From Candidatus Atabeyarchaeum deiterrae (GTDB taxonomy: Archaea; Asgardarchaeota; Atabeyarchaeia; Atabeyarchaeales; Atabeyarchaeaceae): a DNA stretch of 64,000 bases. The notes below the pieces were generated by a model, which had not been told where the DNA came from, did not search any database, and saw only the letters and a list, made by a program, of their open reading frames with translations. Position numbers and translations under genes: made by a program. Location: NCBI GenBank assembly GCA_037310415.1, contig CP147780.1, positions 448,001 through 512,000 on the forward strand. The letters run 5' to 3'. This document shows positions 1-64,000 of the stretch, piece by piece (position 1 is the first letter of the stretch; the number at the start of each line of letters is the position of its first letter).

Positions 1-894
1 TTGAGGAGCGACCATTTCGTCTCTTCCATAATCTAAGAAATCACTTGCGGACAGCGTTATTCTTCTGACACCAGATCTGACTAATTCCCTGACCTCTTTT
101 ACTATCTCTATTTCTTTCCTGCTTCGAGAACAACCGAAAACAGTCGGCACACTGCAGAAGCCACATCCAGGGGGAATGTTGGCTGGGCACTCTGTTCTTG
201 CCTCCAAATCCCTGCCTCGACATTTGTCACATTCGATGCATGGGCTTCCGTCTGGGAGAGGGATCGATGTTCTTAGAAAATTCGAGCAACCACGAGCGAT
301 TTCGACATAGAATTTGAGTGCACGGAAGGCAGGGTAATCTCTAATGCAGCGGGTCGAGGGGCTAAACGTGTCTAGGGCTTCGCTCCTTTGAATCTGATGT
401 CGATAGCCAGTCGAGTCGCGAGTCCATCGAGTAAATTCTTTGTCTCCACTCTGATATCCAACTCCGTCTAACATTACAGTCTTCCTGTGTCCCGCCAACT
501 TACTTTCTCCTAATCTATCATCGAGCAGCCTCTGGATACTGATCTCTCCTTCTCCAACAACGGCAATATCGAAGCCGAGATTAAACAGGAGTTTAGGTCT
601 GCCTGCAATCGGACCTCCGATGATAGCTAGTTGGCTCCTATGCTTGATTCTCCAACAATTGATGATCTTCTGAACCGCCTGCAAGTCTATGGTCATTGCA
701 CTAACCATTAGTAAGTCATAATCATCCATCAAACTGGGTTGGTTTATTGCATATTCTGCAAGCACTATTTTCACGTCTAGCCTATTGCTTTCAAGAACCC
801 CCGCTATGCGTCTGGGACCGCATCCGATTGCATCTGTAGAGGAGTGCCTTACGCCGCTTGAAGCGCCCAGAGCATCAACAATGAGTGCCTTCAT
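1..894 (-). CDS. B12-binding radical SAM protein (5' part; runs off the window)
   Basis: Manual translation from ATG 894: MKALIVDALGASSG...AIIGGP...VVGEGE...YVEIARGCSNF...GCGFCSVP. The radical SAM Cys motif is split by a Cys-rich insert. Confidence 0.8.
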   Translation of the reverse strand, partial: MKALIVDALGASSGVRHSSTDAIGCGPRRIAGVLESNRLDVKIVLAEYAINQPSLMDDYDLLMVSAMTIDLQAVQKIINCWRIKHRSQLAIIGGPIAGRPKLLFNLGFDIAVVGEGEISIQRLLDDRLGESKLAGHRKTVMLDGVGYQSGDKEFTRWTRDSTGYRHQIQRSEALDTFSPSTRCIRDYPAFRALKFYVEIARGCSNFLRTSIPLPDGSPCIECDKCRGRDLEARTECPANIPPGCGFCSVPTVFGCSRSRKEIEIVKEVRELVRSGVRRITLSASDFLDYGRDEMVAPQ

Positions 895-1047
895 GTTTCT
901 CTCCATTCTCATAATGACGTGGTTAGCATTTCTGCTAGATGGATTGGAATGTTGCTTTTAGAAAATGCTTAAATATCAAACTAACAGAATAGGATTCACA
1001 GAATGTGTATTTGAAGATTCTCAGGAAAATGATAGGTCGATAACCTT

Positions 1048-1356
1048 ATGGGCGAAATCTGCCCTACATGTGGGCTACCCAAAGATCTTTGCGTCTGCCA
1101 AGAGATTGTTAAAGAAGAGCAGAGGATCAAAGTCCGCGTCGAAAGGAGAAAATGGCACAAAGAAATGACTGTGATCGAGGGAATCAAGGAAAAAGAAGTG
1201 GATCTGCACGATTTGGCCACGAAGCTCAAGAACAAGTGTGCATGCGGCGGTACGGCGAAGTTGGGCAGAATTGAGTTGCAGGGCGATCACAAGGAAGAGG
1301 TAAAAGGTTTTCTTGTGCAACTTGGTTTTCCGGATCAGAACATAGACGTTCAGTGA
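1048..1356 (+). CDS. sui1: Translation initiation factor SUI1/aIF1
   Basis: CPTCGLPKDLCVC N-terminus; LKNKCACGGT and IELQGDH motifs. Confidence 0.95.
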   Translation: MGEICPTCGLPKDLCVCQEIVKEEQRIKVRVERRKWHKEMTVIEGIKEKEVDLHDLATKLKNKCACGGTAKLGRIELQGDHKEEVKGFLVQLGFPDQNIDVQ

Positions 1357-1641
1357 GTCGTGTGCATTCTCTTTCGCCACTAGTATTATAGCATTGCTAG
1401 CGGCTTTGACTGGCAAAAAACAAGGCAATCGTTAGGTGGGACTGGTATTCTCTCTTTCCACTCCATTCCAACGCTTGTCAATTGGACACTTAGCAGGTGA
1501 CTTCTGTGAAGACTGTAGAACAGAGTATAAAAAATCTAAATAGAGTGTCCACTTTCTACACCTCTGTGAAAGGTGATAAAGAGTAAGCTATATCTATGAT
1601 CCCAGTCGAAAGTATAGTGTCCGTCAGGGGGTCGAGTAAAT

Positions 1642-2667
1642 ATGCTGAGGCTCGGAATAAACGGATTCGGAAGAATCGGCAGGAACTTCATCAGAGCTGC
1701 ATTCAAGGATAGTTCTTTTACCGAAGAATTCGAAGTCATGGCGGTCAACGATATTACTGATGCAAAGACATTGGCATATCTTTTCAAGTACGACTCTGCG
1801 CTTGGAGTCTACAGCGGCGATGTGTCTTCCCCAGATGACAACACAATCATCATAGATGGGAAGAAGCTCAAGGTCTTGCGCCAAAACGACCCTGCAAAGC
1901 TTCCTTGGAAGGAGCTATCAGTCAGTATAGTTCTCGAGTCTACTGGCAAATTCACCGCGAAGGCCGATGCTGACAAACATATTCAGGCAGGAGCTAAGAA
2001 AGTAGTCATTTCTGCACCTTCGAAAGATGCAGATGCAACAATAGTAATGGGAGTAAACCAATCCAAATACGAATCGGCCAAACACAACGTGATCTCCATG
2101 GCGTCTTGCACAACTGGTGCCCTAGCACCTGTTGCGAAGGTTCTAAACGATAAGTTTGGAATCGAGAAAGGTTTTATGACCACGGCACACGCTTATACGA
2201 TGGATCAGAAGCTCCTCGATGCCCCGCACAGTGACCTTCGCCGCGCAAGGGCTGCCGCAGTCTCGATTATTCCGACCACTACAGGTGCCGCATCAGCCAT
2301 CGGGATGGTTTTGCCTGAGCTAGAGGGAAAGCTAGACGGGTTAGCTTTGAGAGTCCCCGTTCCTGATGTTTCAATTAATGACCTCGTCGTTCTCCTGAAG
2401 AAACAGGTAACTCTTCAAGAGGTGAAGGACGCTCTAAAGAGTGCTTCGATAACCAGTCTCAAGGGGATCATTGAATACACGGAGGAATCCCTTGTCTCAA
2501 TCGATGTACTTCACAACCCTCACTCATCGATTGTGGATGGGCTGAGTATAAACGTGCTTGGTAAGAAGAATAATCTGGTTAAGGTTCTTGCTTGGTACGA
2601 CAACGAATGGGGTTACTCGTGTAGGCTAGTGGATCTAATTAAATACATCGGAGGATATATGAACTAG
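1642..2667 (+). CDS. gap: Class I (bacterial/eukaryotic-type) glyceraldehyde-3-phosphate dehydrogenase
   Basis: GINGFGRIGR, ASCTT catalytic Cys, WYDNEWGYS. Confidence 0.95.
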   Translation: MLRLGINGFGRIGRNFIRAAFKDSSFTEEFEVMAVNDITDAKTLAYLFKYDSALGVYSGDVSSPDDNTIIIDGKKLKVLRQNDPAKLPWKELSVSIVLESTGKFTAKADADKHIQAGAKKVVISAPSKDADATIVMGVNQSKYESAKHNVISMASCTTGALAPVAKVLNDKFGIEKGFMTTAHAYTMDQKLLDAPHSDLRRARAAAVSIIPTTTGAASAIGMVLPELEGKLDGLALRVPVPDVSINDLVVLLKKQVTLQEVKDALKSASITSLKGIIEYTEESLVSIDVLHNPHSSIVDGLSINVLGKKNNLVKVLAWYDNEWGYSCRLVDLIKYIGGYMN

Positions 2668-2797
2668 ACCGACCGTGGAACGCGCATGAGCGGTCGGTGG
2701 ATATGCAGAGGATAAGTAAGGTTTCGAGTTATCTCGAATCCGAAATAGTATGGAAGCCCAGAGCAATTGGAAAGTGGCAAAGGTAGGGTGTCAACAT

Positions 2798-3982
2798 ATG
2801 TATTTGATTGGTGAGGCGTTGGTAGGAGAAGGAGATGAGCTGGCACACATTGACCTCATAGTGGGGGACAAGAATGGACCTGTGGGACAAGCCTTCGCTA
2901 GTAGCTTCTCAAATCTTTCTGCCGGCCATACTCCCGTACTTGCTGTGATTCGTCCTAACTTGCCGTCAAAGCCTTTCACTCTTGTAGTCCCTAAGGTTAC
3001 AGTGAAAGACTTGGATCAAGCGAATAGAATATTCGGTCCTGCTCAAGCAGCTGTGGCAAAAGCCATAGCCGATGCCGTCGAGGAAGGTATTGTTCCCAAG
3101 GACGCAGTTGAAGACATGGTAATCATAGCATCTGTTTTTGTTCACCCAAATGCTAGTGATTACAGAAAGATATATCACTACAACTATGGGGCGACGAAAT
3201 TGGCTTTGAAGAGGGCTTTGACAGGATATCCAGATCTAGACAAGATTATGTATGAGAAAGATAGAGCCAAACACCCGATAATGGGGTTCAAGGTTCCAAG
3301 ACTTTGGAGACCTCCTTACCTCCAGATAGCTTTGGATGTCCCAGATGTTCAAAGGACAATGAAAGTTATCGAAGCCACGCCTAGAAGTGATAGGATAATT
3401 CTTGAAGCAGGAACTCCTCTCATCAAGAAGTATGGTGCAAGTGTAATAAAGGAACTGCGGACAGTCGCAAAGGACGTCTTCATTGTAGCTGATTTAAAGA
3501 CACTAGATGTCGGCAAGGTCGAAGTGGACATCGCTTACGATCAGACCGCGGATGCAGTTGTCGCATCTGGCTTGGCAGCTGCCGCGACGCTTGATGGCTT
3601 CATATATGAGGCGCAGAAACTTGGGGTATACGCAATGCTGGATATGATGAATGTCGATGATCCGATAAAGAAACTTTCTTCATTGAAGGAATTGCCTGAC
3701 GTAGTGATTCTTCACCGCTCGATAGATGTTGAGAGAGCGGGCGGGGAAGGTACGTGGAATATCAAGGAGATAAGAGAGGCTTTCAAGGGAAAGAAGATTC
3801 TTGTTGCCGTGGCAGGCGGCATTACTCCTGACAAGGTAGCTCCTGCTCTCAAACAAGGCGCGGACATACTTATTGTTGGCAGGTATATCACACAGTCCAA
3901 AGATATTGAGAGATCAGTACGCGAATTCATAACGAAGCTCCCAGAGTCTGAGATCGATCTGCTTCGTGAGCATGTTGAATAG
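2798..3982 (+). CDS. fae-hps: Bifunctional formaldehyde-activating enzyme / 3-hexulose-6-phosphate synthase
   Basis: Fae domain ([18 protein letters not shown]) fused to an HPS barrel ([23 protein letters not shown]). Start moved to ATG 2798. Confidence 0.93.
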
Positions 3983-4221
3983 CCCCATCTTCAACCTTCC
4001 CCCTTTCTAATATTTGGGGAACGTTCCGCAATCGGAAAAATGTTGGGTAGAGCCCAGTTCTTTTTCCTTGATCTTGTCCATTGCATTCTAAGGAACTGGA
4101 TTCGCTATAATCGCTCTTAGAGCGGTTTTTGGAGTCTGGTCTGTTGGAGTTTATATCTCTTCTTTTTCTCAACGATAAGATTGAGAGGAATTCCGACAGA
4201 TAACTGCAGTGGTGGCACGAG

Positions 4222-5730
4222 ATGTCTCGTTCAAAGAAGATACCAGCACTACTAATCCTACTGACTATCACTCTATTCGCGCTGCCAGTCAGCAGTAGTA
4301 GAGCGCAGAGCGAAATGATTTACATCTACTATGTCCAGACTAGCCCAGCTGTTTATGAGATTGGAGAACAAGTGAACGCATCAGCTGCTTGGTATGTTGA
4401 CTATGGGGGTGGCACTCAGTGTAGTGAAGGAGCCATTTCTATATACAACGACAGCTCCTCCACCAGCGCCTTAGCATTCCAACGGTGGGAAAACGAGCCC
4501 CAAGGACACTGTGTTCACCAAACGTTTTTGTTGTTGAACCCTAACGATTGGAGTCCGGGGGAAAACGGGCAGAATGGAGTCGCTAAAGCGTCGCTATCCT
4601 TGCCGCTAGGAAATGACGAGCATTTATCTCAAAATGTGACGTTTGTTGTCACACGCGCCCGACAGAACTGCTCCCTCATTGCAGTAACTTCTACCCAACC
4701 TCCTAGAGATCTGAACTCAGTATCGATTTTGTTTAGAGTGTACAATAGAAACAACTCATCTTTCGGAGTAGGCTTGAACCCTGTCGAATATAGCATCATT
4801 GATCCACTTAACCGCACAATTGTGGCAGATAATGTTACCTTCTCGAATGCTAACGGCGACTTCAGGATTACTTTCAACCCGAACTTCATGAGTGGAAAAT
4901 ACACGGTATCTCTAACGAGTTCTGGGAGTTCGAGGTATCTTGAAGGTAGATTCTCTTTTATGCTTTCTGTCTGGGAATTATGCATAGTTGACGTAGCCAG
5001 CATTCCACAAATAGTTAGTTTCGATCACAATTATAGCGCCAAATACATTTTTCTAGACTCACTCTCCAAAATACCAGTCTCCAATGTCACGGTTACAATA
5101 AGAATAAACGGTTTTCTTCTCATTAGTGGAATCACTGATTGCGACGGAGCGGTAATACTTGGAATCCGTATTTCCAAGGATAGATGCAGGGCAGGTGAGA
5201 ACTCAACATTACTTATTCAAGCATTCACCGTATCTAGTGAGGGCATCTGCTATTGCTACTCTAATAACAGAACTCTTGTCTGCAAGGTGGGGACAGCGAC
5301 GGTTCTAAGGGTCTCCCAACAGGGAATACTTGAAAGTGGCGAAACGATACTCCTTTCTGCACAACTGCTGTCTTTGAACTCAACTCCGATTGAAGGCGGT
5401 TGCCTGATATTTGCGGAATTCGAGAACCGGGAGAGCAATCCCACCAATCGTTATACTAAGGAAACAGATGCAGAAGGTATTTGCACAGTTCTCTTGAAAA
5501 CGTCAAATCCAGGAGTGTTCACTATCATCGTAAGCTTTGAAGGAAACAACACATATGATTCCTCGAACGAAACTTGCTCGTTCTTAGTTCTTCCTACTTC
5601 GCAGGAGCGCTTCTTCTCGTCAGTCCCTGTTACCGCATTGACAGTCATTTTCTCAGTAATCCTTTCATTGAAAGCAATGAAAGCACGACGAAAAGTGAAG
5701 TGGCGTGAGCTGATCATCCGAGAAGTCTGA
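4222..5730 (+). CDS. Secreted, C-terminally anchored surface (glyco)protein with Ig-like beta domains
   Basis: Signal peptide, many NxS/T sequons, TDxxG and F.G...Y Ig-like motifs, C-terminal TM helix plus basic tail. Confidence 0.7.
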   Translation: MSRSKKIPALLILLTITLFALPVSSSRAQSEMIYIYYVQTSPAVYEIGEQVNASAAWYVDYGGGTQCSEGAISIYNDSSSTSALAFQRWENEPQGHCVHQTFLLLNPNDWSPGENGQNGVAKASLSLPLGNDEHLSQNVTFVVTRARQNCSLIAVTSTQPPRDLNSVSILFRVYNRNNSSFGVGLNPVEYSIIDPLNRTIVADNVTFSNANGDFRITFNPNFMSGKYTVSLTSSGSSRYLEGRFSFMLSVWELCIVDVASIPQIVSFDHNYSAKYIFLDSLSKIPVSNVTVTIRINGFLLISGITDCDGAVILGIRISKDRCRAGENSTLLIQAFTVSSEGICYCYSNNRTLVCKVGTATVLRVSQQGILESGETILLSAQLLSLNSTPIEGGCLIFAEFENRESNPTNRYTKETDAEGICTVLLKTSNPGVFTIIVSFEGNNTYDSSNETCSFLVLPTSQERFFSSVPVTALTVIFSVILSLKAMKARRKVKWRELIIREV

Positions 5731-5789
5731 AGTGTCAATTCCTATCCCTGACATGAGAGAGGACGTCATGAGTCGAGCACGGTGACTCT

Positions 5790-6248
5790 TCACTCAAGAG
5801 CATTTTCTTCGACCCAGCGTTCCGTAGCTTTTCCAGTCGTCTTGTCCATGAGATGCTCCTTTTTGAAGAGAGGCGATTCATGTTTGTATCTTTCAACGGC
5901 TTCCTCCAAGACCTCGAATACCTCGTTCCTGTGTGCTCCAGATACGACTGCGTAGACCAAGTCTTCACTTGGCTCAAATTCTCCTAGATTGTGGAATATT
6001 CTGACGTCGATTATTCCTTTCTTTTTGCTCAAGTCTGAGCTTATCCGAGATAATGATTGATTAGCCTTCTCTTCGTATGCATCAACTTCTAGTTTCGTAA
6101 CCTCTTGCCCATCCAGACTTTTGCGTCTGACAACACCTATGAAGATTCCGACAGCTCCGACCTCTCCGAAATTCGGGATATCTCTGAGGCTCCTCAGAAT
6201 GTCATCTAAAGACAACTCGCCTTTCTTACAGATTCCACTCTGTTTCAT
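5790..6248 (-). CDS. moaE: Molybdopterin synthase catalytic subunit
   Basis: GAVGIFIGVVR, AHR..F, K..P.FKKE...W. Confidence 0.92.
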   Translation of the reverse strand: MKQSGICKKGELSLDDILRSLRDIPNFGEVGAVGIFIGVVRRKSLDGQEVTKLEVDAYEEKANQSLSRISSDLSKKKGIIDVRIFHNLGEFEPSEDLVYAVVSGAHRNEVFEVLEEAVERYKHESPLFKKEHLMDKTTGKATERWVEENALE

Positions 6249-6479
6249 CCAAAAACCCCCTAGTCAAATTCCGGTCAACCGTGATCCATTTTAGTTAGAA
6301 GGTGTATAGCATGCATTTCCTTTACAAGGACTCCCTATATGCTGGCGCATAAACCAGCCCACCCAATCAGACAGGAGATAACTAATGCTTCTTAAGTAGT
6401 TGCCTTACACAAGTGTTCATCGCCGTTCAGCAATTCTTTTAAACCATGAAGTCTTCATACCAAGAACGAGAATATGCAT

Positions 6480-6654
6480 GCAGGGGTAGCCAAGCCGGTC
6501 AAAAAGCAAGGTTTCGGCCTAAGGCGGTGGACTCAAGATCCACTCTCGAAATGGATGAAACGCAAAGAGGCTAAAAATGCGTTCCACGGGAAGGAGTTCG
6601 AGGGTTCGAACATCCTCTTTCACAAGAGGTTTGGAAATCCCTCCCCCTGCACCA
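6480..6654 (+). tRNA. tRNA-Leu(CAA) with 3 BHB introns (6503-6521 D-loop, 6551-6592 variable arm, 6611-6637 T-loop 59/60)
   Basis: Removing the three segments gives an 87-nt cloverleaf GCAGGGG...CCCCTGC-ACCA. Central helices are GGTC/GGCC, CTCG/CGGG and TTCG/TGGA, with 3-nt bulges. Confidence 0.92.
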
Positions 6655-6761
6655 ATAATCTGCTCAACAATATTCCCAAAGACTAACGCTTCAATACGCT
6701 TTCTGAATCATGTAGGTAAATCTCAGTTCGCAACATCAACTGTTGAAGTGTGAAATTACGG

Positions 6762-7442
6762 TCACTTCACATCCACTATCGTTCCGACCTTTTCCCCCTT
6801 TGCTGCAAGCAAAATGTTATTGGGATCAAAACCATTAACTACGATTACCTTTGCCTTCTGACTTTCAAGTATCTGAATCGATTGGAGATCCAATATCTGA
6901 TGCATTCCAGGTGTATGGGTTTCCTGAGTGACTGTCTTATAGAGGTCGATATAGGTTAGTTTGTCCAACTTCCTAGCGTCAGCGAACTTCTTAGGATCCT
7001 TGTCAAAGATACCATCTTGATCTGTTGCTTTTACCATGAGTTTTGAGCCAGTAGATCTGAGAACCAGAGCCGCGACAGTATCAGTTGTAATCCCCGGTTT
7101 CAACCCACCCATGACAACGATCTTACCAGCGACAAGTAGCCTCCTAACCTCCTCAACAGTAGAAGGAATCTGCCTTGAACTGTACTCACGAAGCTCTCTA
7201 GCAAGCAATTGACAGTTCAACCTCGAAACCAAGATGGCGATCTCATCTTTATCCTCATCTGATAGCCCCATCTTCTGAGCAACAGATATAAACTCCCTCG
7301 CCACTTTACCACCGCCCACGACCACGACAAGCTCATGCCGCTCATTCTTGAGCGATCTCAAGACTTCAGAATACCTGAGTATGAGTTCGGGATTCAATGG
7401 AGAGGCAATGACTGAGCCACCAATCTTAACCACGATTTTCAT
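6762..7442 (-). CDS. pyrH: UMP kinase
   Basis: VVKIGGS, VVGGG, PGITTD, DG..DKDP. Confidence 0.93.
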   Translation of the reverse strand: MKIVVKIGGSVIASPLNPELILRYSEVLRSLKNERHELVVVVGGGKVAREFISVAQKMGLSDEDKDEIAILVSRLNCQLLARELREYSSRQIPSTVEEVRRLLVAGKIVVMGGLKPGITTDTVAALVLRSTGSKLMVKATDQDGIFDKDPKKFADARKLDKLTYIDLYKTVTQETHTPGMHQILDLQSIQILESQKAKVIVVNGFDPNNILLAAKGEKVGTIVDVK

Positions 7443-7584
7443 TACTCAACCAACACCAGTGAGCGAATACATTCACGAAAGTTAAATACCTTGGTTGCTA
7501 AACGATATTTGAATAACCACTTTACGATTATATCAGTGTTACCTGTCCAACGCAAGAAAGCTATTACGGGGAGAAAAAGCAGAC

Positions 7585-8841
7585 ATGCCGAAGTACGACT
7601 CTTTCGAGAAGTTCAAACTTGAGAGGGAACTAGAAGCCCTTTCCAATAAGCATGGATTCCACACTGAACTTATCTCTCTCTACGTCCCTCCTGGAAAACA
7701 GCTCAGTGAAGTGACTAACAACTTGAAACAAGAATACGGCACATCAACAAACATAAAGTCGAAGTCCACGCGACAGCATGTACTCGATGCAATAACGACC
7801 ATCACACAAAGACTGAAGATGATGAAGACTGTTCCAGAAAACGGTCTAGCCATATTCTGTGGCGCGATCCCACAGAATGGGCAAGGAACCGAGAAAATGG
7901 AATTGTATCCGATAGTACCGCTGGAGCCAGTAAACATATACATTTACCGCTGTGACAACAAGTTCTACATCGATCCATTAAAAGACATGTTAAAGGAAAC
8001 AGAAACGTACGGCATAATCATGGTGGACCGGAGTGAGGCAGCTTTGGCCTCACTAAGAGGAAAGCATCTTGATGTTGTCAAAAGACTAACCTCTGGAGTC
8101 CCAAGCAAACACACCGCTGGCGGTCAGTCTCAGAGACGATTCGAAAGACTAATTGAGCAGGCAGTCCATGAATTCTTCAAGAGAGTCGGGGGACATGCAG
8201 ATGAGATATTTCTAAACGTGCCTGATCTAAAAGGAATTCTGATAGGAGGAGCTGGTCCAACCAAAGAGAGATTTGCCCAAGGGGGATTCATGAACTATCA
8301 GCTTCAGCAGAAAGTGCTTTCACTTGTCGACACTGGCAACTCGGGGGAAGATGGCATAGAGGAATTGATCGAGAATTCAAGTGAGCTCCTGAAAGGGGTG
8401 CGCTATACTGAAGAAAAGAAACTTGTACAGAGGTTCCTTGAACTCCTTGCAAAGGACACAGGACTTGCAGCTTACGGAGAGAAGGAAGTCCGGGAGCTTC
8501 TTAATCAAAGTACGGTGGATACACTTCTCCTGTCAGAGGCCCTAGATACTGTCAGAGTGACAGTGTCATGTGCCAGCTGTGGATATAAGAGAGAAGAGAC
8601 AATTCGCCAGTCTAATCTTAGCTCATTCCAGCAAACAGCTCAGAGTTCAACTTGTCCTAAGTGCAATTCCCCGCTTGCAGTAACCGAGACAAAGCCGATA
8701 CTAGATGATCTTGCAGAACTGGCTGAAAAGACGAATGCAAAGGTTGAAGTCATATCAACAGAGACTGAAGAGGGTCAGGAGCTAAAGCAAGGATTCGGGG
8801 GCGTGGCTGCCACACTAAGATACCGCCCTGCCAACTTATAA
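7585..8841 (+). CDS. prf1: Peptide chain release factor aRF1
   Basis: NIKS, YxCD and GGQS motifs; Zn-ribbon minidomain. Confidence 0.97.
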   Translation: MPKYDSFEKFKLERELEALSNKHGFHTELISLYVPPGKQLSEVTNNLKQEYGTSTNIKSKSTRQHVLDAITTITQRLKMMKTVPENGLAIFCGAIPQNGQGTEKMELYPIVPLEPVNIYIYRCDNKFYIDPLKDMLKETETYGIIMVDRSEAALASLRGKHLDVVKRLTSGVPSKHTAGGQSQRRFERLIEQAVHEFFKRVGGHADEIFLNVPDLKGILIGGAGPTKERFAQGGFMNYQLQQKVLSLVDTGNSGEDGIEELIENSSELLKGVRYTEEKKLVQRFLELLAKDTGLAAYGEKEVRELLNQSTVDTLLLSEALDTVRVTVSCASCGYKREETIRQSNLSSFQQTAQSSTCPKCNSPLAVTETKPILDDLAELAEKTNAKVEVISTETEEGQELKQGFGGVAATLRYRPANL

Positions 8842-8876
8842 CAGATTTAAATCCTGATAACTGCTCTTGTTCTGAG

Positions 8877-11379
8877 GTGATTACCATTTCTAAACCAGAA
8901 TTTGGAGAGAAGCATTGGTCCGTTAAGACGGAAGAAGAAATACTGCAGAAGTGGAGAAGCAAGAAGAGCTACTCCTTCGACTTGAAGAATGGGAAGCAGC
9001 CGTTTTCCATTGACACACCTCCACCCTACGCAAGCGGTCGGTGGCACCTCGGTGGGGCAGTACACTACTCACAGATTGACATGATAGCTAGATGCAAGAG
9101 AATGGAAGGCTATGAGGTTCTCTTCCCGATGGGCATCGACCGAAACGGATAAGTCCCCCCCAAGTCGGAGAGACTCCGGATTACCGATCGAGGTTCAGGC
9201 GGAAAAAGAGTTCGGGGTTAAGATGAATGAAACACCCAGAGGGGAGTTCATAGAATTCTGCCACAACTTGCTGGACAAATACGAGGATGACATTTTATCT
9301 ATTTCAAGAAGACTAGGGCTGAGCTGCAATTCCCTGGAGCAGAAAGAAGTGTACAGAACTGACAGCCCCGAATACCGCAGGATAACTCAAGCAACATTCA
9401 TTAAACTTTGGAACATGGGCTTAGTATACGAAGATCGGAGGCCCAACAACTACTGCACGGACTGCGGAACCACAATAGCGGATGCAGAAATAGAGTATAG
9501 CGAAATAGAAACATCATTGAACTACATCAGATTTAGGATCGAGGGATCTAATGAGGAGATCATTATTGCCACTACCAGACCGGAGCTTCTCTGCGCCTGC
9601 GCTTGCGTGTTAGTTCACCCTTCTGACGAGAGATATAAGAAATTTCACAAGAAGACCGCACTAATCCCGATTTATGAAAGGAATGTGCCAATAATAGCTA
9701 ATCCTGCTGCCCAAATGGAGTTTGGAACGGGGGCGGCAATGATCTGTTCGTATGGTGACTACACTGATGTCAGACTCTACAGAGAACTTCAGCTGGCGCC
9801 AGTGGACGCCATAGATCATAACGGGAGAATGACGGAAGCTGCAGGAGAACTTAAAGGACTCAAAATACCTGAAGCAAGAAAAGAGATGGTGGCAAAGCTA
9901 AGACACCAAAGCGCATTGATCAAACAGGAAAGAATAATGCACAGGACACCCGTCTGTTGGCGAACAAGAACCCCCATCGAATTCATTGCAATGTCGGAGC
10001 TATATTTGAAACAATTGGATTTCTTGGGAGAATTAAAGAAGACAATCGACAAAATGGAATTCTATCCCCCACCAAGCAAACACATCCTTTCAAGCTGGAT
10101 TAACTCCGTAAGCGTGGACTGGCCGATAAGCAGGAGAAGATACTACGGTACAGAAATTCCATTGTGGTACTGCCTAAAGTGTGGTAAGCCCGTCGTTCCA
10201 GAACCCGGAGAATACTACCAACCATGGAAGGATGCCCCACCGTTCGTTAAATGCTCCCACTGCGGTGCGAAAGAAGGCTTCAAGGGCGAGGAAAGAACCT
10301 TTGACACATGGTTTGACTCAGGGATAAGTGAACTTCAAATCCTCGGTTATCTAAGAGACGAAGAATCTTTCAAGAAGCTATTCCCTTGTTCAATAAGACC
10401 TCAAGGGAAAGACATAGTCCGGACGTGGTGTTACTATTCAATCCTCAGAACCTACCAGCTCCTGAAGGAACGAGCATTCAAGAAAGTCTGGATAAGCGGG
10501 CATGTAATGGACGACAAAGGGGAAAGAATGTCGAAATCGCGCGGAAACGTAACGTGGCCTACCCCACTAATGGACAAGTACGGCGCAGACGCACTCAGGC
10601 TTTGGGGATGCCTGGAAGCGGGTTTGGGAAGCGATATTAGGTTCTCTGAACCCCGACTCGCAAGCGCTCACAGCTTCTTAACAAAGCTATGGAACATATC
10701 GAAATTCATATCGGCTTTTGCAGATCCTGCAGACAAGGACATAGAACTGCTGGCTTCAGATAGGTGGATACTGTCCGAACTTAATCAGATGGTCAATGAC
10801 GCAATTGAAGGATACCAGAAGTTGGACTTCAATATCCCAGCTACCAAGATACGGACATTCACATGGGAGACTTTTGCCTCTCACTACATTGAAATGGCTA
10901 AGGCGAGGGCATACAATAAGGGGAAGATCTTCCCCGAAGGGCAACAGAGAGGCGCGTGGTACACGCTTCACATGTGCCTTAAGACGATAATAATGGTACT
11001 AGCACCCATATGCCCCTTCATAACTGAAGAAATCTACGGGGGATTGTACTCACAGGAGGAAAGCATACACCACCAGTCTTTTCCAAAACCAAAAAAAGAA
11101 TGGGAAACACCACTCAGAACACTTACTCCTCTCATCATGGAGGCAAACAGCGCAATTTGGAAAACGAAGAAGGACAACAAGCTGCCACTGAATGCCCCAG
11201 TAAAGACGCTTTATCTGCCACAGGAACTCGAACAACTGGGGGAAGATCTCAAAAGAATGCATAATGTGGAAAACATAAGCTTTAAACCACCTGCAAAGAC
11301 ACTAACAGAGAAAGAGAAATACATAGTTGTAAAGATCGATCAAAGCAAGAGACAGAGTCAGATATTCATCAGCATCTGA
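8877..11379 (+). CDS. valS: Valyl-tRNA synthetase, interrupted by a 31-nt insert (join 8877-9150 and 9182-11379)
   Basis: ORF 8877-9152 has DTPPPY and HLGG (HIGH-like) and ends GIDRNG-stop. The second frame resumes LPIE and carries DTWFDS and RMSKS. Deleting 31 nt restores DRNGLPIE. Confidence 0.93.
9151..9181 (+). other. Candidate BHB intron in valS mRNA
   Basis: Central helix ACGG(9145-48)/CCGG(9176-79), bulges AT^A and AT^T, inner stem AGTC/GACT, outer TCGACCG/CGATCGA. Standard BHB cuts remove exactly 31 nt and restore the frame. Confidence 0.8.
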
Positions 11380-11472
11380 AAACAATGCCTCAATAAATCT
11401 TATATTGGCAATCATCATACCAGAAAAACATAACAACAAACTAATTAAGAATGAAAACAAAGGTCGCTCAGT

Positions 11473-11658
11473 GGGCCCGTAGCTCAAAGTGGAGGAGAAT
11501 GAAAGCAAGCTTCCACTGGCAAAGCTTGGCTGGAGCGTTCGGCTGAGCATCTGGGTAACTTTGCCAGATGGGCAACTAACCGAATAGGTTGAGGAAAAAC
11601 CTGAAAAGAACCTTACCCTCGGGGCAGGTCGCGAGTTCGAATCTCGCCGGGCCCACCA
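11473..11658 (+). tRNA. tRNA-Ile(GAT) with 3 introns (11487-11523 at 14/15, 11547-11576 at 35/36 inside the anticodon, 11585-11625 at 43/44)
   Basis: Spliced product is a 78-nt GGGCCCG...CGGGCCC-ACCA cloverleaf. Each intron is a hairpin with a relaxed BHB. Confidence 0.9.
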
Positions 11659-11687
11659 CTTCTCTATCCAAAAATGTTTGTTGAGTT

Positions 11688-11796
11688 GGGCCGGTAGTTC
11701 AGACTGGAAACCACCTTGCAGTGACTAAGGGTGAACATAAGATACGCCGGCTTCGCAAGCCGGAGGTCGTGGGTTCAAATCCCACCCGGTCCACCA
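11688..11796 (+). tRNA. tRNA-Ala(CGC) with a ~31-nt D-loop intron (~11710-11740)
   Basis: G3:U70 pair; CCGGC-TT-CGC-AA-GCCGG. Comparison with the intronless Ala(TGC) defines the insert. Confidence 0.9.
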
Positions 11797-11835
11797 CAAG
11801 TGATCATTCCAGAAAGTTCTCGGAGAGAAACTTTC

Positions 11836-11856
11836 ACCATAAAGCTTATTATATGA
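11836..11856 (+). promoter_or_regulatory. Putative BRE/TATA promoter of the 16S precursor
   Basis: ccataaagcTTATTATA upstream of the structured leader; similar to ccataatacTTATAAAA upstream of 23S. Confidence 0.5.
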
Positions 11857-12060
11857 ACATCGCCTTTAGCATAGACTTGCACAGGTTTTTCGCAGCGAAC
11901 ATCAAACGGCGTCGACCCTAACAGCGGTTGAAAACCTGTGGATGAAGGGTTGTTTTTCCACTGCGAAGAATCAGTGACGAGTAGTCATGAGGACCTAAAC
12001 AAACCGACAGCATGGCTGCCGGAAACTTGGGTCTGATGTGGGCTCAGAGTGAACCCCCAA

Positions 12061-12075
12061 GAACCATGAAACAAG
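12061..12075 (+). other. 5' strand of the 16S processing-stem BHB (partner 13668-13682)
   Basis: GAAC-CATG-AAA-CAAG pairs with CTTG-CATG-ATA-GTTC, a strict BHB within a long flanking stem. Confidence 0.85.
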
Positions 12076-12111
12076 TTAATCTCCCAATGCAACTTGCGAA
12101 ACTCCTATTGA

Positions 12112-13609
<1,498 letters not shown>

Positions 13610-13870
13610 TGAAAACTAACCCCTCCTCCATGGAGGGGTTAGTAACCGCATGTCACTGGAAGATTAGCTTGCATGATAGTTCGGGGACTGAGCCCACCAA
13701 CAACTCATTTCTCCTTCCTTCCCTGATTTGTGGCTTGACCTCTTAACTGATTATGCGGCAATTCTGCTCCAGACACCAGTTCTCGTTCTTTGAGAAACTC
13801 TTTAAAGTATGCTGCATTCGTCATATCATCACCATATGCCACTATCTTGTTGATAGGAAGCGTGCGTCTA

Positions 13871-14104
13871 TTGAAACCGAAGCTTCTGGTGAAGTATTGC
13901 GGAGTCTGAGGTTCAAGCTCTGCTACTAGGGAATTGCTTAGGTCTGTCGTTCCGAGCCTAAAAGGGAAAGTCGATCTTGAAGCGATTAGAGAGGACGGCG
14001 CTCATCCGGAGATTCGCGTAAACGGTAAGAAAGTTGCGGCAGACTACAATAACGTGGAGTCGTTGAAGAAGGCACTCCTGACAACCTTGGACAGACTCAA
14101 GTAA
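13871..14104 (+). CDS. Selenoprotein, SelW/SelT/Rdx-like (CxxU), 77 aa; TGA 13907-13909 read as Sec
   Basis: MKPKLLVKYCGVUGSSSATRELLRSVVPSLKGKVDLEAIREDGAHPEIRVNGKKVAADYNNVESLKKALLTTLDRLK. YCGxUG and EI.VNG match the SelW/Rdx pattern, and a SECIS lies directly downstream. Start may be GTG 13862. Confidence 0.85.
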
Positions 14105-14121
14105 TGGTGAAAAGAGCCGGC

Positions 14122-14180
14122 ACGCCCTGATGACTCCTTCTCCCAAAGGCGCAATGTCACGGAGGGGATGAAGGGAGGGA
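14122..14180 (+). promoter_or_regulatory. Eukaryote-like (type II) SECIS element
   Basis: CCCTG-ATGAC-TCCTTCTCC-C-AAA-GGC-GCAAT-GTC-AC-GGAGGGGA-TGAA-GGG: AUGA/GA core, helix II, unpaired AAA and apical mini-stem. Confidence 0.82.
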
Positions 14181-14268
14181 AGCCCCCTGGATCAAATGTC
14201 TGTGGCAACGCTTGTCGAATAGACGAGCAAACCTTTGAACATTCTCAAAATGTTCTCCCACTTGATAA

Positions 14269-14287
14269 CCATAATACTTATAAAAGA
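14269..14287 (+). promoter_or_regulatory. Putative BRE/TATA promoter of the 23S precursor
   Basis: accataatacTTATAAAAg followed by a structured leader. Confidence 0.55.
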
Positions 14288-14512
14288 TCTCTGGCACTAC
14301 TCTTGATTTGCAGCAGAGAGACCTAATAACCGATGGATACTCTCTTGACTGCAGTGACGATTTACCGAGATGCAACTCGGGAGGAGCGGTGGAGAACACT
14401 TCTCTCGGGTGAAGGGCACAGTGGGGATCAGCATAGCGGACGTTCCCACAATGACTTGCCACGCATACATTCCACCAAACAGGAAAAGATCGTACAAGCT
14501 GAACAAAGGAGT

Positions 14513-14534
14513 TCTAACACTATCCGGACCGAGG
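14513..14534 (+). other. 5' strand of the 23S processing-stem BHB (partner 17673-17694)
   Basis: TCTAA-CACT-ATC-CGGACCGAGG pairs with CCTCGGTCTG-GGTG-AAT-TTAGA. Confidence 0.85.
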
Positions 14535-14552
14535 TTACGAGTAAGGTCTGAT

Positions 14553-17660
<3,108 letters not shown>

Positions 17661-17829
17661 AGGCCTGAAAGCCCTCGGTCTGGGTGAATTTAGATCTCCC
17701 ATTTATTGTTCGGCGGGTGGAATTCTGTGCGTGGTGATCTCCTCATTTCTCTTGGACTAGTCAATCCCATGTTTGCCCCCTTGTTGATGGAAATTCTTAT
17801 TTGACATTCCTCGTAAATGTATTCTTGGA

Positions 17830-18236
17830 GTTAGGACGTGGGAGCGCGGCTGCCGGTGCCTTTCTTTCTCTTTGAGGAAGCTAGGTGCTGAGGAAGGTCT
17901 CCCCTCCACCAGACTTCGGTGCAGCGAAAGCTGCGAGGCGAGAGCCTCGCTCCAGGATCAGAAACGACACGTCCACACGTGAAATGACTATGATGCGGTT
18001 GAGGCGATGCTTACAGTGAGCGTCTCCGAGCAGGAGCCAGGGTAACCTAGCTCAATAACCCGCTGAGGATCCTTGTGGGAGCGGTGAAACGGCCTGCCAC
18101 CGAGGAGAAAGCCCAAATAGGCTGTGGATGATGCGTCTGGCTGAACCAGCGGGTAGGGTGAGTAGCTGGATGCCGCAAAGGGTGTTTCGGCGACGAAACA
18201 TCTGGAACAAAAGGGGGCCTACTACCCACACCTGAC
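17830..18236 (+). ncRNA. rnpB: RNase P RNA
   Basis: GAGGAAGGTCTCCCC pairs with AACAAAAGGGGGCCTACT (P4); CAGAAAC and GGTGAAACGGC conserved regions; terminal P1 stem. Confidence 0.9.
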
Positions 18237-18371
18237 TCCCTTCTTTTTCATCTAGTTGAAGGCGCTCGGCTGACGAATAGTTCCAATAACATTAGGCTGA
18301 ATCTCAAAGTCGAATGTTATCAATTCCAGACTGGTTTGACTTCTAATTTCTTGCACGCAATGACTAGCGGT

Positions 18372-19919
18372 CTATCCTTGACGTCTCTTTATGGGCTTTC
18401 TTGCACGCTGGCTAGTGAGGAGAAATATGCAGAACACGAAGACCGCTGCAACATCCACTGCTATCGCAAGCAATACGTATTCCGCGGCTTGAAACTGGTA
18501 CGTCAAGTATTGTACACCATTTAGATTCTTTACTAGGAAGACATCTGAATCGCTATCTTCGGTGCCAAATACCGTACCAGTGAAGTAAACGTCGCCACTG
18601 TCAGAAATAGCAACTGATTCAGCTGATTGCCCCCTTGAGCCACTACCCCAGATTCCACTCATGATCATATTCCCGGAAGTATCGTACTCATTGATGAAAG
18701 CTCTGGGAGTACCAGCTGATCCGTCAGTTGAGAAGCTTGACGTCTCGCCGCAGAGGTATAGTTCGTTTTTCATTGAGATACTGAGTGAATTCACCGTCTC
18801 TGATTCTGGTCCTCCCCAAGTTCTGTTCCAGACTTGATTTCCATCTGTGTCGTACTTTAGGAGAAATGTGTCCTGGCTACCCGCGCCATAGCTACTTGTG
18901 GATCCTGCGACGTATGTTGCTCCATCAGCGGTACATACGGCGTATGCAACATCGTCCAGGGTTCCTCCGTAAGTTCTGTTCCATATCTGTTCTCCAGACA
19001 TGTCATACTTGGCGAGAAACGCATTCAAGTCGGGTTTATCACTCAAGAATCTTCCTAGGTAGCCTGCAACGTATACGTAACTATCTGCTGAGATGGCGAC
19101 CGATGTAGCTAGATCCAATACTGGGGTCGCAGTCCATCCGAGGCCGTACGGGTCGTACAGGCTCGTGCCCCAGTTTCTTCGCCATAAGATCTCACCGTCG
19201 GAACTGCACTTGACAAGAAGAGCGTCTACATCTACAAGTCCATGACCAGTCTGCCAGTACTCACCCATTTCAAGCCCGCCAGCGATGTATATGTCCCCAT
19301 TTTCGTCGACTGCACCCGAAAGCCACTGCTCTCCGTGAGTCACCCAATAGAATCGATCATGAACATATGGCGGAGAAATGAACCACACCAAGTTACCTGA
19401 TGAGTCATATTTGGCTAGAAGTATGCCTGGTGCAATCCTATGACTCTCGGACACCTTTCCACAGGCTACCTCGCCTACAACGTAAATGTAGCCGTCGTCG
19501 GATAAGACGACATGATTCCCACGGTCCGTGCTTTCGAATCCATACTGAGTACCGTCATCCAGTGTTCTGTTCCAGACCAAGAGCCCTCTCCAATCGAACT
19601 TCATGAGAAGTAGGTCATCCTCAGCGCTGAAGCTCCTCGTTGATCCAGTCACATAAACGTATCCGTCACGGGACACGGCAACGGATCTTGCTTCATCGTG
19701 ACCGCCTCCACCCCACATTGTGATCCATGAGTTGGAAGAGGGTGCTGCTATTACTTGCTTCGCAAACTGAATCTCTGAAAAGGGCATTGATACTGAACAT
19801 AGCAACGTAGCTACAAAGAACGCTGACATTAGCTTCAGATGAAGGTTGCGCGAGGGTTTGGAGTTTGACAAAGAATATATCAGTCTTCCTGATGCATTAG
19901 TTGGAGATTGCCAATGCAA
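18372..19919 (-). CDS. Secreted membrane-anchored beta-propeller (SBBP-like repeat) protein; true start may be near 19829
   Basis: Repeats of WGG..D.A.SVA...DG.VYV.G.T.S....D..L.KYD..G...W; signal peptide and C-terminal TM helix. Confidence 0.8.
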   Translation of the reverse strand: MHWQSPTNASGRLIYSLSNSKPSRNLHLKLMSAFFVATLLCSVSMPFSEIQFAKQVIAAPSSNSWITMWGGGGHDEARSVAVSRDGYVYVTGSTRSFSAEDDLLLMKFDWRGLLVWNRTLDDGTQYGFESTDRGNHVVLSDDGYIYVVGEVACGKVSESHRIAPGILLAKYDSSGNLVWFISPPYVHDRFYWVTHGEQWLSGAVDENGDIYIAGGLEMGEYWQTGHGLVDVDALLVKCSSDGEILWRRNWGTSLYDPYGLGWTATPVLDLATSVAISADSYVYVAGYLGRFLSDKPDLNAFLAKYDMSGEQIWNRTYGGTLDDVAYAVCTADGATYVAGSTSSYGAGSQDTFLLKYDTDGNQVWNRTWGGPESETVNSLSISMKNELYLCGETSSFSTDGSAGTPRAFINEYDTSGNMIMSGIWGSGSRGQSAESVAISDSGDVYFTGTVFGTEDSDSDVFLVKNLNGVQYLTYQFQAAEYVLLAIAVDVAAVFVFCIFLLTSQRARKPIKRRQG

Positions 19920-20123
19920 AGTAACTGAGGAGCCTTCCCTTAAGTTTTCCGTTGGTTTCGGTGTAAAATGCGGTGTTCTGGCATCGCTTTTTTGGTTATC
20001 TTACGGTGAATCGCAGATTTGTGTGTCGTCTTTTGGATTTCTTACAGTGTCCTGTAATGGCTTCTATACTGCTGGTTTCTTGATAGCTCAGACCGAAATA
20101 AGACGGATTGAGCCAAGTCCTCT

Positions 20124-20969
20124 TTAGTCAGCCAAGGCCAGAAGTTTCTCTATGTTCCCTGAGTCGTCGCGTCGTTCGTCGACTGGCGTCTCCATTATGA
20201 ATGGCAGGTCCTGTAATCGTTTTTCATGCAGAAGGACTCTAAATCCTTTTTCGCCGATTCTTCCTAATCCTATGTGTTCATGTCTGTCTATGCTCGAATT
20301 CAGATCTCCTTTTGAATCGTTCATGTGTATGACTTTCAACTTCTTAATTCCGATCACATTGTCCAGATGATTTATCGTGTTGTTTATGACTTTCTCATTT
20401 CTAAGGTCGTAACCTGAGGCAAACGCGTGTGACGTATCAAAACAGATACCTATTCTTTCATTGTGTTGTTCTGTCCCTTCTATTATTGATTGGATTTCCT
20501 CAAATCTTGAACCCATGCTGTGTAGCGTTCCAGCGGTGTTTTCAAGAAGAAGTATCACCTTGTTCTCCACCTCTGATAAGGCGACGCCCAAAGCGTTCAG
20601 TATGTTCTTGAGACCTGCTTCACGACCCTTTCCTAGGTGACTTCCTAGATGTGTGACCAGAAAGGGGATTCTCAGTCGCTCACATCTCTTAAGCTCCAAT
20701 TTGAGGGCATATATGGATTTCCTGTTTATTGCCTTTCGAGGGGAGGCAAGGTTTGCTAAGTATGGCATGTGAGCAACTACTGGATCAATCCCACTTTTGT
20801 GGACTTTCTCTACGAATCTTGATGCGACATCAATTGATATGGGTCTGGACTTCCACTGTCTCGGGTTTGTGGTGAAAATCTGAAAAGTAGTGCAACCCTT
20901 CTCTGAAGCTCTGTCTATTGCCATGTCTATTGATCCTTGAATGGACACATGAACTCCGATGCGTAGCAA
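20124..20969 (-). CDS. nfo: Endonuclease IV
   Basis: IGVHVS, H.PY..NL, LENTAG, DTSHAF, H.NDSK, DRHEHIG, METP. Confidence 0.95.
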   Translation of the reverse strand: MLRIGVHVSIQGSIDMAIDRASEKGCTTFQIFTTNPRQWKSRPISIDVASRFVEKVHKSGIDPVVAHMPYLANLASPRKAINRKSIYALKLELKRCERLRIPFLVTHLGSHLGKGREAGLKNILNALGVALSEVENKVILLLENTAGTLHSMGSRFEEIQSIIEGTEQHNERIGICFDTSHAFASGYDLRNEKVINNTINHLDNVIGIKKLKVIHMNDSKGDLNSSIDRHEHIGLGRIGEKGFRVLLHEKRLQDLPFIMETPVDERRDDSGNIEKLLALAD

Positions 20970-21091
20970 CGTGGTCCCTACCTTTCGTTTCCCGAATCAA
21001 GTAAAGAGATGGGTACTTTTCATGTTTGGAGTAACACAATGTAGCCGCATTTTCTGTGCCCTAATACTAGCGGGATCCTCAATTCGGTGGT

Positions 21092-21571
21092 TTAGTCTGA
21101 CCTGGGTTCAAATCGGTTGAGTTCCAAGAAGTTCTTACCCCATCCAAACTTGGAGAGCAACTCGTCGGCTTGTTCATGTTCTCCGCACTCAATGAGAGCG
21201 CCTGCAAAGGCCTCAACTGTACTCAACTTATTCCATACGCCATAGTTGATCGGGTTACCAGCCAACATTTCCCGGAGTCGTCTTTTTCTTCCTCTGATTC
21301 TGAATTTTAAAATCTCGCCTGCATTCTCCCAGGAGCAGTCGATTGCAACTAGTCCATATCGAATTACGTTATACTGATCATCTTTTGTCAGAACCATGTT
21401 TGAAAACGGGTCTAGCACAATAGAACTCCGTGATATGTGTGAGAGTCGATCTATGCGTTTAGCTAGACCAAGTCTCAACAACTTCAATGCAGTGCATTTC
21501 TTCGGATCACATTGTGATGCATGATAGACGTATAGCTTCACTTTGCCATGAATCCTGGTCTGGTCACTCAA
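21092..21571 (-). CDS. tsr3: rRNA aminocarboxypropyltransferase Tsr3
   Basis: QCDPKKCT, IDCSW, NPINYG..KLSTVEA, F.WG..FLELN. Confidence 0.93.
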   Translation of the reverse strand: MSDQTRIHGKVKLYVYHASQCDPKKCTALKLLRLGLAKRIDRLSHISRSSIVLDPFSNMVLTKDDQYNVIRYGLVAIDCSWENAGEILKFRIRGRKRRLREMLAGNPINYGVWNKLSTVEAFAGALIECGEHEQADELLSKFGWGKNFLELNRFEPRSD

Positions 21572-22529
21572 TTTTTGATTCCTCTCGGCTCTTTTCCAGT
21601 CTCTCCATGGCTGCTGCTACGATCAAGGGAAAAGCGATTGTGGCGTCTCCTATTACGTCAACCCACTCAGCTTCAGGTTTCACTTTGCCCCAAGACTGAG
21701 CTTCTTGAAGCGAAGCACCGCTTAGTCCGCCTGGCTCCGGTCTATCCATTGTGATTTGTATTGCGTAATCAAGTGCCTTACCTGTTAGCATAGCGGACTG
21801 AAGAATATAGTTCTTCGGTACGCCACCTCCCAGGAACACGGCACCGATTCTCTTTGATTCAAAATAAGTATCGATCATTTTCTGGAGATCTTTTCTCAAG
21901 TCTACTCTCAGGTCGTTCTGCTGAGAATAGATCCAAATGTGGAGTCCTAAAATCGAGTCGAATATTGCGGGACAGAATATGAGAGTTCGATTCCTTGCTG
22001 CTGTTCTCAGAATTGACTCATCGTCATCCAGCATAAGTCCGATCTCTCGCAGTAGTTCATAAGAGCCCAGTCCTTGCCTGCGCTTGTCCTGGTCTATGGA
22101 AGTGAAATACTCCTTCAACTTGCTCTCTAATTCCTCGAAAGCTTCATCCCTGACAAAAGCATCAAAAATCCGGTTTATTCTCATTTCTCTGAGCGCGGCG
22201 TCGCCAACTGAGGTAATATCTCTTTCATGTTTCCAACCGGAAGCTTCGACTAAGTCATGTGTAACGTTGGCGCCCGTGAGAACCAAGATGTCGACCATTC
22301 TATTCTCCACTAGATCCCTAATGACTTTTCTTAGCCCGCCGGGTACGAGAGCGCCAGCAACACCGACAGGCTTGAGGATTTCTTTGTCGGAGAGAATTCG
22401 TTCATAGATTTCTGCCCCCTTGCTTACTCGCCCAGCGCCAAATACCCCTGCCTTTCCCATCTCATCGACTAGTTCTCCGACACTCATGCCTGCGTGGATC
22501 CTCATTTGCTCAACGTATTTCCGCTCCAA
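21564..22529 (-). CDS. dys: Deoxyhypusine synthase
   Basis: TGAN..HD, GGGVPKN, GGLSGA..EA.SWGKV, DATI..P. Confidence 0.93.
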   Translation of the reverse strand: MERKYVEQMRIHAGMSVGELVDEMGKAGVFGAGRVSKGAEIYERILSDKEILKPVGVAGALVPGGLRKVIRDLVENRMVDILVLTGANVTHDLVEASGWKHERDITSVGDAALREMRINRIFDAFVRDEAFEELESKLKEYFTSIDQDKRRQGLGSYELLREIGLMLDDDESILRTAARNRTLIFCPAIFDSILGLHIWIYSQQNDLRVDLRKDLQKMIDTYFESKRIGAVFLGGGVPKNYILQSAMLTGKALDYAIQITMDRPEPGGLSGASLQEAQSWGKVKPEAEWVDVIGDATIAFPLIVAAAMERLEKSREESKIE

Positions 22530-22713
22530 GTCAATTCCACCGCCGAATAATGTCGACTTCAGGCACAGGAGATTGTTAACATAGCTTAATTGCTTGTGAG
22601 GTAGATATCAGTTTGGTCTCTCGGCAAATCTCTCCAGTAGATGAGTCTGAAACGAAATCACCTAAGGAAAGCCAGATTAGAAGTAATAAGATCGCTACCG
22701 GCTCGCATAAGGT

Positions 22714-22904
22714 TGGTAGCGGGGGATGGATTTGTCCTTCGTGGGAGTTGATCCCACGGATTTGAACCATCGATCTCAGGGTATCCCAGTGGGACATCTT
22801 ATGAGCCATCCGCAGGAGGATTTGGCTATCTCCTACTGCGGGATCTCCTGAGTGGGCCAACCTACCTCCTGATCCAGAAGTAAGGGTGCCTACCCTACCC
22901 CGCT
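22714..22904 (-). tRNA. Initiator tRNA-Met(CAT) with 4 BHB introns (22852-22889 at 15/16, 22808-22835 at 29/30, 22783-22799 at 37/38, 22732-22761 at 58/59)
   Basis: 191 nt minus 38+28+17+30 gives 78 nt with A1:U72 and GGG/CCC anticodon-stem pairs. Central helices are GGGT/GCCC, CCGC/GCGG, CTCA/TGGG and GTTC/GGAC. Confidence 0.92.
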
Positions 22905-23105
22905 ATTACGGGTGCGAATTATGTGATAGTTCTGAATGGTTACTCATATATTTTACTCTTTGGTTGCTGTCTCCTGTCAAAATAATCGTGTTCTCTACCT
23001 CTCAACCGGCGTCCAAGATTCATATTGCCAAAATCGGCTATGGCTTCCTTTTAGTCGAAAATAGCTGGCAGGGAATTGCAGAACTGGAAAATGATATCGT
23101 TGGAG

Positions 23106-23180
23106 TGGACCGGGTGGGATTTGAACCCACGACCTCCGGCTTGCAAAGCCGGCGCGGCTTCCAGCCTGCGCTACCGGCCC
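23106..23180 (-). tRNA. tRNA-Ala(TGC), intronless, CCA not encoded
   Basis: GGGCCGG...CCGGC-TT-TGC-AA-GCCGG...CCGGTCC-A; G3:U70. Confidence 0.95.
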
Positions 23181-23218
23181 ACCATAGGAGCCGTTCACTA
23201 GCGAAGATAAGGATTGAG

Positions 23219-23330
23219 GGCCGGGAGCGGGATTTGAACCCGCGTCAAGGGCTCCACAGGCCCCTAGGCTAACCACTCTTGAGACGCTACCCAGCTACTC
23301 ATCGATGGGGAGCGTTATCCCATCCCGGCC
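23219..23330 (-). tRNA. tRNA-His(GTG) with encoded G-1 and a 37-nt intron at 14/15 (23279-23315)
   Basis: GGGGC-CT-GTG-GA-GCCCT; BHB GGGA/TCTC with inner CGCT/AGCG. Confidence 0.9.
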
Positions 23331-23463
23331 ACTTGAACGATCTTTCATTGTAGACGAGGATTAAAGATTTTGTCACTTTTCTTATAAACTCTTTGACCTG
23401 CAACTGCGTAACGATGTCTGACCAAGGATCATCGCCAACGAAAAATAGGAGAGGCTAACCAAG

Positions 23464-23766
23464 TCATTTGAAAAGTCCTTGTAGAACTATTGCAGATGTG
23501 AATAGGGCCCGGTTGCCTCCTACATAATAGGCTATTCTCAGTGCTTCGACAATCTCTTCTTTGGTGGCCCCGACTTTCATGGCTCTCTGACCCAGTGCGG
23601 TGGCTCCTTGTGTTGCCCCATGCTCCGCATCTAATGCCATGGCTATTAGTAGCTTGACCCTTTGGGGTAGTACTCCTTCTGACAAAGCTGTACTTTGTAG
23701 ATGATCGAAGCATTCCATCACTTTCGGATCGAATTTCCTGTAGATATCCATAGGATTACCAAACAT
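23464..23766 (-). CDS. Carboxymuconolactone decarboxylase (CMD/AhpD-like) family protein
   Basis: L..RVKLLIAMAL...A...GATKEEI.EAL pattern; no CxxC. Confidence 0.85.
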   Translation of the reverse strand: MFGNPMDIYRKFDPKVMECFDHLQSTALSEGVLPQRVKLLIAMALDAEHGATQGATALGQRAMKVGATKEEIVEALRIAYYVGGNRALFTSAIVLQGLFK

Positions 23767-23923
23767 GATATCACCAATGGCACAGTATAGAGCCGCCTAA
23801 ATAGGATTTGGCTTGTCATGGAGCGCCTCTGGGAAATGGATAGTTCGCTCTCCTATTTGGTAGCTTACTTAGAAGAATGAGTCGGCAAGCTCATGCCGAA
23901 TAGTCTAAGAATGTTTGACCAAG

Positions 23924-24268
23924 TGGTGCGGGGGGTGGGGTTCGAACCCACGCAGGCCTACGCCGATAGGTTTCCTAGAAGATTGCCTAGAGGTCTTGCG
24001 CCTTCTGGAGTCCCCCATAGTTTGGAAGAGTCTTTTCTGCCAGCCCCATTTCCAGTGGTATCGACCCTTACCATATCTCTCCCTCTGAGTTCGAGCAAGT
24101 GCTCACCAACGGCTGAGCCATGAGTGCCATCGTCCAATGTCACCGACGTCAAGGATTGCTTGACCAACTAGCGCATACGCTACCATTTTGTCTGAATAAG
24201 CAAGCTCTTTCATTCTGGGCAAAGTTCTCCTAAGCCTACCTCCTTTGACCAGGCTCGGACACCCCCGC
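23924..24268 (-). tRNA. tRNA-Leu(TAG) with a 257-nt intron at 37/38 (23972-24228)
   Basis: Exons GCGGGGG...GTAGG-CT-TAG-G and A-CCTAT...CCCCCGC-ACCA; BHB CTTA/TAGG with inner GAACTTTGCC/GGCAATCTTC. Confidence 0.9.
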
Positions 24269-24521
24269 AACAAGGCGGCTTCCGATTTGTCTGCTTAGTT
24301 CTATGAGTAATTTCCCTTTTACCCTTTTTGTCTTCCCTAAGTTATCATGGTGTAGCTATTGAGAACCATCTTGCCAAAGAGGCATCTTCCGTTCAGAACA
24401 GGTCTCCGTCCTGGATAGTCCTTCATTGCATCATTTGCGGAGATCTCTATTCTTATGCGAAACCTTTTTAGTTTTCTTCAATAGTAAGAGTTCAAATGAC
24501 AGCCACAAGAATACTGTCAAA

Positions 24522-25025
24522 ATGGGAGAGTGGCATTATTTGCCAGGCAAAGATACTAAAGTAGATTTGAGTTTGAAGGGAAAAGAGTACGCACCCATAA
24601 AGTTCAAGGTTGAGAAGGCGCACATTGCTGCTTTTGCCCAAGCGGTCGACGATCCAAACAAGCTCTATTTCGATGAGAAGTACGCGGCAAAAACAAAGTA
24701 CAAGGGAATAATCGCCCCCCCAACTTATTCCGTGTGTTTCGGTGGTCCGCTGGAGGTTGGTAAACAGCCACCTACGCCACTGGTCCAAGTTGCTTTAGAT
24801 GCTAAGATAAATGTGGGGATCATGGTTCATGGAGAACAGCAATTTGAGTATCTCACACCAGTACGCCCAGGAGACGACATAACAACGATTGCAAGAATCG
24901 CGAATGTTGAGCACAAGCCGCGTAAAGATGGAAGCAAGCGTGGCATAGTAACGGTTGAAGTTACTTCCAAGAACCAGAAAGGTGAGAAAGTCACTGTTTC
25001 TCATGTCGTCCTAATAGAAAGATAG
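24522..25025 (+). CDS. MaoC/FAS1-like hotdog dehydratase subunit
   Basis: FA.AV.D.N..Y.D...A......IAPPT, VHGEQ.F.Y..PV..GD. Start moved to ATG 24522. Confidence 0.85.
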   Translation: MGEWHYLPGKDTKVDLSLKGKEYAPIKFKVEKAHIAAFAQAVDDPNKLYFDEKYAAKTKYKGIIAPPTYSVCFGGPLEVGKQPPTPLVQVALDAKINVGIMVHGEQQFEYLTPVRPGDDITTIARIANVEHKPRKDGSKRGIVTVEVTSKNQKGEKVTVSHVVLIER

Positions 25026-25048
25026 CGCAAGGAGAAGTGAGAAAGCGA

Positions 25049-25474
25049 ATGAGCAGCCAAGTTGGTTTTGATAAGATCAAAGTTGGAGACATTATTCCTC
25101 CTCTGACGAAGGGTCCTTTAACAAGGGAATGGATTAAGAAATATGCAGACGCATCAGGCGATCACAATCCAATCCACGTCGATGACAAATACGCTACAGC
25201 GTTCGGTCTTCCAGGCGTCATAGCACATGGAATGCTAAACATGGGATTTGTTGCCCAGCACGTGGCGAACTGGGCTGGTCTGGACGGCAACCTAAAGATG
25301 ATAAAGGTTCGGTTCGGAGCGATAGTTAAACCTGGAGACACGGTGACCTGTAAGGGTAAGATAAAGGACAAGAAGACCGAGGGTGGCAAGAAGACGGTTT
25401 TCTGTGAGCTTTGGGCAGAGAACCAGAAGGGTGAACAAGTGATTACAGGAGAAGCTGAAGTGATTTTCTCGTAG
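25049..25474 (+). CDS. MaoC-family (R)-specific enoyl-CoA hydratase
   Basis: YA.ASGD.NPIH.D...A...G....IAHGM hydratase-2 motif. Confidence 0.9.
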   Translation: MSSQVGFDKIKVGDIIPPLTKGPLTREWIKKYADASGDHNPIHVDDKYATAFGLPGVIAHGMLNMGFVAQHVANWAGLDGNLKMIKVRFGAIVKPGDTVTCKGKIKDKKTEGGKKTVFCELWAENQKGEQVITGEAEVIFS

Positions 25475-25548
25475 CTATGTTGGGTTCATTGGCGGTGCAA
25501 TAAGGTTCCCAATTACCAACTCTTTTTTTTGGTATCCCCGGCTGGGGC

Positions 25549-26574
25549 TCACAACCACTGATCTAGTCCTGTTGGCTTTGCCGATTTAGTCAAGTCTTCG
25601 ATTCTTTTTAGTGCAACTTGAACTCGTTCGAGTGAGAAACCATGGTCGTCGACAAGTAGTCGTGTCACTTTTTCCTTGTCAAGAGGCTTGGATTTGATCT
25701 CATAGTTCTGGGTTATCTTGGGATTAACAAACAATTCTCTAACCTCGCTAAGGGACACGGTTGGAACAATGCCTTTCTCTTTGAGAGCAATTTCGGCGTT
25801 ACCGCTTTTCTTGACAAGCTTCAACGCAGTTTTCGGTCCAATACCCTTTGTTCCCGGATTGTAATCCGTGCCGAGGACTATTGCTATCTCGATAAGCTGT
25901 TCTCTAGTTACTCCAAAACTCCTGAATGACTCTGCAGCGTCCACAAGTTCGGGCTCTACTCTGACATAGACATTTCTGCTCGGCAGCTTCCTTCTTCCGC
26001 TAATTACTATGTTTCGGATAAGTCGGGGTGAGCCGAATAGAATGGAGTCATAGTCTTGGCTGCCAGTTCCCCAAGAGTCGCCTTTCTTGGTCATATAAGC
26101 TGCTTGTGCTTCACCTTCGGAAGGCGCTTGAATCCAGGAAACACCCATACTGTCTAGGAGGTTTTTGCTCTCTTGAATCATCTCATTTGTCATGAATAGT
26201 GCGAATTGAGCGTATTTTCTTGCGGAGGACATATCTCCTGCTGTCAGAGCTTCTTGCCATTTCTGTTTCGCCGCCTCTCTCTGTTTTTGCCGCTCTTTAA
26301 TGGTGTCTTTCTTCAAGCTAGGGGCTTCGCCATCAAAGACGAACACCAGTCGGATGTCCGACTCCATGAGGTTTACGGTTCGATAAAAAAGTCCGCTTAG
26401 GTGTGAAGTAACCCTCATTTTCTGATCCATTAGAGGAGTCCCATCAGGCTGTCTGATGACACTCAGAAAGGCGTAGAGGTAGTTCAAGGCATCGATGGTA
26501 AGAACACGCCGGCTCAGTTCCTCCATACCAACCTTCCTCTTGACCATTAAGTCCCCTAAGTTTTGCACTCCCAA
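25549..26574 (-). CDS. fen: Flap endonuclease 1
   Basis: MGV start (TTG 26574), IDALN..Y.FL, APSEGEAQAA, SQDYD, GTDYN.G..GIGPK, C-terminal PIP-like LDQW. Confidence 0.95.
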   Translation of the reverse strand: MGVQNLGDLMVKRKVGMEELSRRVLTIDALNYLYAFLSVIRQPDGTPLMDQKMRVTSHLSGLFYRTVNLMESDIRLVFVFDGEAPSLKKDTIKERQKQREAAKQKWQEALTAGDMSSARKYAQFALFMTNEMIQESKNLLDSMGVSWIQAPSEGEAQAAYMTKKGDSWGTGSQDYDSILFGSPRLIRNIVISGRRKLPSRNVYVRVEPELVDAAESFRSFGVTREQLIEIAIVLGTDYNPGTKGIGPKTALKLVKKSGNAEIALKEKGIVPTVSLSEVRELFVNPKITQNYEIKSKPLDKEKVTRLLVDDHGFSLERVQVALKRIEDLTKSAKPTGLDQWL

Positions 26575-26643
26575 CCTCCAATTCACCACCCGACTGATAC
26601 TGGACTGAGAAATGTCTGAGTACTTGCCAGCATCCTTTGCTAA

Positions 26644-26907
26644 CTAGTCTTCACTTACTGGGAGGAATTCCGCGCCCGGTTTGATCGCCTCAATGCGTCT
26701 CTTGGTCTTGGTTATTCTAGATACGTGGATTATTCCATTGATCTCCAGATCCATTAGCGCCTTGTTCAAAGATGAGGGGGATACGTCGCCGTAATCTCTT
26801 TCCAGTATGGCTATCAGTTCATTGTCGAGTATTATGCCCTGATGTTTCGCCAAGACGTATAAGATTACGTTCCTCATGGGAAGTGCGTTCCAAGACCTTT
26901 GTTCCAT
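26644..26907 (-). CDS. Small winged-helix protein downstream of cdc48
   Basis: LNKALMDLEINGIIHV wHTH-like pattern. Confidence 0.65.
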   Translation of the reverse strand: MEQRSWNALPMRNVILYVLAKHQGIILDNELIAILERDYGDVSPSSLNKALMDLEINGIIHVSRITKTKRRIEAIKPGAEFLPVSED

Positions 26908-26942
26908 TGCCGCAGTCTCCTTAACCTTACGTAGCAGGTGGA

Positions 26943-29135
26943 TCATACAACTGTATCGGACTCACTTAACCATTGCTTTCTTGGGTTTTGGACAAAAGCT
27001 TCGTATCTCCTCACAACCTCGGGCGTAACTGACGAATGCATTTTCTTCATACTTTGATCGAAGTGAGCATGTTTTACGGTAGCGCTCTTCTCTCTAATAG
27101 CGATTATTGCAGCTTCTCTGCACAGATTCTCGAGGTCGGCGCCCAAATAACCATCAGTATCATTAGCGATTCGGTCAATGTTGACGTCTTGTTCAAGTGG
27201 CATATCTCGAGTATAGATTTCCAGTATTTGAATTCGCTCATCTTTGTTTGGTGGCGGAACATAGATTATTCGGTCAATTCGACCCGGTCTGAGCAATGCT
27301 GGCTCTAAAATGTCAGGACGGTTGGTGGCGCACATGACTGCAACGTTCTCAACGGTAGCCAATTCGTCCATCTCTGTAAGGAGTTGACTAACGACTCGTT
27401 CTGGAACATTTGAGTCATTTGCCGCGTATTCTCTCCTCCGAGCTATGGAATCGATCTCATCTATGAAAATTACTGTTGGGGCAGCAGCACGGGCCTTTCG
27501 AAAGATCTCTCGAATCGCTTTCTCCGATTCCCCGACCCATTTACTAATGACCTCAGGGCCTCTTATGCTGATGAAGTTGGCCTCACTTTCGGTCGCAACA
27601 GCTTTTGCTAAAAGAGTCTTGCCACATCCGGGTGGCCCAAAGAGAAGAACGCTTCTTGGAGGTTTTACTCCCATCTTTCTGAAGTCCCCGCTTTTCTTCA
27701 ATGGCCACTCGACGACTTCCAGTAATTCTTGCTTCACAGCAGCAAGTCCTCCGATTTCATTCCAGTGTACGGAGGGGACCTCGATAATAATCTCTCTCAA
27801 AGCGGAAGGTTGGATATCCTTTAGAGCTTCGTCAAAATCCTGCATTGTAATTTTGAGATTATCTATTGCTTGATTTGGGATGTTTCCCTCTTCAAAGATT
27901 AATGAAGGAATGTGGCTGCGCAGAGAACGCATTGCCGCCTCTCGGCAAAGCGCTGACAAGTCTGCCCCAACAAAACCGTGCGTTTTTTCGCTTATCCTCA
28001 CTAAGTCAACGTCCTCCGCCAGTGGCATCCATCTTGTATGAATCTGAAGTATCTCTAGTCGCTCTCTCGCCGCTGGAACTGGTAGCTCTATCTCACGGTC
28101 GAATCTTCCAGGTCGCCTCAAAGCTGGGTCTATGGTGTTTGCTCTGTTTGTGGCGCCAATCACGATGACTTTACCTTTGCGGTACAACCCATCCATCAGC
28201 GATAGCAGCTGAGCTACTATTCTTCTCTCGGTTTCGGCAGTAGTCTCTTCCCTCTTTGGAGCTATTGCATCAATCTCGTCGATGAATATTATCGCTGGAG
28301 AATTGTCTTCGGCTTCCTTGAAGACTTCACGGATGTGTTTCTCTGATTCGCCATAGAATTTACTGATGATTTCTGGGCCATTTATAGCTATGAAATGCGC
28401 GTCTGATTCATTTGCCACCGCCCTAGCGAGTAAGGTCTTCCCACATCCAGGAGTTCCATATAATAGGACTCCTCGAGGTGGTTCTATTCCCAGTTTGTCG
28501 AAGACCTCGGGATGCTTAAGTGGTAGTTCAACAATCTCGCGCAGCTTGAAGATCGCGTCGCTCAGACCACCAATATCTTCGTAGCTGATATAGGGTATGT
28601 TCCTTGCTTGCGACTGAAGATGTGGTCCGTCACTTACGTGAACTGTTGTTTGTGGTTTAATGATCACGACGCCCTCAGGTCGGGTTTTTGTGACGACAAA
28701 CGAGAGCCCTTTGGTTATCATAGTGACTGAGATGATGTCACCCTGCGAAGTCGGATAATTGATTAACCTGTTTTTAACAAATGCTTCGAACCTAGGATCA
28801 CCAGAAGGTTGTTTAGACATTGGTTTGAGAACAACTGAGACTGCTGGTTTCTCGGAGGCTTTCTTAACGATTACCTTGTCGCCCAGACCAACGCCGGCGT
28901 TTCTTCTGAGATAACCATCCATTCTGATTATTCCAGGATCATCAACATCTGGGCGCGTGGACCAAGCAATGGCAGCTGTCACGCGCTTGCCTTTAATCTC
29001 GATTATGCTTCCTGTTTGAATGTTGAGTTTCTCGAGAACATCGTCACTAAGTCTGGCTTTGAATCTACCAACGTCCTTTCTATGTGCTTCCTCAACCTTC
29101 AGTTGTAAACCACCTGTCCCCTGCAAGATCCTCAC
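26943..29135 (-). CDS. cdc48: CDC48/VCP family AAA+ ATPase
   Basis: N-domain plus two AAA modules ([27 protein letters not shown]). Confidence 0.96.
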
Positions 29136-29349
29136 CCCTAATACGCGGAGAAGAGTTTGTCATTTTTCGGTTCGATGTTGTGCTCACATTAAGTCAAATA
29201 TCGAGAAAGAGACCTCAATGAGAGTGTCTCATGATCCAAGTATCTATAGGTATTAGTGAATGACTCACCTTGACTTCAAATGAGTTTGCGGATGACTTAC
29301 TGACCGTGTCTAGCATCAATCAAGTCTGCCGCAAATAGAGTACTGAGTT

Positions 29350-29616
29350 CTATAGCCTGCTAACGAACTCAACCTGAACGTCGCTGACACCTTTAACCCC
29401 TCTTATCGTTTCCTCAACAAGATCAGTTCCACCGGAGTCATCAGGCAAGACCAAATTGAGTCTCAATGCTTTGATTCCAAATGCAATTTCCTCTATTTCC
29501 GATTTCCTGATGGAAACCTTTGAGGGTAGCTTGTCAGCGATAGCTTGCTGTAAGTCGTCCATGCTAGTGTCAGCGCTTTCAGGCATCACTTTGACTACTG
29601 CTAGAACCTTTGTCAT
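29350..29616 (-). CDS. ef1b: Elongation factor 1-beta
   Basis: KVMPES, EEIAFGIKAL, GGTD.VE. Confidence 0.93.
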   Translation of the reverse strand: MTKVLAVVKVMPESADTSMDDLQQAIADKLPSKVSIRKSEIEEIAFGIKALRLNLVLPDDSGGTDLVEETIRGVKGVSDVQVEFVSRL

Positions 29617-29803
29617 ATTACATCGCGCCATTATAACAGATTACTGCTATGAGTATGAAGATTAGATCCTAATGCTCATTAGTTTTCTTTTATTCTTTGT
29701 GTTGAATACCCAGTAGGAAAAGAATAACCACACAGAATAAATCAAACATTTGAGTTAGTCGAACTCATCATAAGAGTTGACCACAACTTCCATATTCACC
29801 CAG

Positions 29804-29980
29804 CTACGGTCCAGTGAAGCTGCATTTTGCGCAACGATAGGTGTTGCCGAACTTTCTGCATTTGCCGCAGCGCCATATTACAACCTCGCCACAATTGGGG
29901 CATGTGAAATGCACAGCTTGATCCCCAGGTTGGATGAAACGACCACAACTCGTGCAAGCAGGCATTTGAATCCGAGACAT
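29804..29980 (-). CDS. DUF1610/HVO_2753-like zinc-finger microprotein (58 aa; not in the ORF track)
   Basis: MSRIQMPACTSCGRFIQPGDQAVHFTCPNCGEVVIWRCGKCRKFGNTYRCAKCSFTGP; usual neighbour of ef1b. Confidence 0.9.
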   Translation of the reverse strand: MSRIQMPACTSCGRFIQPGDQAVHFTCPNCGEVVIWRCGKCRKFGNTYRCAKCSFTGP

Positions 29981-30080
29981 TGCTCTTGCTCACCTTTTTA
30001 GCTTGTCATCGTGTTCGAGTACCCTCGAGGAATAGGGCACAACCATATTTAAATGTAAGGTATTGAATTGAGGAATCTCA

Positions 30081-31031
30081 GTGAGCGCAATGTCTATTAT
30101 TGAGAAATCGAGGAAGATAGAAGAGATAGTGCTGCAGAACACTGGAAGGAGAGGCGTTCAAGATCTTTACCAAGCACTCGTTGAACTGACCGGCGGCTCA
30201 CCAACACTCAGAAGCGCAACCTCACTTCACAAGGCTATTATGGGTCATGGAAACGTTATCATTGCCTCAGGATTCACCATTGCCAGTGTTGGGAAATGTG
30301 AGACCGACGGTCTCATAGGATCGATTGTTCTTGCAGAGTTCTTGAACAAAATAGGTTGCCATGTCATATTCACGACTGATCCACAGAACCAGATAGTGTT
30401 TGAAAAAGTTGGAAGAGCTGCTCATTTGAACTCCTTTGAATGCGTTGGGTTCCCAATTGAACACGATTCCGCCAAGAAGGAAGCAGTTCGATCTTTCAAG
30501 GATCTTGCCCCCACCGCCTTGGTCGCCATTGAGCGCCCTGGTTGGAATAGAAAGATGATATATCATAACATGCGGGGTGAGGACATCTCCAGCAAGACTG
30601 CCAAGATTGACCACATGTTCAATATGGCCCGGTCTAGTAAGATCTTGACCATTGCTGTCGGAGATGGTGGCAACGAGATAGGAATGGGCAATATCCTCGA
30701 GGCAGTCATGAAGTCAATTCCATTCGGTTCAATATGTCAATGCCCTTGCAGAGGAGGAATCGCATGTATCACGAAAGTCGATCATCTCGTAGTTTCGTCT
30801 GTTTCAAATTGGGGCGCTTATGCTCTCGTCGCACTAACAGCTCTTCTGGCCAAAACACCTTTTCGACATACTGCAAGTCTTGAGAAAAAACTCATAGAAT
30901 CTGCTATACAAGCTGGGGCTGTTGATGGAGTAAGTGGTAGGCCCATTCCATTCGTTGATGGTCAGAGTATTGCTATCAGTTCGGATGTTGTCGAAAGAAT
31001 ATCAAAGATGCTCAGCGAACAGACATCATGA
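30081..31031 (+). CDS. DUF4392 / D-glutamate cyclase-like protein
   Basis: GF......ETDG, IERPG, YHNMRG, GDGGNEIGMG, VSNWG, DG. Confidence 0.85.
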   Translation: MSAMSIIEKSRKIEEIVLQNTGRRGVQDLYQALVELTGGSPTLRSATSLHKAIMGHGNVIIASGFTIASVGKCETDGLIGSIVLAEFLNKIGCHVIFTTDPQNQIVFEKVGRAAHLNSFECVGFPIEHDSAKKEAVRSFKDLAPTALVAIERPGWNRKMIYHNMRGEDISSKTAKIDHMFNMARSSKILTIAVGDGGNEIGMGNILEAVMKSIPFGSICQCPCRGGIACITKVDHLVVSSVSNWGAYALVALTALLAKTPFRHTASLEKKLIESAIQAGAVDGVSGRPIPFVDGQSIAISSDVVERISKMLSEQTS

Positions 31032-31059
31032 TAAATGAGGACGGAACGCGGTGATTTCA

Positions 31060-32286
31060 CTAGAGAATCCCCAAGAACGAAAGGAGAAAGACAATCATTC
31101 TCTTCGGGTTGATTATTGCTGACTTGACCAATTGTGATTGGGTATCTATATCCCCCTTCTCTTCGATCAGACTTCCGAACCCACTATTCCGTATCGATCG
31201 TATCAGCTTATCCGTCAAAAAGTCAGGCAGGTGATTCAATAGACGACGCACTAGGTACATCATTGAAAACTCTTGACCGAGTTGTCGGCGCCAAGATCTG
31301 TCATATCTTTCCAAGTATTGCGCGCTGAAGTTATCCGCAATAACGCTCTCTGATGCAACCTTGCTAGCAATGTGCGCGCAGATGCCGCCTGTCACGACTC
31401 CTCCACCAGTGGTTGGCTTGGTTTGCCCTGCGCAGTCCCCGACAGCTAGTAGCCTAGTTGAGTAAGTTCTTGAAATTGGCCCTCCTGTCAATATCCTCCC
31501 GCCAAGGATGCGCATTGTCTTTGCGCCCCGGAGTTTCTTGGCAGCAACTCTATGGTGAGAAACGAAATGTGATAGTAAAGCGTGCGGCTTTGGCAATGAA
31601 GAAGCCAAACCTACTCTTGCGGAACCATTTCCGGTCGGGATTATCCAGGCAAAGAATCCGCAAGCATAGACATTGCCTAAATATATCTCAACGAGATCGT
31701 CACTCTCCAGTTTGACATGACTCATTTCGAACTGTGTGGCGTAGAGTCTCATCTTTGGATTTGGTACTTCCAAACCGAGGTTACGAGTCAGTCTTGGCTG
31801 GGATCCCTCGGCTAAAACAAGCAACTCCCCTGTCAGTGTTATCTTATGCTTTGCTTTATTACTATCGACAATGTCCGCAATCACTTGAACGCCAGTATTC
31901 TCAATTCGAGTCGATTGTGCTTTCGTGTTTAGCAGTAGAGTCGACCCACTTTCAGTAGCCTCATCTGCAAGTTGCTTATCGAAAGATATCCGATCAGCAA
32001 CGAACGCTTGGGGGCCACTTCGTTCCAAAAGAAGTTCTTCACCAGATGGAGAAAATACACTAGCTCCCCGCACCTTATTCAGCACTATTCGTTCTGATGG
32101 TATTAAATTGAGCCTTTGAAATCCATTGACACTTATGAGACCAGCACAGTGCTGTGGCTCGCCGATGATCTTGTGTTCCTCTATGACAACTGTTTTCAAT
32201 CCCCTCTTAGCAGCGCCTTTTGCAACAATTGCTCCAATTGGTCCTCCTCCGACCACGACAACATCAAACTCGTTAGAGCGGTTCAC
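31060..32286 (-). CDS. Geranylgeranyl reductase family flavoprotein
   Basis: GGGPIG, CAG, FAWIIP, GDCAGQ.KP.TGGG. Confidence 0.88.
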   Translation of the reverse strand: MNRSNEFDVVVVGGGPIGAIVAKGAAKRGLKTVVIEEHKIIGEPQHCAGLISVNGFQRLNLIPSERIVLNKVRGASVFSPSGEELLLERSGPQAFVADRISFDKQLADEATESGSTLLLNTKAQSTRIENTGVQVIADIVDSNKAKHKITLTGELLVLAEGSQPRLTRNLGLEVPNPKMRLYATQFEMSHVKLESDDLVEIYLGNVYACGFFAWIIPTGNGSARVGLASSLPKPHALLSHFVSHHRVAAKKLRGAKTMRILGGRILTGGPISRTYSTRLLAVGDCAGQTKPTTGGGVVTGGICAHIASKVASESVIADNFSAQYLERYDRSWRRQLGQEFSMMYLVRRLLNHLPDFLTDKLIRSIRNSGFGSLIEEKGDIDTQSQLVKSAIINPKRMIVFLLSFLGIL

Positions 32287-32450
32287 TTAATATTCACCTG
32301 TTGCAGTTATGGTATCTTATTGAGGCTGCGACTATTAAATGAACGCATCGTGTGAACTGTCAGCGAGGATCGATAATGCAAATTGGTGTTGGTTATTACT
32401 CCTTCATGCCTTAACTCCGGAAACATTGTAATATGGGGGCGCTAATGTCG

Positions 32451-32813
32451 ATGTCAGAATTCAGATTCAAACAAGTCATAGTTTTGAGAACTGATATAAA
32501 AATGTCTAAAGGAAAACTCGCTGTGCAGGCATGCCATGCCAGCGTAGGTGCTCTGGAGGAGACAAGAAAGGAGCACCGTGACTGGGTTAGATCTTGGTTT
32601 GACGAGGGTCAGAAAAAGGTTGTCGCGAAGGTCAGAACCATTGGATCACTTGAGAAACTGAAACAGCAAGCAGATAAAATGGGATTACCAAACGCGCTTG
32701 TAGAAGATAGAGGTCTTACTGAGATACCGCCAGGCACTGTCACTTCGTTGGGAATCGGTCCTGCTCCTGAAGAGATCATCGACAAAGTCACGCATGATCT
32801 TGTGCTTTTGTGA
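32451..32813 (+). CDS. pth2: Peptidyl-tRNA hydrolase 2
   Basis: KQVIV.R.D..MSKGK..VQ.CHA, GQKKVV, D.G.TE..PGT.T.LGIGP. Confidence 0.95.
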   Translation: MSEFRFKQVIVLRTDIKMSKGKLAVQACHASVGALEETRKEHRDWVRSWFDEGQKKVVAKVRTIGSLEKLKQQADKMGLPNALVEDRGLTEIPPGTVTSLGIGPAPEEIIDKVTHDLVLL

Positions 32814-32844
32814 AGGCGCCTGATTTGCACTTGGAAGGATAAAC

Positions 32845-34191
32845 ATGCGATATTCCCCTAAGATCGAAGAAGACCTTGGTATCGAAGTCTATGCGACATC
32901 CTCGGATGGCATCGGCGGAGAAATACGCCAGAAATATGAAGACTTCCTTGTGAAAGAGATCCCAATGTCTGCAGAGCAGTCTCAGAATGAATCCAGAAAT
33001 GACATGAAAGCAGATTACTCGGTTTTCTGGCTGGAGAAACGCGGTCTAGAAACAATCTCCGCCATTAAGAGGATTGCAAGGGAACTGCAAGTTAGTCAGA
33101 GGAGATTTTCCTTTGCTGGCATGAAGGACAGAAACGCTGTAACATTGCAGCGAGTTAGCGCTTGGAAGGTTCCGCCCGAAAAGCTGAAGGAAGTTGATCT
33201 GAGAGGAATTGAAATCACTGGGGTGTCTAAGTCAAACAACCCCATTGTTCTGGGAAGCCATTGGGGTAATGATTTTACGATCATGGTAAGAGGAATACCC
33301 CTGACCGTCGGCACCGCAGAATACCGCATCAAACGAATATCGAATGAAATAAAAGCTGCAGGTGGCATACCTGATTTTTTTGGTCATCAACGATTTGGCT
33401 TGGTGCGTCCGATAACTCACATAGTTGGCCTGAAAATCTTGAGAGGCGAGTTCAAAGAAGCCGCCATGGCTTTTCTTTCAAATACTTCGCCCTACGAGAC
33501 GGATGAAATTAGAGCAGCTAGAGCAGAACTTGGGACAACTGAGGACTTCAAGTCCGCAATGAAGAACTTCCCTTCGAAACTCACTTACGAGCTATGTATG
33601 CTTCGAAAATTGTCGTCTTCCCCGAATAACTTTGCCAATGCTTTCAGGGTTCTGCCAAGAAGGCTACTGCAGATGTTTGTGTCCGCGGCGCAAGGATGGC
33701 TATATAATAAGTTCGTTAGCAAACGACTCAAAGAAAACGTGCCCCTCAATAGATGTCTGCAAGGGGACCTGGTCTCGCCCTTGAGAGCTGATGAACTAGT
33801 TACTAAAGAATTGGTCAAAGTTGACTTATCTAACATAGATGAGATGAACAGAAACTTGGAATATGGAAAGGCGACAGTAGTTTATCCTGTTCCTGGTTAT
33901 GATATGGCTTTGCCTATTGGATTGATGCGCGATATTGTCAAGGAGGTTATGACAAAAGAGGATCTGATCCCAAGAAGCTTCTGGATTAGCAGGATGCCTG
34001 AAATTAGTTCTGCGGGTGTGTTCAGACAAATAGCTGTAACACCCAAGAATCTCAACATATCTCCTGTCATCTCGAATAGCATATATATATCAAAAGCAAC
34101 ATTTGCATTCTCGCTGGTACGAGGAAGTTACGGAACAATCGTACTTAGAGAATTCATGAAGAATGATGATCCTATTGCAGCCGGTTATTAG
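32845..34191 (+). CDS. truD: tRNA pseudouridine(13) synthase
   Basis: EDF.V.E, AG.KD..A.T.Q, GN.F.I, FG.QRFG, GSY.T..LRE.MK. Confidence 0.95.
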   Translation: MRYSPKIEEDLGIEVYATSSDGIGGEIRQKYEDFLVKEIPMSAEQSQNESRNDMKADYSVFWLEKRGLETISAIKRIARELQVSQRRFSFAGMKDRNAVTLQRVSAWKVPPEKLKEVDLRGIEITGVSKSNNPIVLGSHWGNDFTIMVRGIPLTVGTAEYRIKRISNEIKAAGGIPDFFGHQRFGLVRPITHIVGLKILRGEFKEAAMAFLSNTSPYETDEIRAARAELGTTEDFKSAMKNFPSKLTYELCMLRKLSSSPNNFANAFRVLPRRLLQMFVSAAQGWLYNKFVSKRLKENVPLNRCLQGDLVSPLRADELVTKELVKVDLSNIDEMNRNLEYGKATVVYPVPGYDMALPIGLMRDIVKEVMTKEDLIPRSFWISRMPEISSAGVFRQIAVTPKNLNISPVISNSIYISKATFAFSLVRGSYGTIVLREFMKNDDPIAAGY

Positions 34192-34253
34192 ACTTGAATG
34201 GAAAGGCAGGTTTCCCTAGCCGTATTGAGAATGAGAATAGGTGGTAAAGAACA

Positions 34254-35573
34254 ATGAGCTTTGATCAGATGAATGGTGCTAGAAGGACACATTTCTCAAC
34301 AGAAATAACTCCTTCATTGCACGGTTTGGAGATCGTTGTGGCAGGTCATGTCAATAGGATTCGGGATATCGGAAAAGTCAAATTCATTGAACTACGCGAT
34401 AGGGATGGTCAACTTCAGATTACTGTCTTGTCTGAGAAGATTGGAAAAGAAATGTTGCTTAAAGTCAAGCAGATAGGGAACGAATTTGTTGTGATGGTCA
34501 GAGGGGTAGTTAATGCCAATCCCAAAGCTCCCCGTGGTGTAGAAGTACTTCCTTCCGACATCAAGATTCTGAATTCAGCCAGATACCCTCTACCGCTAGA
34601 CCCCACAGGGGCAGTACCTGCTGATATTGACACGAGGCTTAATGCGAGAGTTCTTGACCTCAGGCGCCCCAAACCTCATGCCATATTCAAAATGCAACAC
34701 GTTTTGCTACAGTCCATTCGACGATTTCTCTCTTCGAAAGGGTTCATTGAAATAGACACACCGAAACTAATAATCAGCGCAACGGAAGGTGGTACGCAAC
34801 TTTTCCCTGTAAGATACTTCGAGAAAACATGCTACTTGAGACAATCTGCCCAACTCTACAAAGAACAACTCTCAAGCGCGTTTGACAAAGTTTTCGAAAT
34901 CGGACCAGTCTTCAGAGCCGAGGAACACGACACTACGAGGCACCTCAACGAACTAACCCAAATTGATATTGAAGCCGCATTCATGGACTACGATGACGTT
35001 ATGAAAATACTTGAGCAGATGATAATCGAATCTCTGAAAGAAGTAACGACAAGTTGCTCTCAGGAATTTGCGACACTTGAGAAGAAGATCAACTTGCCAA
35101 CCACTCCATTCAAGAGAGTCACTTATACGCAACTCGTGGACGAGTTGGAATCACTCGACATGGAAATCGAATGGGGCCAGGATCTTGAGCTTCAGCATCT
35201 AAAAGCAATAAGTGGAAAAATCTCAGAGTTCTTTTTCATCAAAGAATGGCCAACCAAGTTGAAACCGTTCTACATCAGACCTAAGAAAGGCGATGAGAGT
35301 GTAAGTGAATCATTTGACCTCCAATTTGGCTGGCTTGAGCTTGCAAGTGGTGGAACAAGAATTCACGAGGAAGAATTGTTGGTCGACAGGCTCAGAGAAC
35401 AAGGACTCAAAACTACAAATTTCAAGGATCATTTGCGGGCATTTGAAGTCGGTATGCCGCCTCATGCCGGATGGGCGGTTGGACTGGCAAGACTTCTAAT
35501 GGCGATAACTGGGGCCGAAAACATAAGAGAATGCGTACTATATCCGCGTGATAGAGAGAGACTTACGCCTTGA
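34254..35573 (+). CDS. aspS: Aspartyl-tRNA synthetase (archaeal type)
   Basis: OB-fold, TEGG..LF, QS.QLYK, FRAE, GMPPHAG..GL.R, YPRD..RL.P. Confidence 0.95.
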
Positions 35574-35652
35574 AGAAGCCTGATACCAAAAAAGCTACTT
35601 TACAGTCCATCAATATCCATCTTGATGGGGATAGAACACGAATTCGCGACTG

Positions 35653-35814
35653 CTACTTGGTAAGTTCCCGTTTCTTGAGCCGAAGATCTTCCCTGCGGCA
35701 ATTGCGGCATCTCTTTGACGTAATAGGGTTCCTCGAGCCACAATATCTGCACACCTTGTAGTAGAGCAGATGATGTGCTGCAAGTCTTTTCTTCTCAGGA
35801 TCGCTTATGGGCAT
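35653..35814 (-). CDS. rpl40e: Ribosomal protein eL40 (not in the ORF track)
   Basis: MPISDPEKKRLAAHHLLYYKVCRYCGSRNPITSKRCRNCRREDLRLKKRELTK. Confidence 0.93.
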   Translation of the reverse strand: MPISDPEKKRLAAHHLLYYKVCRYCGSRNPITSKRCRNCRREDLRLKKRELTK

Positions 35815-35899
35815 CGCAAGCCACCTTCAGCCGCTGTCCTCGAATTCAATTCATTTTATGGAGACGGTAATTAGGCTCAATCCATTATAAAACCTTTCG

Positions 35900-36763
35900 T
35901 TATTTCTTGAGCAGCTTAGCTACCTCAGAAGGCCTACTTGCAACCTTCACCGAGGCTTCTTCAAGTGCCTTGATCTTTGCTTCTGCTGTTCCAGTGCTAC
36001 CGCTGATGATCGCGCCAGCATGTCCCATTCTCTTTCCTGGAGGAGCTGTCTTGCCTGCGATGAAGGCTACGACGGGTTTTTCAAACCCAGTGTCCAAGAC
36101 GTACTCAGCGACTCTCTCTTCAGCATCCCCACCTATTTCACCAATCATGACCACACTCTCAGTTTCATTATCTTCTCTGAAGATTTCCATTGTTTCCACA
36201 AAGTCAAGACCAATTACAGGGTCTCCACCCATCCCCAAGCACGTTGACTGTCCAAGACCCGAGTTTGTCAGGTTTGCCGCAATCTCGTATGTCAGAGTTC
36301 CAGATCTACTTACTAAACCGACGCTTCCCCTTTTGAATACGTGACCTGGCATTATCCCAAGTTTGCATTCATCAGGAGTAATGATCCCAGGCGTGTTCGG
36401 TCCGATTATTCTTGTTCCTTTCTCCTTTCCGACTTTGACTATGATCATTTCATCATGCACGGGAATTCCTTCAGTTATTATCACAACTGGATTCATTCTG
36501 GCTTCAATGGCCTCTAAAGCAGCGTCCTTTGCAAAGGGAGCTGGAACGAAGATGATTGAAGCATTAGCATCATGTTCCTCAAGCGCTTCCAGCGCCGAGT
36601 CATAGACAGGTACGCCTTCAATTGCACTCCCACTCTTGCCAGGCGTTACTCCTGCGACAATCCTTGAACCATATTCTAGCATAAGTTTAGTGTGGAAAAC
36701 CCCTTGGCGACCAGTTATTCCCCAAACTATTGCCTTAGTGTTCCTGTTTACAAGTATAGCCAT
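35900..36763 (-). CDS. sucD: Succinyl-CoA synthetase alpha subunit
   Basis: [32 protein letters not shown]. Confidence 0.95.
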
Positions 36764-36772
36764 GGGATCTGC

Positions 36773-37927
36773 TCACCTCGTTAATTCGCGCTTTACGCCG
36801 CAGATTTCAACAGCTTTCTTGGCTACATCTTCCATTGTGTCCAAGAAATCTATGCCAGCCTCGTTGAGGATCTTCTTTCCTTCCAATTCATTGGTACCGA
36901 CCATTCTTACTACTAGAGGGATTCCGATTCTTACTTTGTTCTTGGCTTCAACAATGCCACGAGCCATTTCATCGCAGCGAGTTATTCCCCCCAGAATATT
37001 GATCAAAACAACCTTAGCATTGGGGTGTGAAGTTACTATTTGCAGTGCCTTGAACATTCTTTCCGAAGTAGCTCCACCGCCTACATCAAGAAAGTTTGCC
37101 GGCCTCCCACCAAATAACCCGACCATATCAAGGGTTGCCATTACCAGTCCTGCCCCATTTCCAATGATCGATACCTCGCCTTCCAACTCAACATAGGACA
37201 TTCCAGCTTCTCTTGCTGCCTCCTCGCGTTCGTTCAACTCGCCGCCGACAGCGACCCTTGACTCCAAGTCCTTGTGGCGGAATAGCGCATTGTCATCGAT
37301 ATTCAATCGAGCATCTGCCGCGATGAAGTTGCCTTCGCTGGTTCTGACATAGGGGTTTGACTCGACAAGTTCGGCATCGTAATCCCGCATTATCTTCCAG
37401 AGATTCAGAATGACTTTCGAAACCTCAAGCATGTCCTTGCCCGCGAGCCCAACATTCTTGGCTAAGAAGCGTGACTCAAATTCACACATCCCGATCGCGG
37501 GGTCAATATAGATCCTTTTGACATTTTCAGGAGACTTCTTTGCAACCTCTTCGATGTCCATTCCCCCCATTGAACTGGCGAGAGCTATTGGTCTTCTTCT
37601 TGAACGGTCTATAGTAATCCCGAAGTAGAATTCATGATTGATTTTCAGCTTCTCCTCGACCAAAATGCCGTTTATAGATAACCCTTGGATCTTGGCTCCA
37701 AGCATTTCGCGAGCCAGTTCCCCCGCTTCTTCAGGTGTGTTGGCGAACTTAATTCCTCCTGCTTTTCCCCTCCCGCCTGCAAGTACCTGCGCTTTCAGAA
37801 CAACAGGGCACCCTATCTCCTCGGCAAGTCTCCTAGCATCTTCCGACCTACTTGCATAGCCTCTCCTGGGAACTCTAACTCCATACTTTTCAAACACTGA
37901 CTTGGCCTCATATTCAAGGAATCTCAC
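36773..37927 (-). CDS. sucC: Succinyl-CoA synthetase beta subunit
   Basis: [36 protein letters not shown]. Confidence 0.95.
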
Positions 37928-38197
37928 ATTGACCGCCTCACATCAGGGGACTCGTGAGTCAAATTCATCTTTAGGAAGGATACTTCATCTTCGTGCTTGC
38001 TAACACATGTTGTCATTGCGTTTTTTAAGTTTTTACTTAACGTCATTTCTATCTGCCGAACACTTGGTAGTTCCGCTATCTTTATAAATAAGGCAATCAT
38101 TAACCAAAATCGTCCAACACTACAGGCATCTTTGTGCTTTAGCTGCAACGATGTCCAGAGTTAGAGAGGGAAAGTAACAAAAGGTGAGAATCGCAAA

Positions 38198-38482
38198 ATG
38201 TCCAGAAAATCCGAAGAGAATACAGTATTCGTCGGAACCAAGCCCCCTATGAATTATGTCCTCGCTGCTATCACATTATTTCACGACAACGCGAAGCAGA
38301 TTAGCATAAAAGCGCGGGGACGAGCGATTAGTCGTGCGGTAGACGTAGCGGAGATAGTACGCAATAGATTCATGTCTGACGTTAAAGTCAAGGACATCTT
38401 GATCGGGACTGAGCAAATAACAGGGGAGCAAGGAAACAAGATTAGTGTGAGCACGATTGAGATAACGATGGCCAAGGACTAG
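38198..38482 (+). CDS. albA: Chromatin protein Alba
   Basis: [24 protein letters not shown]. Confidence 0.96.
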
Positions 38483-38633
38483 ACAAGAGAGAGACCATTG
38501 TCCCCAATCTTTTCATCCCCCTTTTTTGCCTTTTGTTTGGACTCTTTCTCTTAGTAAAGTTTTTATTGTGGGGGATTTATCCCGTACGTAGTTTACGGTT
38601 GGTAACAATACTGCCTGAGATGTATAACCTAAA

Positions 38634-39140
38634 ATGAAGACTCCAATCTGCACCATTGACATCAAAAGTGGCTTCCTATGCGGCAGATGCCAGGACAAGC
38701 TGGAAAAGGGTTTGATTACTCAGCTGGACATAGACATGGCTAAAGAGCTTCTTTCTCTCGAAGACAAAAACCCTAGTCTGAAAGACGTTGAATTCAAGAG
38801 AGCAGTAGATACTGGTCAGATGGTAATAGTGATAGTTGGGCAAGGCAATCTTCCTGAGGCACTAACATCAAAGGGCAAAGTAATCAAAGAGCTTGAGAAA
38901 AGACTTAGTAAAAAGATTAGGGTAATAGAAGAGAACTCCAACATTAGAAGAACTATAGAAGACATGGTGACTCCGGCAGCAGTACTGGGGATTAATACGC
39001 TTTGGCTTCCTGACGGAAGTCTCGAGAAGAAGGTGCGGCTCAGCGCCAATGACTCCAAGAAGTTACCTGCCGATATTCAGGTACTAGAAGAAGCCGTTAA
39101 GTCCCTTACCAGAGAAAGAATAAGAATAGTATTTGAGTAG
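38634..39140 (+). CDS. NusA-like KH-domain protein with N-terminal Cys motif
   Basis: PIC..D.KSG.LC..C, G.VIKELEK.L.KKIRVIE, VLGIN..W.PDG. Confidence 0.8.
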   Translation: MKTPICTIDIKSGFLCGRCQDKLEKGLITQLDIDMAKELLSLEDKNPSLKDVEFKRAVDTGQMVIVIVGQGNLPEALTSKGKVIKELEKRLSKKIRVIEENSNIRRTIEDMVTPAAVLGINTLWLPDGSLEKKVRLSANDSKKLPADIQVLEEAVKSLTRERIRIVFE

Positions 39141-39339
39141 TCAATCTTTATCCAATGCTAAGCAGCGTGCTTTGCATGTTCAAGGGTAATGTTTGCGTGA
39201 ACCTGAATGCCGCAGGTTTGGTTTTCAAATGGCCTTTTTACGAAAGGAGACACCGAGTGCGCAGCAAACGCTCCTTTGGAAAACCAAAGGGTATCTGATG
39301 GAAGAATCAAGAAAAATAGTATGCACATGCGTCAGCTCT

Positions 39340-39470
39340 GGGCGGGTGATCTAGTCTGGTTATGATGCCACGCTCACACCAATCCAAAAAGGGAGCATAC
39401 CGTGGATGGACAAGCCTCAATCGAGGCTGCTCAACGACTGTCGAGAGTTCGAATCTCTCCCCGCCCACCA
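39340..39470 (+). tRNA. tRNA-Val(CAC) with 2 introns (39378-39398 at 36/37, 39407-39438 at 44/45)
   Basis: 131 minus 21+32 gives a 78-nt cloverleaf; BHB GCTC/GAGC. Confidence 0.9.
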
Positions 39471-39540
39471 ACACATCTTAAATAACCTTACCAGATATTC
39501 ATCTTATCCTGAAAAACCAAGTTCATTTGGAGGTAACCAA

Positions 39541-39741
39541 ATGCCTAGAGAACTTCGTGAAGAGGAAGTTGACAAGTTTGTGCAGTTGTCAAAAGAAGCT
39601 GCTGAATGCCGAGTCAAGCGCGTTGGCGAGGTAGTCAAACTGAAGCTAAGAACTAATAAATACATGTACACCATCAAACTCAAACCCGAGAAAGCCGAAG
39701 AGATTGTGAAAAAACTGGGTTGCTCGGTGGTCGAGACATAG
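39541..39741 (+). CDS. rpl38e: Ribosomal protein eL38
   Basis: MPREL...F...A....VK......KLKLRT.KY.YT. The ORF-track extension overlaps the tRNA. Confidence 0.9.
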   Translation: MPRELREEEVDKFVQLSKEAAECRVKRVGEVVKLKLRTNKYMYTIKLKPEKAEEIVKKLGCSVVET

Positions 39742-39807
39742 TCATTGACGAATTGAAATTGAAGCCATCTCCATCCGATGATTCGAATAACAGAATTCGA
39801 CTGCTTC

Positions 39808-40710
39808 TTAGAGAGAGAGGATCATGAATATTACTATTGGAATCGCACCTATCAGGCTTGTCAGTGGGAGACCTGGCAGGAATTCTCTCTTCTTGAGAAG
39901 TTGAAGTGTCAATAGGGAACCTGTGAAAACTCCTAACATAGAAAAAATACAGACAATCGGTCCGGTTTCTGGCCCAAATTGCGCCAATGCGAGCGAGACC
40001 AGCATTGAGTAAATCCCCAGGTCTCCGAGACCTATTTCCCAGTCACTTGAGACATAGCTTAAACCTGGGATATATTCCTCTTCTTCTTTTGAAACCTTTA
40101 CGATTTGTTTTATTGGGCCTCTTCTTACTGAGTATATGTCATAAATCGAGATACCCATTACCATGAGTAAGCCTGTCCACAAGGGAAGAGTCGTTCCAAG
40201 CAAGGTACCTATTGCCCCTCCGTATAGTAAGGATGCCGCGTTCTTTGCTCTTTGCGGCACTCGTGTGCTCAGTGTAGAGTAGATGAGAACAACGTTCAGG
40301 ACGAGACTAGAAGGTATTGCAACGACAAACGCTAGTTCTCCAGTTATTCCAGAGAAGAGAAATATAAGAGCACTCGCCAGAATGAGTGAGAATACGACGA
40401 ACCCAGCCAAAAGGAAACCGATTCCTATGAATACCTTGAGAAGAAGTCTCCTCCGCCTTCTTAACATGGCTAAGATTATTAACCCGCCTAGAAATGGTAA
40501 CACAGAGAGTATCACGGCGTTGACAGCGGCTGCTGCAATTCCACCCTGTGACTCGGAGATGAATCCAATCGTCGGCAGATAGATAGCGTTTATAGTTAGA
40601 AACGTAAAGACTGCTGAGAACACAATTGAAGCCATTATCGGTGTAAGGAATGACAACCGATAGTGACCTTTTCCGACTTTCTTGATAGCTTTTCCAGCTG
40701 GAATACTCAA
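39808..40710 (-). CDS. Presenilin-family intramembrane aspartyl protease
   Basis: LP.WT......ISIYD..V..GP, IGLGD, LPGLP (PAL-like); multiple TM helices. Confidence 0.9.
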   Translation of the reverse strand: MSIPAGKAIKKVGKGHYRLSFLTPIMASIVFSAVFTFLTINAIYLPTIGFISESQGGIAAAAVNAVILSVLPFLGGLIILAMLRRRRRLLLKVFIGIGFLLAGFVVFSLILASALIFLFSGITGELAFVVAIPSSLVLNVVLIYSTLSTRVPQRAKNAASLLYGGAIGTLLGTTLPLWTGLLMVMGISIYDIYSVRRGPIKQIVKVSKEEEEYIPGLSYVSSDWEIGLGDLGIYSMLVSLALAQFGPETGPIVCIFSMLGVFTGSLLTLQLLKKREFLPGLPLTSLIGAIPIVIFMILSL

Positions 40711-40808
40711 GGCAAACCATCTCTTTACGGATCCGCCAAGCTTAACAAGACAGATCTATTAGTAATATAAAGCTGGTGAGCATAGTACAACAAGGGGAAC
40801 CGCGATAA

Positions 40809-41132
40809 ATGGTCAAGTATTCTGCAAGCAGGCTACTAAAACTACCTGTTTTAGACGACCAAGGACAGAAAATTGGCAGATTGAGAGACATTGTCATAGA
40901 AACTCGTACGGGAAACCTGATTTCACTCATTCTCGACAAAGTGGATTCACAGGTTGCTGCAGAGATCACTCAACAGCTATCTACTGGTGAATCTGTGATA
41001 CCAGTCTCTATCGCAAAGTTCAACGAGGATTCTGTGACTGTAGACAGGAGAAAACTCAAACTTCTATTCTTGAAGAGGAATCTGAAAAAAAGGACTATCT
41101 CAGCCCAGACTCCCAGCAACGTATTGGATTGA
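40809..41132 (+). CDS. PRC-barrel protein
   Basis: S.L....V.D..G..IG...DI.I...TG. Confidence 0.85.
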   Translation: MVKYSASRLLKLPVLDDQGQKIGRLRDIVIETRTGNLISLILDKVDSQVAAEITQQLSTGESVIPVSIAKFNEDSVTVDRRKLKLLFLKRNLKKRTISAQTPSNVLD

Positions 41133-41149
41133 TCACAATTCGCATGTAA

Positions 41150-42421
41150 TCATAACTCGTAGGAGTCTCCATTGCTAGGGGCGATCGCCTCAATCCTCAG
41201 CTCAGTTCTTATTCTTTCTGCAAGAGACGTGCAAGCCTCTTCTTCCCCATGAACTACATAGACTTTGGCCGATGAATTCAATCCCTCCAGAATTCCCCAG
41301 AGTTCAGATCTTCCGCAATGACTTGAGAAGTCAAAGAACTTAACCTCGGACCTTGCCTTTCTCTTCTCTCCATTATTGGATATGTATGTCCCTGTTTCTA
41401 TTAGGCTCCTGCCAGTTGTTCCTGGTATTTGAAAACTGACCAAGAAGATACCGTTTTTCGAGTCTTGTGAGAGGGCGTTCAAGTAGTTCACAGCGGCGCC
41501 ACCATCAAGCATTCCGGCAGAGGCAACTATTATGCCTGGATTTGAAAGCGCTTTTTCTTTGTCTCTCCTGTCTCGAACCCAAGTCGCCCTATCCAAGGCA
41601 CGACGTAAAAGGGAGTAGTCCTTAACAAAGTCTGGATTACTCAGGATTATCTTGCTTGCAGCCCTAACCATGCCATCGATCGTTACGGGATAGTTCACGC
41701 CATACTTTTCCAGGACACAGAGAATTTCCTGCGACCTAGCGACGGCAAAAGCTGGAATCAGAACTTTCCCTTGACTCTCTTCCAATACTTCTCTAACCGA
41801 ATCGACGAACTCTCTCTCCGTATCTTTTCTCTTTGGATGGTCTTGAAGAGCATACGTCCCTTCAATCACGACTGCATCCATATCCGAGAGATCGATCTTA
41901 GCGCCTTCTAAGAGACCACTCTCAATAGTATTTATGTCACCAGTCACCAGAACTCTTTTGCCCTCGGTTTCGATTATGGTGGATATGCTTCCTGGAATGT
42001 GACCTGCGTCTGTAAACTTGAGATGGATATTGCCATTAGGGGTGGCCTCATCCCCGACCTTTACAGGATGGCTTCTATTTAACATCCTAGCTAACTCGTT
42101 TTCCTCAAACGGAAGCAACTCCCCGCTAAGGTTTATCTCATCAGTCAGAAGAAGTTCAGCAAGCTCCAGTGTCATCTGTGTAGCGTAAAGCTCCGTGTTA
42201 CCCGAAACGTAGAGCAATGGCATTGCACCGGAATGGTCAAGGTGAGAGTGAGTGAGAATGATGGCAGATATCTCACGAGGGTTGCACGGCAGTGGAAAAT
42301 GAGGAGCTCCACTCATATAGATTCCATAGTCAACTAAGACTGATTCATTGTTCGACCTTACCAGAACAGAGGACCCTCCTATGGTCCTGCATCCTCCCAA
42401 AAATCGTATTAACGTTTTTAT
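41150..42421 (-). CDS. MBL/beta-CASP family ribonuclease; start uncertain (ATA 42421 or TTG 42400)
   Basis: IRFLGG, LTHSHLDHSG, AGHIPGS, TGD, PAFAVARSQE, FSSH, VHGE. Confidence 0.9.
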   Translation of the reverse strand: MKTLIRFLGGCRTIGGSSVLVRSNNESVLVDYGIYMSGAPHFPLPCNPREISAIILTHSHLDHSGAMPLLYVSGNTELYATQMTLELAELLLTDEINLSGELLPFEENELARMLNRSHPVKVGDEATPNGNIHLKFTDAGHIPGSISTIIETEGKRVLVTGDINTIESGLLEGAKIDLSDMDAVVIEGTYALQDHPKRKDTEREFVDSVREVLEESQGKVLIPAFAVARSQEILCVLEKYGVNYPVTIDGMVRAASKIILSNPDFVKDYSLLRRALDRATWVRDRRDKEKALSNPGIIVASAGMLDGGAAVNYLNALSQDSKNGIFLVSFQIPGTTGRSLIETGTYISNNGEKRKARSEVKFFDFSSHCGRSELWGILEGLNSSAKVYVVHGEEEACTSLAERIRTELRIEAIAPSNGDSYEL

Positions 42422-42569
42422 GGGCCCCCTAGGTCGAACGATTCAAAGAATCCACAACAAGAATCACGGCAAACCTCGCTGGGGAAGCAAAGTTGTCGCT
42501 CGACTAATTAAACCTAGCTCCGAATCCAAATAAATATGTCTTAACCTCTACCTTCCGCAAGAAAAGAGA

Positions 42570-42579
42570 TAAGTTAATT
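42570..42579. repeat. Putative left att core TAAGTTAATT
   Basis: Identical to 50418-50427; coincides with the composition shift. Confidence 0.55.
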
Positions 42580-42703
42580 AAACGCTACTTTAAAGTTCCA
42601 TTCTCAAAACTTATTTGTCCTCTGGCTCATTCTCACTCCATAGAGGGACTTGTTATTGTAACAAATGTCTATCGACTATTCATTTGACGATTAGTGACAG
42701 TCT

Positions 42704-43117
42704 TCACCCCAAGAATGTAGTCCACACTCCCAAGGCAATCAAAGGAATTATCCAACCACCTAACCACTTATAGAATCCCCAAACCATACTTTTCCAGAAA
42801 CTCTCACTCCTATTGTGAGATAAGAGATTATACTTCCAAACAGAATACACAAATAGCAATAAACCAATTCCAGCCGTGCCCAAATAAAATATTAGCACAA
42901 GTTTTGAACCAAATGATTCAACCATCATTGGAAGCGTCATGAAAAGACTGCCAAGTAATGGTAAAACAATTCCAGTTGAAACATAGTATATAGTACCTGC
43001 AAAACTGTAAAGGCTACTAAGCAATGCTAAAGCTCCCACAATACTGGAAAGCCACCAGAATCTAGTTTCTTCCTGAAGCTTCTTCTTTTTCGTCTTCCTC
43101 TTTTTAGACGCATTCAT
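42704..43117 (-). CDS. Element membrane protein (3 TM)
   Basis: Basic N-terminus and hydrophobic segments. Confidence 0.65.
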   Translation of the reverse strand: MNASKKRKTKKKKLQEETRFWWLSSIVGALALLSSLYSFAGTIYYVSTGIVLPLLGSLFMTLPMMVESFGSKLVLIFYLGTAGIGLLLFVYSVWKYNLLSHNRSESFWKSMVWGFYKWLGGWIIPLIALGVWTTFLG

Positions 43118-43202
43118 TTTCCCTAATCCCCAATTACAGTTAGAGGAGGCTAGAGATATACCTTCCTAGCTATGGTACATTCCCCTCTCCCGCCTTTCGG
43201 CA

Positions 43203-43421
43203 TCAATGCTTTAGTGTCTCTTCGGCACATTTTCGTGCCTCGTCAGCTTTAATTTTCTTAATTTTCTGGAAAATCTGATTTCCCTTAAGATTAAGCGCCC
43301 TAATTTCAGAGATCGGTTTTCCTCTCTCCGTCGCCTTTAATGCTTCATTCTCAACCGACACATATTCATTATTCAACCTTTCAATTCTTTTACATTCATC
43401 TGACTTCTTATGTTGCGTCAT
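43203..43421 (-). CDS. Element hypothetical helical protein
   Basis: 72 aa; GGAGGAGGTGG SD upstream. Confidence 0.6.
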   Translation of the reverse strand: MTQHKKSDECKRIERLNNEYVSVENEALKATERGKPISEIRALNLKGNQIFQKIKKIKADEARKCAEETLKH

Positions 43422-43748
43422 ACTGTACCACCTCCTCCACCTCTATCAACCAAGGCTAGTATTGCTTGAAGATCATTTACGACTTTTTTCTTTTCACATT
43501 CAGATATAGAGGTTATCAGTCAGCTTATCGAAAGGGCTGATAACCGTGTACCGCCCTTCGACATCCTGACATCTAAGGTGTAATATCTCATGAGATAATT
43601 AATCCGAATAATCCGAAAATACCTAACCCCCTACCCGTCCCCTAAGTAATAACTAGCATAATAATAGCACCATAATGTACATGCCACATCATAACCTGAC
43701 AGCTTGGGGTGTAATTCCCTAGCGGGAATTTTCCGATTTATCCCCTAT

Positions 43749-43904
43749 TTAATTGAAAAATACCTTTGCCGTCCGACAGCCACATTCACACTTCAAGAAA
43801 ACCGTGTCCATCATCGAGCCCTTTTTGACATTGGCAATATTCATCCACCGCCCGCATCGATGGCATTCTACCAATAGAGTTGAATAGTCTTCCAAATCCG
43901 ACAT
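43749..43904 (-). CDS. Element zinc-ribbon microprotein (51 aa; not in the ORF track)
   Basis: MSDLEDYSTLLVECHRCGRWMN...FLKCECGCRTAKVFFN; SD upstream. Confidence 0.65.
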   Translation of the reverse strand: MSDLEDYSTLLVECHRCGRWMNIANVKKGSMMDTVFLKCECGCRTAKVFFN

Positions 43905-43949
43905 TATCCCCGCCTCCCCCTTTCCTTACCATATTCATCTCACCAATGA

Positions 43950-44390
43950 TCATTGAAGTGGAATTACCTTATCAGCAAATCTCTTACCCATCCGTATTAT
44001 GACTTTATTAACCAACAAAAGATAAGTTTTCAAAAACTCCGTATAATACCTTCTATTCGACTTATCATTCGCAAGATTATCTTGAAGTTCATTCCAAGAG
44101 CCTGTCAATGTCTTCATATCAGCCTTATCCTCGAGATACATGCAAGACTGTACCACATCAGTAAGCAACATTTCATCCAACTCAAGAAAAACATTGCCAT
44201 CATAGTTTACCTTACCATCCAAAACACTGTTTACAAATTCTATTTTATCTAGAACAGTATGAATTGCTTTGCACCAGCCGTCATAAATCCACAACTCATT
44301 CTTAATCATTTTAATGACATGATCAATTCTCTTTTTTAGAACCTTGTCGATATCCATGCTTCTCGCTTCCCAGTCATACCCAATGCACAT
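43950..44390 (-). CDS. Element hypothetical protein
   Basis: Open frame co-oriented with neighbours. Confidence 0.55.
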   Translation of the reverse strand: MCIGYDWEARSMDIDKVLKKRIDHVIKMIKNELWIYDGWCKAIHTVLDKIEFVNSVLDGKVNYDGNVFLELDEMLLTDVVQSCMYLEDKADMKTLTGSWNELQDNLANDKSNRRYYTEFLKTYLLLVNKVIIRMGKRFADKVIPLQ

Positions 44391-44413
44391 ACTCTATCAG
44401 TAATTCCGCTCCC

Positions 44414-45286
44414 TTAACCAAGATCAATATTGTGATCCAGTCTTAACCGTTTTACTACTTGTTTAGGTAATGCCCTGATAGCTACATCCCGATTCTTACC
44501 ACCCTTTGGAGGGATATAGACCTCACGATAAGCTGAGAATAACAATATCCCTTTTTGACCTTCATCCGCTTTAACGTATTTGTAATGCCAATCTTTTACA
44601 CCGACTTTTACACACGTCCCGAAACGATCCAGACTTTTCTTGAAAATAGGAGTTCTCTTAGAAGGCTCTTCTTCAGCTTGAGCATCGACCTTCTCTAGTT
44701 GTGCGCTCTGTGATGCTCTATCTTCTGAGATTAGCTTCTTCAATTCTGATCCCGACAACTTACAAGGCTCTTTTTCCTTCTCCCCCTTAGATTTTACATA
44801 ACACAGATAAAACGGTTTACCGCCTTTATGAGCTTCGACATTACAGTAACCACCATTAGCCCTAGCCCACTGATCCGCCAATGCCTTATTAGAAAATTCA
44901 CTATATGGCTTATCGACACGATCCAAACTAGGATCAGAGTGTTTACCTTCTTTCATCATCCGCCAGAGATTGAATGTCCTGACTTCGTCCCTAGGTACAC
45001 CCTTTAAATCCTTTCTTTCGTCACCTTCTTCAGTTAGCCAGTACCGCCAAGTTTTATACTTCTCAGCATATTTAGGATCATTTTTACACCCCTCATCAAA
45101 AATCGATTGTTTCCAAATTATATACTTTCTTGGTCTGATGTGTCCCCTGACTCCTTTGATAATCTTATTCGCTTTTATAAAATCCTTCTTTAGCTTCATG
45201 AACTCTCTGAGAGTCCTAGGATTCGGTACGCAGGCATCACTAACCTGCGGTATATCTAAACGTTTCAACTTTTTCACTTTCGACAT
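44414..45286 (-). CDS. Element basic hypothetical protein (possibly nucleic-acid binding)
   Basis: 290 aa, K/R-rich; GGAGGT SD. Confidence 0.7.
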   Translation of the reverse strand: MSKVKKLKRLDIPQVSDACVPNPRTLREFMKLKKDFIKANKIIKGVRGHIRPRKYIIWKQSIFDEGCKNDPKYAEKYKTWRYWLTEEGDERKDLKGVPRDEVRTFNLWRMMKEGKHSDPSLDRVDKPYSEFSNKALADQWARANGGYCNVEAHKGGKPFYLCYVKSKGEKEKEPCKLSGSELKKLISEDRASQSAQLEKVDAQAEEEPSKRTPIFKKSLDRFGTCVKVGVKDWHYKYVKADEGQKGILLFSAYREVYIPPKGGKNRDVAIRALPKQVVKRLRLDHNIDLG

Positions 45287-45576
45287 ATGCTTACTACCTC
45301 CCGATCCCCCTTCTCCTATTCTACCCTATCCCCCTTGATGTAAGGGATTGATGTAAGGGTTCAATCGCTAGGGGATTGATGTGTCCCTTAACCCCAACAA
45401 TCCTCTTGAGGATAATCGAGAAGAAAAGAGAAAGATTATCCTAAAGAAAGAATAGAAAGAAAGGGTTTTGAAAGAGAAAAGAAATGATATTTCCTTTCTT
45501 TTTCTTTTACTTGTTTTTGAATAATCACCTTGTTTTAGTTTCTCTCATACCTCCCTCAAAGGAAAGAAAAAGAAAA

Positions 45577-45776
45577 CGTATCTTCTCCCTTTCGTAAAAA
45601 GATACGAAGTCGGCTAGTTCAAAGGGAGGAAAACTAACCGACTATTACAAGCCTTTCCTTAGCCTGCGCCTTGTGGATTGAACTTGTAACCGTAAAGGCA
45701 CGATCTCACTTGGAGCAAACTAGAGATCGTACCTATGCTTGGATGGATCACCACCGACTAGTGTGGTGAACTAGTC
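45577..45776 (-). ncRNA. Candidate structured RNA in the element intergenic region
   Basis: Consecutive stems, complementary loops CTCCCTTT/AAAGGGAG, mismatches that become G-U on the minus strand, U-rich tract after it. Confidence 0.55.
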
Positions 45777-45787
45777 AGGGATGACTT

Positions 45788-46228
45788 TTACTGTCTAGCG
45801 TACTGACCAATTAGATATACAGCGCAAGAATAGATAGCCATCACGACAGCGAGCACAATAACGATCATGCTGAAAATCAATCCATCCATCGAATTGAATA
45901 TAGCCATCGAGATGCCTCCAGTTAAAATACCGTACATAAAGTATCCCCCCGCGATAGCTAGACCTGTAACAGCTCCAGCGCTAGCGCCAGCCTTTGCAGA
46001 GTTTTGTCCCGCAAGCCCCGCAATGATAGCGCCAAATACTATACCTCCTATGCAGAGAGCTAGCAGTATCCAATCGTACATAAAGACCGAGATAAACCCA
46101 GTCAATCCAAAGACCACAAAGTAGATTCCCAAAGGTACGATAGTTATGAACGATGTCCCTAAGCTTGCTAGTGCTCCTGCAATATCTTGAGAACTAACCA
46201 TAACCTGATCACTCTCCCCAAACATCAT
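45788..46228 (-). CDS. Element Gly/Ala-rich multi-TM protein
   Basis: About 4 hydrophobic helices with GxxxG/A motifs. Confidence 0.7.
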   Translation of the reverse strand: MMFGESDQVMVSSQDIAGALASLGTSFITIVPLGIYFVVFGLTGFISVFMYDWILLALCIGGIVFGAIIAGLAGQNSAKAGASAGAVTGLAIAGGYFMYGILTGGISMAIFNSMDGLIFSMIVIVLAVVMAIYSCAVYLIGQYARQ

Positions 46229-46266
46229 AGTGTTTGAGACTCACATTTTTTGATGACTTCATAAAT

Positions 46267-46404
46267 CTAGTCAGAATGAAACCATTTCAGGATTTTAGAT
46301 CGCTTCTCTCTCCAATCTTTTCCAGAGATTTCACGATCCAGATATTGTTTATTCAAAATACGTAAAGCCTTAATCCGATCCCTTCGTGTTTTGTACCCGC
46401 CCAC
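46267..46404 (-). CDS. Element small basic protein (45 aa)
   Basis: GTG start after GGTGA SD: MGGYKTRRDRIKALRILNKQYLDREISGKDWREKRSKILKWFHSD. Confidence 0.45.
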   Translation of the reverse strand: MGGYKTRRDRIKALRILNKQYLDREISGKDWREKRSKILKWFHSD

Positions 46405-46516
46405 GTTTATCACCTTTGAAGTATTTCAATAACCGAAAGCCGACACACTTAGGATCAGAGCCATCACAGACATTGACCTTATACACTTTATCGGATTTTG
46501 ACTTTGACATTCTAGA

Positions 46517-46939
46517 TCATCCCCCAGTTTTCCATAGAAGTGACCAGTTAGCACTATTCCCAAATATGAGAGCTAGGACAACTAGAATGATCATGAAGGC
46601 AAACTCTCCGAGCGCCCCCCACTGAGCATTTAGTAAACTTAAACCGATTCCGACAAATCCAAATAAGATCAAGCTAGCCGTAACCACCATCACGGCTATT
46701 GTACCGCCCAGTATAGCGGTTTGTAGTTTACTATCAAAGAGCCACAGACCGACTAGTACCACAAATATGATAATGCTAACACTAGCTACTATCGCCCATA
46801 TGTTCATACAGAGATAGTTAAGGTAAATTCCGATCACTCCAGTGATCAGAGCAATCGCTAGGGGAGGCATTGTAATCAACATGATGATCGATCCGATAAC
46901 CCGCCTAAGTATATCTTGCCAATCTATATTCTCAAACAT
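46517..46939 (-). CDS. Element multi-TM protein
   Basis: About 4 TM helices; GGTGA SD. Confidence 0.7.
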   Translation of the reverse strand: MFENIDWQDILRRVIGSIIMLITMPPLAIALITGVIGIYLNYLCMNIWAIVASVSIIIFVVLVGLWLFDSKLQTAILGGTIAVMVVTASLILFGFVGIGLSLLNAQWGALGEFAFMIILVVLALIFGNSANWSLLWKTGG

Positions 46940-46953
46940 GATCTATATCACCT

Positions 46954-47307
46954 TCACAAATGCCAGACCTGACCTAGTAATCCCCCAAACCAAGTCGCTA
47001 AATCGTCCCCAAATCTAAGCCAGTCGTCCGCCATCAAAATGACACCGATCACCAAAAACACCAAGACGAAAATGTTGAATTTTCCATTTCGAATGAACCA
47101 AAAGACCATCACAAAAGTCATGATAAACCCCGTCATGCCATGATGCCAATGAAACGTCCCGACCTGAATATTGAAAAGAGCCAGAAGACCATTCCAAACA
47201 CCTACTAGTAATTCGACTCCCCCGATCATGAACGTGATCAACGTAGTGATCGCTAGTGCTGTCCCAAGATAGACTAACATCTTATTTTTGAAATTCCACT
47301 TTATCAT
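46954..47307 (-). CDS. Element membrane protein with HxHH...DD motif
   Basis: 3 TM; FHWHHGMTG and ILMADD. Confidence 0.7.
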   Translation of the reverse strand: MIKWNFKNKMLVYLGTALAITTLITFMIGGVELLVGVWNGLLALFNIQVGTFHWHHGMTGFIMTFVMVFWFIRNGKFNIFVLVFLVIGVILMADDWLRFGDDLATWFGGLLGQVWHL

Positions 47308-47346
47308 AGCAATCCTCCCCCGATGCCCTGACCTGACAAAAAGAGT

Positions 47347-47514
47347 TTACTTATCGCAAGGCTCTACAATTAAAAACTTAGTCTTAGGATCGACTTTGAT
47401 CTTCATACATTGATGATCGTGTATGTTAGCTTCTTCCGCTATTTTGGTCGGTATATACAATGCCTTGCCGTATTTGCTTATTGGGTACAACTTACCTTTA
47501 CCTTCGTTCGTCAA
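47347..47514 (-). CDS. AbrB/SpoVT-like DNA-binding protein (55 aa; not in the ORF track)
   Basis: MTNEGKGKLYPISKYGKALYIPTKIAEEANIHDHQCMKIKVDPKTKFLIVEPCDK; G.ALYIP..IA...I pattern; GAGGTGA SD. Confidence 0.7.
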   Translation of the reverse strand: MTNEGKGKLYPISKYGKALYIPTKIAEEANIHDHQCMKIKVDPKTKFLIVEPCDK

Positions 47515-47557
47515 AATAGATCACCTCTCTTCTAACCAGTACTACAGTAAAGAGTTA

Positions 47558-47603
47558 ATATACTAGAAAATTAACTCCGCCCGCCTACTTATATACTAGA
47601 AAA
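47558..47603. repeat. 13-bp direct repeat ATATACTAGAAAA x2, 33 bp apart
   Basis: 47558-47570 and 47591-47603; the first copy is bracketed by inverted GAGTTAA/TTAACTC. Confidence 0.75.
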
Positions 47604-47635
47604 CGTTCCATTCCAAAAAATAAGAAATAGAGGTT

Positions 47636-48052
47636 TTACCGTTCCCCTTTCAGTATCGCCTCTTTCCTTGCTCTGCTTTTTGACTTGCTTCTCTTTCCCT
47701 TCTTCGTTTTCGCCTCAAGCTTCAGTATCCGTTCAAGCAAACCAACATCACTTTGAGCAGCATGAAGTGTGCTCTTACTACTCCTATAATTTTCCCAGAT
47801 CACACCGATCATAAATGGAACGAAGATTTGACCAAATTTGAACAACGCATTAACATATGCTATAGGTATGCCAGATATTGTGATATTTGCAAATGGATAT
47901 TCCATAGCCCTAAACGCCACAGAATCAAATGTTGAAGAGAACACAACAAGAAAAACAACTGCAAAAACAGTAAAAATCACATTTCCTAGAAGAAAAATCC
48001 TATTCCTATGTCTCCACTTTTCAAACAGTTCCTCAATACTTTTCTTCTCCAT
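47636..48052 (-). CDS. Element 2-TM protein with basic tail
   Basis: Hydrophobic segments; K/R-rich C-terminus. Confidence 0.65.
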   Translation of the reverse strand: MEKKSIEELFEKWRHRNRIFLLGNVIFTVFAVVFLVVFSSTFDSVAFRAMEYPFANITISGIPIAYVNALFKFGQIFVPFMIGVIWENYRSSKSTLHAAQSDVGLLERILKLEAKTKKGKRSKSKSRARKEAILKGER

Positions 48053-48098
48053 TTACTTCTATTCCCCTTTGACTCCCCCCATTCTTGCTTCACCGTCT

Positions 48099-48929
48099 TC
48101 ATGCTTTTGGTGTTACGATAATGGCGAGTTCAGGCTCCGTAGTCAATACAGGAGGTACAAATTTCAGCTTGAATTTTGGTTTCTCATCTTTCATTAGTTT
48201 AATCGAAGAGCTTTTCTCATCATAATAGTATAACAGGATTTTTCTGCTCCTCATCAAGAAACTGACGATATGAGAGATTGCGGATTCATTATGCGCACGA
48301 TCTTGCTCTTGGAATCCAGCTTGCTTACCAAGTTTGACTCGGATATCAGTTTCAATCTCAGCTTTAATCACTGGATAAACATCCTTGGAAAACTCTTTCA
48401 CGTTCTTGCCCTCTGTGAGGATTACTGGAAGATCAAACTCAGACGATGTCACTGCTAATTTCTTCATCTTGGATAACAAGTAGAGCACTTCGTCACGTTC
48501 AAGCTTCCATTTCTCGTTTTCGTCATAAGCCTGTTCCCCGTACAAACATGTTAGCACAAAGTTGACCGTACCCAATCTATCCGACATAAATAAGTAATAA
48601 ACTGTCCATGCTATGAAAGCAAGCAACCCGACAAGGAAGGGATCGAAGTAACTTCGCAAAAACGCAATTGCGGCAAACATGCCTACTAAGACGGTAACTG
48701 AACCAACCCTTCTCTGCACGTATTCACTCTTCCAGTCTTTTAGTGATGCATAATACGCTCTTTTCTTATCTTCATCTGCAAACCAAAAGAATGTTTTTTC
48801 ACGAAACCAAAATTCTTCCAAATGTTGATTCATTTTCTTTGGATAGTATGAGAAGAACATGCGCCCGCCCACATACCACAGTAGGCTTAATAGGATTTCT
48901 ATCCTGACAAACACAATGAAGGTTATCAC
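48099..48929 (-). CDS. Element membrane protein with soluble C-terminal domain
   Basis: N-terminal TM helices; 276 aa; start uncertain. Confidence 0.65.
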   Translation of the reverse strand: MITFIVFVRIEILLSLLWYVGGRMFFSYYPKKMNQHLEEFWFREKTFFWFADEDKKRAYYASLKDWKSEYVQRRVGSVTVLVGMFAAIAFLRSYFDPFLVGLLAFIAWTVYYLFMSDRLGTVNFVLTCLYGEQAYDENEKWKLERDEVLYLLSKMKKLAVTSSEFDLPVILTEGKNVKEFSKDVYPVIKAEIETDIRVKLGKQAGFQEQDRAHNESAISHIVSFLMRSRKILLYYYDEKSSSIKLMKDEKPKFKLKFVPPVLTTEPELAIIVTPKA

Positions 48930-49058
48930 GCTAATTGCTACTATGAAGAAATCGACTATGAATAACTTCAGATTACCTGCGCCACCTATATCTTCTAATC
49001 ACAGAATGATAGAGCAAATGCATTCTTAAATCTTCCATTACGCAAGCGCTAACTTTGG

Positions 49059-50345
49059 CTAGTGGGTTTTCTCGGCTCTCTTCTTAACCTTATCTAGCGT
49101 TTCCTTTTCGATCCCCTGAGCCGATTTATAGTACTCCTCACTTTCCTTCTCTTCTTGCTTTTCTAGCTCCTCAGCTTTTTCGTACGGCGCCTCTCTCCCT
49201 AGTTCCTTCGATAGTGTGTTGACATGCATTTGTAATCCGATTACTGCGCTCAACATCTCTTTTCTCGTTTTCTCGTTTTCTTCTCTTAACTTGGTGATAA
49301 TGTCTTTTAGATCGCCTACTTCTTTTCCCAGATGGTTACCGTTCAGGTTTATGCTAATGTATATCTCCCGCTTTGCGTACTCTTCCCTGACAATATCTGC
49401 TTGCTCACGCTGATAGACCTCAGCTAGTTCCCCGATACTATGCCCTAACAAAAAGTCAACCATTCCAGTCGGCATCGCATGAGATGCCATTACCGATCCA
49501 AATGACTCCCGAAGAGCATGAGGATTTACTCCCTCAACTTTAACATCTTTAGGAATCAACCCCGCCCTAATTCCTATATCTCTCAAGTTTTTCTGTACTG
49601 ACTGCGTTTCGATTCTCTCTTTACTCGACAGCTTGTCTTTAAGGAATAACGGATCACTTGATCCTAGTGTTATGCCCTTACTCTGAAGATCAGTCAGATA
49701 GTTGTTTATTGCATCAATCGCATTTCGCCCGATAAACGTATAGAAATCTGTCCCGCTTTTCTCTCGGTATAGATCAATCTTTAGCGGACTCTCCCCCGCA
49801 TTCAATCCTTTTTCAACCTGACCATAGTTGATACTGCAACAAGTACTAACATCCATCCCACCTTGAAACAGAGTTAGGATTATTGCCTTATCTCTTAGAT
49901 TGAGAGTAAAGTCAACTAGCCTTTTCACATCGCTTGTAGTTAAAAGAGCACGCTTATGAGTGACCTTAGGCTTTGGTAATTTACTATGCCCTTTCAACCT
50001 GACCATTAGATCAAAAGTACCATAGAAAGACCTTATAGCTCCAGTCCACTGACTAGCTTGCTTGGGAGTATATCCCTTAGTTCCATCCTTCCGTACAGCA
50101 TCTTTCAGCATCCAGTTATGAAACCCGATCAATCTCTGCTTAAGTATATTCTCTCTCTGCCTGACATCCTTCTTTGAATCTTCGATAGCCTCATCGATTA
50201 GCTCTGTCGGATTCTTGCCCGCATACTCGATAAACCGTAATAGAGCACTAACATAAGCTTTGAAGGTATTAGCCTTCGTTATCTCACTTAGCCATTTCCT
50301 AGACTCTGGATATTTGTCTAAACCCTTAAAATCAGATTGGCTCAT
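49059..50345 (-). CDS. Tyrosine recombinase / integrase
   Basis: SAM-like N-domain, RDKAII, REK, HALR, LLGH, Y; C-terminal coiled coil. Confidence 0.92.
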   Translation of the reverse strand: MSQSDFKGLDKYPESRKWLSEITKANTFKAYVSALLRFIEYAGKNPTELIDEAIEDSKKDVRQRENILKQRLIGFHNWMLKDAVRKDGTKGYTPKQASQWTGAIRSFYGTFDLMVRLKGHSKLPKPKVTHKRALLTTSDVKRLVDFTLNLRDKAIILTLFQGGMDVSTCCSINYGQVEKGLNAGESPLKIDLYREKSGTDFYTFIGRNAIDAINNYLTDLQSKGITLGSSDPLFLKDKLSSKERIETQSVQKNLRDIGIRAGLIPKDVKVEGVNPHALRESFGSVMASHAMPTGMVDFLLGHSIGELAEVYQREQADIVREEYAKREIYISINLNGNHLGKEVGDLKDIITKLREENEKTRKEMLSAVIGLQMHVNTLSKELGREAPYEKAEELEKQEEKESEEYYKSAQGIEKETLDKVKKRAEKTH

Positions 50346-50417
50346 ACTACCATATCGCCCCTTTCACTATCTGATAGAGTAATAAGGCAATATAGTTATT
50401 TAACCATATCGTATTGG

Positions 50418-50427
50418 TAAGTTAATT
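50418..50427. repeat. Putative right att core TAAGTTAATT
   Basis: Matches 42570-42579; 73 bp upstream of the integrase start. Confidence 0.55.
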
Positions 50428-50475
50428 TATGAATGTTTGCGATGTGAGTTAGGAATCTAGAGTTATTAAGATGTC

Positions 50476-51207
50476 TTGGGTGTGTCTGCATTGACAGCGA
50501 GGATAGTTGTGGACGGTGAGGAGAAGCTTGAGGGATGTCATTTCCTGACAGGCTTTCACGGGGTCGGGTTGACAGGGTACATTACAGTCAACCACCTTGT
50601 TAAATCACTTCACGCTCGTCCGATAGGCTATATGGAAACACATCAGCAACCTGCCTTGATCTCATTGGTTGGGGAAAGGATTTCGTTTCCGTTTGAGCTT
50701 TTTAGGCATGATGATATCGTGATTCTTTTTCCGAGGCTTCAGCCAAAGCGCTCGGAAGTGAGAGAATTCACCCGTGAAGTTGTTAACTGGGTTGTTAAGA
50801 ACAAGTTGAAGGAGGCTATACTGATTGGCGGACTTGATAATAGGTTCAAACAAGAAAGCGAGATCATGAGGTGTCTCCCGACGAAGGCCATGCTTAGTAA
50901 AGCGAAGGCGTCAAAGATTCCTTTGCTTGAGGAATCACTTTTCGTAACTGGTCCCCTTGCTCTCATGTTAGCTTATTTTGAGATGGAAAGTTTCCCCGCT
51001 ATTGCATTCTTGCCCTATTCTGAGCGAGGCAGACCTGACCCAAGAGCAGCGGCTTTAGCGATAAAGCAGATCAACTCACTTTTCAGGCTGAATGTAGATG
51101 TCTTTGACTTGGACAATGACGCGAAGCGCATAGAGGACGAGGTTACCAAGATCATGGAGAGTCAGAAGGAAAAACCAGGATCTAACTCACAAACTATGTA
51201 CACTTAG
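50476..51207 (+). CDS. PAC2-family proteasome assembly chaperone
   Basis: GF.G.GL.G.I, IGGLD, GPLA, PDPRAAA, C-terminal MYT (HbYX). Confidence 0.9.
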   Translation: MGVSALTARIVVDGEEKLEGCHFLTGFHGVGLTGYITVNHLVKSLHARPIGYMETHQQPALISLVGERISFPFELFRHDDIVILFPRLQPKRSEVREFTREVVNWVVKNKLKEAILIGGLDNRFKQESEIMRCLPTKAMLSKAKASKIPLLEESLFVTGPLALMLAYFEMESFPAIAFLPYSERGRPDPRAAALAIKQINSLFRLNVDVFDLDNDAKRIEDEVTKIMESQKEKPGSNSQTMYT

Positions 51208-51363
51208 AATGCACTCTTCTCACAGCTGTACTGCTTCTCTCTTGATCGCAATACGCATTTTTCACAATACTTCACACCTTATGAAGCATTTGAAAACATT
51301 TATGAGAAGATAGGTTTATTCGACCTACCTATCTATTCCCTAGTGAAATAGAGGTGATCAACT

Positions 51364-52620
51364 TTGAAAGAATATGCTGTCAAATCGATCAGCTTAGCAC
51401 CCGATGGGCAGAAGAAAATAGACTGGGCAGAATCGCATATGCCAGTTTTAATGATAATACGTGAACGATTCCAGAAAGAAAGGCCATTAGCAAATATGAG
51501 AATCTCTGCATGTCTCCACGTGACCAAGGAGACAGCGGTCTTGGTTAAGACACTGCGGGCAGGAGGAGCGGAAGTCGCATTGGCTGCCTCCAACCCTCTA
51601 TCAACCCAAGATGATGTTGCTGCCGAACTCGCCAATGAGGGTATTAAAGTATACGCCTGGCGAGGGCAGACAAAAGAAGAGTATTACGACTGCGTGAACA
51701 AGGTACTCGATTATTCTCCGAATATCACATTGGATGACGGTGCAGATCTAATAACGACCATTCATACTAAGCGAACTGAACTTCTCAAAGGAGTAATCGG
51801 TGGATGTGAAGAGACTACTACAGGTGTTATTCGGCTAAGAGCAATGGCAAAGCAAGGAGCCCTCAAATACCCCGTAGTAGCAGTTAATGACGCTCAAACT
51901 AAATGGTTCTTTGACAACAGGTATGGCACCGGTCAGAGTACTGTGGACGGGGTGTTGCGATCCACGACCATTCTCCTAGCTGGGGCAAGAGCTACTGTTG
52001 CAGGTTATGGATGGTGCGGCCGGGGCATCGCAACTCGCCTCAGAGGGATGGGATGTAGAGTGATTGTCTCAGAGGTGAATCCGCTAAAAGCTCTTGAAGC
52101 TGTTATGGACGGTTTTGATGTTATGCCCATGGTGGAGGCCGCTAGGCAAGCCAAGATCTTCATAACGGCGACCGGAGACAAGAATGTGATATCAAAGAAC
52201 CACATTGAATTGATGCAGGACGGAGCAATACTCGCTAACTCGGGACATTTCAATGTCGAGATATCTATTCCTGACCTTGAGGGATTGGCTGCTGGTAAGA
52301 GGCAGCTAAGAGAGAATCTTGAGGAGTACACGCTGAAGGATGGACGACGAATATATTTATTAGCTGAAGGAAGGCTAGTCAACTTGGCGGCGGCCGAGGG
52401 CCACCCAAGTGAAGTAATGGACATGAGTTTTTCAGACCAAGCCCTCTCGGCGGAGTACTTGACTAAACTCGGCAAAACACTTAAACCGAATGTATACCTA
52501 GTGCCGACTGACTTGGACAACCTTGTAGCGGAATTAAAACTGAAGTCATTGGGGATCAAGATAGACAGGCTAACCGATGAACAGAAGGAATATATCGGAG
52601 GCTGGGCTGAAGGAACCTAG
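51364..52620 (+). CDS. ahcY: Adenosylhomocysteinase
   Basis: [40 protein letters not shown]. Confidence 0.97.
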
Positions 52621-52705
52621 CCTTTTCCTCCGCCCTTTGTTTCTTAACAGGGTTCGAGTATCTTCCTTCTTTTTCATTCATTGAGATACACGGTGAACAG
52701 TCAGG

Positions 52706-53329
52706 ATGGTAAACAAAACTGGTCAAGTTCAAGATCCAGACAACAATGTCGCAAGGAGGGTATACATAGCCGACATAGTTTTGAGTGGAAGTACCGCATC
52801 GGGCAATATCAATGCTGAGAGATTCACCAAGGTCAAAATCTTTGGGACACTGATGAGCAAGAGAAACTTCCGAAGCGATGGAAAAACTGATTATACGGTT
52901 ATCACAGTCGACGATGGCAGCGGATTGGCCATACGGATTAAAGCTTGGGGGCACGACACCAAGCTACTAGATAGCTTCGCGCAAGGAGCAGTAATCGATG
53001 TGATCGGAAGAGTCAGGTATGGGAAGGAAGAGATCTACATTATACCAGAAATAGTGAAAGAAATAGAAGATCCAAACTGGGAGATCGTAAGAGAGCTTGA
53101 AATCATCCGCGAGTATCTGAAGCTTAAGAAGGCGAGAATAAGATCCCCTGACCTGAAATCAGATATACTCGATATTATTGACAGAATTGGTGGCAACATA
53201 GGCATCGAATACAATGAACTGGTCAAATTGATCAAGCAACCCGATGAGGAAGAAATTAAAAAGGCATTAAGAGAATTAATTAACGAAGGGTTGATCTTCG
53301 AGCCAAGACTGGGTAGGTACAGAAAATGA
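52706..53329 (+). CDS. RPA32-like OB-fold plus winged-helix protein
   Basis: VDDGSG.I..K.W OB-fold and C-terminal L.NEGLIFEPR wHTH. Confidence 0.8.
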   Translation: MVNKTGQVQDPDNNVARRVYIADIVLSGSTASGNINAERFTKVKIFGTLMSKRNFRSDGKTDYTVITVDDGSGLAIRIKAWGHDTKLLDSFAQGAVIDVIGRVRYGKEEIYIIPEIVKEIEDPNWEIVRELEIIREYLKLKKARIRSPDLKSDILDIIDRIGGNIGIEYNELVKLIKQPDEEEIKKALRELINEGLIFEPRLGRYRK

Positions 53330-53357
53330 CAGAATAACATTGGAGGCTAAAACGCAG

Positions 53358-53771
53358 ATGGGTGATTATGACTACAACTATCTGTTGGATAGAGCAAAAT
53401 CTCTAGTCCCTGACAAGTTGTTAGGCAAGGACAGGTTCAACGTTCCACAAGTATCGATTTTCAATGAGGGAAACAAGACATTTGTGCTCAACTTCAAGGA
53501 AGTTTGCGACGCAATAAACCGCCAGCCCAATCAATTAATGAAGTTTCTGCTGCGTGAGCTCGCAACGTCAGGACTGGTTCAGGGAAACAGGGCGGTCTTT
53601 CAAGGAAGGTTTTCTGACAACACACTGAACGATCTTATTAGGAGATATACAAAGGAATACATAACGTGTCCATTGTGTGGTCAACCAGATACAGTTCTCA
53701 AGAAGGAAGGCAGAGTGACTATCCTTGTTTGTGAGGCGTGCGGCGCTAGGAATCCAGTTAAGTCCATATGA
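53358..53771 (+). CDS. eif2b: Translation initiation factor aIF2 beta
   Basis: Y..LLDRA, GNKT...NF, ELAT.G, CP.CG.PDT, CEACGA. Confidence 0.95.
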   Translation: MGDYDYNYLLDRAKSLVPDKLLGKDRFNVPQVSIFNEGNKTFVLNFKEVCDAINRQPNQLMKFLLRELATSGLVQGNRAVFQGRFSDNTLNDLIRRYTKEYITCPLCGQPDTVLKKEGRVTILVCEACGARNPVKSI

Positions 53772-53806
53772 TGGATCAGGATAGCGACTGTGAATGAGGG
53801 AAGCTC

Positions 53807-54103
53807 ATGGAAGTATACCTCAGGAAATTCAAGTCACAACGCGACCTAGTCGTTGCTGTGTGTGACCGTGAACTCCTTGGGAAGTGCTTCAAAGAGGGAA
53901 AGTTGACGCTAGATGTCAGGAAAGAGTTCTATGAGGGAACTCTTGTCAGTATTGATGGTGCGTTGCAGACAATAGAATCATCGACAATAGCCAATATCGT
54001 CGGTGAGAAAATCATATCAAAGATGATCGAAGCGGGTTTAATATGTGAGGAATCGGTGATAAGGGTCTCAGGAGTCCCGCATGCGCAGAGAGTTGTCATC
54101 TAA
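53807..54103 (+). CDS. DUF424 family protein
   Basis: VAVCD.ELLG, FYEG, NIVG, GVPHAQ. Confidence 0.88.
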   Translation: MEVYLRKFKSQRDLVVAVCDRELLGKCFKEGKLTLDVRKEFYEGTLVSIDGALQTIESSTIANIVGEKIISKMIEAGLICEESVIRVSGVPHAQRVVI

Positions 54104-54164
54104 TGCAGAGCTAGCTTCGACTAGCTCGAAGTTGCTATTTGCAGATTGGTAGCAATCTATTCTG

Positions 54165-54971
54165 GTGGGCGAATCCTTGATAGCCAAGCGAAATCGATTT
54201 TGCGTCGTCTGCGGATGCGAAGAAACCACGACGATTCAACTTCGGGACGGTCTTTGTCCGAAATGCTCAGTTGTTGAGCAGCCCGAAATCAAGGCACAAA
54301 CGATTCCACCTATCAGACTCTGCAGGATATGTGAAAGTCTCGAAGAGAAAGGCAAATGGCTTCCTCGAAGCTCCAAGGGGTCTAAGGAAGATCTCCTCGC
54401 ATTGCTGAAGAGAATAATGACCAAGTCAATCAAAGTCAATGCAGGGAATGTTCTCGAGGTGACAATTCCGAAAATGCCTTCATCGGTCGGTTCGTGCCCT
54501 GTGACAATTCCTGTACTCGTGAAAGTCAAGACTGGTGATCAGCAACAAACGCCTCTGTTGAATGAATTCAGCACTACTGTCAGACTCGTCCCAGTAACAT
54601 GTCCAAACTGCAGCCTCATGAAAAGGGAATACTACGAGGCAACGCTACAAATCAGGACGCGTAATGAGAATATGACTTCTAATGAGAAAATGAAACTGCT
54701 TAACCAAGTGAGCCTCTTTGTGGAGAAGATCTCAAGGAGGAACAAAAAGGCTTTCATTTCAAAATACGAAGAGCGACCAAAAGGGCTCGACTTGTATCTC
54801 GGGTCAAACCAACTTGCTTACGCATTAGCCTCAAAGTTCAGAGATAAGAAAGGAGTAATGACAAAAGAGACATTTAAGGCTGGAAAGGTAGACAAGTCTT
54901 CTGGCAACAGAAAGAACAAAATCACTATTCTGATTACATTACCTCAAGCAGTAATAGATGAACTGGAATAG
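54165..54971 (+). CDS. NMD3-like protein
   Basis: Four CxxC pairs; YYEA.LQIR; G.DLY.GS. Confidence 0.85.
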   Translation: MGESLIAKRNRFCVVCGCEETTTIQLRDGLCPKCSVVEQPEIKAQTIPPIRLCRICESLEEKGKWLPRSSKGSKEDLLALLKRIMTKSIKVNAGNVLEVTIPKMPSSVGSCPVTIPVLVKVKTGDQQQTPLLNEFSTTVRLVPVTCPNCSLMKREYYEATLQIRTRNENMTSNEKMKLLNQVSLFVEKISRRNKKAFISKYEERPKGLDLYLGSNQLAYALASKFRDKKGVMTKETFKAGKVDKSSGNRKNKITILITLPQAVIDELE

Positions 54972-55070
54972 AATAATAGGAATACTATTATCTATGAACA
55001 ATCGAAGTCTATGGGTAACATAGAACGTCCAAGTTTCGCTTCGATTGCAGCACAGCAACATTTGGGAGAG

Positions 55071-55400
55071 ATGTCTTTGCCAAAGATAAAGAAGAGGAAG
55101 ATGGAAGAACCGAGCTACGAATCCGAGATAAAACAGACTCGCATACCCGGAAAAGGAGAAGTCATAGGAATAATAATGCAGCAGCTTGGCTTTGATCATG
55201 TAAAGGTCAAATGCTCTGACGGATTTACACGTCTTTGTAGGATCCCAGGCCGAATGAAGAAGCGAGTGTGGCTACGTGATAATGATGTTGTACTCGTGGT
55301 TCCATGGGATTTTCAATACGAAATACGCGGTGATGTCGTCTGGCGGTATACGGGGGCGCAAGCCGATTGGCTTCAAAGGAAGGGTTACCTGAAGCTATGA
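55071..55400 (+). CDS. eif1a: Translation initiation factor aIF1A
   Basis: C.DG.TRLCRIPG.MKKRVW....D.V.V.PW; GD..WRY. Confidence 0.95.
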   Translation: MSLPKIKKRKMEEPSYESEIKQTRIPGKGEVIGIIMQQLGFDHVKVKCSDGFTRLCRIPGRMKKRVWLRDNDVVLVVPWDFQYEIRGDVVWRYTGAQADWLQRKGYLKL

Positions 55401-55445
55401 GATACATTCTTGCTTCTATGATCTTCTCGGGATTGTTTCTTAATC

Positions 55446-56303
55446 TTGTTAAACTGGAACTTGAATCATGGTGAGCATAGCTTGGCTGATGACACCATAG
55501 ACAAGCTTGAGCAGAGAAGGATAGATAAACATAAGTTCAGACTAAAACGCGTTGAAGACTCGCGAAGCATTGAAGGAGTAATAGATCAGTTAACGCTCTT
55601 TACATTATACGATTTGATAAACAAGGGCCTACTCAGAGTAATCCATGGAGTCATAGCCACTGGGAAGGAATCGAACGTTTACTGGGCCGAGAACGCAAAG
55701 GGGCGGAGCGTGGCAGTAAAAATCTATCGCACCTCAACGGCCGATTTCAAACGAATGCGAGAGTATGTAATTGGTGATCCTAGGTTTAAGCGAATCAAAG
55801 GCGGGACCCGTTCAATGATTTTCACTTGGGCTGAGAAAGAATTCAAGAATCTTAGAACAGCCTTTGACATCGGTGTCCGTGTCCCGAAACCAATCGCCGT
55901 GCAGAAGAACGTACTTGTAATGGAATTCCTGGGTAGGTCGGGCATACCTGCACCTAGGCTGAAGGACGAAGCACCTAGTAACCCCTCGTCGACTCTGAAG
56001 ACAATCATACACTATTTGAAATTGCTCTACACGAAAGCTGAGATAGTTCACGCTGACCTTAGTGAATATAATGTACTGATGTGGAAGGGTCCAGTACTAA
56101 TCGATATCTCGCAGGGGGTACATATATCTCATCCGCTCTCCAAAGAGTATTTGAAAAGGGACCTTCAAAACATAACTAGGTATTTCTCTTCACTTGGGGT
56201 CTCAACCAAACCTGTTCCCCAGATATATGAGGATGTTACGGGGGAGGAATACAAGGAGCAGTTCTTATCGTCTGAATCTATATCTATGAGACGAGCTCCA
56301 TGA
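55446..56303 (+). CDS. rio1: RIO1 kinase
   Basis: TGKESNVY, AVKIY, WAEKEF.NL, HADLSEYN, IDISQ. Confidence 0.95.
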   Translation: MLNWNLNHGEHSLADDTIDKLEQRRIDKHKFRLKRVEDSRSIEGVIDQLTLFTLYDLINKGLLRVIHGVIATGKESNVYWAENAKGRSVAVKIYRTSTADFKRMREYVIGDPRFKRIKGGTRSMIFTWAEKEFKNLRTAFDIGVRVPKPIAVQKNVLVMEFLGRSGIPAPRLKDEAPSNPSSTLKTIIHYLKLLYTKAEIVHADLSEYNVLMWKGPVLIDISQGVHISHPLSKEYLKRDLQNITRYFSSLGVSTKPVPQIYEDVTGEEYKEQFLSSESISMRRAP

Positions 56304-56890
56304 TTCAGGCAAAAGAAGTGATTAGGATCCCCCAAGCAAGGGTAGGCGTTGTCATAGGGAAGGATGGTGAAGTTAAGAAAAGGATTGAACAGGAGACTAA
56401 TACAAAGATAACCATAGACAGTGAAGAGGGAAACGTTACAGTTGAGACGACTGAGGAGACTGAGGATCCTCTCGCAGCCTGGAAAGCTCGTGACATCATA
56501 ATGGCAATTGCCAGGGGATTCAACCCCAAAAAAGCTTTCAGGCTCCTCGAGGAAGATGAGGCCATAGAGGTGATAGAATTATCGGACTTCGTAGGAAGAT
56601 CCGAGAACGCTCTCAACAGAATAAGAGGGAGACTGATAGGGGAAAACGGAAAAACCAGACGAATCATAGAGGAATTGACAGGTGGAAATATCTCCATCTA
56701 TGGACGCACAGTAAGTATCATCGGTGAATTCGATCAATTAAGCGTTGCCAAAGAAACACTCATATTGCTCATTAATGGCGCCCAACATAGAACGGTTTAT
56801 AGATTCCTTCACAGAAAAAGCAGGGAGCTGAAAAGAGCTAGAATGGAGCTTTGGAAGCCCAGGGTTGAAGTTAAGGATCAATGGCGCTGA
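56300..56890 (+). CDS. Dim2/Pno1-like KH-domain rRNA processing protein
   Basis: R.GVVIGKDG, AI.RGF, RGRLIGENGKTR. Confidence 0.92.
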   Translation: MIQAKEVIRIPQARVGVVIGKDGEVKKRIEQETNTKITIDSEEGNVTVETTEETEDPLAAWKARDIIMAIARGFNPKKAFRLLEEDEAIEVIELSDFVGRSENALNRIRGRLIGENGKTRRIIEELTGGNISIYGRTVSIIGEFDQLSVAKETLILLINGAQHRTVYRFLHRKSRELKRARMELWKPRVEVKDQWR

Positions 56891-57073
56891 GGAATTGTGC
56901 CTGACTTACAGCCTTTGTTTGTCACCACTCTCTTCAGCCACTGACACTCTCGTACCCTTTTTGGTTCACACAATAATAGTGTTTACAGTACAAGCTTTCC
57001 GAAAACCTTAATATTACAAACTATTTCTACAATAGTCTACAACCGTTACCAAATAGTTGTCTCTAGTGGAAGC

Positions 57074-57216
57074 GCCGGGGTAGCTCAGCCAGGTAGAGCA
57101 GCGGGCTGTTAACCCGTCGGTCACACACGTGAGCAACATGTGGACTACAGGTTCGAAAGTCAAGAGGAATCTATATACCTAGTCCTCTGAGACCGGAAAC
57201 CCTGTCCCCGGCGCCA
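57074..57216 (+). tRNA. tRNA-Asn(GTT) with 2 introns (57125-57148 at 50/51, 57158-57199 at 59/60)
   Basis: 143 minus 24+42 gives 77 nt; BHB GGTC/GACT and TTCG/CGGA. Confidence 0.92.
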
Positions 57217-57239
57217 CTAATATGTCCGCCATTGAATGT

Positions 57240-57365
57240 GCTCCGGTAGTCTAGTCCGGTCATCCGTCAGGTCCGAAAGGATAGAGGCCCTTCGAGCCTC
57301 CGACGCGGGAAGCCTTGATCCATTCGGATAAGGGCTCGCGAATCCGAATCCCGCCCGGAGCACCA
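57240..57365 (+). tRNA. tRNA-Glu(TTC) with 2 introns (57263-57277 D-loop, 57310-57342 at 53/54)
   Basis: 126 minus 15+33 gives 78 nt; GAGGC-CC-TTC-GA-GCCTC; BHB CGCG/CGCG. Confidence 0.88.
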
Positions 57366-57614
57366 CCAACTGTTCTCTCAGACGAAACAGAGTTGTTCTT
57401 CAAATCAGGCTTTTCTCGTGTCTAGTCGTAATCGAATAATGACTAGCAGTGAGTCCAGAAGCAAGAGGATCCTTAACCTGTGGCCAATGGTGTTCCTGGA
57501 GATCCTCTGCTTTTTGGCTAAGATTAGAGGAGATACTTCGAACTCCCGATGTGACCGTTTCTCTCGCCTGTCAATCTGGGAGCAGTTCAAATACCCAGAA
57601 CCCCAGACTACAAG

Positions 57615-57926
57615 GTGGTTGTCGACATCATGACGAACCCGCACGACTCAATTCTTTATAGTGAATTGGGCGAAAGCGTCATCAATTTAGCCTTCTCAGT
57701 TGCAGCCATAGTGTTATTCATCACAATTCTCTTGACAGTGAACCATTTGAGGAGAAGATTCTCAGCTACGACCTGCTTACTATTGGGGATAGAGTTAATT
57801 CTCTTCACGATGGCTGCCGACGAGCAAATACGTCTCCTCATCTTCCAAGATCTCATCGCTCCAATCATCGACTCTTTACTGATGCCACTTCAGAAGCTCT
57901 TTGGCTTGACCTGGAGATTCCTTTGA
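57615..57926 (+). CDS. Hypothetical small membrane protein
   Basis: Two hydrophobic helices; no family recognised. Confidence 0.4.
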   Translation: MVVDIMTNPHDSILYSELGESVINLAFSVAAIVLFITILLTVNHLRRRFSATTCLLLGIELILFTMAADEQIRLLIFQDLIAPIIDSLLMPLQKLFGLTWRFL

Positions 57927-57957
57927 CCCACAATAACGAGGGATCGGGCGTGGGATC

Positions 57958-58320
57958 CTATTTTGAAGAGCAATGAGCTGGTCTGCCATGGCCCCTTCCC
58001 ATTGAACATGTTCTGAAATACATATTCAAATAAGTCTTGAAAGAACTCAAAACCTGATACCCAATTGGCACATAGAGTGAAAAGAAAAGTACAGATGCAG
58101 AGTTCAATAAACTGGTCCAACTGTAAATCAGTTGCATATCGAACGTCGCAGAAAACGTAACGACCGCGCTAATGCTCAACAGCAGATCCAAGATCGGTTT
58201 CAACATCTGCAAATCAAGCAGCTCGCCACTCATCTCTTCGGGCACTTCCTCCAGCTCATCTTCTTGCGGCAATATGTACTCAACAGTATCCGTTTCAGAT
58301 GAGACCCGAACATCACCCAA
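57958..58320 (-). CDS. Hypothetical protein (acidic N-terminus, hydrophobic middle); start uncertain
   Basis: Frame stays open up to 58386; the nearest ATG (58390) is out of frame by one base. Confidence 0.4.
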   Translation of the reverse strand: MGDVRVSSETDTVEYILPQEDELEEVPEEMSGELLDLQMLKPILDLLLSISAVVTFSATFDMQLIYSWTSLLNSASVLFFSLYVPIGYQVLSSFKTYLNMYFRTCSMGRGHGRPAHCSSK

Positions 58321-58535
58321 AAACCGTCTACGTGCCCGAATCTCTTGGGAAGAACCTCGAATAGAATCCGGAATCTCAAAAGGGATTCATATTCACATAG
58401 GGAAACCAAAAAAAAGGTGATGTCTTTGAGTGGGGAGATTGGACAGAACGCATGACTCGAGGGTGAGTAACCCAAAATAAGCTAGGAAAGCTCTATACTC
58501 CGTTCTCCAAAAAAAGAGAAGGAAGAAGTTGATCT

Positions 58536-59684
58536 CTAGAAGCACCTGTGAATTACAGAGCTTCCTTGTTCTTTGTACTCTTTGTTGCTTATCCAGAGCT
58601 TCTGGAAAGTCTTGAGACTGGAAAGGATTGAGCCGCCCATCCAGACTGAATATTGGCGCTCCGGAGGAGCTATGATCTTGACATCAACCTCCTCAGGCGT
58701 CAGCTCCTTTATTTCTTTCTCCAGACGCTCCTTGACTCCTGGGAACATCGTTGAGCCGCCACTGAGCACAATGTTGGCGTAGAGTTCTCTTCTGAGGTCC
58801 ACGTCGCACTTCCTGATAGAGTCTACTATGGACTCATCAAGTGGTGTGGCTTCCATTCCTATTACGCCCGGGTTGAAGAACACTTCGGGTGCGAGGAACC
58901 TTTCTGCACCAATTACTACCTTTTCCCCGTCTGGCAGCACATATTCCTTTTGCATTTCAGCTACTTTTTCAGCGAGTTTCATCTCTTTCTCAGGTTCTAG
59001 TGCAACGTAGCAGAGTTTCTCTTTGATGTCTCGAACGATTTCTCTCTCAGCAGAAGAGACTAGGCTGTATCCTCTCTGTCTTAGCAATCTGCGCAAGTAT
59101 TCTGTGATATCTCTTCCACCTAGATCAACTCTGTTGATCGCGTGGGTCAGCGCGAAACCTTCGTAGATTGGAACTATGTGAGTTACTCCATCTCCAGAAT
59201 CAACGACGAGTCCTGTGGTTCTACCTGAAGCGTATAGACTGAGAACTGCTTGCATTGAGACGTACATCGCTGGAACATTGAAGGTTTCAAACATTATCTC
59301 TGCCATCTTTTCTCTGTTCTTTCTAGGGTTCAATGGTGGCTCTGTGAGCAAGATTGGATGCTCAGCAGGGTTGACTCGCAAATCGTTGTAGAATGTGAAA
59401 TGCCATATCTTTTCCATAGCTTGCCAGTCCAATATCATGCCATGCTCGACTGGATAAACAAGACGCAGAACGCCTCTGAGGTTGAGCGCTTCTTCGCCGA
59501 TGTAGTACTCTCTTGTGTAATGCTCTACGTCAGTCATGATTGATGTGTACTTAGGGTATCCTATTATCGTTGGCCAGACACTTCTGGGACGATCCTCTCC
59601 GGCGTATCCGTTCTTGGTCAAGCCGCTGCCGTTGTCAAGAACTATTGGTTTAGCTGCAACAATTTCTTCTCCTGATGATGCCAT
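58536..59684 (-). CDS. Actin (Lokiactin-type)
   Basis: [81 protein letters not shown]-terminal HRCF. Confidence 0.97.
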
Positions 59685-59771
59685 CTTTACTATTCACCTT
59701 TCTATCGATAGATTTACAGAAATTTCCTTCTGATCAATTGCTTGTCTAAGAGCGTATAAAAACGTTTATAG

Positions 59772-60470
59772 GTGAGACGTCTCATAGGTATTATGATTAA
59801 TATGAACAATAGGAATCAAGCTGCCAGCTACGTTTCTAAGGTTGTTGGAGGCGTTGACGCAAGAGAGTGGTTATTAGAGGGCTTGGTCGGTGGCCCAAAA
59901 TCTGGTTTGAATTTGCGAAGGTTCCTCGCAAAGAAGTTGAGATCCAAGATCTCTAATGCGAAGCTGTACTATAACTTACAGGTGTTGTTTGACGCAGGTC
60001 TTATCAGGCTTCGCAGCAAATGGCGTGGAAAAGAGGTTGAGCTGGATCCGAGATGGCTTCAACCTGTTCGAGAATACTTCAACGTTAAGACCCCAATAGT
60101 GTGTGTCGGCGGACTAGAAGAGCGTTTTAGGAGTCCAAGCCTGGTGGAGTCGGCTTTGACGCTCACGGACATTAAACCAATCAGATATTATCTTGTTGCC
60201 CGTGATGAGCTCAGAGGGAAAGTCTCTGGCGTACCTGGAAACGTTAAGTTTGTTCTTGTTTCATCAGAGTTGCTTGAAGGTGACCTTGCTGGAATTAAGC
60301 GAGTATTTGAAGGTGTCATTTCTGACGAGCTGGGATCCCATGAGGTTATTGTTGATTTGAGCGACGGAGTCAGACTGGGTATGCTTGTCCTTTACAGGCT
60401 CGCCGAGGACTATGGTCTTCGCCGGTTCTATTTGTCAGAGCCTGAACACAAGATAATCTGGCTCCCCTAG
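59772..60470 (+). CDS. Winged-helix plus CARF-like domain transcription regulator
   Basis: N-terminal wHTH (LYYNLQVL..AGLI); C-terminal Rossmann-like domain with VIVDLSDG.R...L.LY..A...G...FY...LP. Confidence 0.65.
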   Translation: MRRLIGIMINMNNRNQAASYVSKVVGGVDAREWLLEGLVGGPKSGLNLRRFLAKKLRSKISNAKLYYNLQVLFDAGLIRLRSKWRGKEVELDPRWLQPVREYFNVKTPIVCVGGLEERFRSPSLVESALTLTDIKPIRYYLVARDELRGKVSGVPGNVKFVLVSSELLEGDLAGIKRVFEGVISDELGSHEVIVDLSDGVRLGMLVLYRLAEDYGLRRFYLSEPEHKIIWLP

Positions 60471-60473
60471 CTA

Positions 60474-61235
60474 TTAGATTTTCCTTCTCCTATGGTCGTT
60501 GTAAGCTCTAACCTCTATCTCATTTCCTCCGATTGTCCTATAGATTTTCGGAACCACAATCGTAGTGTCAAGCTGACTGCAGTACCGTATATCATCGTTG
60601 AAGCCCATCCTGATGAGGTACCTACCATGCCTAGTCTTTGACAATAGTGAGTAAATGAGAGAGTCCGTCATTATCCGCTCTACAACCTTCGAATTGGCCC
60701 TTGCCTTGCTTTCTATTTTTCTCTTGATTAGTTGCGCGCAAGCCGAGTCATCTCGACTTGGTTTCTCACCCTCACCCGCTTGGATTATTGAGATGTCGGT
60801 GCCCTCGTCGACGGCCAACCTCTTGGCCTTCTTAGCCACTGCCGTTGCATTTAGAAACGCTCCTATTAGTGTGTCTTCGCATGACGGTAGCTGCTTGCAT
60901 CTTTCAAGAATTCTCGTGCAGTTGCTTGTCGTCAGTACTATGTTCATGTTTCTTACTCTCTGAGAGGAATATTCTGAAGGCGAATTCCCCAGTTGAAAGC
61001 CAGATATTCTCAATCCTCTTCGTTCACCGCATAGGATTGAGTTGGGCGTCGTCTTCGCAAGTTCCTTTGCACGACAGATAGTTGAGGCAGGAATAATACT
61101 TAAAGCGCCATTGTTTATGGCAGTGATCATGGTGCTACTGGCTCTTAGTACATCTACCACTACGACTACGTTTCTCTCTTTGGATGCTTCTTTTATTCCA
61201 TCGGTGCCTACTCGCACCTTGATATTTCCTGGCAA
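60474..61235 (-). CDS. comB: 2-phosphosulfolactate phosphatase family
   Basis: VDVLRASST, GER.G..I.GF..GNSP, TTSNCT, D..CA. Confidence 0.9.
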   Translation of the reverse strand: MPGNIKVRVGTDGIKEASKERNVVVVVDVLRASSTMITAINNGALSIIPASTICRAKELAKTTPNSILCGERRGLRISGFQLGNSPSEYSSQRVRNMNIVLTTSNCTRILERCKQLPSCEDTLIGAFLNATAVAKKAKRLAVDEGTDISIIQAGEGEKPSRDDSACAQLIKRKIESKARANSKVVERIMTDSLIYSLLSKTRHGRYLIRMGFNDDIRYCSQLDTTIVVPKIYRTIGGNEIEVRAYNDHRRRKI

Positions 61236-61303
61236 AACCCACTCACGTTACAAAGCGCCTTAATGTCGTCTTAGTAGGGAAAACGCATGACACAGTTAAG
61301 TTC

Positions 61304-61723
61304 TTACTGGTTGGGTTGATGAATGATCTTCTTGCTCCTTTTGAGTTCAATGGGCGTTCCAGTCTTGATTTTGACCGCTCCCATGATGTTGGTTAGCGGC
61401 GGAGCAAAGGTTGCCTCAATCCACTCCCTTGTTCTTGCCTCTGCTTCTTCTCGCGTCCCTGCTTCTTTATTCACATCTATCCTTAGGAAAATGTTGTATG
61501 GCTCCTTTTCGTCTTTGTGTTTCAGCAAGGCAAGGAAGGCTTTCGAGCCTTGGGGCACTTCGATGCTGCCCTCATATTCAACATAGCTCTCATTGGCAGA
61601 CTTTATCTCGGTCATCTTAACGTTCTTCAGGACTGTTATGCTTCGGAGAGTCTCTAATAGCTTTTCCGAGTCTTCTCTAAGCTGTAGTTCACGCTCTAGC
61701 GCTACTTGTATGTAGAAATCCAT
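61304..61723 (-). CDS. Hypothetical protein
   Basis: Globular-looking ORF; start placed at MDFY. Confidence 0.6.
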   Translation of the reverse strand: MDFYIQVALERELQLREDSEKLLETLRSITVLKNVKMTEIKSANESYVEYEGSIEVPQGSKAFLALLKHKDEKEPYNIFLRIDVNKEAGTREEAEARTREWIEATFAPPLTNIMGAVKIKTGTPIELKRSKKIIHQPNQ

Positions 61724-61811
61724 TCTGAATAAGGGCAATTGCCTTTCCTCCATGCGCATCAAATTGGAACAGTCTTGTGAGAATCTATCAAGTTTCAGCA
61801 GTAATCTCTTC

Positions 61812-62444
61812 TCAAGACACTTTTTTATAGGCATCCTTGTTTTTTAGGCTTGCGTATGCGTGGGCTGCTCTATGCAGAGCAGTGAAGTTTGCTAGGATTG
61901 CTACTATGATCAGCCCATATATCATTATATATTCATAGACTATTCCGAGAATCCCTGTTATCGACACGATCAAGAGCCTTTCTGATCTCGCTGCCACCCC
62001 GATATCGCTCTTCTTGACACCAGTTGCTTCGCTTTTTGCCCTTGTGTAACTAACCATGAGTGATCCAACCATACCTATACAAACCCATATTCTAAACTGC
62101 ACGCCCAAGACTATCGTCCCGCCAAGTGGTGTCGTAATGGGATTGAATATGTAGCTGAGCACTATTATTGCGTCCCCGTATCGGTCAAGCATGGAATCGA
62201 GGAAACCACCCCACTGCGTGGTCTTGCTGGTAATCCTTGCGATTGCCCCGTCCACTCCGTCCATGAGTCCAACCAAGAAGACCGTCACTCCAAAAGCGAA
62301 ATAATCTCCTTTGGCCATGAGAAATGGTGTGATTGAAGCCAATAGTGCACCGAAAACTGTTATCATGTTGGGAGTCAGCTTCAATCTTATGAAAAGGGTG
62401 GCTATGGAATTCACAAGTGGCCTAAATATTCCTCTTACTCTCAA
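61812..62444 (-). CDS. CDP-alcohol phosphatidyltransferase (archaetidylinositol phosphate synthase-like)
   Basis: TPN.IT, DG.DG..AR......G.FLD..LDR..D, SY.RA..E, R.ER. Confidence 0.92.
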   Translation of the reverse strand: MRVRGIFRPLVNSIATLFIRLKLTPNMITVFGALLASITPFLMAKGDYFAFGVTVFLVGLMDGVDGAIARITSKTTQWGGFLDSMLDRYGDAIIVLSYIFNPITTPLGGTIVLGVQFRIWVCIGMVGSLMVSYTRAKSEATGVKKSDIGVAARSERLLIVSITGILGIVYEYIMIYGLIIVAILANFTALHRAAHAYASLKNKDAYKKVS

Positions 62445-62475
62445 TCTGTCAGTTCTCCTTTTGAACCCGTCTTGT

Positions 62476-63588
62476 TTATCTGACGACTTGGCTCGTGCCT
62501 ATTGTTGCATCTATTATATCTCGTCCAAAGATCACGGCGTTCTCAATGATCTTGCCGTCGCCCACCTGTGAATCACTGAGGACGATTGTGTTTTCACATC
62601 TGACGTCTCTCCCTATCTTGCAGTTGTCTTGTATTGATACATAGGGCCCTATTGTGCTTCCCTCTTTGACTTTGGATCTTTTTCCAATCACTGCCGGTCC
62701 TATGATCGTTGAGGGGGTAGGACTATGATAATCGGGCAATTTGCTTCCGACTGGCGATATGCTGTTGTTCGGGTAGAATCTCCCCAGAGCCTTGTCGGTT
62801 ATTAGTGAGTTTCTGAGGATAAAACGGTTAGCGCCCAGCAGCGTATGAAAATCATCAACATCAAAACAGTAATCTCGACTGCCTATTGCCATGTATCTGG
62901 CCCTGCCAGTTTCCGAGATGTATCTATTCAGTGCATCGATTACCTTTGTTGAGCCACTCTTTGCTACGGCATGAGCATACTTGAAGAGAATTTTAGGACA
63001 GATTACCACGCCTATCGAGGTTCTTACAGAAACTTTCTGATTGCTTCCTCTTTTGGCACTTGTCATCTCTGATTCCTGGAGCTTCACCACCGAACCAGCA
63101 TTTGCTCCTACTCCCAGACTGCATACTACCATACTTCCCCGTGGAGTTTGAGGGTAGCTACTGCCTGCAGCGACGTGAAGTACACCGTCCCTTTCATGGT
63201 TTCTGACTAGGTTTCTCACTATGTCAGGCTTCAAGACCAAATCGACAGGGGTTAGAAGAAAGTCATCGTCAATAGATTCCTCAGCTGCAAGAAAGGAGTG
63301 AATTGGACCTGCCTCGTAGTTGTCAGCGCGTATGCACGAAAATTCAACTCCTTTGTGGCGCCTTGAGGTTTTGACATACTTCTCAACTTTACACCCTATA
63401 TGACCAGTAACGATTTTCACTTCTGTTAGCCCTGCAAGTTCTAATGGTTTTAGCACATATTCTATGAGAGGCTGGTTGGCGACAGGTATGAGGGCCTTCG
63501 GAATCGCGCTGGTCAGAGGGGTGAGCCTTGTTCCGCTGCCAGCAGCTAAGACTATACCTTGCACGCTTGTCTCAGCACCTAAATTCAA
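62476..63588 (-). CDS. Sugar-phosphate nucleotidyltransferase with C-terminal left-handed beta-helix
   Basis: LAAG.GTRL.PLT...PK.L.PV; hexapeptide repeats. Confidence 0.88.
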   Translation of the reverse strand: MNLGAETSVQGIVLAAGSGTRLTPLTSAIPKALIPVANQPLIEYVLKPLELAGLTEVKIVTGHIGCKVEKYVKTSRRHKGVEFSCIRADNYEAGPIHSFLAAEESIDDDFLLTPVDLVLKPDIVRNLVRNHERDGVLHVAAGSSYPQTPRGSMVVCSLGVGANAGSVVKLQESEMTSAKRGSNQKVSVRTSIGVVICPKILFKYAHAVAKSGSTKVIDALNRYISETGRARYMAIGSRDYCFDVDDFHTLLGANRFILRNSLITDKALGRFYPNNSISPVGSKLPDYHSPTPSTIIGPAVIGKRSKVKEGSTIGPYVSIQDNCKIGRDVRCENTIVLSDSQVGDGKIIENAVIFGRDIIDATIGTSQVVR

Positions 63589-64000
63589 TATCTAATACTT
63601 AATGCTTGGCGGTGAATTCGATTCGTTCACGCTAAGTTGTGATCTCTCGAACAGATAATACTTACTTGGATTCTTGCCGTTCAATTCTTTGGGGTTTATT
63701 ACTGCTCTTAAGGCACAATACGACGAAGAAGGTCATTCTTTTAGCAGGTTGTCTTTCATCCTAAGAATCGGGTTGAGATGGTCTCATTTTGAGTGGTCTC
63801 AGGTACTTTTCGGAAATTTGCAGAGCAGCGTCGAGTGTTCGAGTATTAAAAGCCCTAGGGCAAAAGATCTTTAGAAACGACCCGCCCATTGACGCAATGT
63901 ACTATTATAGATTTGGACTCAATAAGGAAGATGTCAAATCTGGAGCCACTTTCATGTTCCTAGTTACTTTTACCGTCTCATTCGTATTGCTGTCTCAGTT

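What the first reader, a model, noticed from the sequence alone, without database searches (positions are those of the whole stretch)
6480..57365. Window-wide BHB intron proliferation across tRNA, rRNA and mRNA
Seen: 19 introns in 9 of 10 tRNAs, only two at the canonical 37/38 site. The others are in the D-loop, anticodon stem, anticodon, variable arm, T-stem and T-loop. One more sits in 23S and one in valS. Nearly all fit one geometry (4-bp helix, cut after the second bulge nt), often with one mismatch at a helix end; the Ala(CGC) intron fits poorly. Established: dense non-canonical introns typify Thermoproteales and need a relaxed-specificity EndA plus RtcB. Inference: this lineage has a permissive splicing system spreading into any structured transcript, so other apparent frameshifted genes in the genome may be spliced.
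Basis: partly seen in the sequence, partly recalled or inferred. Interest (0 to 1): 0.85.

Follow-up and report, generated by a model that had tools for sequence, protein, structure and literature searches.

The report
tRNA-type introns in tRNA, rRNA, mRNA
In this Asgard archaeon, nine of the ten tRNA genes in the window, the 23S rRNA and the only valyl-tRNA synthetase gene are interrupted by short inserts shaped like introns that the archaeal tRNA-splicing enzyme removes; the tRNA part is already published for this lineage, but I found no report of the rRNA and protein-gene introns (at least nine genes genome-wide).

Summary
The window holds 10 tRNA genes. Nine are interrupted, by 19 inserts of 16-257 nt; initiator tRNA-Met alone has four. 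Removing the inserts gives cloverleaves that ARAGORN calls with the expected anticodons. The genome has no intronless copies. A 34-nt insert sits in the sarcin-ricin loop of 23S rRNA. A 31-nt, frame-breaking insert with a stop codon splits the only valS gene. Both have bulge-helix-bulge (BHB) boundaries exactly where homology places the junction, and both are conserved in the two sister genomes; the valS inner helix shows compensatory changes. The genome encodes a crenarchaeal-type two-subunit EndA and RtcB.

The lineage is Asgard (Atabeyarchaeia), not Thermoproteales. Its extreme tRNA-intron load is already published (Valentin-Alvarado 2024; a 2026 preprint). I found no report of the rRNA and mRNA introns. 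A homology scan of the whole genome found nine protein genes split this way, including cbf5 at the same catalytic-Asp codon as in Crenarchaeota.

No RNA data could be examined, so splicing itself is inferred. Other windows of this genome in this scan had already noted glyA, mtaP, SRP RNA and four-intron tRNAs.

The parts
6480..6651 (+). tRNA-Leu(CAA) gene; introns 6501-6519 (D-loop), 6551-6592 (variable arm), 6611-6637 (T-loop 59/60)
   Evidence: the same three introns are in G001, with exon identity 0.99 and intron identity 0.55
8877..11379 (+). valS, the only ValRS gene: exon 1 about 8877-9150, exon 2 9182-11379
   Evidence: TIGR00422 matches positions 8-83 and 83-812 in two frames; the spliced product aligns 1-815 to the G003 ValRS as one segment
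9151..9181 (+). 31-nt valS intron, phase 1 (T|TA Leu in the GLP motif). Relaxed BHB: central ACGG/CCGG (3 of 4 pairs), bulges AT|A and AT|T, inner helix AGTC/GACT; a TAA stop starts at 9150
   Evidence: conserved in G001 and G002 with compensatory inner-helix changes (AGTC/GACT, AGCC/GGCT, ACCC/GGGT); absent from 24 other Asgard valS genes
11473..11655 (+). tRNA-Ile(GAU) gene; introns 11487-11523 (14/15), 11547-11576 (35/36, inside the anticodon), 11585-11625 (43/44)
11688..11793 (+). tRNA-Ala(CGC) gene with one clear BHB intron (about 11701-11729; alternative register 11702-11728) and an unexplained extra 9-10 nt between D-stem and anticodon stem
   Evidence: the G001 orthologue is an intronless, normal 74-nt gene
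17344..17377 (+). 34-nt intron in the 23S rRNA sarcin-ricin loop, between GAG and A of the GAGA tetraloop. Central helix TACG/CGTA (4 of 4), bulges AG|A and AG|A, long inner helix, no outer helix
   Evidence: The alignment to G003, G008 and G026 23S shows a 34-nt insert present only in G000 and G001; G002 aligns gaplessly across it; BHB register
22717..22904 (-). initiator tRNA-Met gene with four introns: 22852-22889 (15/16), 22808-22835 (29/30), 22783-22799 (37/38), 22732-22761 (58/59)
   Evidence: the same four are in G001
23106..23180 (-). tRNA-Ala(UGC), the only uninterrupted tRNA gene in the window
23219..23329 (-). tRNA-His(GUG) gene; one 39-nt intron 23278-23316 (13/14)
   Evidence: G001 has this intron plus a second in the anticodon loop
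23927..24268 (-). tRNA-Leu(UAG) gene; one 257-nt intron 23972-24228 at the canonical 37/38 site
   Evidence: absent from G001, which instead has a 22-nt intron in the anticodon stem; no homologue found and no unusual fold
39340..39467 (+). tRNA-Val(CAC) gene; introns 39378-39398 (36/37 by BHB register, sequence-equivalent to 37/38) and 39407-39438 (44/45)
57074..57213 (+). tRNA-Asn(GUU) gene; introns 57125-57148 (T-stem 50/51) and 57158-57199 (T-loop 59/60)
57240..57362 (+). tRNA-Glu(UUC) gene; introns 57262-57277 (D-loop) and 57310-57342 (53/54)
   Evidence: G001 comparison

Best explanation
These are archaeal bulge-helix-bulge introns. Each primary transcript folds so that the last exon bases before the intron pair with the 3' end of the intron. 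This forms a 4-bp helix flanked by two 3-nt bulges. The splicing endonuclease EndA, here a crenarchaeal-type two-subunit (alpha-beta)2 enzyme, cuts after the second base of each bulge, and RtcB joins the exons. In this Atabeyarchaeia (Asgard) genome the system acts on nearly all tRNAs, on 23S rRNA in the sarcin-ricin loop, and on mRNAs: valS in this window and at least eight other genes elsewhere. Shown here: the inserts, their BHB geometry at homology-defined junctions, exact restoration of cloverleaf, loop or reading frame, conservation with compensatory change, absence of intact copies, and presence of the enzymes. Inferred: that cutting and ligation occur in the cell, and that EndA is the enzyme responsible.
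For: All nine spliced tRNAs are called by ARAGORN, the unspliced forms are not, and there are no intronless copies. BHB boundaries beat shifted boundaries for 17 of 19 introns. Between G000 and G001, exons are 93% identical and introns 60%, and several introns are present in one genus only. valS is single-copy. Its insert is absent from 24 other Asgard genomes and present in all three family members, with compensatory inner-helix changes and an unambiguous junction in G001 and G002 that matches the BHB register. The 23S insert interrupts the universal AGUACGAGAGGA sequence and is absent from three other Asgard 23S genes. EndA alpha and beta and RtcB are present. Nine split protein genes each become one gap-free alignment to the G003 orthologue after BHB-guided removal. 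The one scan hit that was really two adjacent genes (nuoC/nuoD) had no BHB.
Against: There is no RNA-level evidence. The valS and mtaP motifs are relaxed (3 of 4 central pairs), and many tRNA introns, as well as the 23S and valS introns, lack an adjacent outer helix. The Ala-CGC gene does not resolve into a normal tRNA with BHB removal alone. tRNA intron boundaries were chosen partly by the motif, so that part of the test is not fully independent. The valS, 23S and other mRNA junctions, however, were set by homology.
Confidence: 0.88

Rival explanations
1. The valS insert is skipped by the ribosome (translational bypass as in phage T4 gene 60) or by programmed frameshifting, not removed from the mRNA.
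For: In G000 a GGA codon followed by a TAA stop lies 31 nt upstream of a second GGA, with a hairpin between them. Take-off and landing on GGA would give the same protein.
Against: In G001 and G002, landing on the second GGA would give G-M-P instead of the conserved G-L-P. The GGA repeat is explained by the palindromic TCCGGA of the central helix. The other eight mRNA inserts have no matched codons. The same motif occurs in tRNA and rRNA, where translation is irrelevant.
Confidence: 0.03
2. Some interrupted genes are decaying pseudogenes. This applies chiefly to tRNA-Ala(CGC), whose codon can be read by tRNA-Ala(UGC).
For: After removal of the one clear BHB intron, Ala-CGC keeps a 9-10 nt surplus between D-stem and anticodon stem, or else two D-stem mismatches. 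The G001 orthologue is normal and intronless.
Against: The D-stem changed from GCGC/GUGC to GUUC/GAAC with both sides compensated, which argues for continued selection. For the other eight tRNAs, valS and 23S there is no other copy.
Confidence: 0.05
3. The inserts stay in the mature RNA as expansion segments, or are removed by another route such as self-splicing.
For: Asgard rRNAs are known for large expansion segments. The RNase P RNA here also carries extra hairpins.
Against: The 23S insert lies inside the GAGA tetraloop of the sarcin-ricin loop, and the tRNA inserts lie in the anticodon, T-loop and stems, where extra sequence is incompatible with function. Lengths of 16-42 nt are far too short for group I or II ribozymes, and no Rfam intron family matched.
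Confidence: 0.03
4. The inserts are assembly or sequencing artefacts.
For: None found.
Against: The same inserts at the same sites occur in three independently assembled genomes with diverged sequence.
Confidence: 0.01

Closest known systems
Heavily interrupted tRNA genes of Atabeyarchaeia and Freyarchaeia (Valentin-Alvarado et al. 2024, PMC11291895; Goswami et al. 2026 preprint, 10.64898/2026.10.13.758758)
   Same: Almost certainly the same lineage: G001 is 2,808,651 bp against the published 2.81 Mbp for Atabeyarchaeia-1. The papers report 92-97% of tRNA genes interrupted, about 2.2 inserts per gene, up to five in one gene, mostly at non-canonical sites with BHB motifs, and two EndA paralogues.
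   Different: In text searches, the preprint does not contain 'rRNA' or 'mRNA' and uses 'protein-coding' only for neighbouring genes; the 2024 paper does not contain '23S', 'frameshift', 'pseudogene' or 'interrupted'. The preprint states that splicing has not been shown for any of its newly identified intervening sequences.
Multi-intron tRNA genes of Thermoproteales (Sugahara et al. 2008, as cited in PMC11291895)
   Same: Non-canonical BHB introns, up to three per gene from memory, and a heterotetrameric EndA with broad specificity.
   Different: A different phylum. The load here is higher: 1.9 per gene in this window, against 1.54 in Pyrobaculum calidifontis per the 2026 preprint. No intron here has a copy elsewhere in the genome.
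cbf5 pre-mRNA intron of Crenarchaeota (Yokobori et al. 2009, PMC2738675, and the earlier work it cites)
   Same: A short BHB intron in a protein-coding gene, frame-breaking, cut between bulge bases 2 and 3. This genome's own cbf5 carries a 41-nt intron at the identical site, G|AT of the catalytic Asp.
   Different: As of that 2009 paper, cbf5 was the only archaeal mRNA with confirmed splicing. Here valS and at least seven further genes are hosts, in an Asgard archaeon.
Archaeal rRNA introns with BHB boundaries (crenarchaeal 16S and 23S; recalled from memory)
   Same: They are removed at BHB motifs by EndA.
   Different: Known examples are usually hundreds of nt, often with homing-endonuclease ORFs. 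This one is 34 nt, has no ORF, and sits in the sarcin-ricin loop.
Translational bypass in phage T4 gene 60 (recalled from memory)
   Same: Matched GGA codons, a stop after take-off and an intervening hairpin in the G000 valS.
   Different: Not conserved in the sister genomes, and it cannot explain the tRNA and rRNA inserts.

Membership tests
Archaeal BHB (EndA/RtcB-spliced) introns | Two 3-nt bulges separated by a 4-bp helix at the exon-intron boundaries (strict hBHBh' or relaxed HBh') | tested here: met
   tRNA introns: 14 of 19 have 4 of 4 central pairs and 5 have 3 of 4; all have an inner helix of at least 1-10 bp. 23S has 4 of 4 and valS 3 of 4. Many lack an adjacent outer helix, so they are the relaxed form.
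Archaeal BHB (EndA/RtcB-spliced) introns | Cutting after the second bulge base restores a functional product | tested here: met
   Cloverleaves are called by ARAGORN. The sarcin-ricin sequence AGUACGAG|AGGAAC is restored. The valS reading frame ...DRNG|LPIE... is restored and aligns without a gap.
Archaeal BHB (EndA/RtcB-spliced) introns | The genome encodes the splicing endonuclease and RtcB ligase | tested here: met
   PF01974 plus PF02778 in two ORFs of 238 aa and 198 aa; RtcB scores 582 bits.
Archaeal BHB (EndA/RtcB-spliced) introns | Broad-specificity EndA architecture ((alpha-beta)2 with the Crenarchaea-specific loop, or epsilon2) | tested here: met
   The alpha paralogue is closest to A. 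pernix chain 3p1z_B (E 1.9e-46), aligned through the GYYGQP..KP..DF stretch, with the GIDHAPF His. That this chain is the catalytic alpha, that this stretch is the Crenarchaea-specific loop, and that the His is the catalytic one are from memory of the A. pernix literature. The beta paralogue lacks that His. This rests on sequence only; the assembly state is not tested.
Archaeal BHB (EndA/RtcB-spliced) introns | Spliced junctions or circular introns observed in RNA | not testable with these tools
cbf5-type archaeal pre-mRNA intron | A short frame-breaking insert in an otherwise conserved single-copy coding gene, bounded by a BHB | tested here: met
   valS: 31 nt, a stop at the junction, single copy. 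Eight further genes including cbf5 itself.
cbf5-type archaeal pre-mRNA intron | The host gene is cbf5, with the insert at the catalytic Asp codon | tested here: not met
   The window's host is valS. It works like the cbf5 intron but is a new host gene. The genome's own cbf5 does meet this feature.
Gene-60-type translational bypass | Matched take-off and landing codons giving the conserved protein in all carriers | tested here: not met
   Matched GGA codons occur in G000, but in G001 and G002 landing would replace the conserved Leu with Met.
Self-splicing group I or II introns | A ribozyme core of hundreds of nt recognisable by covariance models | tested here: not met
   The inserts are 16-257 nt and gave no Rfam intron hit even at E up to 10.

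The most novel reading that the evidence does not exclude
EndA/RtcB splicing of mRNAs is a routine part of gene expression in Atabeyarchaeia. Roughly 1% of genes, including valS, glyA, gatE, cbf5, mtaP and RuBisCO, would make no protein without it. The introns sit almost always in codon phase 1 and inside active-site motifs. The cbf5 Asp-codon intron, shared by at least five Asgard families and by Crenarchaeota, would then descend from the common ancestor of TACK and Asgard archaea, so that protein-gene splicing by the tRNA machinery predates eukaryotes.
Probability: 0.3. Interest if true: 0.9.

Novelty: new variant of a known kind. Interest (0 to 1): 0.75.

Why it matters
Until now cbf5 was, as far as the papers I could search show, the only archaeal protein gene with confirmed splicing. 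If the reading here is right, an Asgard archaeon, a close relative of the eukaryotic ancestor, depends on its tRNA-splicing enzymes to express several essential proteins and to complete the GTPase-activating loop of its ribosome. There are practical consequences. Gene callers will annotate these genes as frameshifted, truncated or pseudogenes, which distorts metabolic reconstructions and completeness estimates for these lineages. It also offers a tractable system for asking how BHB introns arise, why they favour conserved motifs and codon phase 1, and whether splicing is used for regulation. The tRNA part adds nothing beyond the 2024 and 2026 reports.

Tried and rejected
- RNA evidence: no listed run is on record as an RNA holder of the stretch.
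- A homology-free genome scan (BHB plus fusion of two open frames) gave 1,052 clusters against 1,188 for a decoy pairing rule, so it had no power. I dropped it for the tblastn split-gene scan.
- Two scan hits were rejected. nuoC/nuoD are separate genes here but fused in G003, and no BHB was found. A PRK04286-family gene has an in-frame 213-nt surplus without a BHB.
- A two-intron model for tRNA-His scored slightly higher in the solver but used a weak 16-nt second intron. I preferred the single 39-nt intron with a 9-bp inner helix, which G001 shares.
- A three-intron model for tRNA-Glu, which would give a normal TTCGAAT T-loop, is excluded because G001 lacks the needed TTCG.
- No BHB could be found for the 9-nt surplus in tRNA-Ala(CGC).
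- No intron has a second copy in the genome.
- The 257-nt Leu-UAG intron has no homologue in G001 or G002, no Rfam match and no unusual fold (z = 0.47).
- The 25-nt extra hairpin in RNase P RNA showed no BHB by eye and was not pursued.


Full report
**What the window is.** It lies at 448001-512000 of a single-contig genome of 2,756,679 bp. It carries an archaeal rRNA operon: 16S at 12111-13608, 23S at 14549-17663 and RNase P RNA at 17834-18233. I first assumed a Thermoproteota-like organism. The sister genome G001 is 2,808,651 bp, matching the published 2.81 Mbp of Atabeyarchaeia-1 (PMC11291895). The closest named public relative of its ValRS is a 'Promethearchaeati archaeon' MAG at 73% identity.

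**tRNA genes.** ARAGORN finds only tRNA-Ala(UGC); Rfam at gathering score adds only a borderline tRNA hit (29.7 bits) inside the Ala-CGC gene.
- A scan for 7-bp acceptor stems with a T-arm or a CCA end, followed by a solver, recovered nine further genes carrying 19 introns. The solver removes up to four BHB-like segments and scores the cloverleaf.
- All nine spliced sequences are called by ARAGORN with the expected anticodons.
- Initiator tRNA-Met has four introns, and its spliced form has the A1:U72 pair and the three G:C pairs of an archaeal initiator.
- With only the tested intron left in place, the permitted boundary has 4 of 4 central pairs in 14 introns and 3 of 4 in 5. For 17 of 19, no boundary shifted by up to 10 nt scores higher. 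This test is partly circular, because the solver used the motif.
- Independent support comes from the sister genus G001. Exons are 93% identical and introns 60%.
- Intron content also differs between the genera. His has an extra intron in G001. Leu-UAG has a 257-nt intron at 37/38 in G000 but a 22-nt intron in the anticodon stem in G001. Ala-CGC is intronless in G001.
- BLAST of the mature sequences finds no intronless copy anywhere in the genome.
Two have no assignable anticodon and three are 97-101 nt long. The interrupted genes must therefore be the working ones.
- No intron has a second copy in the genome.

**tRNA-Ala(CGC).** This gene is the exception. It has one good BHB intron. What remains has either a 5-nt D-loop plus a 10-nt connector, or two D-stem mismatches. 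It may be decaying, or it may be processed in a way I cannot see.

**23S rRNA.** Alignment with the 23S genes of G001, G003, G008 and G026 shows one 34-nt insert. It is specific to G000 and G001 and lies inside the universal sarcin-ricin sequence. G002 aligns across it without a gap. Repeated AGAGG at both ends allows six placements. Only 17344-17377 gives a 4 of 4 central helix (TACG/CGTA), AG|A bulges and a long inner helix. It places the junction between G and A of the GAGA tetraloop. There is no adjacent outer helix, so the motif is relaxed. G001 has four further small 23S inserts, and G026 has a 389-nt one.

**valS.** The NCBIfam valS model matches positions 8-83 in one frame and 83-812 in another, 28 nt apart; the other synthetase-like hits are partial matches at other loci. 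The upstream frame ends ..MGIDRNG-TAA, and the downstream frame resumes LPIEVQ. Removing 31 nt restores the conserved G-L-P.
- In G001 and G002 the junction is unambiguous (GGAT|A...GGAA|TG) and corresponds to 9151-9181 in G000. That is the only register among 16 tested with a BHB-like score: central ACGG/CCGG and inner AGTC/GACT.
- The inner helix changes by compensatory substitutions in the three genomes, while the loop diverges.
- Among 28 other Asgard genomes, 24 have one uninterrupted match across this position and one has a partial uninterrupted match. Only the three members of family f1 are split.
- A gene-60-like bypass is conceivable in G000, which has GGA-TAA followed by a second GGA. 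It would give Met instead of the conserved Leu in the sister genomes.

**Enzymes.** There are two EndA paralogues, each with the N-terminal and catalytic Pfam domains.
- The 238-aa protein is most similar to the Aeropyrum pernix tRNA-splicing endonuclease chain 3p1z_B (E 1.9e-46). The alignment runs through the GYYGQP..KP..DF stretch and includes the GIDHAPF His. That this chain is the catalytic alpha subunit, that the stretch is the Crenarchaea-specific loop, and that this His is the catalytic one are from my memory of the A. pernix literature.
- The 198-aa protein lacks that His, as expected of a structural beta subunit.
- RtcB is present.
- This is the architecture reported to cut non-canonical introns (abstracts of PMC5829648 and PMC3241643).

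- A motif-plus-open-frame scan had no power against a decoy.
- I then fetched the complete 1.42-Mb genome G003 and ran tblastn of its 1,658 ORFs against G000. I looked for one protein matching as two adjacent pieces in different frames.
- Eleven cases appeared, and two were rejected (nuoC/nuoD and an in-frame 213-nt surplus).
- Nine remain: pcm, a TIGR00375-family gene, cbf5, valS, glyA, an AmmeMemoRadiSam radical-SAM gene, mtaP, gatE and type III RuBisCO (names).
- In each, the surplus of 28-53 nt is bounded by a BHB at the length predicted by homology. Seven have 4 of 4 central pairs; valS and mtaP have 3 of 4.
- For the eight genes checked, removal gives a single alignment spanning the junction to the G003 orthologue; cbf5 aligns 326 of 326 with no gaps. 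For mtaP, the same boundary gives both the best alignment score and the best motif.
- That is 9 of 783 G003 ORFs with a strong hit, so the genome-wide number is probably a few tens. This is an extrapolation.

**Two patterns in the mRNA introns.** Eight of the nine are in codon phase 1, and all lie in conserved motifs. The cbf5 intron splits G|AT of the catalytic Asp, the site described for Crenarchaeota (PMC2738675). The same split occurs in Asgard families f1, f7, f15, f17 and f18 of the 20 sampled.

**Comparison with the literature.**
- The tRNA part is published. PMC11291895 reports 92-95% of tRNA genes interrupted and 228 introns in three genomes.
- The 2026 preprint reports 2.2 inserts per gene, up to five in one gene, and two EndA paralogues. 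It states that none of its newly identified intervening sequences has been shown to be spliced.
- By text search, neither paper mentions rRNA or protein-gene introns.
- My other searches found nothing beyond cbf5.
- The library is incomplete, so 'not found' is all I can claim.

**Verdict.** The tRNA component is already known for this lineage. The 23S and mRNA components are a new variant of a known mechanism. Other windows of this same genome in this scan had already noted glyA, mtaP, an SRP RNA intron and four-intron tRNAs; I re-found glyA and mtaP independently.

Noticed in passing
G000:C1:395677-395717 (outside the window); loci L157-L168: The genome's cbf5 has a 41-nt BHB intron between G and AT of the catalytic Asp codon, the site known in Crenarchaeota. 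The same split occurs in Asgard families f1, f7, f15, f17 and f18 of 20 sampled. Clear CTCT/AGAG BHBs were verified in f1 and f15.
   Followed up: partly
G000:C1: 321676-321704, 338672-338632, 652709-652749, 919059-919007, 938197-938160, 2222266-2222226, 2663508-2663481: Seven further protein genes besides valS and cbf5 are split by 28-53 nt BHB inserts: pcm, a TIGR00375-family gene, glyA, an AmmeMemoRadiSam radical-SAM gene, mtaP, gatE and type III RuBisCO. Of all nine, eight are in codon phase 1, and all lie inside conserved motifs (for example CxxxCP|WC, GGG|IH, VVG|MT).
   Followed up: partly
window 57343-57349: The spliced tRNA-Glu(UUC) has the T-loop UCCGAAU, with C at the normally invariant U55. 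This is identical in the sister genus G001, which rules out the alternative splice that would give UUCGAAU.
   Followed up: partly
window 23972-24228 (-): The 257-nt intron of tRNA-Leu(UAG) is far larger than the rest. It is absent from G001, has no homologue in G001, G002 or its own genome, no Rfam match and no unusual stability. Its origin is unexplained.
   Followed up: yes
window 18178-18202 and elsewhere in 17834-18233: RNase P RNA is about 110 nt longer than the Rfam model. Extra hairpins include a 25-nt one between GAUGCCGC and UGGAACA. No BHB was seen by eye, and it was not compared with relatives.
   Followed up: no
L038 (G001 23S) and L042 (G026 23S): The G001 23S has four further small inserts (33, 49, 32 and 106 nt) that G000 lacks, and the G026 23S has a 389-nt insert near G000 position 17130. 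rRNA intron content therefore varies between close relatives.
   Followed up: no
L048-L051 (G001 orthologues of the window's tRNAs): The G001 initiator tRNA-Met, tRNA-Ile and tRNA-Leu(UAG) appear to carry an additional insert near the T-arm or 3' end, so the initiator may have five introns there.
   Followed up: no
window 42000-50000: This stretch has lower G+C (0.40-0.42, against about 0.45-0.47 elsewhere) and strongly negative GC skew, with all listed long ORFs on the minus strand. It may be a foreign or specialised gene block.
   Followed up: no

Follow-up and report, generated by a model that had tools for sequence, protein, structure and literature searches.

The gene encoding valine--tRNA ligase (valS; ValRS) in the soil-dwelling Asgard archaeon Candidatus Atabeyarchaeum deiterrae is distributed over two open reading frames (ORFs) on the forward strand of the window, i.e., the whole 64,000-nt stretch of contig CP147780.1 analysed here. 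Between them, after ...GIDRNG, lies a 31-nt insert that at once brings in a TAA and moves the frame by +1. The upstream ORF (8877-9152) begins with GTG at 8877 and encodes 91 amino acids, including a HIGH-type HLGG motif; its frame reads ...L-F-P-M-G-I-D-R-N-G and then ends at the TAA in positions 9150-9152 (+ strand). The protein continues with L-P-I-E-V-Q-A-E-K from position 9181, 31 nt further on in the +1 frame, in an ORF that stays open to 11379 (732 aa) and encodes the RMSKS motif.

When compared with the NCBIfam profile NF009687 (valine--tRNA ligase), exon 1 corresponds to profile positions 4-88 and exon 2 to positions 89-797. Because these intervals are contiguous, no valS codon is missing or duplicated, and the 31 nt represent a clean insertion. 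With 792.9 bits, exon 2 by itself exceeds the curated cut-off of 738, and this score, together with the class I motifs, identifies the product as a ValRS. The predicted spliced protein has 823 aa, and the ValRS of relatives have 810-850 aa. The original prediction, made from this DNA alone, described a conserved G.D.NG/LP.E motif split by 31 nt that bring in the TAA and the frameshift, and both the reading frames and the profile intervals (4-88/89-797) agree with that description. It also held that both halves of the gene are intact, as is indicated by the continuity of the profile, the HLGG and RMSKS motifs and the purifying selection described below.

We did not find a second valS in the single-contig genome (2,756,679 bp, 97% complete), in which the other matches were IleRS, LeuRS and MetRS. 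Nor did we find another copy of the intron in the genome, and its interpretation as a repeated mobile element was rejected for this reason. A spliceosomal or group I/II intron was likewise rejected, because the insert, at 31 nt, is not long enough and the frame is not restored by any GT-AG boundaries. The features of the locus are listed in Table 1.

Table 1. Parts of the split valS gene and of its predicted RNA motif (window positions)
Feature	Position	Strand	Remarks
valS exon 1	8877..9150	+	GTG start, 91 codons plus T9150 (first base of the split Leu codon)
Outer (exon-exon) helix, 5' strand	9130..9142	+	9130-9134 with 9193-9197, 9136-9142 with 9185-9191
Central helix ACGG, 5' strand	9145..9148	+	Pairs with CCGG 9176-9179; outermost is A9145.G9179
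5' three-base bulge A-U/A	9149..9151	+	Predicted cut after 9150; A-Y-A in 16/16 alleles
Predicted relaxed BHB intron, 31 nt (29-31 nt in related alleles)	9151..9181	+	Sequence unique in genome
Inner (intronic) helix, 5' strand	9152..9156	+	Pairs with 9171-9175
3' strands of inner helix (9171-9175) and central helix (9176-9179)	9171..9179	+	Alignment pairing
3' cut region A-U/U and unpaired A-C	9180..9184	+	Predicted cut after 9181
valS exon 2	9182..11379	+	Leu codon bases 2-3, then 731 codons plus stop; purifying selection
Outer (exon-exon) helix, 3' strand	9185..9197	+	Alignment pairing, frozen synonymous sites

Distribution of the insert

The insert seen in the window is also present in other contigs. 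A contig with a depth of 16, which may come from the source sample itself, spans it without indels, and a 658-nt contig from an independent study carries it with two SNPs and no indel. Furthermore, 15 other alleles of LC30/Atabeyarchaeia from other assemblies have an insert of 29-31 nt at the same valS codon (LC30 is a placeholder name for Atabeyarchaeia; PMC11291895). Given these independent contigs and the 15 further alleles, the insert is not an assembly artefact.

Of the 16 alleles in total, three come from species genomes and 13 from metagenome contigs, and identity in exon 1 is as low as 67%. The nearest genomes are those of Promethearchaeati archaeon isolate LC30 and SRVP18_Atabeyarchaeia-1 (2,808,651 bp), and all three species of the GTDB class (3/3) carry a 31-nt insert at exactly the same codon. 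A search for exon-1-like proteins returned 16 clusters in which the protein ends either at ...DRNG or a few codons further on, within the insert. We retrieved 13 contigs of these clusters from JGI, ENA, NCBI and Logan assemblies; 13/13 have an insert of 29-31 nt in this position, and in each eRF1 lies upstream, as it does in the window. The comparison of valS in related genomes that the original prediction called for thus places the insert in all 16 alleles of the lineage, and a second intact valS, which the prediction named, together with a lack of spliced transcripts, as evidence against it, was not found.

Outside this group the gene is continuous. It is uninterrupted, with NGLP intact, in 17 Asgard genomes of other families, in a complete Freyarchaeia-like genome and in 77 metagenome loci that are no more than 67% identical. 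In the Freyarchaeia-like genome, a flagged internal TAG is the true stop codon. Among predicted proteins, all ValRS that are at least 71% identical to exon 2 are exon-2-only gene calls of 712-737 aa; no full-length ValRS is closer than 63% identity, and neither an intron-less close relative nor a protein that derives from a spliced transcript was found among them. A single gain in the stem of Atabeyarchaeia, followed by retention, is the probable origin of the intron.

Comparison of the three genomes gave dN of 0.13-0.18 and pS of 0.61-0.78 (near saturation) for both valS exons. Low dN with nearly saturated synonymous sites indicates strong purifying selection on both halves of the gene. Read literally, the premature stop and the frameshift would make valS a pseudogene inactivated by the insert, if the insert were not simply an assembly error absent from the real DNA, and the NCBI annotation of the sister genome Atabeyarchaeia-1 does call only a valine--tRNA ligase truncated at 718 aa. 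We consider this extremely unlikely, as the insert is found in independent contigs, has been kept in 16 alleles with both gene halves under strong purifying selection, and interrupts the only valS of the genome, whose product is indispensable.

RNA structure and position of the cuts

The structure proposed for the transcript takes the form of a relaxed bulge-helix-bulge (BHB) of the kind recognized in archaeal tRNA introns, and we tested it on the alignment of the 16 alleles (column 1 corresponds to window position 9126). In the outer helix, which joins exon to exon, 99.5% of the alignment cells are paired. The central helix (9146-9148/9176-9178) has three Watson-Crick pairs in 16/16 alleles, with one G.U. 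Compensatory double changes occur in three to four pairs of the inner helix, which thus shows covariation. Over the whole structure, 96.3% of cells are standard pairs, versus 19-51% after a shift of the partners by 1-3 columns, and RNAalifold returns the same helices from the alignment alone. The fold of the single sequence is not more stable than its shuffles (z = +1.06), so the structure rests on the comparative data and not on the single sequence.

The codons that flank the insert are also unusual. Synonymous codon entropy is 0.29 bits for codons -6 to -1 and +2 to +6 but 1.13 bits for other degenerate codons nearby, and the contrast for these 11 helix-forming flanking codons is significant (Mann-Whitney p = 6e-6), despite the saturation of synonymous sites in other parts of the gene. 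The exonic parts of the motif therefore appear to be constrained at the level of RNA.

Measured against the strict BHB geometry, the 5' bulge is canonical and the central helix of 4 nt consists of three Watson-Crick pairs and an A.G. The 3' bulge is merged into an internal loop of 6 nt (9179-9184, i.e., the 3' cut region and G9179) that faces 3 nt (9143-9145) and is not a clean 3-nt bulge; thus, the motif is of a relaxed type. We take it to be of the BHL / HBh' kind and not the strict hBHBh' (naming of Marck and Grosjean 2003). At the predicted 3' cut, the preceding base varies freely (A, U, C) and the following base is always U.

The position of the cuts had originally been derived from structure alone. 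Cuts after 9150 and 9181 restore AAC-GGA-TTA-CCG. As CGGAU is repeated at both ends of the insert in the allele of this genome, the junction cannot be fixed from its sequence alone, and we moved both cuts together through registers -5 to +5 in the 16 alleles. Register +1, with cuts after 9150 and 9181, is the only one that yields DRNGLPIEVQ in 16/16 alleles. In registers 0 to -4, 7 alleles have L at the variable position, 5 have I, 3 have M and 1 has F, register -5 gives the same L/I/M/F mix plus an Asn to Thr change, and registers of +2 and beyond lead to stops or to Q/H. The sole register that retains NGLP in 16/16 alleles is thus the one derived from the structure, and it is the one in which the BHB rule, by which each strand is cut behind the second base of its bulge, is predicted to give a functional product. 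The leucine codon would then be split in phase 1, with its first base (U or C) from exon 1 and UN from exon 2. The only allele in which exon 2 starts with UC has C in exon 1, and therefore reads CUC (Leu) and not UUC (Phe). Some distant ValRS have Ile at this position (NGIP, in Nitrosopumilus-like sequences), so Leu is not absolutely required there.

The same protein could, in the allele of this genome, be made by a ribosome hop of the phage T4 gene 60 type, which is the strongest of the rival explanations. The ribosome would take off at GGA 9147-9149, land on GGA 9178-9180 and resume decoding at 9181; the take-off codon, which would hold a peptidyl-tRNA-Gly, is followed by the stop UAA, and the matched GGA codons surround a 28-nt gap that contains a hairpin. 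Across the 16 alleles, however, the features that define programmed bypass (codon match, stop and conserved product) do not hold together. In 5/16 alleles a sense CAA stands in place of the stop after the take-off codon, and one allele has GGG as its landing codon. After landing, 7 alleles would continue with L, 5 with I, 3 with M and 1 with F, in a motif that does not otherwise vary, whereas splicing would give L in 16/16. A hop leaves unexplained the synonymous sites that are frozen over up to 6 codons on each side and pair with each other, and the matched CGGA repeats follow from the symmetry of a BHB. We therefore regard a hop as quite unlikely. A fixed +1 frameshift is ruled out by the length variation of the insert (29, 30 and 31 nt).

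Split aminoacyl-tRNA synthetases exist in some prokaryotes, and gene callers report two ORFs at valS. The 91-aa N-terminal and 732-aa C-terminal pieces might accordingly be translated apart and assemble non-covalently. In that case the second piece would need a start of its own, but none is conserved, and the starts called in different alleles lie up to about 70 nt apart. The break would also fall inside a conserved Rossmann-fold motif, the conserved Leu would be lost in 9/16 alleles, and the covarying hairpin and the exon-exon pairing would have no explanation. An enzyme made of two separate pieces is very unlikely on these grounds.

Splicing enzymes and other split genes

Excision of the valS intron would require enzymes that act on relaxed motifs, and the genes for both steps, EndA and RtcB, are present in the genome. 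Two EndA paralogs are encoded, at 215.5 kb and 625.6 kb of the contig, each with N- and C-terminal endonuclease domains. The 238-aa protein has its closest matches among catalytic subunits from crenarchaeal (alpha-beta)2 enzymes (3p1z_B, 3ajv_B, 2cv8 and 2zyz_B; E down to 2e-46), and the 198-aa protein is closer to 1a79 and 5x89. Since two paralogs are present, the enzyme is probably of the two-subunit type, with broad specificity. Heterotetrameric EndA is known to cut relaxed motifs, including that of the cbf5 pre-mRNA (PMC2738675, PMC5829648). The genome encodes one RtcB.

A gene for tRNA-Ile(GAU) lies 2.4 kb downstream of the valS insert, and its third intron (11585-11625) has the central helix ACCG/CGGG. 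This helix is closed by an A.G as in valS, and the likeness of A9145.G9179, at the outer end of the valS central helix, to this tRNA intron was correctly noted in the original prediction. With the cut placed behind the second base of the bulge, the usual CCGAA-AGGUC-GCGAG arrangement results, and tRNA-Ile(GAU) is called by ARAGORN once introns 2 and 3 are removed; when run on the whole window, ARAGORN and Rfam missed the multi-intron tRNAs. As the tRNA intron must be removed for function, the host endonuclease would already have to handle a central helix closed by A.G. In Atabeyarchaeia, introns occur in 92-95% of tRNA genes (PMC11291895).

Based on these comparisons, we infer that the valS transcript is cleaved and ligated. 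One sequencing run labelled metatranscriptomic gave no coverage of the stretch, which has no bearing on expression. The codons on either side of the insert would pair into the outer exon helix, and the ACGG/CCGG central helix and the intronic hairpin would complete the relaxed BHB. EndA, presumably of the two-subunit type, would cut after U9150 and U9181, and RtcB would join the exons to GGA-UUA-CCG (Gly-Leu-Pro), from which the 823-aa ValRS could be translated. We are confident, from the alignment and the gene content, that the insert is a genuine relaxed BHB intron of the tRNA type, likely to be cut by EndA and joined by RtcB at 9150/9151 and 9181/9182. ValRS is thus very probably made only after the tRNA-splicing enzymes have cut and rejoined its mRNA.

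valS is one of several similarly split genes in the genome. In glyA, the matches to PF00464 cover positions 5-55 and 51-399 and lie about 26 nt apart. cbf5 is split between TIGR00425 positions 7-71 and 70-320, and gatE between TIGR00134 positions 2-86 and 84-621. A scan for structure detected motifs of canonical form in gatE and in a radical-SAM gene; in the latter, removal of the intervening sequence restores CNLTCPWC. A genome-wide scan for BHB-split ORFs under strict criteria recovered valS, gatE and the radical-SAM gene and missed cbf5 and glyA. It returned 375 loci versus about 364 in frame-shifted decoys; because of this noise and the missed known splits, we give no total count of split genes.

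The original prediction proposed that ValRS synthesis depends on the capacity for tRNA splicing and may be regulated by it. The dependence follows logically if the intron is spliced as proposed. Regulation finds no support. At least three other housekeeping genes of the genome (cbf5, glyA and gatE) are split alike, and a general spread of introns in an intron-rich lineage fits this better than a control specific to valS. The valS intron would then be kept as part of a wider spread that includes tRNA, rRNA and several protein genes of the lineage. With somewhat better than even confidence, we propose that in Atabeyarchaeia, and perhaps in further Asgard lineages rich in introns, the expression of many housekeeping genes for proteins routinely and necessarily passes through cut-and-ligate splicing by the tRNA machinery. 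If so, the lineage, which belongs to the closest relatives of eukaryotes, would be the first among prokaryotes in which protein enzymes remove introns from a sizeable set of protein genes, and intron retention could control how much ValRS, and how much of other core enzymes, becomes available.

Comparison with known systems

In the literature covered, the only archaeal mRNAs described as spliced by the tRNA endonuclease are those of cbf5 and HVO_1309 (PMC10485636). Splicing of cbf5 mRNA was shown in some Crenarchaeota, and introns proposed for other protein genes were predictions only (PMC2738675). The original prediction knew of no described valS intron, and we likewise found no published one, and no BHB intron in an Asgard protein gene, in the full texts searched, which include a minority of subscription journals. 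Two studies of these organisms (PMC11291895 and the preprint 10.64898/2026.10.13.758758) report tRNA introns only, with neither valS nor any protein-gene intron. valS is thus a new host gene, in a new lineage, for a known kind of intron.

An intron in the sole, essential valS across a whole Asgard class would make protein synthesis dependent on the tRNA-splicing enzymes, and suggests that tRNA-type introns can settle in coding sequences well beyond cbf5. Genes split in this way may be misread as pseudogenes, which could affect estimates of completeness and metabolic predictions for Asgard genomes. Splicing of mRNA by protein enzymes in close relatives of eukaryotes would also bear on how intron-tolerant gene expression might have arisen before the spliceosome.

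Like valS, the crenarchaeal cbf5 gene (Aeropyrum, Sulfolobales, Desulfurococcales; PMC2738675, PMC10485636) is a housekeeping gene with a conserved motif that contains a short intron. In both genes the intron has a relaxed, BHB-like motif partly made of exon sequence, its distribution is limited to particular lineages, and the gene is broken up by gene callers. Hosts of the cbf5 intron have a two-subunit EndA, as is probable for this genome. The two cases differ in that cbf5 splicing is known from experiment whereas that of valS is predicted, and in that the host gene here is an aminoacyl-tRNA synthetase in the phylum Asgard.

HVO_1309 is reportedly a non-essential gene with the element in its 5' part or UTR, and its host, a euryarchaeon, is said to have a homodimeric enzyme. 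By contrast, the essential valS gene has its intron within the reading frame. What HVO_1309 of Haloferax volcanii shares with valS, if valS is spliced as proposed, is an archaeal mRNA processed at a BHB by the tRNA splicing endonuclease, and its main product is the spliced RNA (PMC7714728, PMC10485636). The non-canonical tRNA introns of Atabeyarchaeia and Freyarchaeia (PMC11291895; 10.64898/2026.10.13.758758) resemble the valS intron in that they occur in the same organisms, have a relaxed geometry and are presumably removed by the same enzymes.

Two further systems resemble valS in mechanism or in appearance. In the splicing of XBP1/HAC1 mRNA, as proposed for valS, protein enzymes alone cut an mRNA at paired stem-loops and a ligase of the tRNA-splicing kind rejoins it, with a change of frame. 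The cut in XBP1/HAC1 is made by IRE1 (with RtcB or Trl1 as ligase) and serves as a regulated stress switch, whereas an EndA/TSEN-type enzyme would act on valS, for which regulation is unsupported. Phage T4 gene 60 shares with valS the matched GGA codons, the hairpin in the gap and, in most alleles, the stop after the take-off codon; the comparative data for valS fit instead RNA cuts placed one base downstream of GGA.

Split protein-coding genes

In the related genome Atabeyarchaeia-1 (G001), the public NCBI annotation gives the interrupted valS (locus L011, predicted protein P0130) as a 'valine--tRNA ligase' of only the exon-2 part, 718 aa long and without exon 1, and the intron itself is not annotated in that record. 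Three further protein genes of the source genome show a split that resembles the one in valS: cbf5, gatE and glyA, the last being one of the genome's two SHMT paralogs, each consist of two profile-contiguous pieces separated by a gap of roughly 25-40 nt. A radical-SAM gene carries a 53-nt insert with a canonical bulge-helix-bulge motif (a 4-bp central helix and a 7-bp inner helix), and removal of this insert restores the cluster motif CNLTCPWC.

Split, insert-bearing or possibly insert-bearing genes in the source genome (G000; contig C1, whole-genome coordinates) and in the window
Feature	Sequence	Position	Strand	Detail
cbf5	C1	395487-396472	+	two pieces
glyA	C1	652558-653765	+	two pieces
gatE	C1	2220583-2222516	-	two pieces
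radical-SAM gene	C1	about 919060	-	53-nt insert
tRNA-Ile(GAU)	window	11473-11669		about 196 nt; encoded CCA; three insertions
second interrupted tRNA	window	11688-11796		immediately 3' of tRNA-Ile(GAU)
23S rRNA match	window	14549-17663		3115 nt spanned vs 2987-position model
RNase P RNA match	window	17834-18233		400 nt spanned vs 288-position model

Structural RNA genes in the window

The 23S rRNA and RNase P RNA genes may both contain insertions. In tRNA-Ile(GAU), one insertion falls within the D region, a 30-nt one interrupts the anticodon loop and a 41-nt one (11585-11625) sits at the variable-loop junction; with the introns in place the gene escapes both ARAGORN and Rfam, and they must be removed before it is detected. 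The neighboring tRNA is called by ARAGORN in intron mode as Phe(GAA) with an odd intron, and Rfam yields only a borderline match (11729-11788).

tRNA genes genome-wide

Across the whole source genome, ARAGORN recovers only 24 tRNA genes, even with intron mode included, and many of these are assigned implausible introns. This is consistent with the published near-universal interruption of tRNA genes in the Atabeyarchaeia lineage (PMC11291895).

Follow-up and report, generated by a model that had tools for sequence, protein, structure and literature searches.

A real initiator tRNA-Met(CAU) gene (iMet) that is very probably functional and very probably in need of four splicing events was identified in the complete single-contig genome (2,756,679 bp, 2.76 Mb) of the wetland Asgard archaeon Atabeyarchaeia-2, as judged from its sequence and from that of its relatives. 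The gene occupies 191 nt on the minus strand at positions 22714..22904 of the window, i.e., the 64,000-nt stretch of DNA analyzed here (genome 448001-512000), corresponding to genome positions 470904..470714. With a probability of roughly 0.87, the locus represents a single functional iMet gene carrying four bulge-helix-bulge (BHB) introns, which would be excised by the tRNA-splicing endonuclease EndA, with the exons being joined by RtcB. The initial annotation had given exactly these coordinates while leaving the strand unstated, and had described five exons of 15, 16, 8, 21, and 18 nt with 113 of 191 nt as intron, a structure that was reproduced in full.

Anatomy and identity of the interrupted gene

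All exons and introns lie on the minus strand, on which the gene reads AGCGGGG...CCCCGCUACCA. Exon 1 (22890..22904, 15 nt) covers tRNA positions 1-15, comprising the 5' strands of the acceptor stem and the D-stem together with A14 and G15, and is followed by intron 1 (22852..22889, 38 nt), which is located in the D-loop at 15/16 and has a central helix between G10-U13 (GGGU) and GCCC as well as an internal hairpin. Exon 2 (22836..22851, 16 nt; positions 16-29) contains what remains of the D-loop and the 3' strand of the D-stem, along with G26 and C27-G29, and is separated from exon 3 by intron 2 (22808..22835, 28 nt), located at 29/30 in the anticodon stem with a CCGC/GCGG central helix and a 5-bp inner helix (AGGAG/CUCCU). 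The CAU anticodon resides in exon 3 (22800..22807, 8 nt; G30-A37), after which intron 3 (22783..22799, 17 nt; central helix CUCA/UGGG) occupies the canonical position 37/38. Exon 4 (22762..22782, 21 nt) spans A38-A58, and intron 4 (22732..22761, 30 nt) interrupts the T-loop at 58/59, with a GUUC/GGAC central helix and a 7-bp inner hairpin past one mismatch. Exon 5 (22714..22731, 18 nt) supplies A59-A73 and the encoded 3' CCA (22714-22716, minus strand). The predicted exon junctions are GGGUAG|UCAGGAG (1-2), CGCAG|GGCUCAUA (2-3), CUCAUA|ACCCUG (3-4), and GGUUCAA|AUCCAUC (4-5), and the joined exons amount to 78 nt.

This 78-nt spliced product was recognized by ARAGORN as tRNA-Met(cat), with a standard cloverleaf and a 7-nt anticodon loop containing CAU. 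Archaeal initiators differ from elongators in having an A1:U72 pair together with three G:C pairs at 29-31:39-41. Both were present in the spliced product, i.e., the A1:U72 end pair (AGCGGGG...CCCCGCU) and G29-31:C39-41 within CAGGG/CCCUG, supporting the initiator identity proposed in the initial annotation. In addition, a spliced alignment against a compact iMet reference, using a routine that tolerates long insertions and ignores splicing motifs, arrived at these same four insertions, and every one of the 75 positions matched. In two compact homologues from other archaea (L053 and L054), the contiguous D-arm GGGGTAGTCAGGAGATCCCG was identical to the proposed exon 1-exon 2 junction, and inserts were missing at the equivalent junctions in iMet genes that are compact or carry fewer interruptions (L053, L054, L005, and L011). 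Two alternative placements of exon 2, ending at other CAG sites, were dropped by eye as they left no D-stem, and the placement reported here is the one chosen by the motif-free alignment.

The unspliced locus was invisible to ARAGORN, whether the raw window, the whole genome, or the gene alone was submitted, and an Rfam search at gathering thresholds returned no match at the iMet region. Group I and group II introns contain a ribozyme core of hundreds of nucleotides, and self-splicing introns of these groups were rejected given that the inserts measure just 17-38 nt and that no Rfam match occurs in the region. Moreover, the five exons are colinear within the 191 nt, an arrangement other than that of split or permuted tRNA genes. 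A TATA-like element (AAAATATATG, followed by AGTAAC) was found at 22945..22954 on the minus strand, ~41-50 nt upstream of where the mature tRNA starts. Five of the alleles described below retain this element, which may serve as the iMet promoter.

The iMet gene is the last member of a tRNA cluster on the same (minus) strand at 22714-24268, which, with positions per the published table, also comprises Leu-TAG (23924-24268, with a 257-nt insert), His-GTG (23219-23329), and Ala-TGC (23106-23180), all on the minus strand. Several interrupted tRNAs in this genome were mislabeled by ARAGORN, including Leu-TAG as Ser and the elongator Met as Leu. Elsewhere in the window, the plus strand carries the 16S rRNA (12111-13608), the 23S rRNA (14549-17663; a match of 3115 nt against a 2987-position model), and the RNase P RNA (17834-18233), the last lying just 170 nt downstream of the 23S rRNA, and no tRNA was detected in the 940-nt 16S-23S spacer. 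Among the 43 tRNAs published for Atabeyarchaeia-2, several isoacceptors that would be expected are missing, such as Asp-GTC, Cys-GCA, Ile-GAT, and Thr-CGT (PMC11291895). Further heavily interrupted tRNA genes probably are still unannotated in this genome.

Splicing motifs and their conservation among relatives

The central helix was taken as the pairing between the four exon bases that precede the 5' bulge and the four intron bases that precede the 3' bulge. In the window allele, 4/4 pairs were formed at all four iMet boundaries, in line with the four 4-bp central helices noted initially, and three of the four helices included one G.U pair. A 4/4 central helix is expected by chance at ~2% of random fixed boundaries in this genome, or at 0.5% when a flanking helix is required as well, and the chance of four such helices at four boundaries is ~1e-7. 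Flanking helices of at least 2 bp were found for the iMet introns, with introns 3 and 4 being marginal under a strict contiguous rule. Specifically, h' consists of 2 bp and then 3 bp in intron 1, of 5 bp in intron 2, and of 1 bp and then 7 bp across one mismatch in intron 4; intron 3 has a 2-bp outer helix and almost no inner helix before the removal of intron 2. With intron 2 gone, this outer helix would extend into the 5-bp anticodon stem, and G30 plays a double role as the last base of the 3' bulge of intron 2 and as a partner in the outer helix of intron 3. A fold with all four motifs forced was possible at -61.3 kcal/mol, i.e., 20 kcal/mol higher than the minimum-free-energy fold (-81.0 kcal/mol), which itself already includes the intron 1 motif. 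Any order of intron removal would be conjectural.

The survey of related genomes, as suggested in the initial annotation, yielded five further alleles, each with three or more iMet introns, from MAG LC30 (G002), SRVP18_Atabeyarchaeia-1 (G001, CP147779.1), and three JGI metagenome contigs (L011, L012, and L016). The six-allele comparison hence covers three genomes and three metagenome contigs from at least two genera; an Asgard MAG (L004/L029) with its 5' half masked with N was left out of the allele reading. Mature iMet was 99.2% identical over the six alleles, with one D-loop base differing, and the introns were 69-74% identical. The same four introns as in the window were present in L016 and G002, and one additional intron was present in G001 and L012. 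Anchored helix tables revealed two-sided compensatory changes in the inner helix of intron 2 (G-C, U-A, and A-U among alleles at one position) and in that of intron 4 (U-A/A-U/G-C at one position and C-G/U-A at another). In the Atabeyarchaeia-like allele L011 (7365-7527), introns 1-3 were present and intron 4 was precisely missing, leaving GGTTCAA|ATCCATCC contiguous. Compared with the other alleles, this is, at the level of sequence, a presence/absence polymorphism of the T-loop intron at the exact predicted junction. An iMet with three insertions (95, 15, and 32 nt) was also aligned by the motif-free routine in a Geothermarchaeales MAG (L024:1022-1239), its first insertion being located very close to the 5' end (~position 4).

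Intron 1 has the weakest of the four motifs. The outer pair of its central helix is a G.A mismatch in five of the six alleles (3/4 pairs; 4/4 only in that of the window) and an outer exon helix is missing, so that the motif is a relaxed one, and its sequence drifts between alleles (62-88% identity). Its long internal hairpin was retained in 6/6 alleles. It is also the intron in which the present gene model departs from the published one. Supplementary Data 4 of Valentin-Alvarado et al. 2024 (PMC11291895) lists, for Atabeyarchaeia-2 (under the name 'SRVP_Atabeyarchaeota_2_curated.FINAL'), tRNA #39 as iMet CAT at 470904..470714, with an Infernal score of 56.5 and three introns by tRNAscan-SE and R2DT (470835-470808, 470799-470783, and 470761-470732). 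The coordinates, the iMet identity, and introns 2-4 agree with the gene model presented here, whereas the 38-nt D-loop intron (470889-470852) is unlisted.

The published count of three, based on tRNAscan-SE and R2DT curation, together with the relaxed intron 1 motif in 5/6 alleles and its lack of an outer helix, would fit a gene in which splicing is confined to the three published introns and the 38-nt D-loop insert either stays as an expansion or leaves by another route. This is unlikely on several grounds. Compact homologues lack the insert at exactly 15/16, and the insert keeps three to four central pairs plus the hairpin in all six alleles despite the low sequence identity noted above. Moreover, the 116-nt form with only the three published introns removed was not recognized as tRNA-Met by ARAGORN, and a retained insert would part A14/G15 from G18/G19. 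The omission also fits the known behavior of the finder, given that a preprint (Goswami et al. 2026, 10.64898/2026.10.13.758758) reports that, in three families (Atabeyarchaeaceae, Freyrarchaeaceae, and Jordiarchaeaceae), tRNAscan-SE systematically overlooks ~30% of the intervening sequences. Half of those overlooked lie in the D-arm, exactly the hidden kind to which intron 1 belongs.

Single copy, splicing enzymes, and probable dependence of initiation

No second iMet gene, a matter the initial annotation had left to be checked, was found in the whole genome. A spliced-alignment scan of both strands of the 2,756,679 bp scored the iMet locus at 118.6 and the best unrelated match, another tRNA, at 55, and a regular-expression search of the genome brought up neither an initiator-type acceptor arm nor an anticodon arm free of interruption outside the iMet locus. 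The other CAT tRNA of the genome (792623-792753) is, once spliced, a G1:C72 elongator without the GGG/CCC run. The iMet gene is the only one in the complete Atabeyarchaeia-2 genome, and initiation should therefore depend on all four excisions, as the initial annotation had held.

For the splicing machinery, two EndA paralogues, each with PF01974 and PF02778, and one RtcB were identified in the genome. The longer EndA, of 238 aa (L061:1474-2190, genome ~215530-216246, minus strand), has ~60 extra N-terminal residues and most closely resembles catalytic subunits from the crenarchaeal heterotetramers (3p1z_B, 3ajv_B, and 2zyz_B). The other paralogue has 198 aa (L062:1192-1788, genome ~625319-625915, plus strand). 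The two paralogues are consistent with a two-subunit (alpha-beta)2 enzyme, a type that tolerates relaxed motifs at non-canonical positions (PMC4033280). Two EndA paralogues are likewise present in most Asgard genomes, according to the preprint (10.64898/2026.10.13.758758).

Under the four-intron model, a TATA-type promoter belonging to iMet itself would probably drive synthesis of a ~190-210-nt precursor, in which each insert (at 15/16, 29/30, 37/38, and 58/59) would pair locally with four upstream exon bases to form a bulge-helix-bulge. The endonuclease built from the two EndA paralogues would cut in both bulges, and RtcB would ligate the five exons into a tRNA of about 75-78 nt, encoded CCA included. 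With only this iMet gene available, all translation initiation would hang on the four excisions. Transcription, actual cleavage, and ligation are steps that we infer; a search for RNA runs covering window positions 22500-23400 returned none, and four metatranscriptome runs gave zero cover of the iMet gene, with a single 33-nt piece over the neighboring tRNA-Ala.

The heavy interruption of the locus and its low published Infernal score (56.5) could also be expected of a decaying pseudogene, with initiation proceeding via another, unrecognized tRNA. Such a scenario is very improbable considering that, among six alleles drawn from two or more genera, the exons are near-invariant and the introns divergent, that the promoter-like element is conserved, and that the complete genome harbors no other iMet candidate. 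Exons of 8-21 nt can arise by chance, but a reader's construct from unrelated sequence is scarcely credible for a locus in which 75/75 positions match in order within 191 nt, a BHB motif occurs at 4/4 boundaries (~1e-7 by chance), and the architecture recurs in relatives.

The functional four-intron iMet gene would be an essential single-copy gene needing four cut-and-join events, an indication of how heavily the tRNA-splicing enzymes are relied upon in this Asgard lineage. The gene also provides a concrete substrate for exploring the range of the Asgard endonuclease, notably with respect to the relaxed D-loop motif, and corrects the record in that the published model is one intron short.

An apparent five-intron homologue in Atabeyarchaeia-1 and comparison with known systems

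An iMet gene of 213 nt was also located in the sister genome Atabeyarchaeia-1, at CP147779.1 ~463981..463769 on the minus strand beside tRNA-Ala(TGC), corresponding to L003:1449-1661 (minus strand) and L018:20-232. The published tRNA table of this genome contains 40 tRNAs and no iMet (PMC11291895); the absence of an initiator tRNA from the listing of this sister type genome reflects the failure of standard finders on such genes. The apparent introns measure 41, 21, 17, 28, and 28 nt, and introns 1-3 are placed as in Atabeyarchaeia-2. The T-loop intron lies at 59/60, one base beyond that of Atabeyarchaeia-2, with a UUCA/UGGG central helix flanked by an inner helix of 7 bp and a complete outer helix of 5 bp. 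The fifth intron (28 nt) is placed at 63/64, so that introns 4 and 5 are separated by a micro-exon of just 4 nt (UCCA). The central helix of the fifth intron has 3/4 pairs and takes the last two bases of intron 4, such that both motifs cannot coexist and removal would have to follow a constrained order. The L012 contig shows the Atabeyarchaeia-1 layout too, with compensatory changes in the helix of the fifth intron. A single 56-60-nt T-arm intron was rejected for Atabeyarchaeia-1, as it would delete the T-stem 3' strand, and other registers of introns 4 and 5 gave only 0-2 central pairs by hand check.

The fourth and fifth introns (in L003 and L012) share 75-82% identity. Each follows A and precedes UCC, the two sites being 4 nt apart. 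This likeness in the A^UCC context suggests that an intron may have been copied within one gene. On balance, we lean towards an Atabeyarchaeia-1 iMet with five introns, a UCCA micro-exon, overlapping motifs with a constrained order of removal, and a within-gene intron copy. A search of the four Atabeyarchaeia-2 iMet introns against their own genome (blastn-short) returned no paralogues, and hence gave no sign of between-gene intron copying in Atabeyarchaeia-2.

The general phenomenon has already been published for these genomes, and the gain here is thus incremental, refining known work. Introns occur in 92-95% of the tRNA genes in these genomes, with several introns in over half (PMC11291895). 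Four-intron tRNAs were reported in Atabeyarchaeia-2 for Trp-CCA (four by R2DT) and Lys-TTT (four by tRNAscan-SE), and in Freyarchaeia for Arg-TCT, Ile2-CAT, and Leu-GAG (PMC11291895). These share with iMet the lineage or sample set, short BHB introns, non-canonical positions, and the count of four, but they are elongators, whereas the gene described here is the single initiator. Up to five intervening sequences per tRNA gene in the three families named above are reported in the Goswami et al. 2026 preprint (10.64898/2026.10.13.758758), in the text of which the initiator tRNA is never mentioned. The census described there starts from tRNAscan-SE genes, and the unannotated Atabeyarchaeia-1 iMet may consequently fall outside it. 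Relative to the published tRNA tables (PMC11291895), the additions made here are the 38-nt intron 1 of tRNA #39 and the unannotated, apparently five-intron homologue in Atabeyarchaeia-1.

The initial annotation had cited three introns per tRNA as the classical upper figure from Thermoproteales, in agreement with the maximum stated for multiple-intron tRNA genes of that order (review PMC4033280), and had placed the iMet gene at or beyond the known extreme. The latter claim is outdated for this lineage in light of the four-intron tRNAs on record (PMC11291895), of the up to five intervening sequences in the preprint (10.64898/2026.10.13.758758), and of the five introns that the sister iMet appears to carry. 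The tRNA genes of Thermoproteales (Sugahara 2008; PMC4033280) likewise contain non-canonical BHB introns, often more than one to a gene, alongside an EndA of two subunits, and differ from the gene described here in their maximum of three introns and in belonging to the phylum Thermoproteota rather than to Asgard archaea. In summary, the intron count of the Atabeyarchaeia-2 iMet is above the classical maximum of three, yet below today's extreme; this kind of object and counts of four and five introns were already on record for the lineage, to which the present analysis adds one intron in a published gene model.
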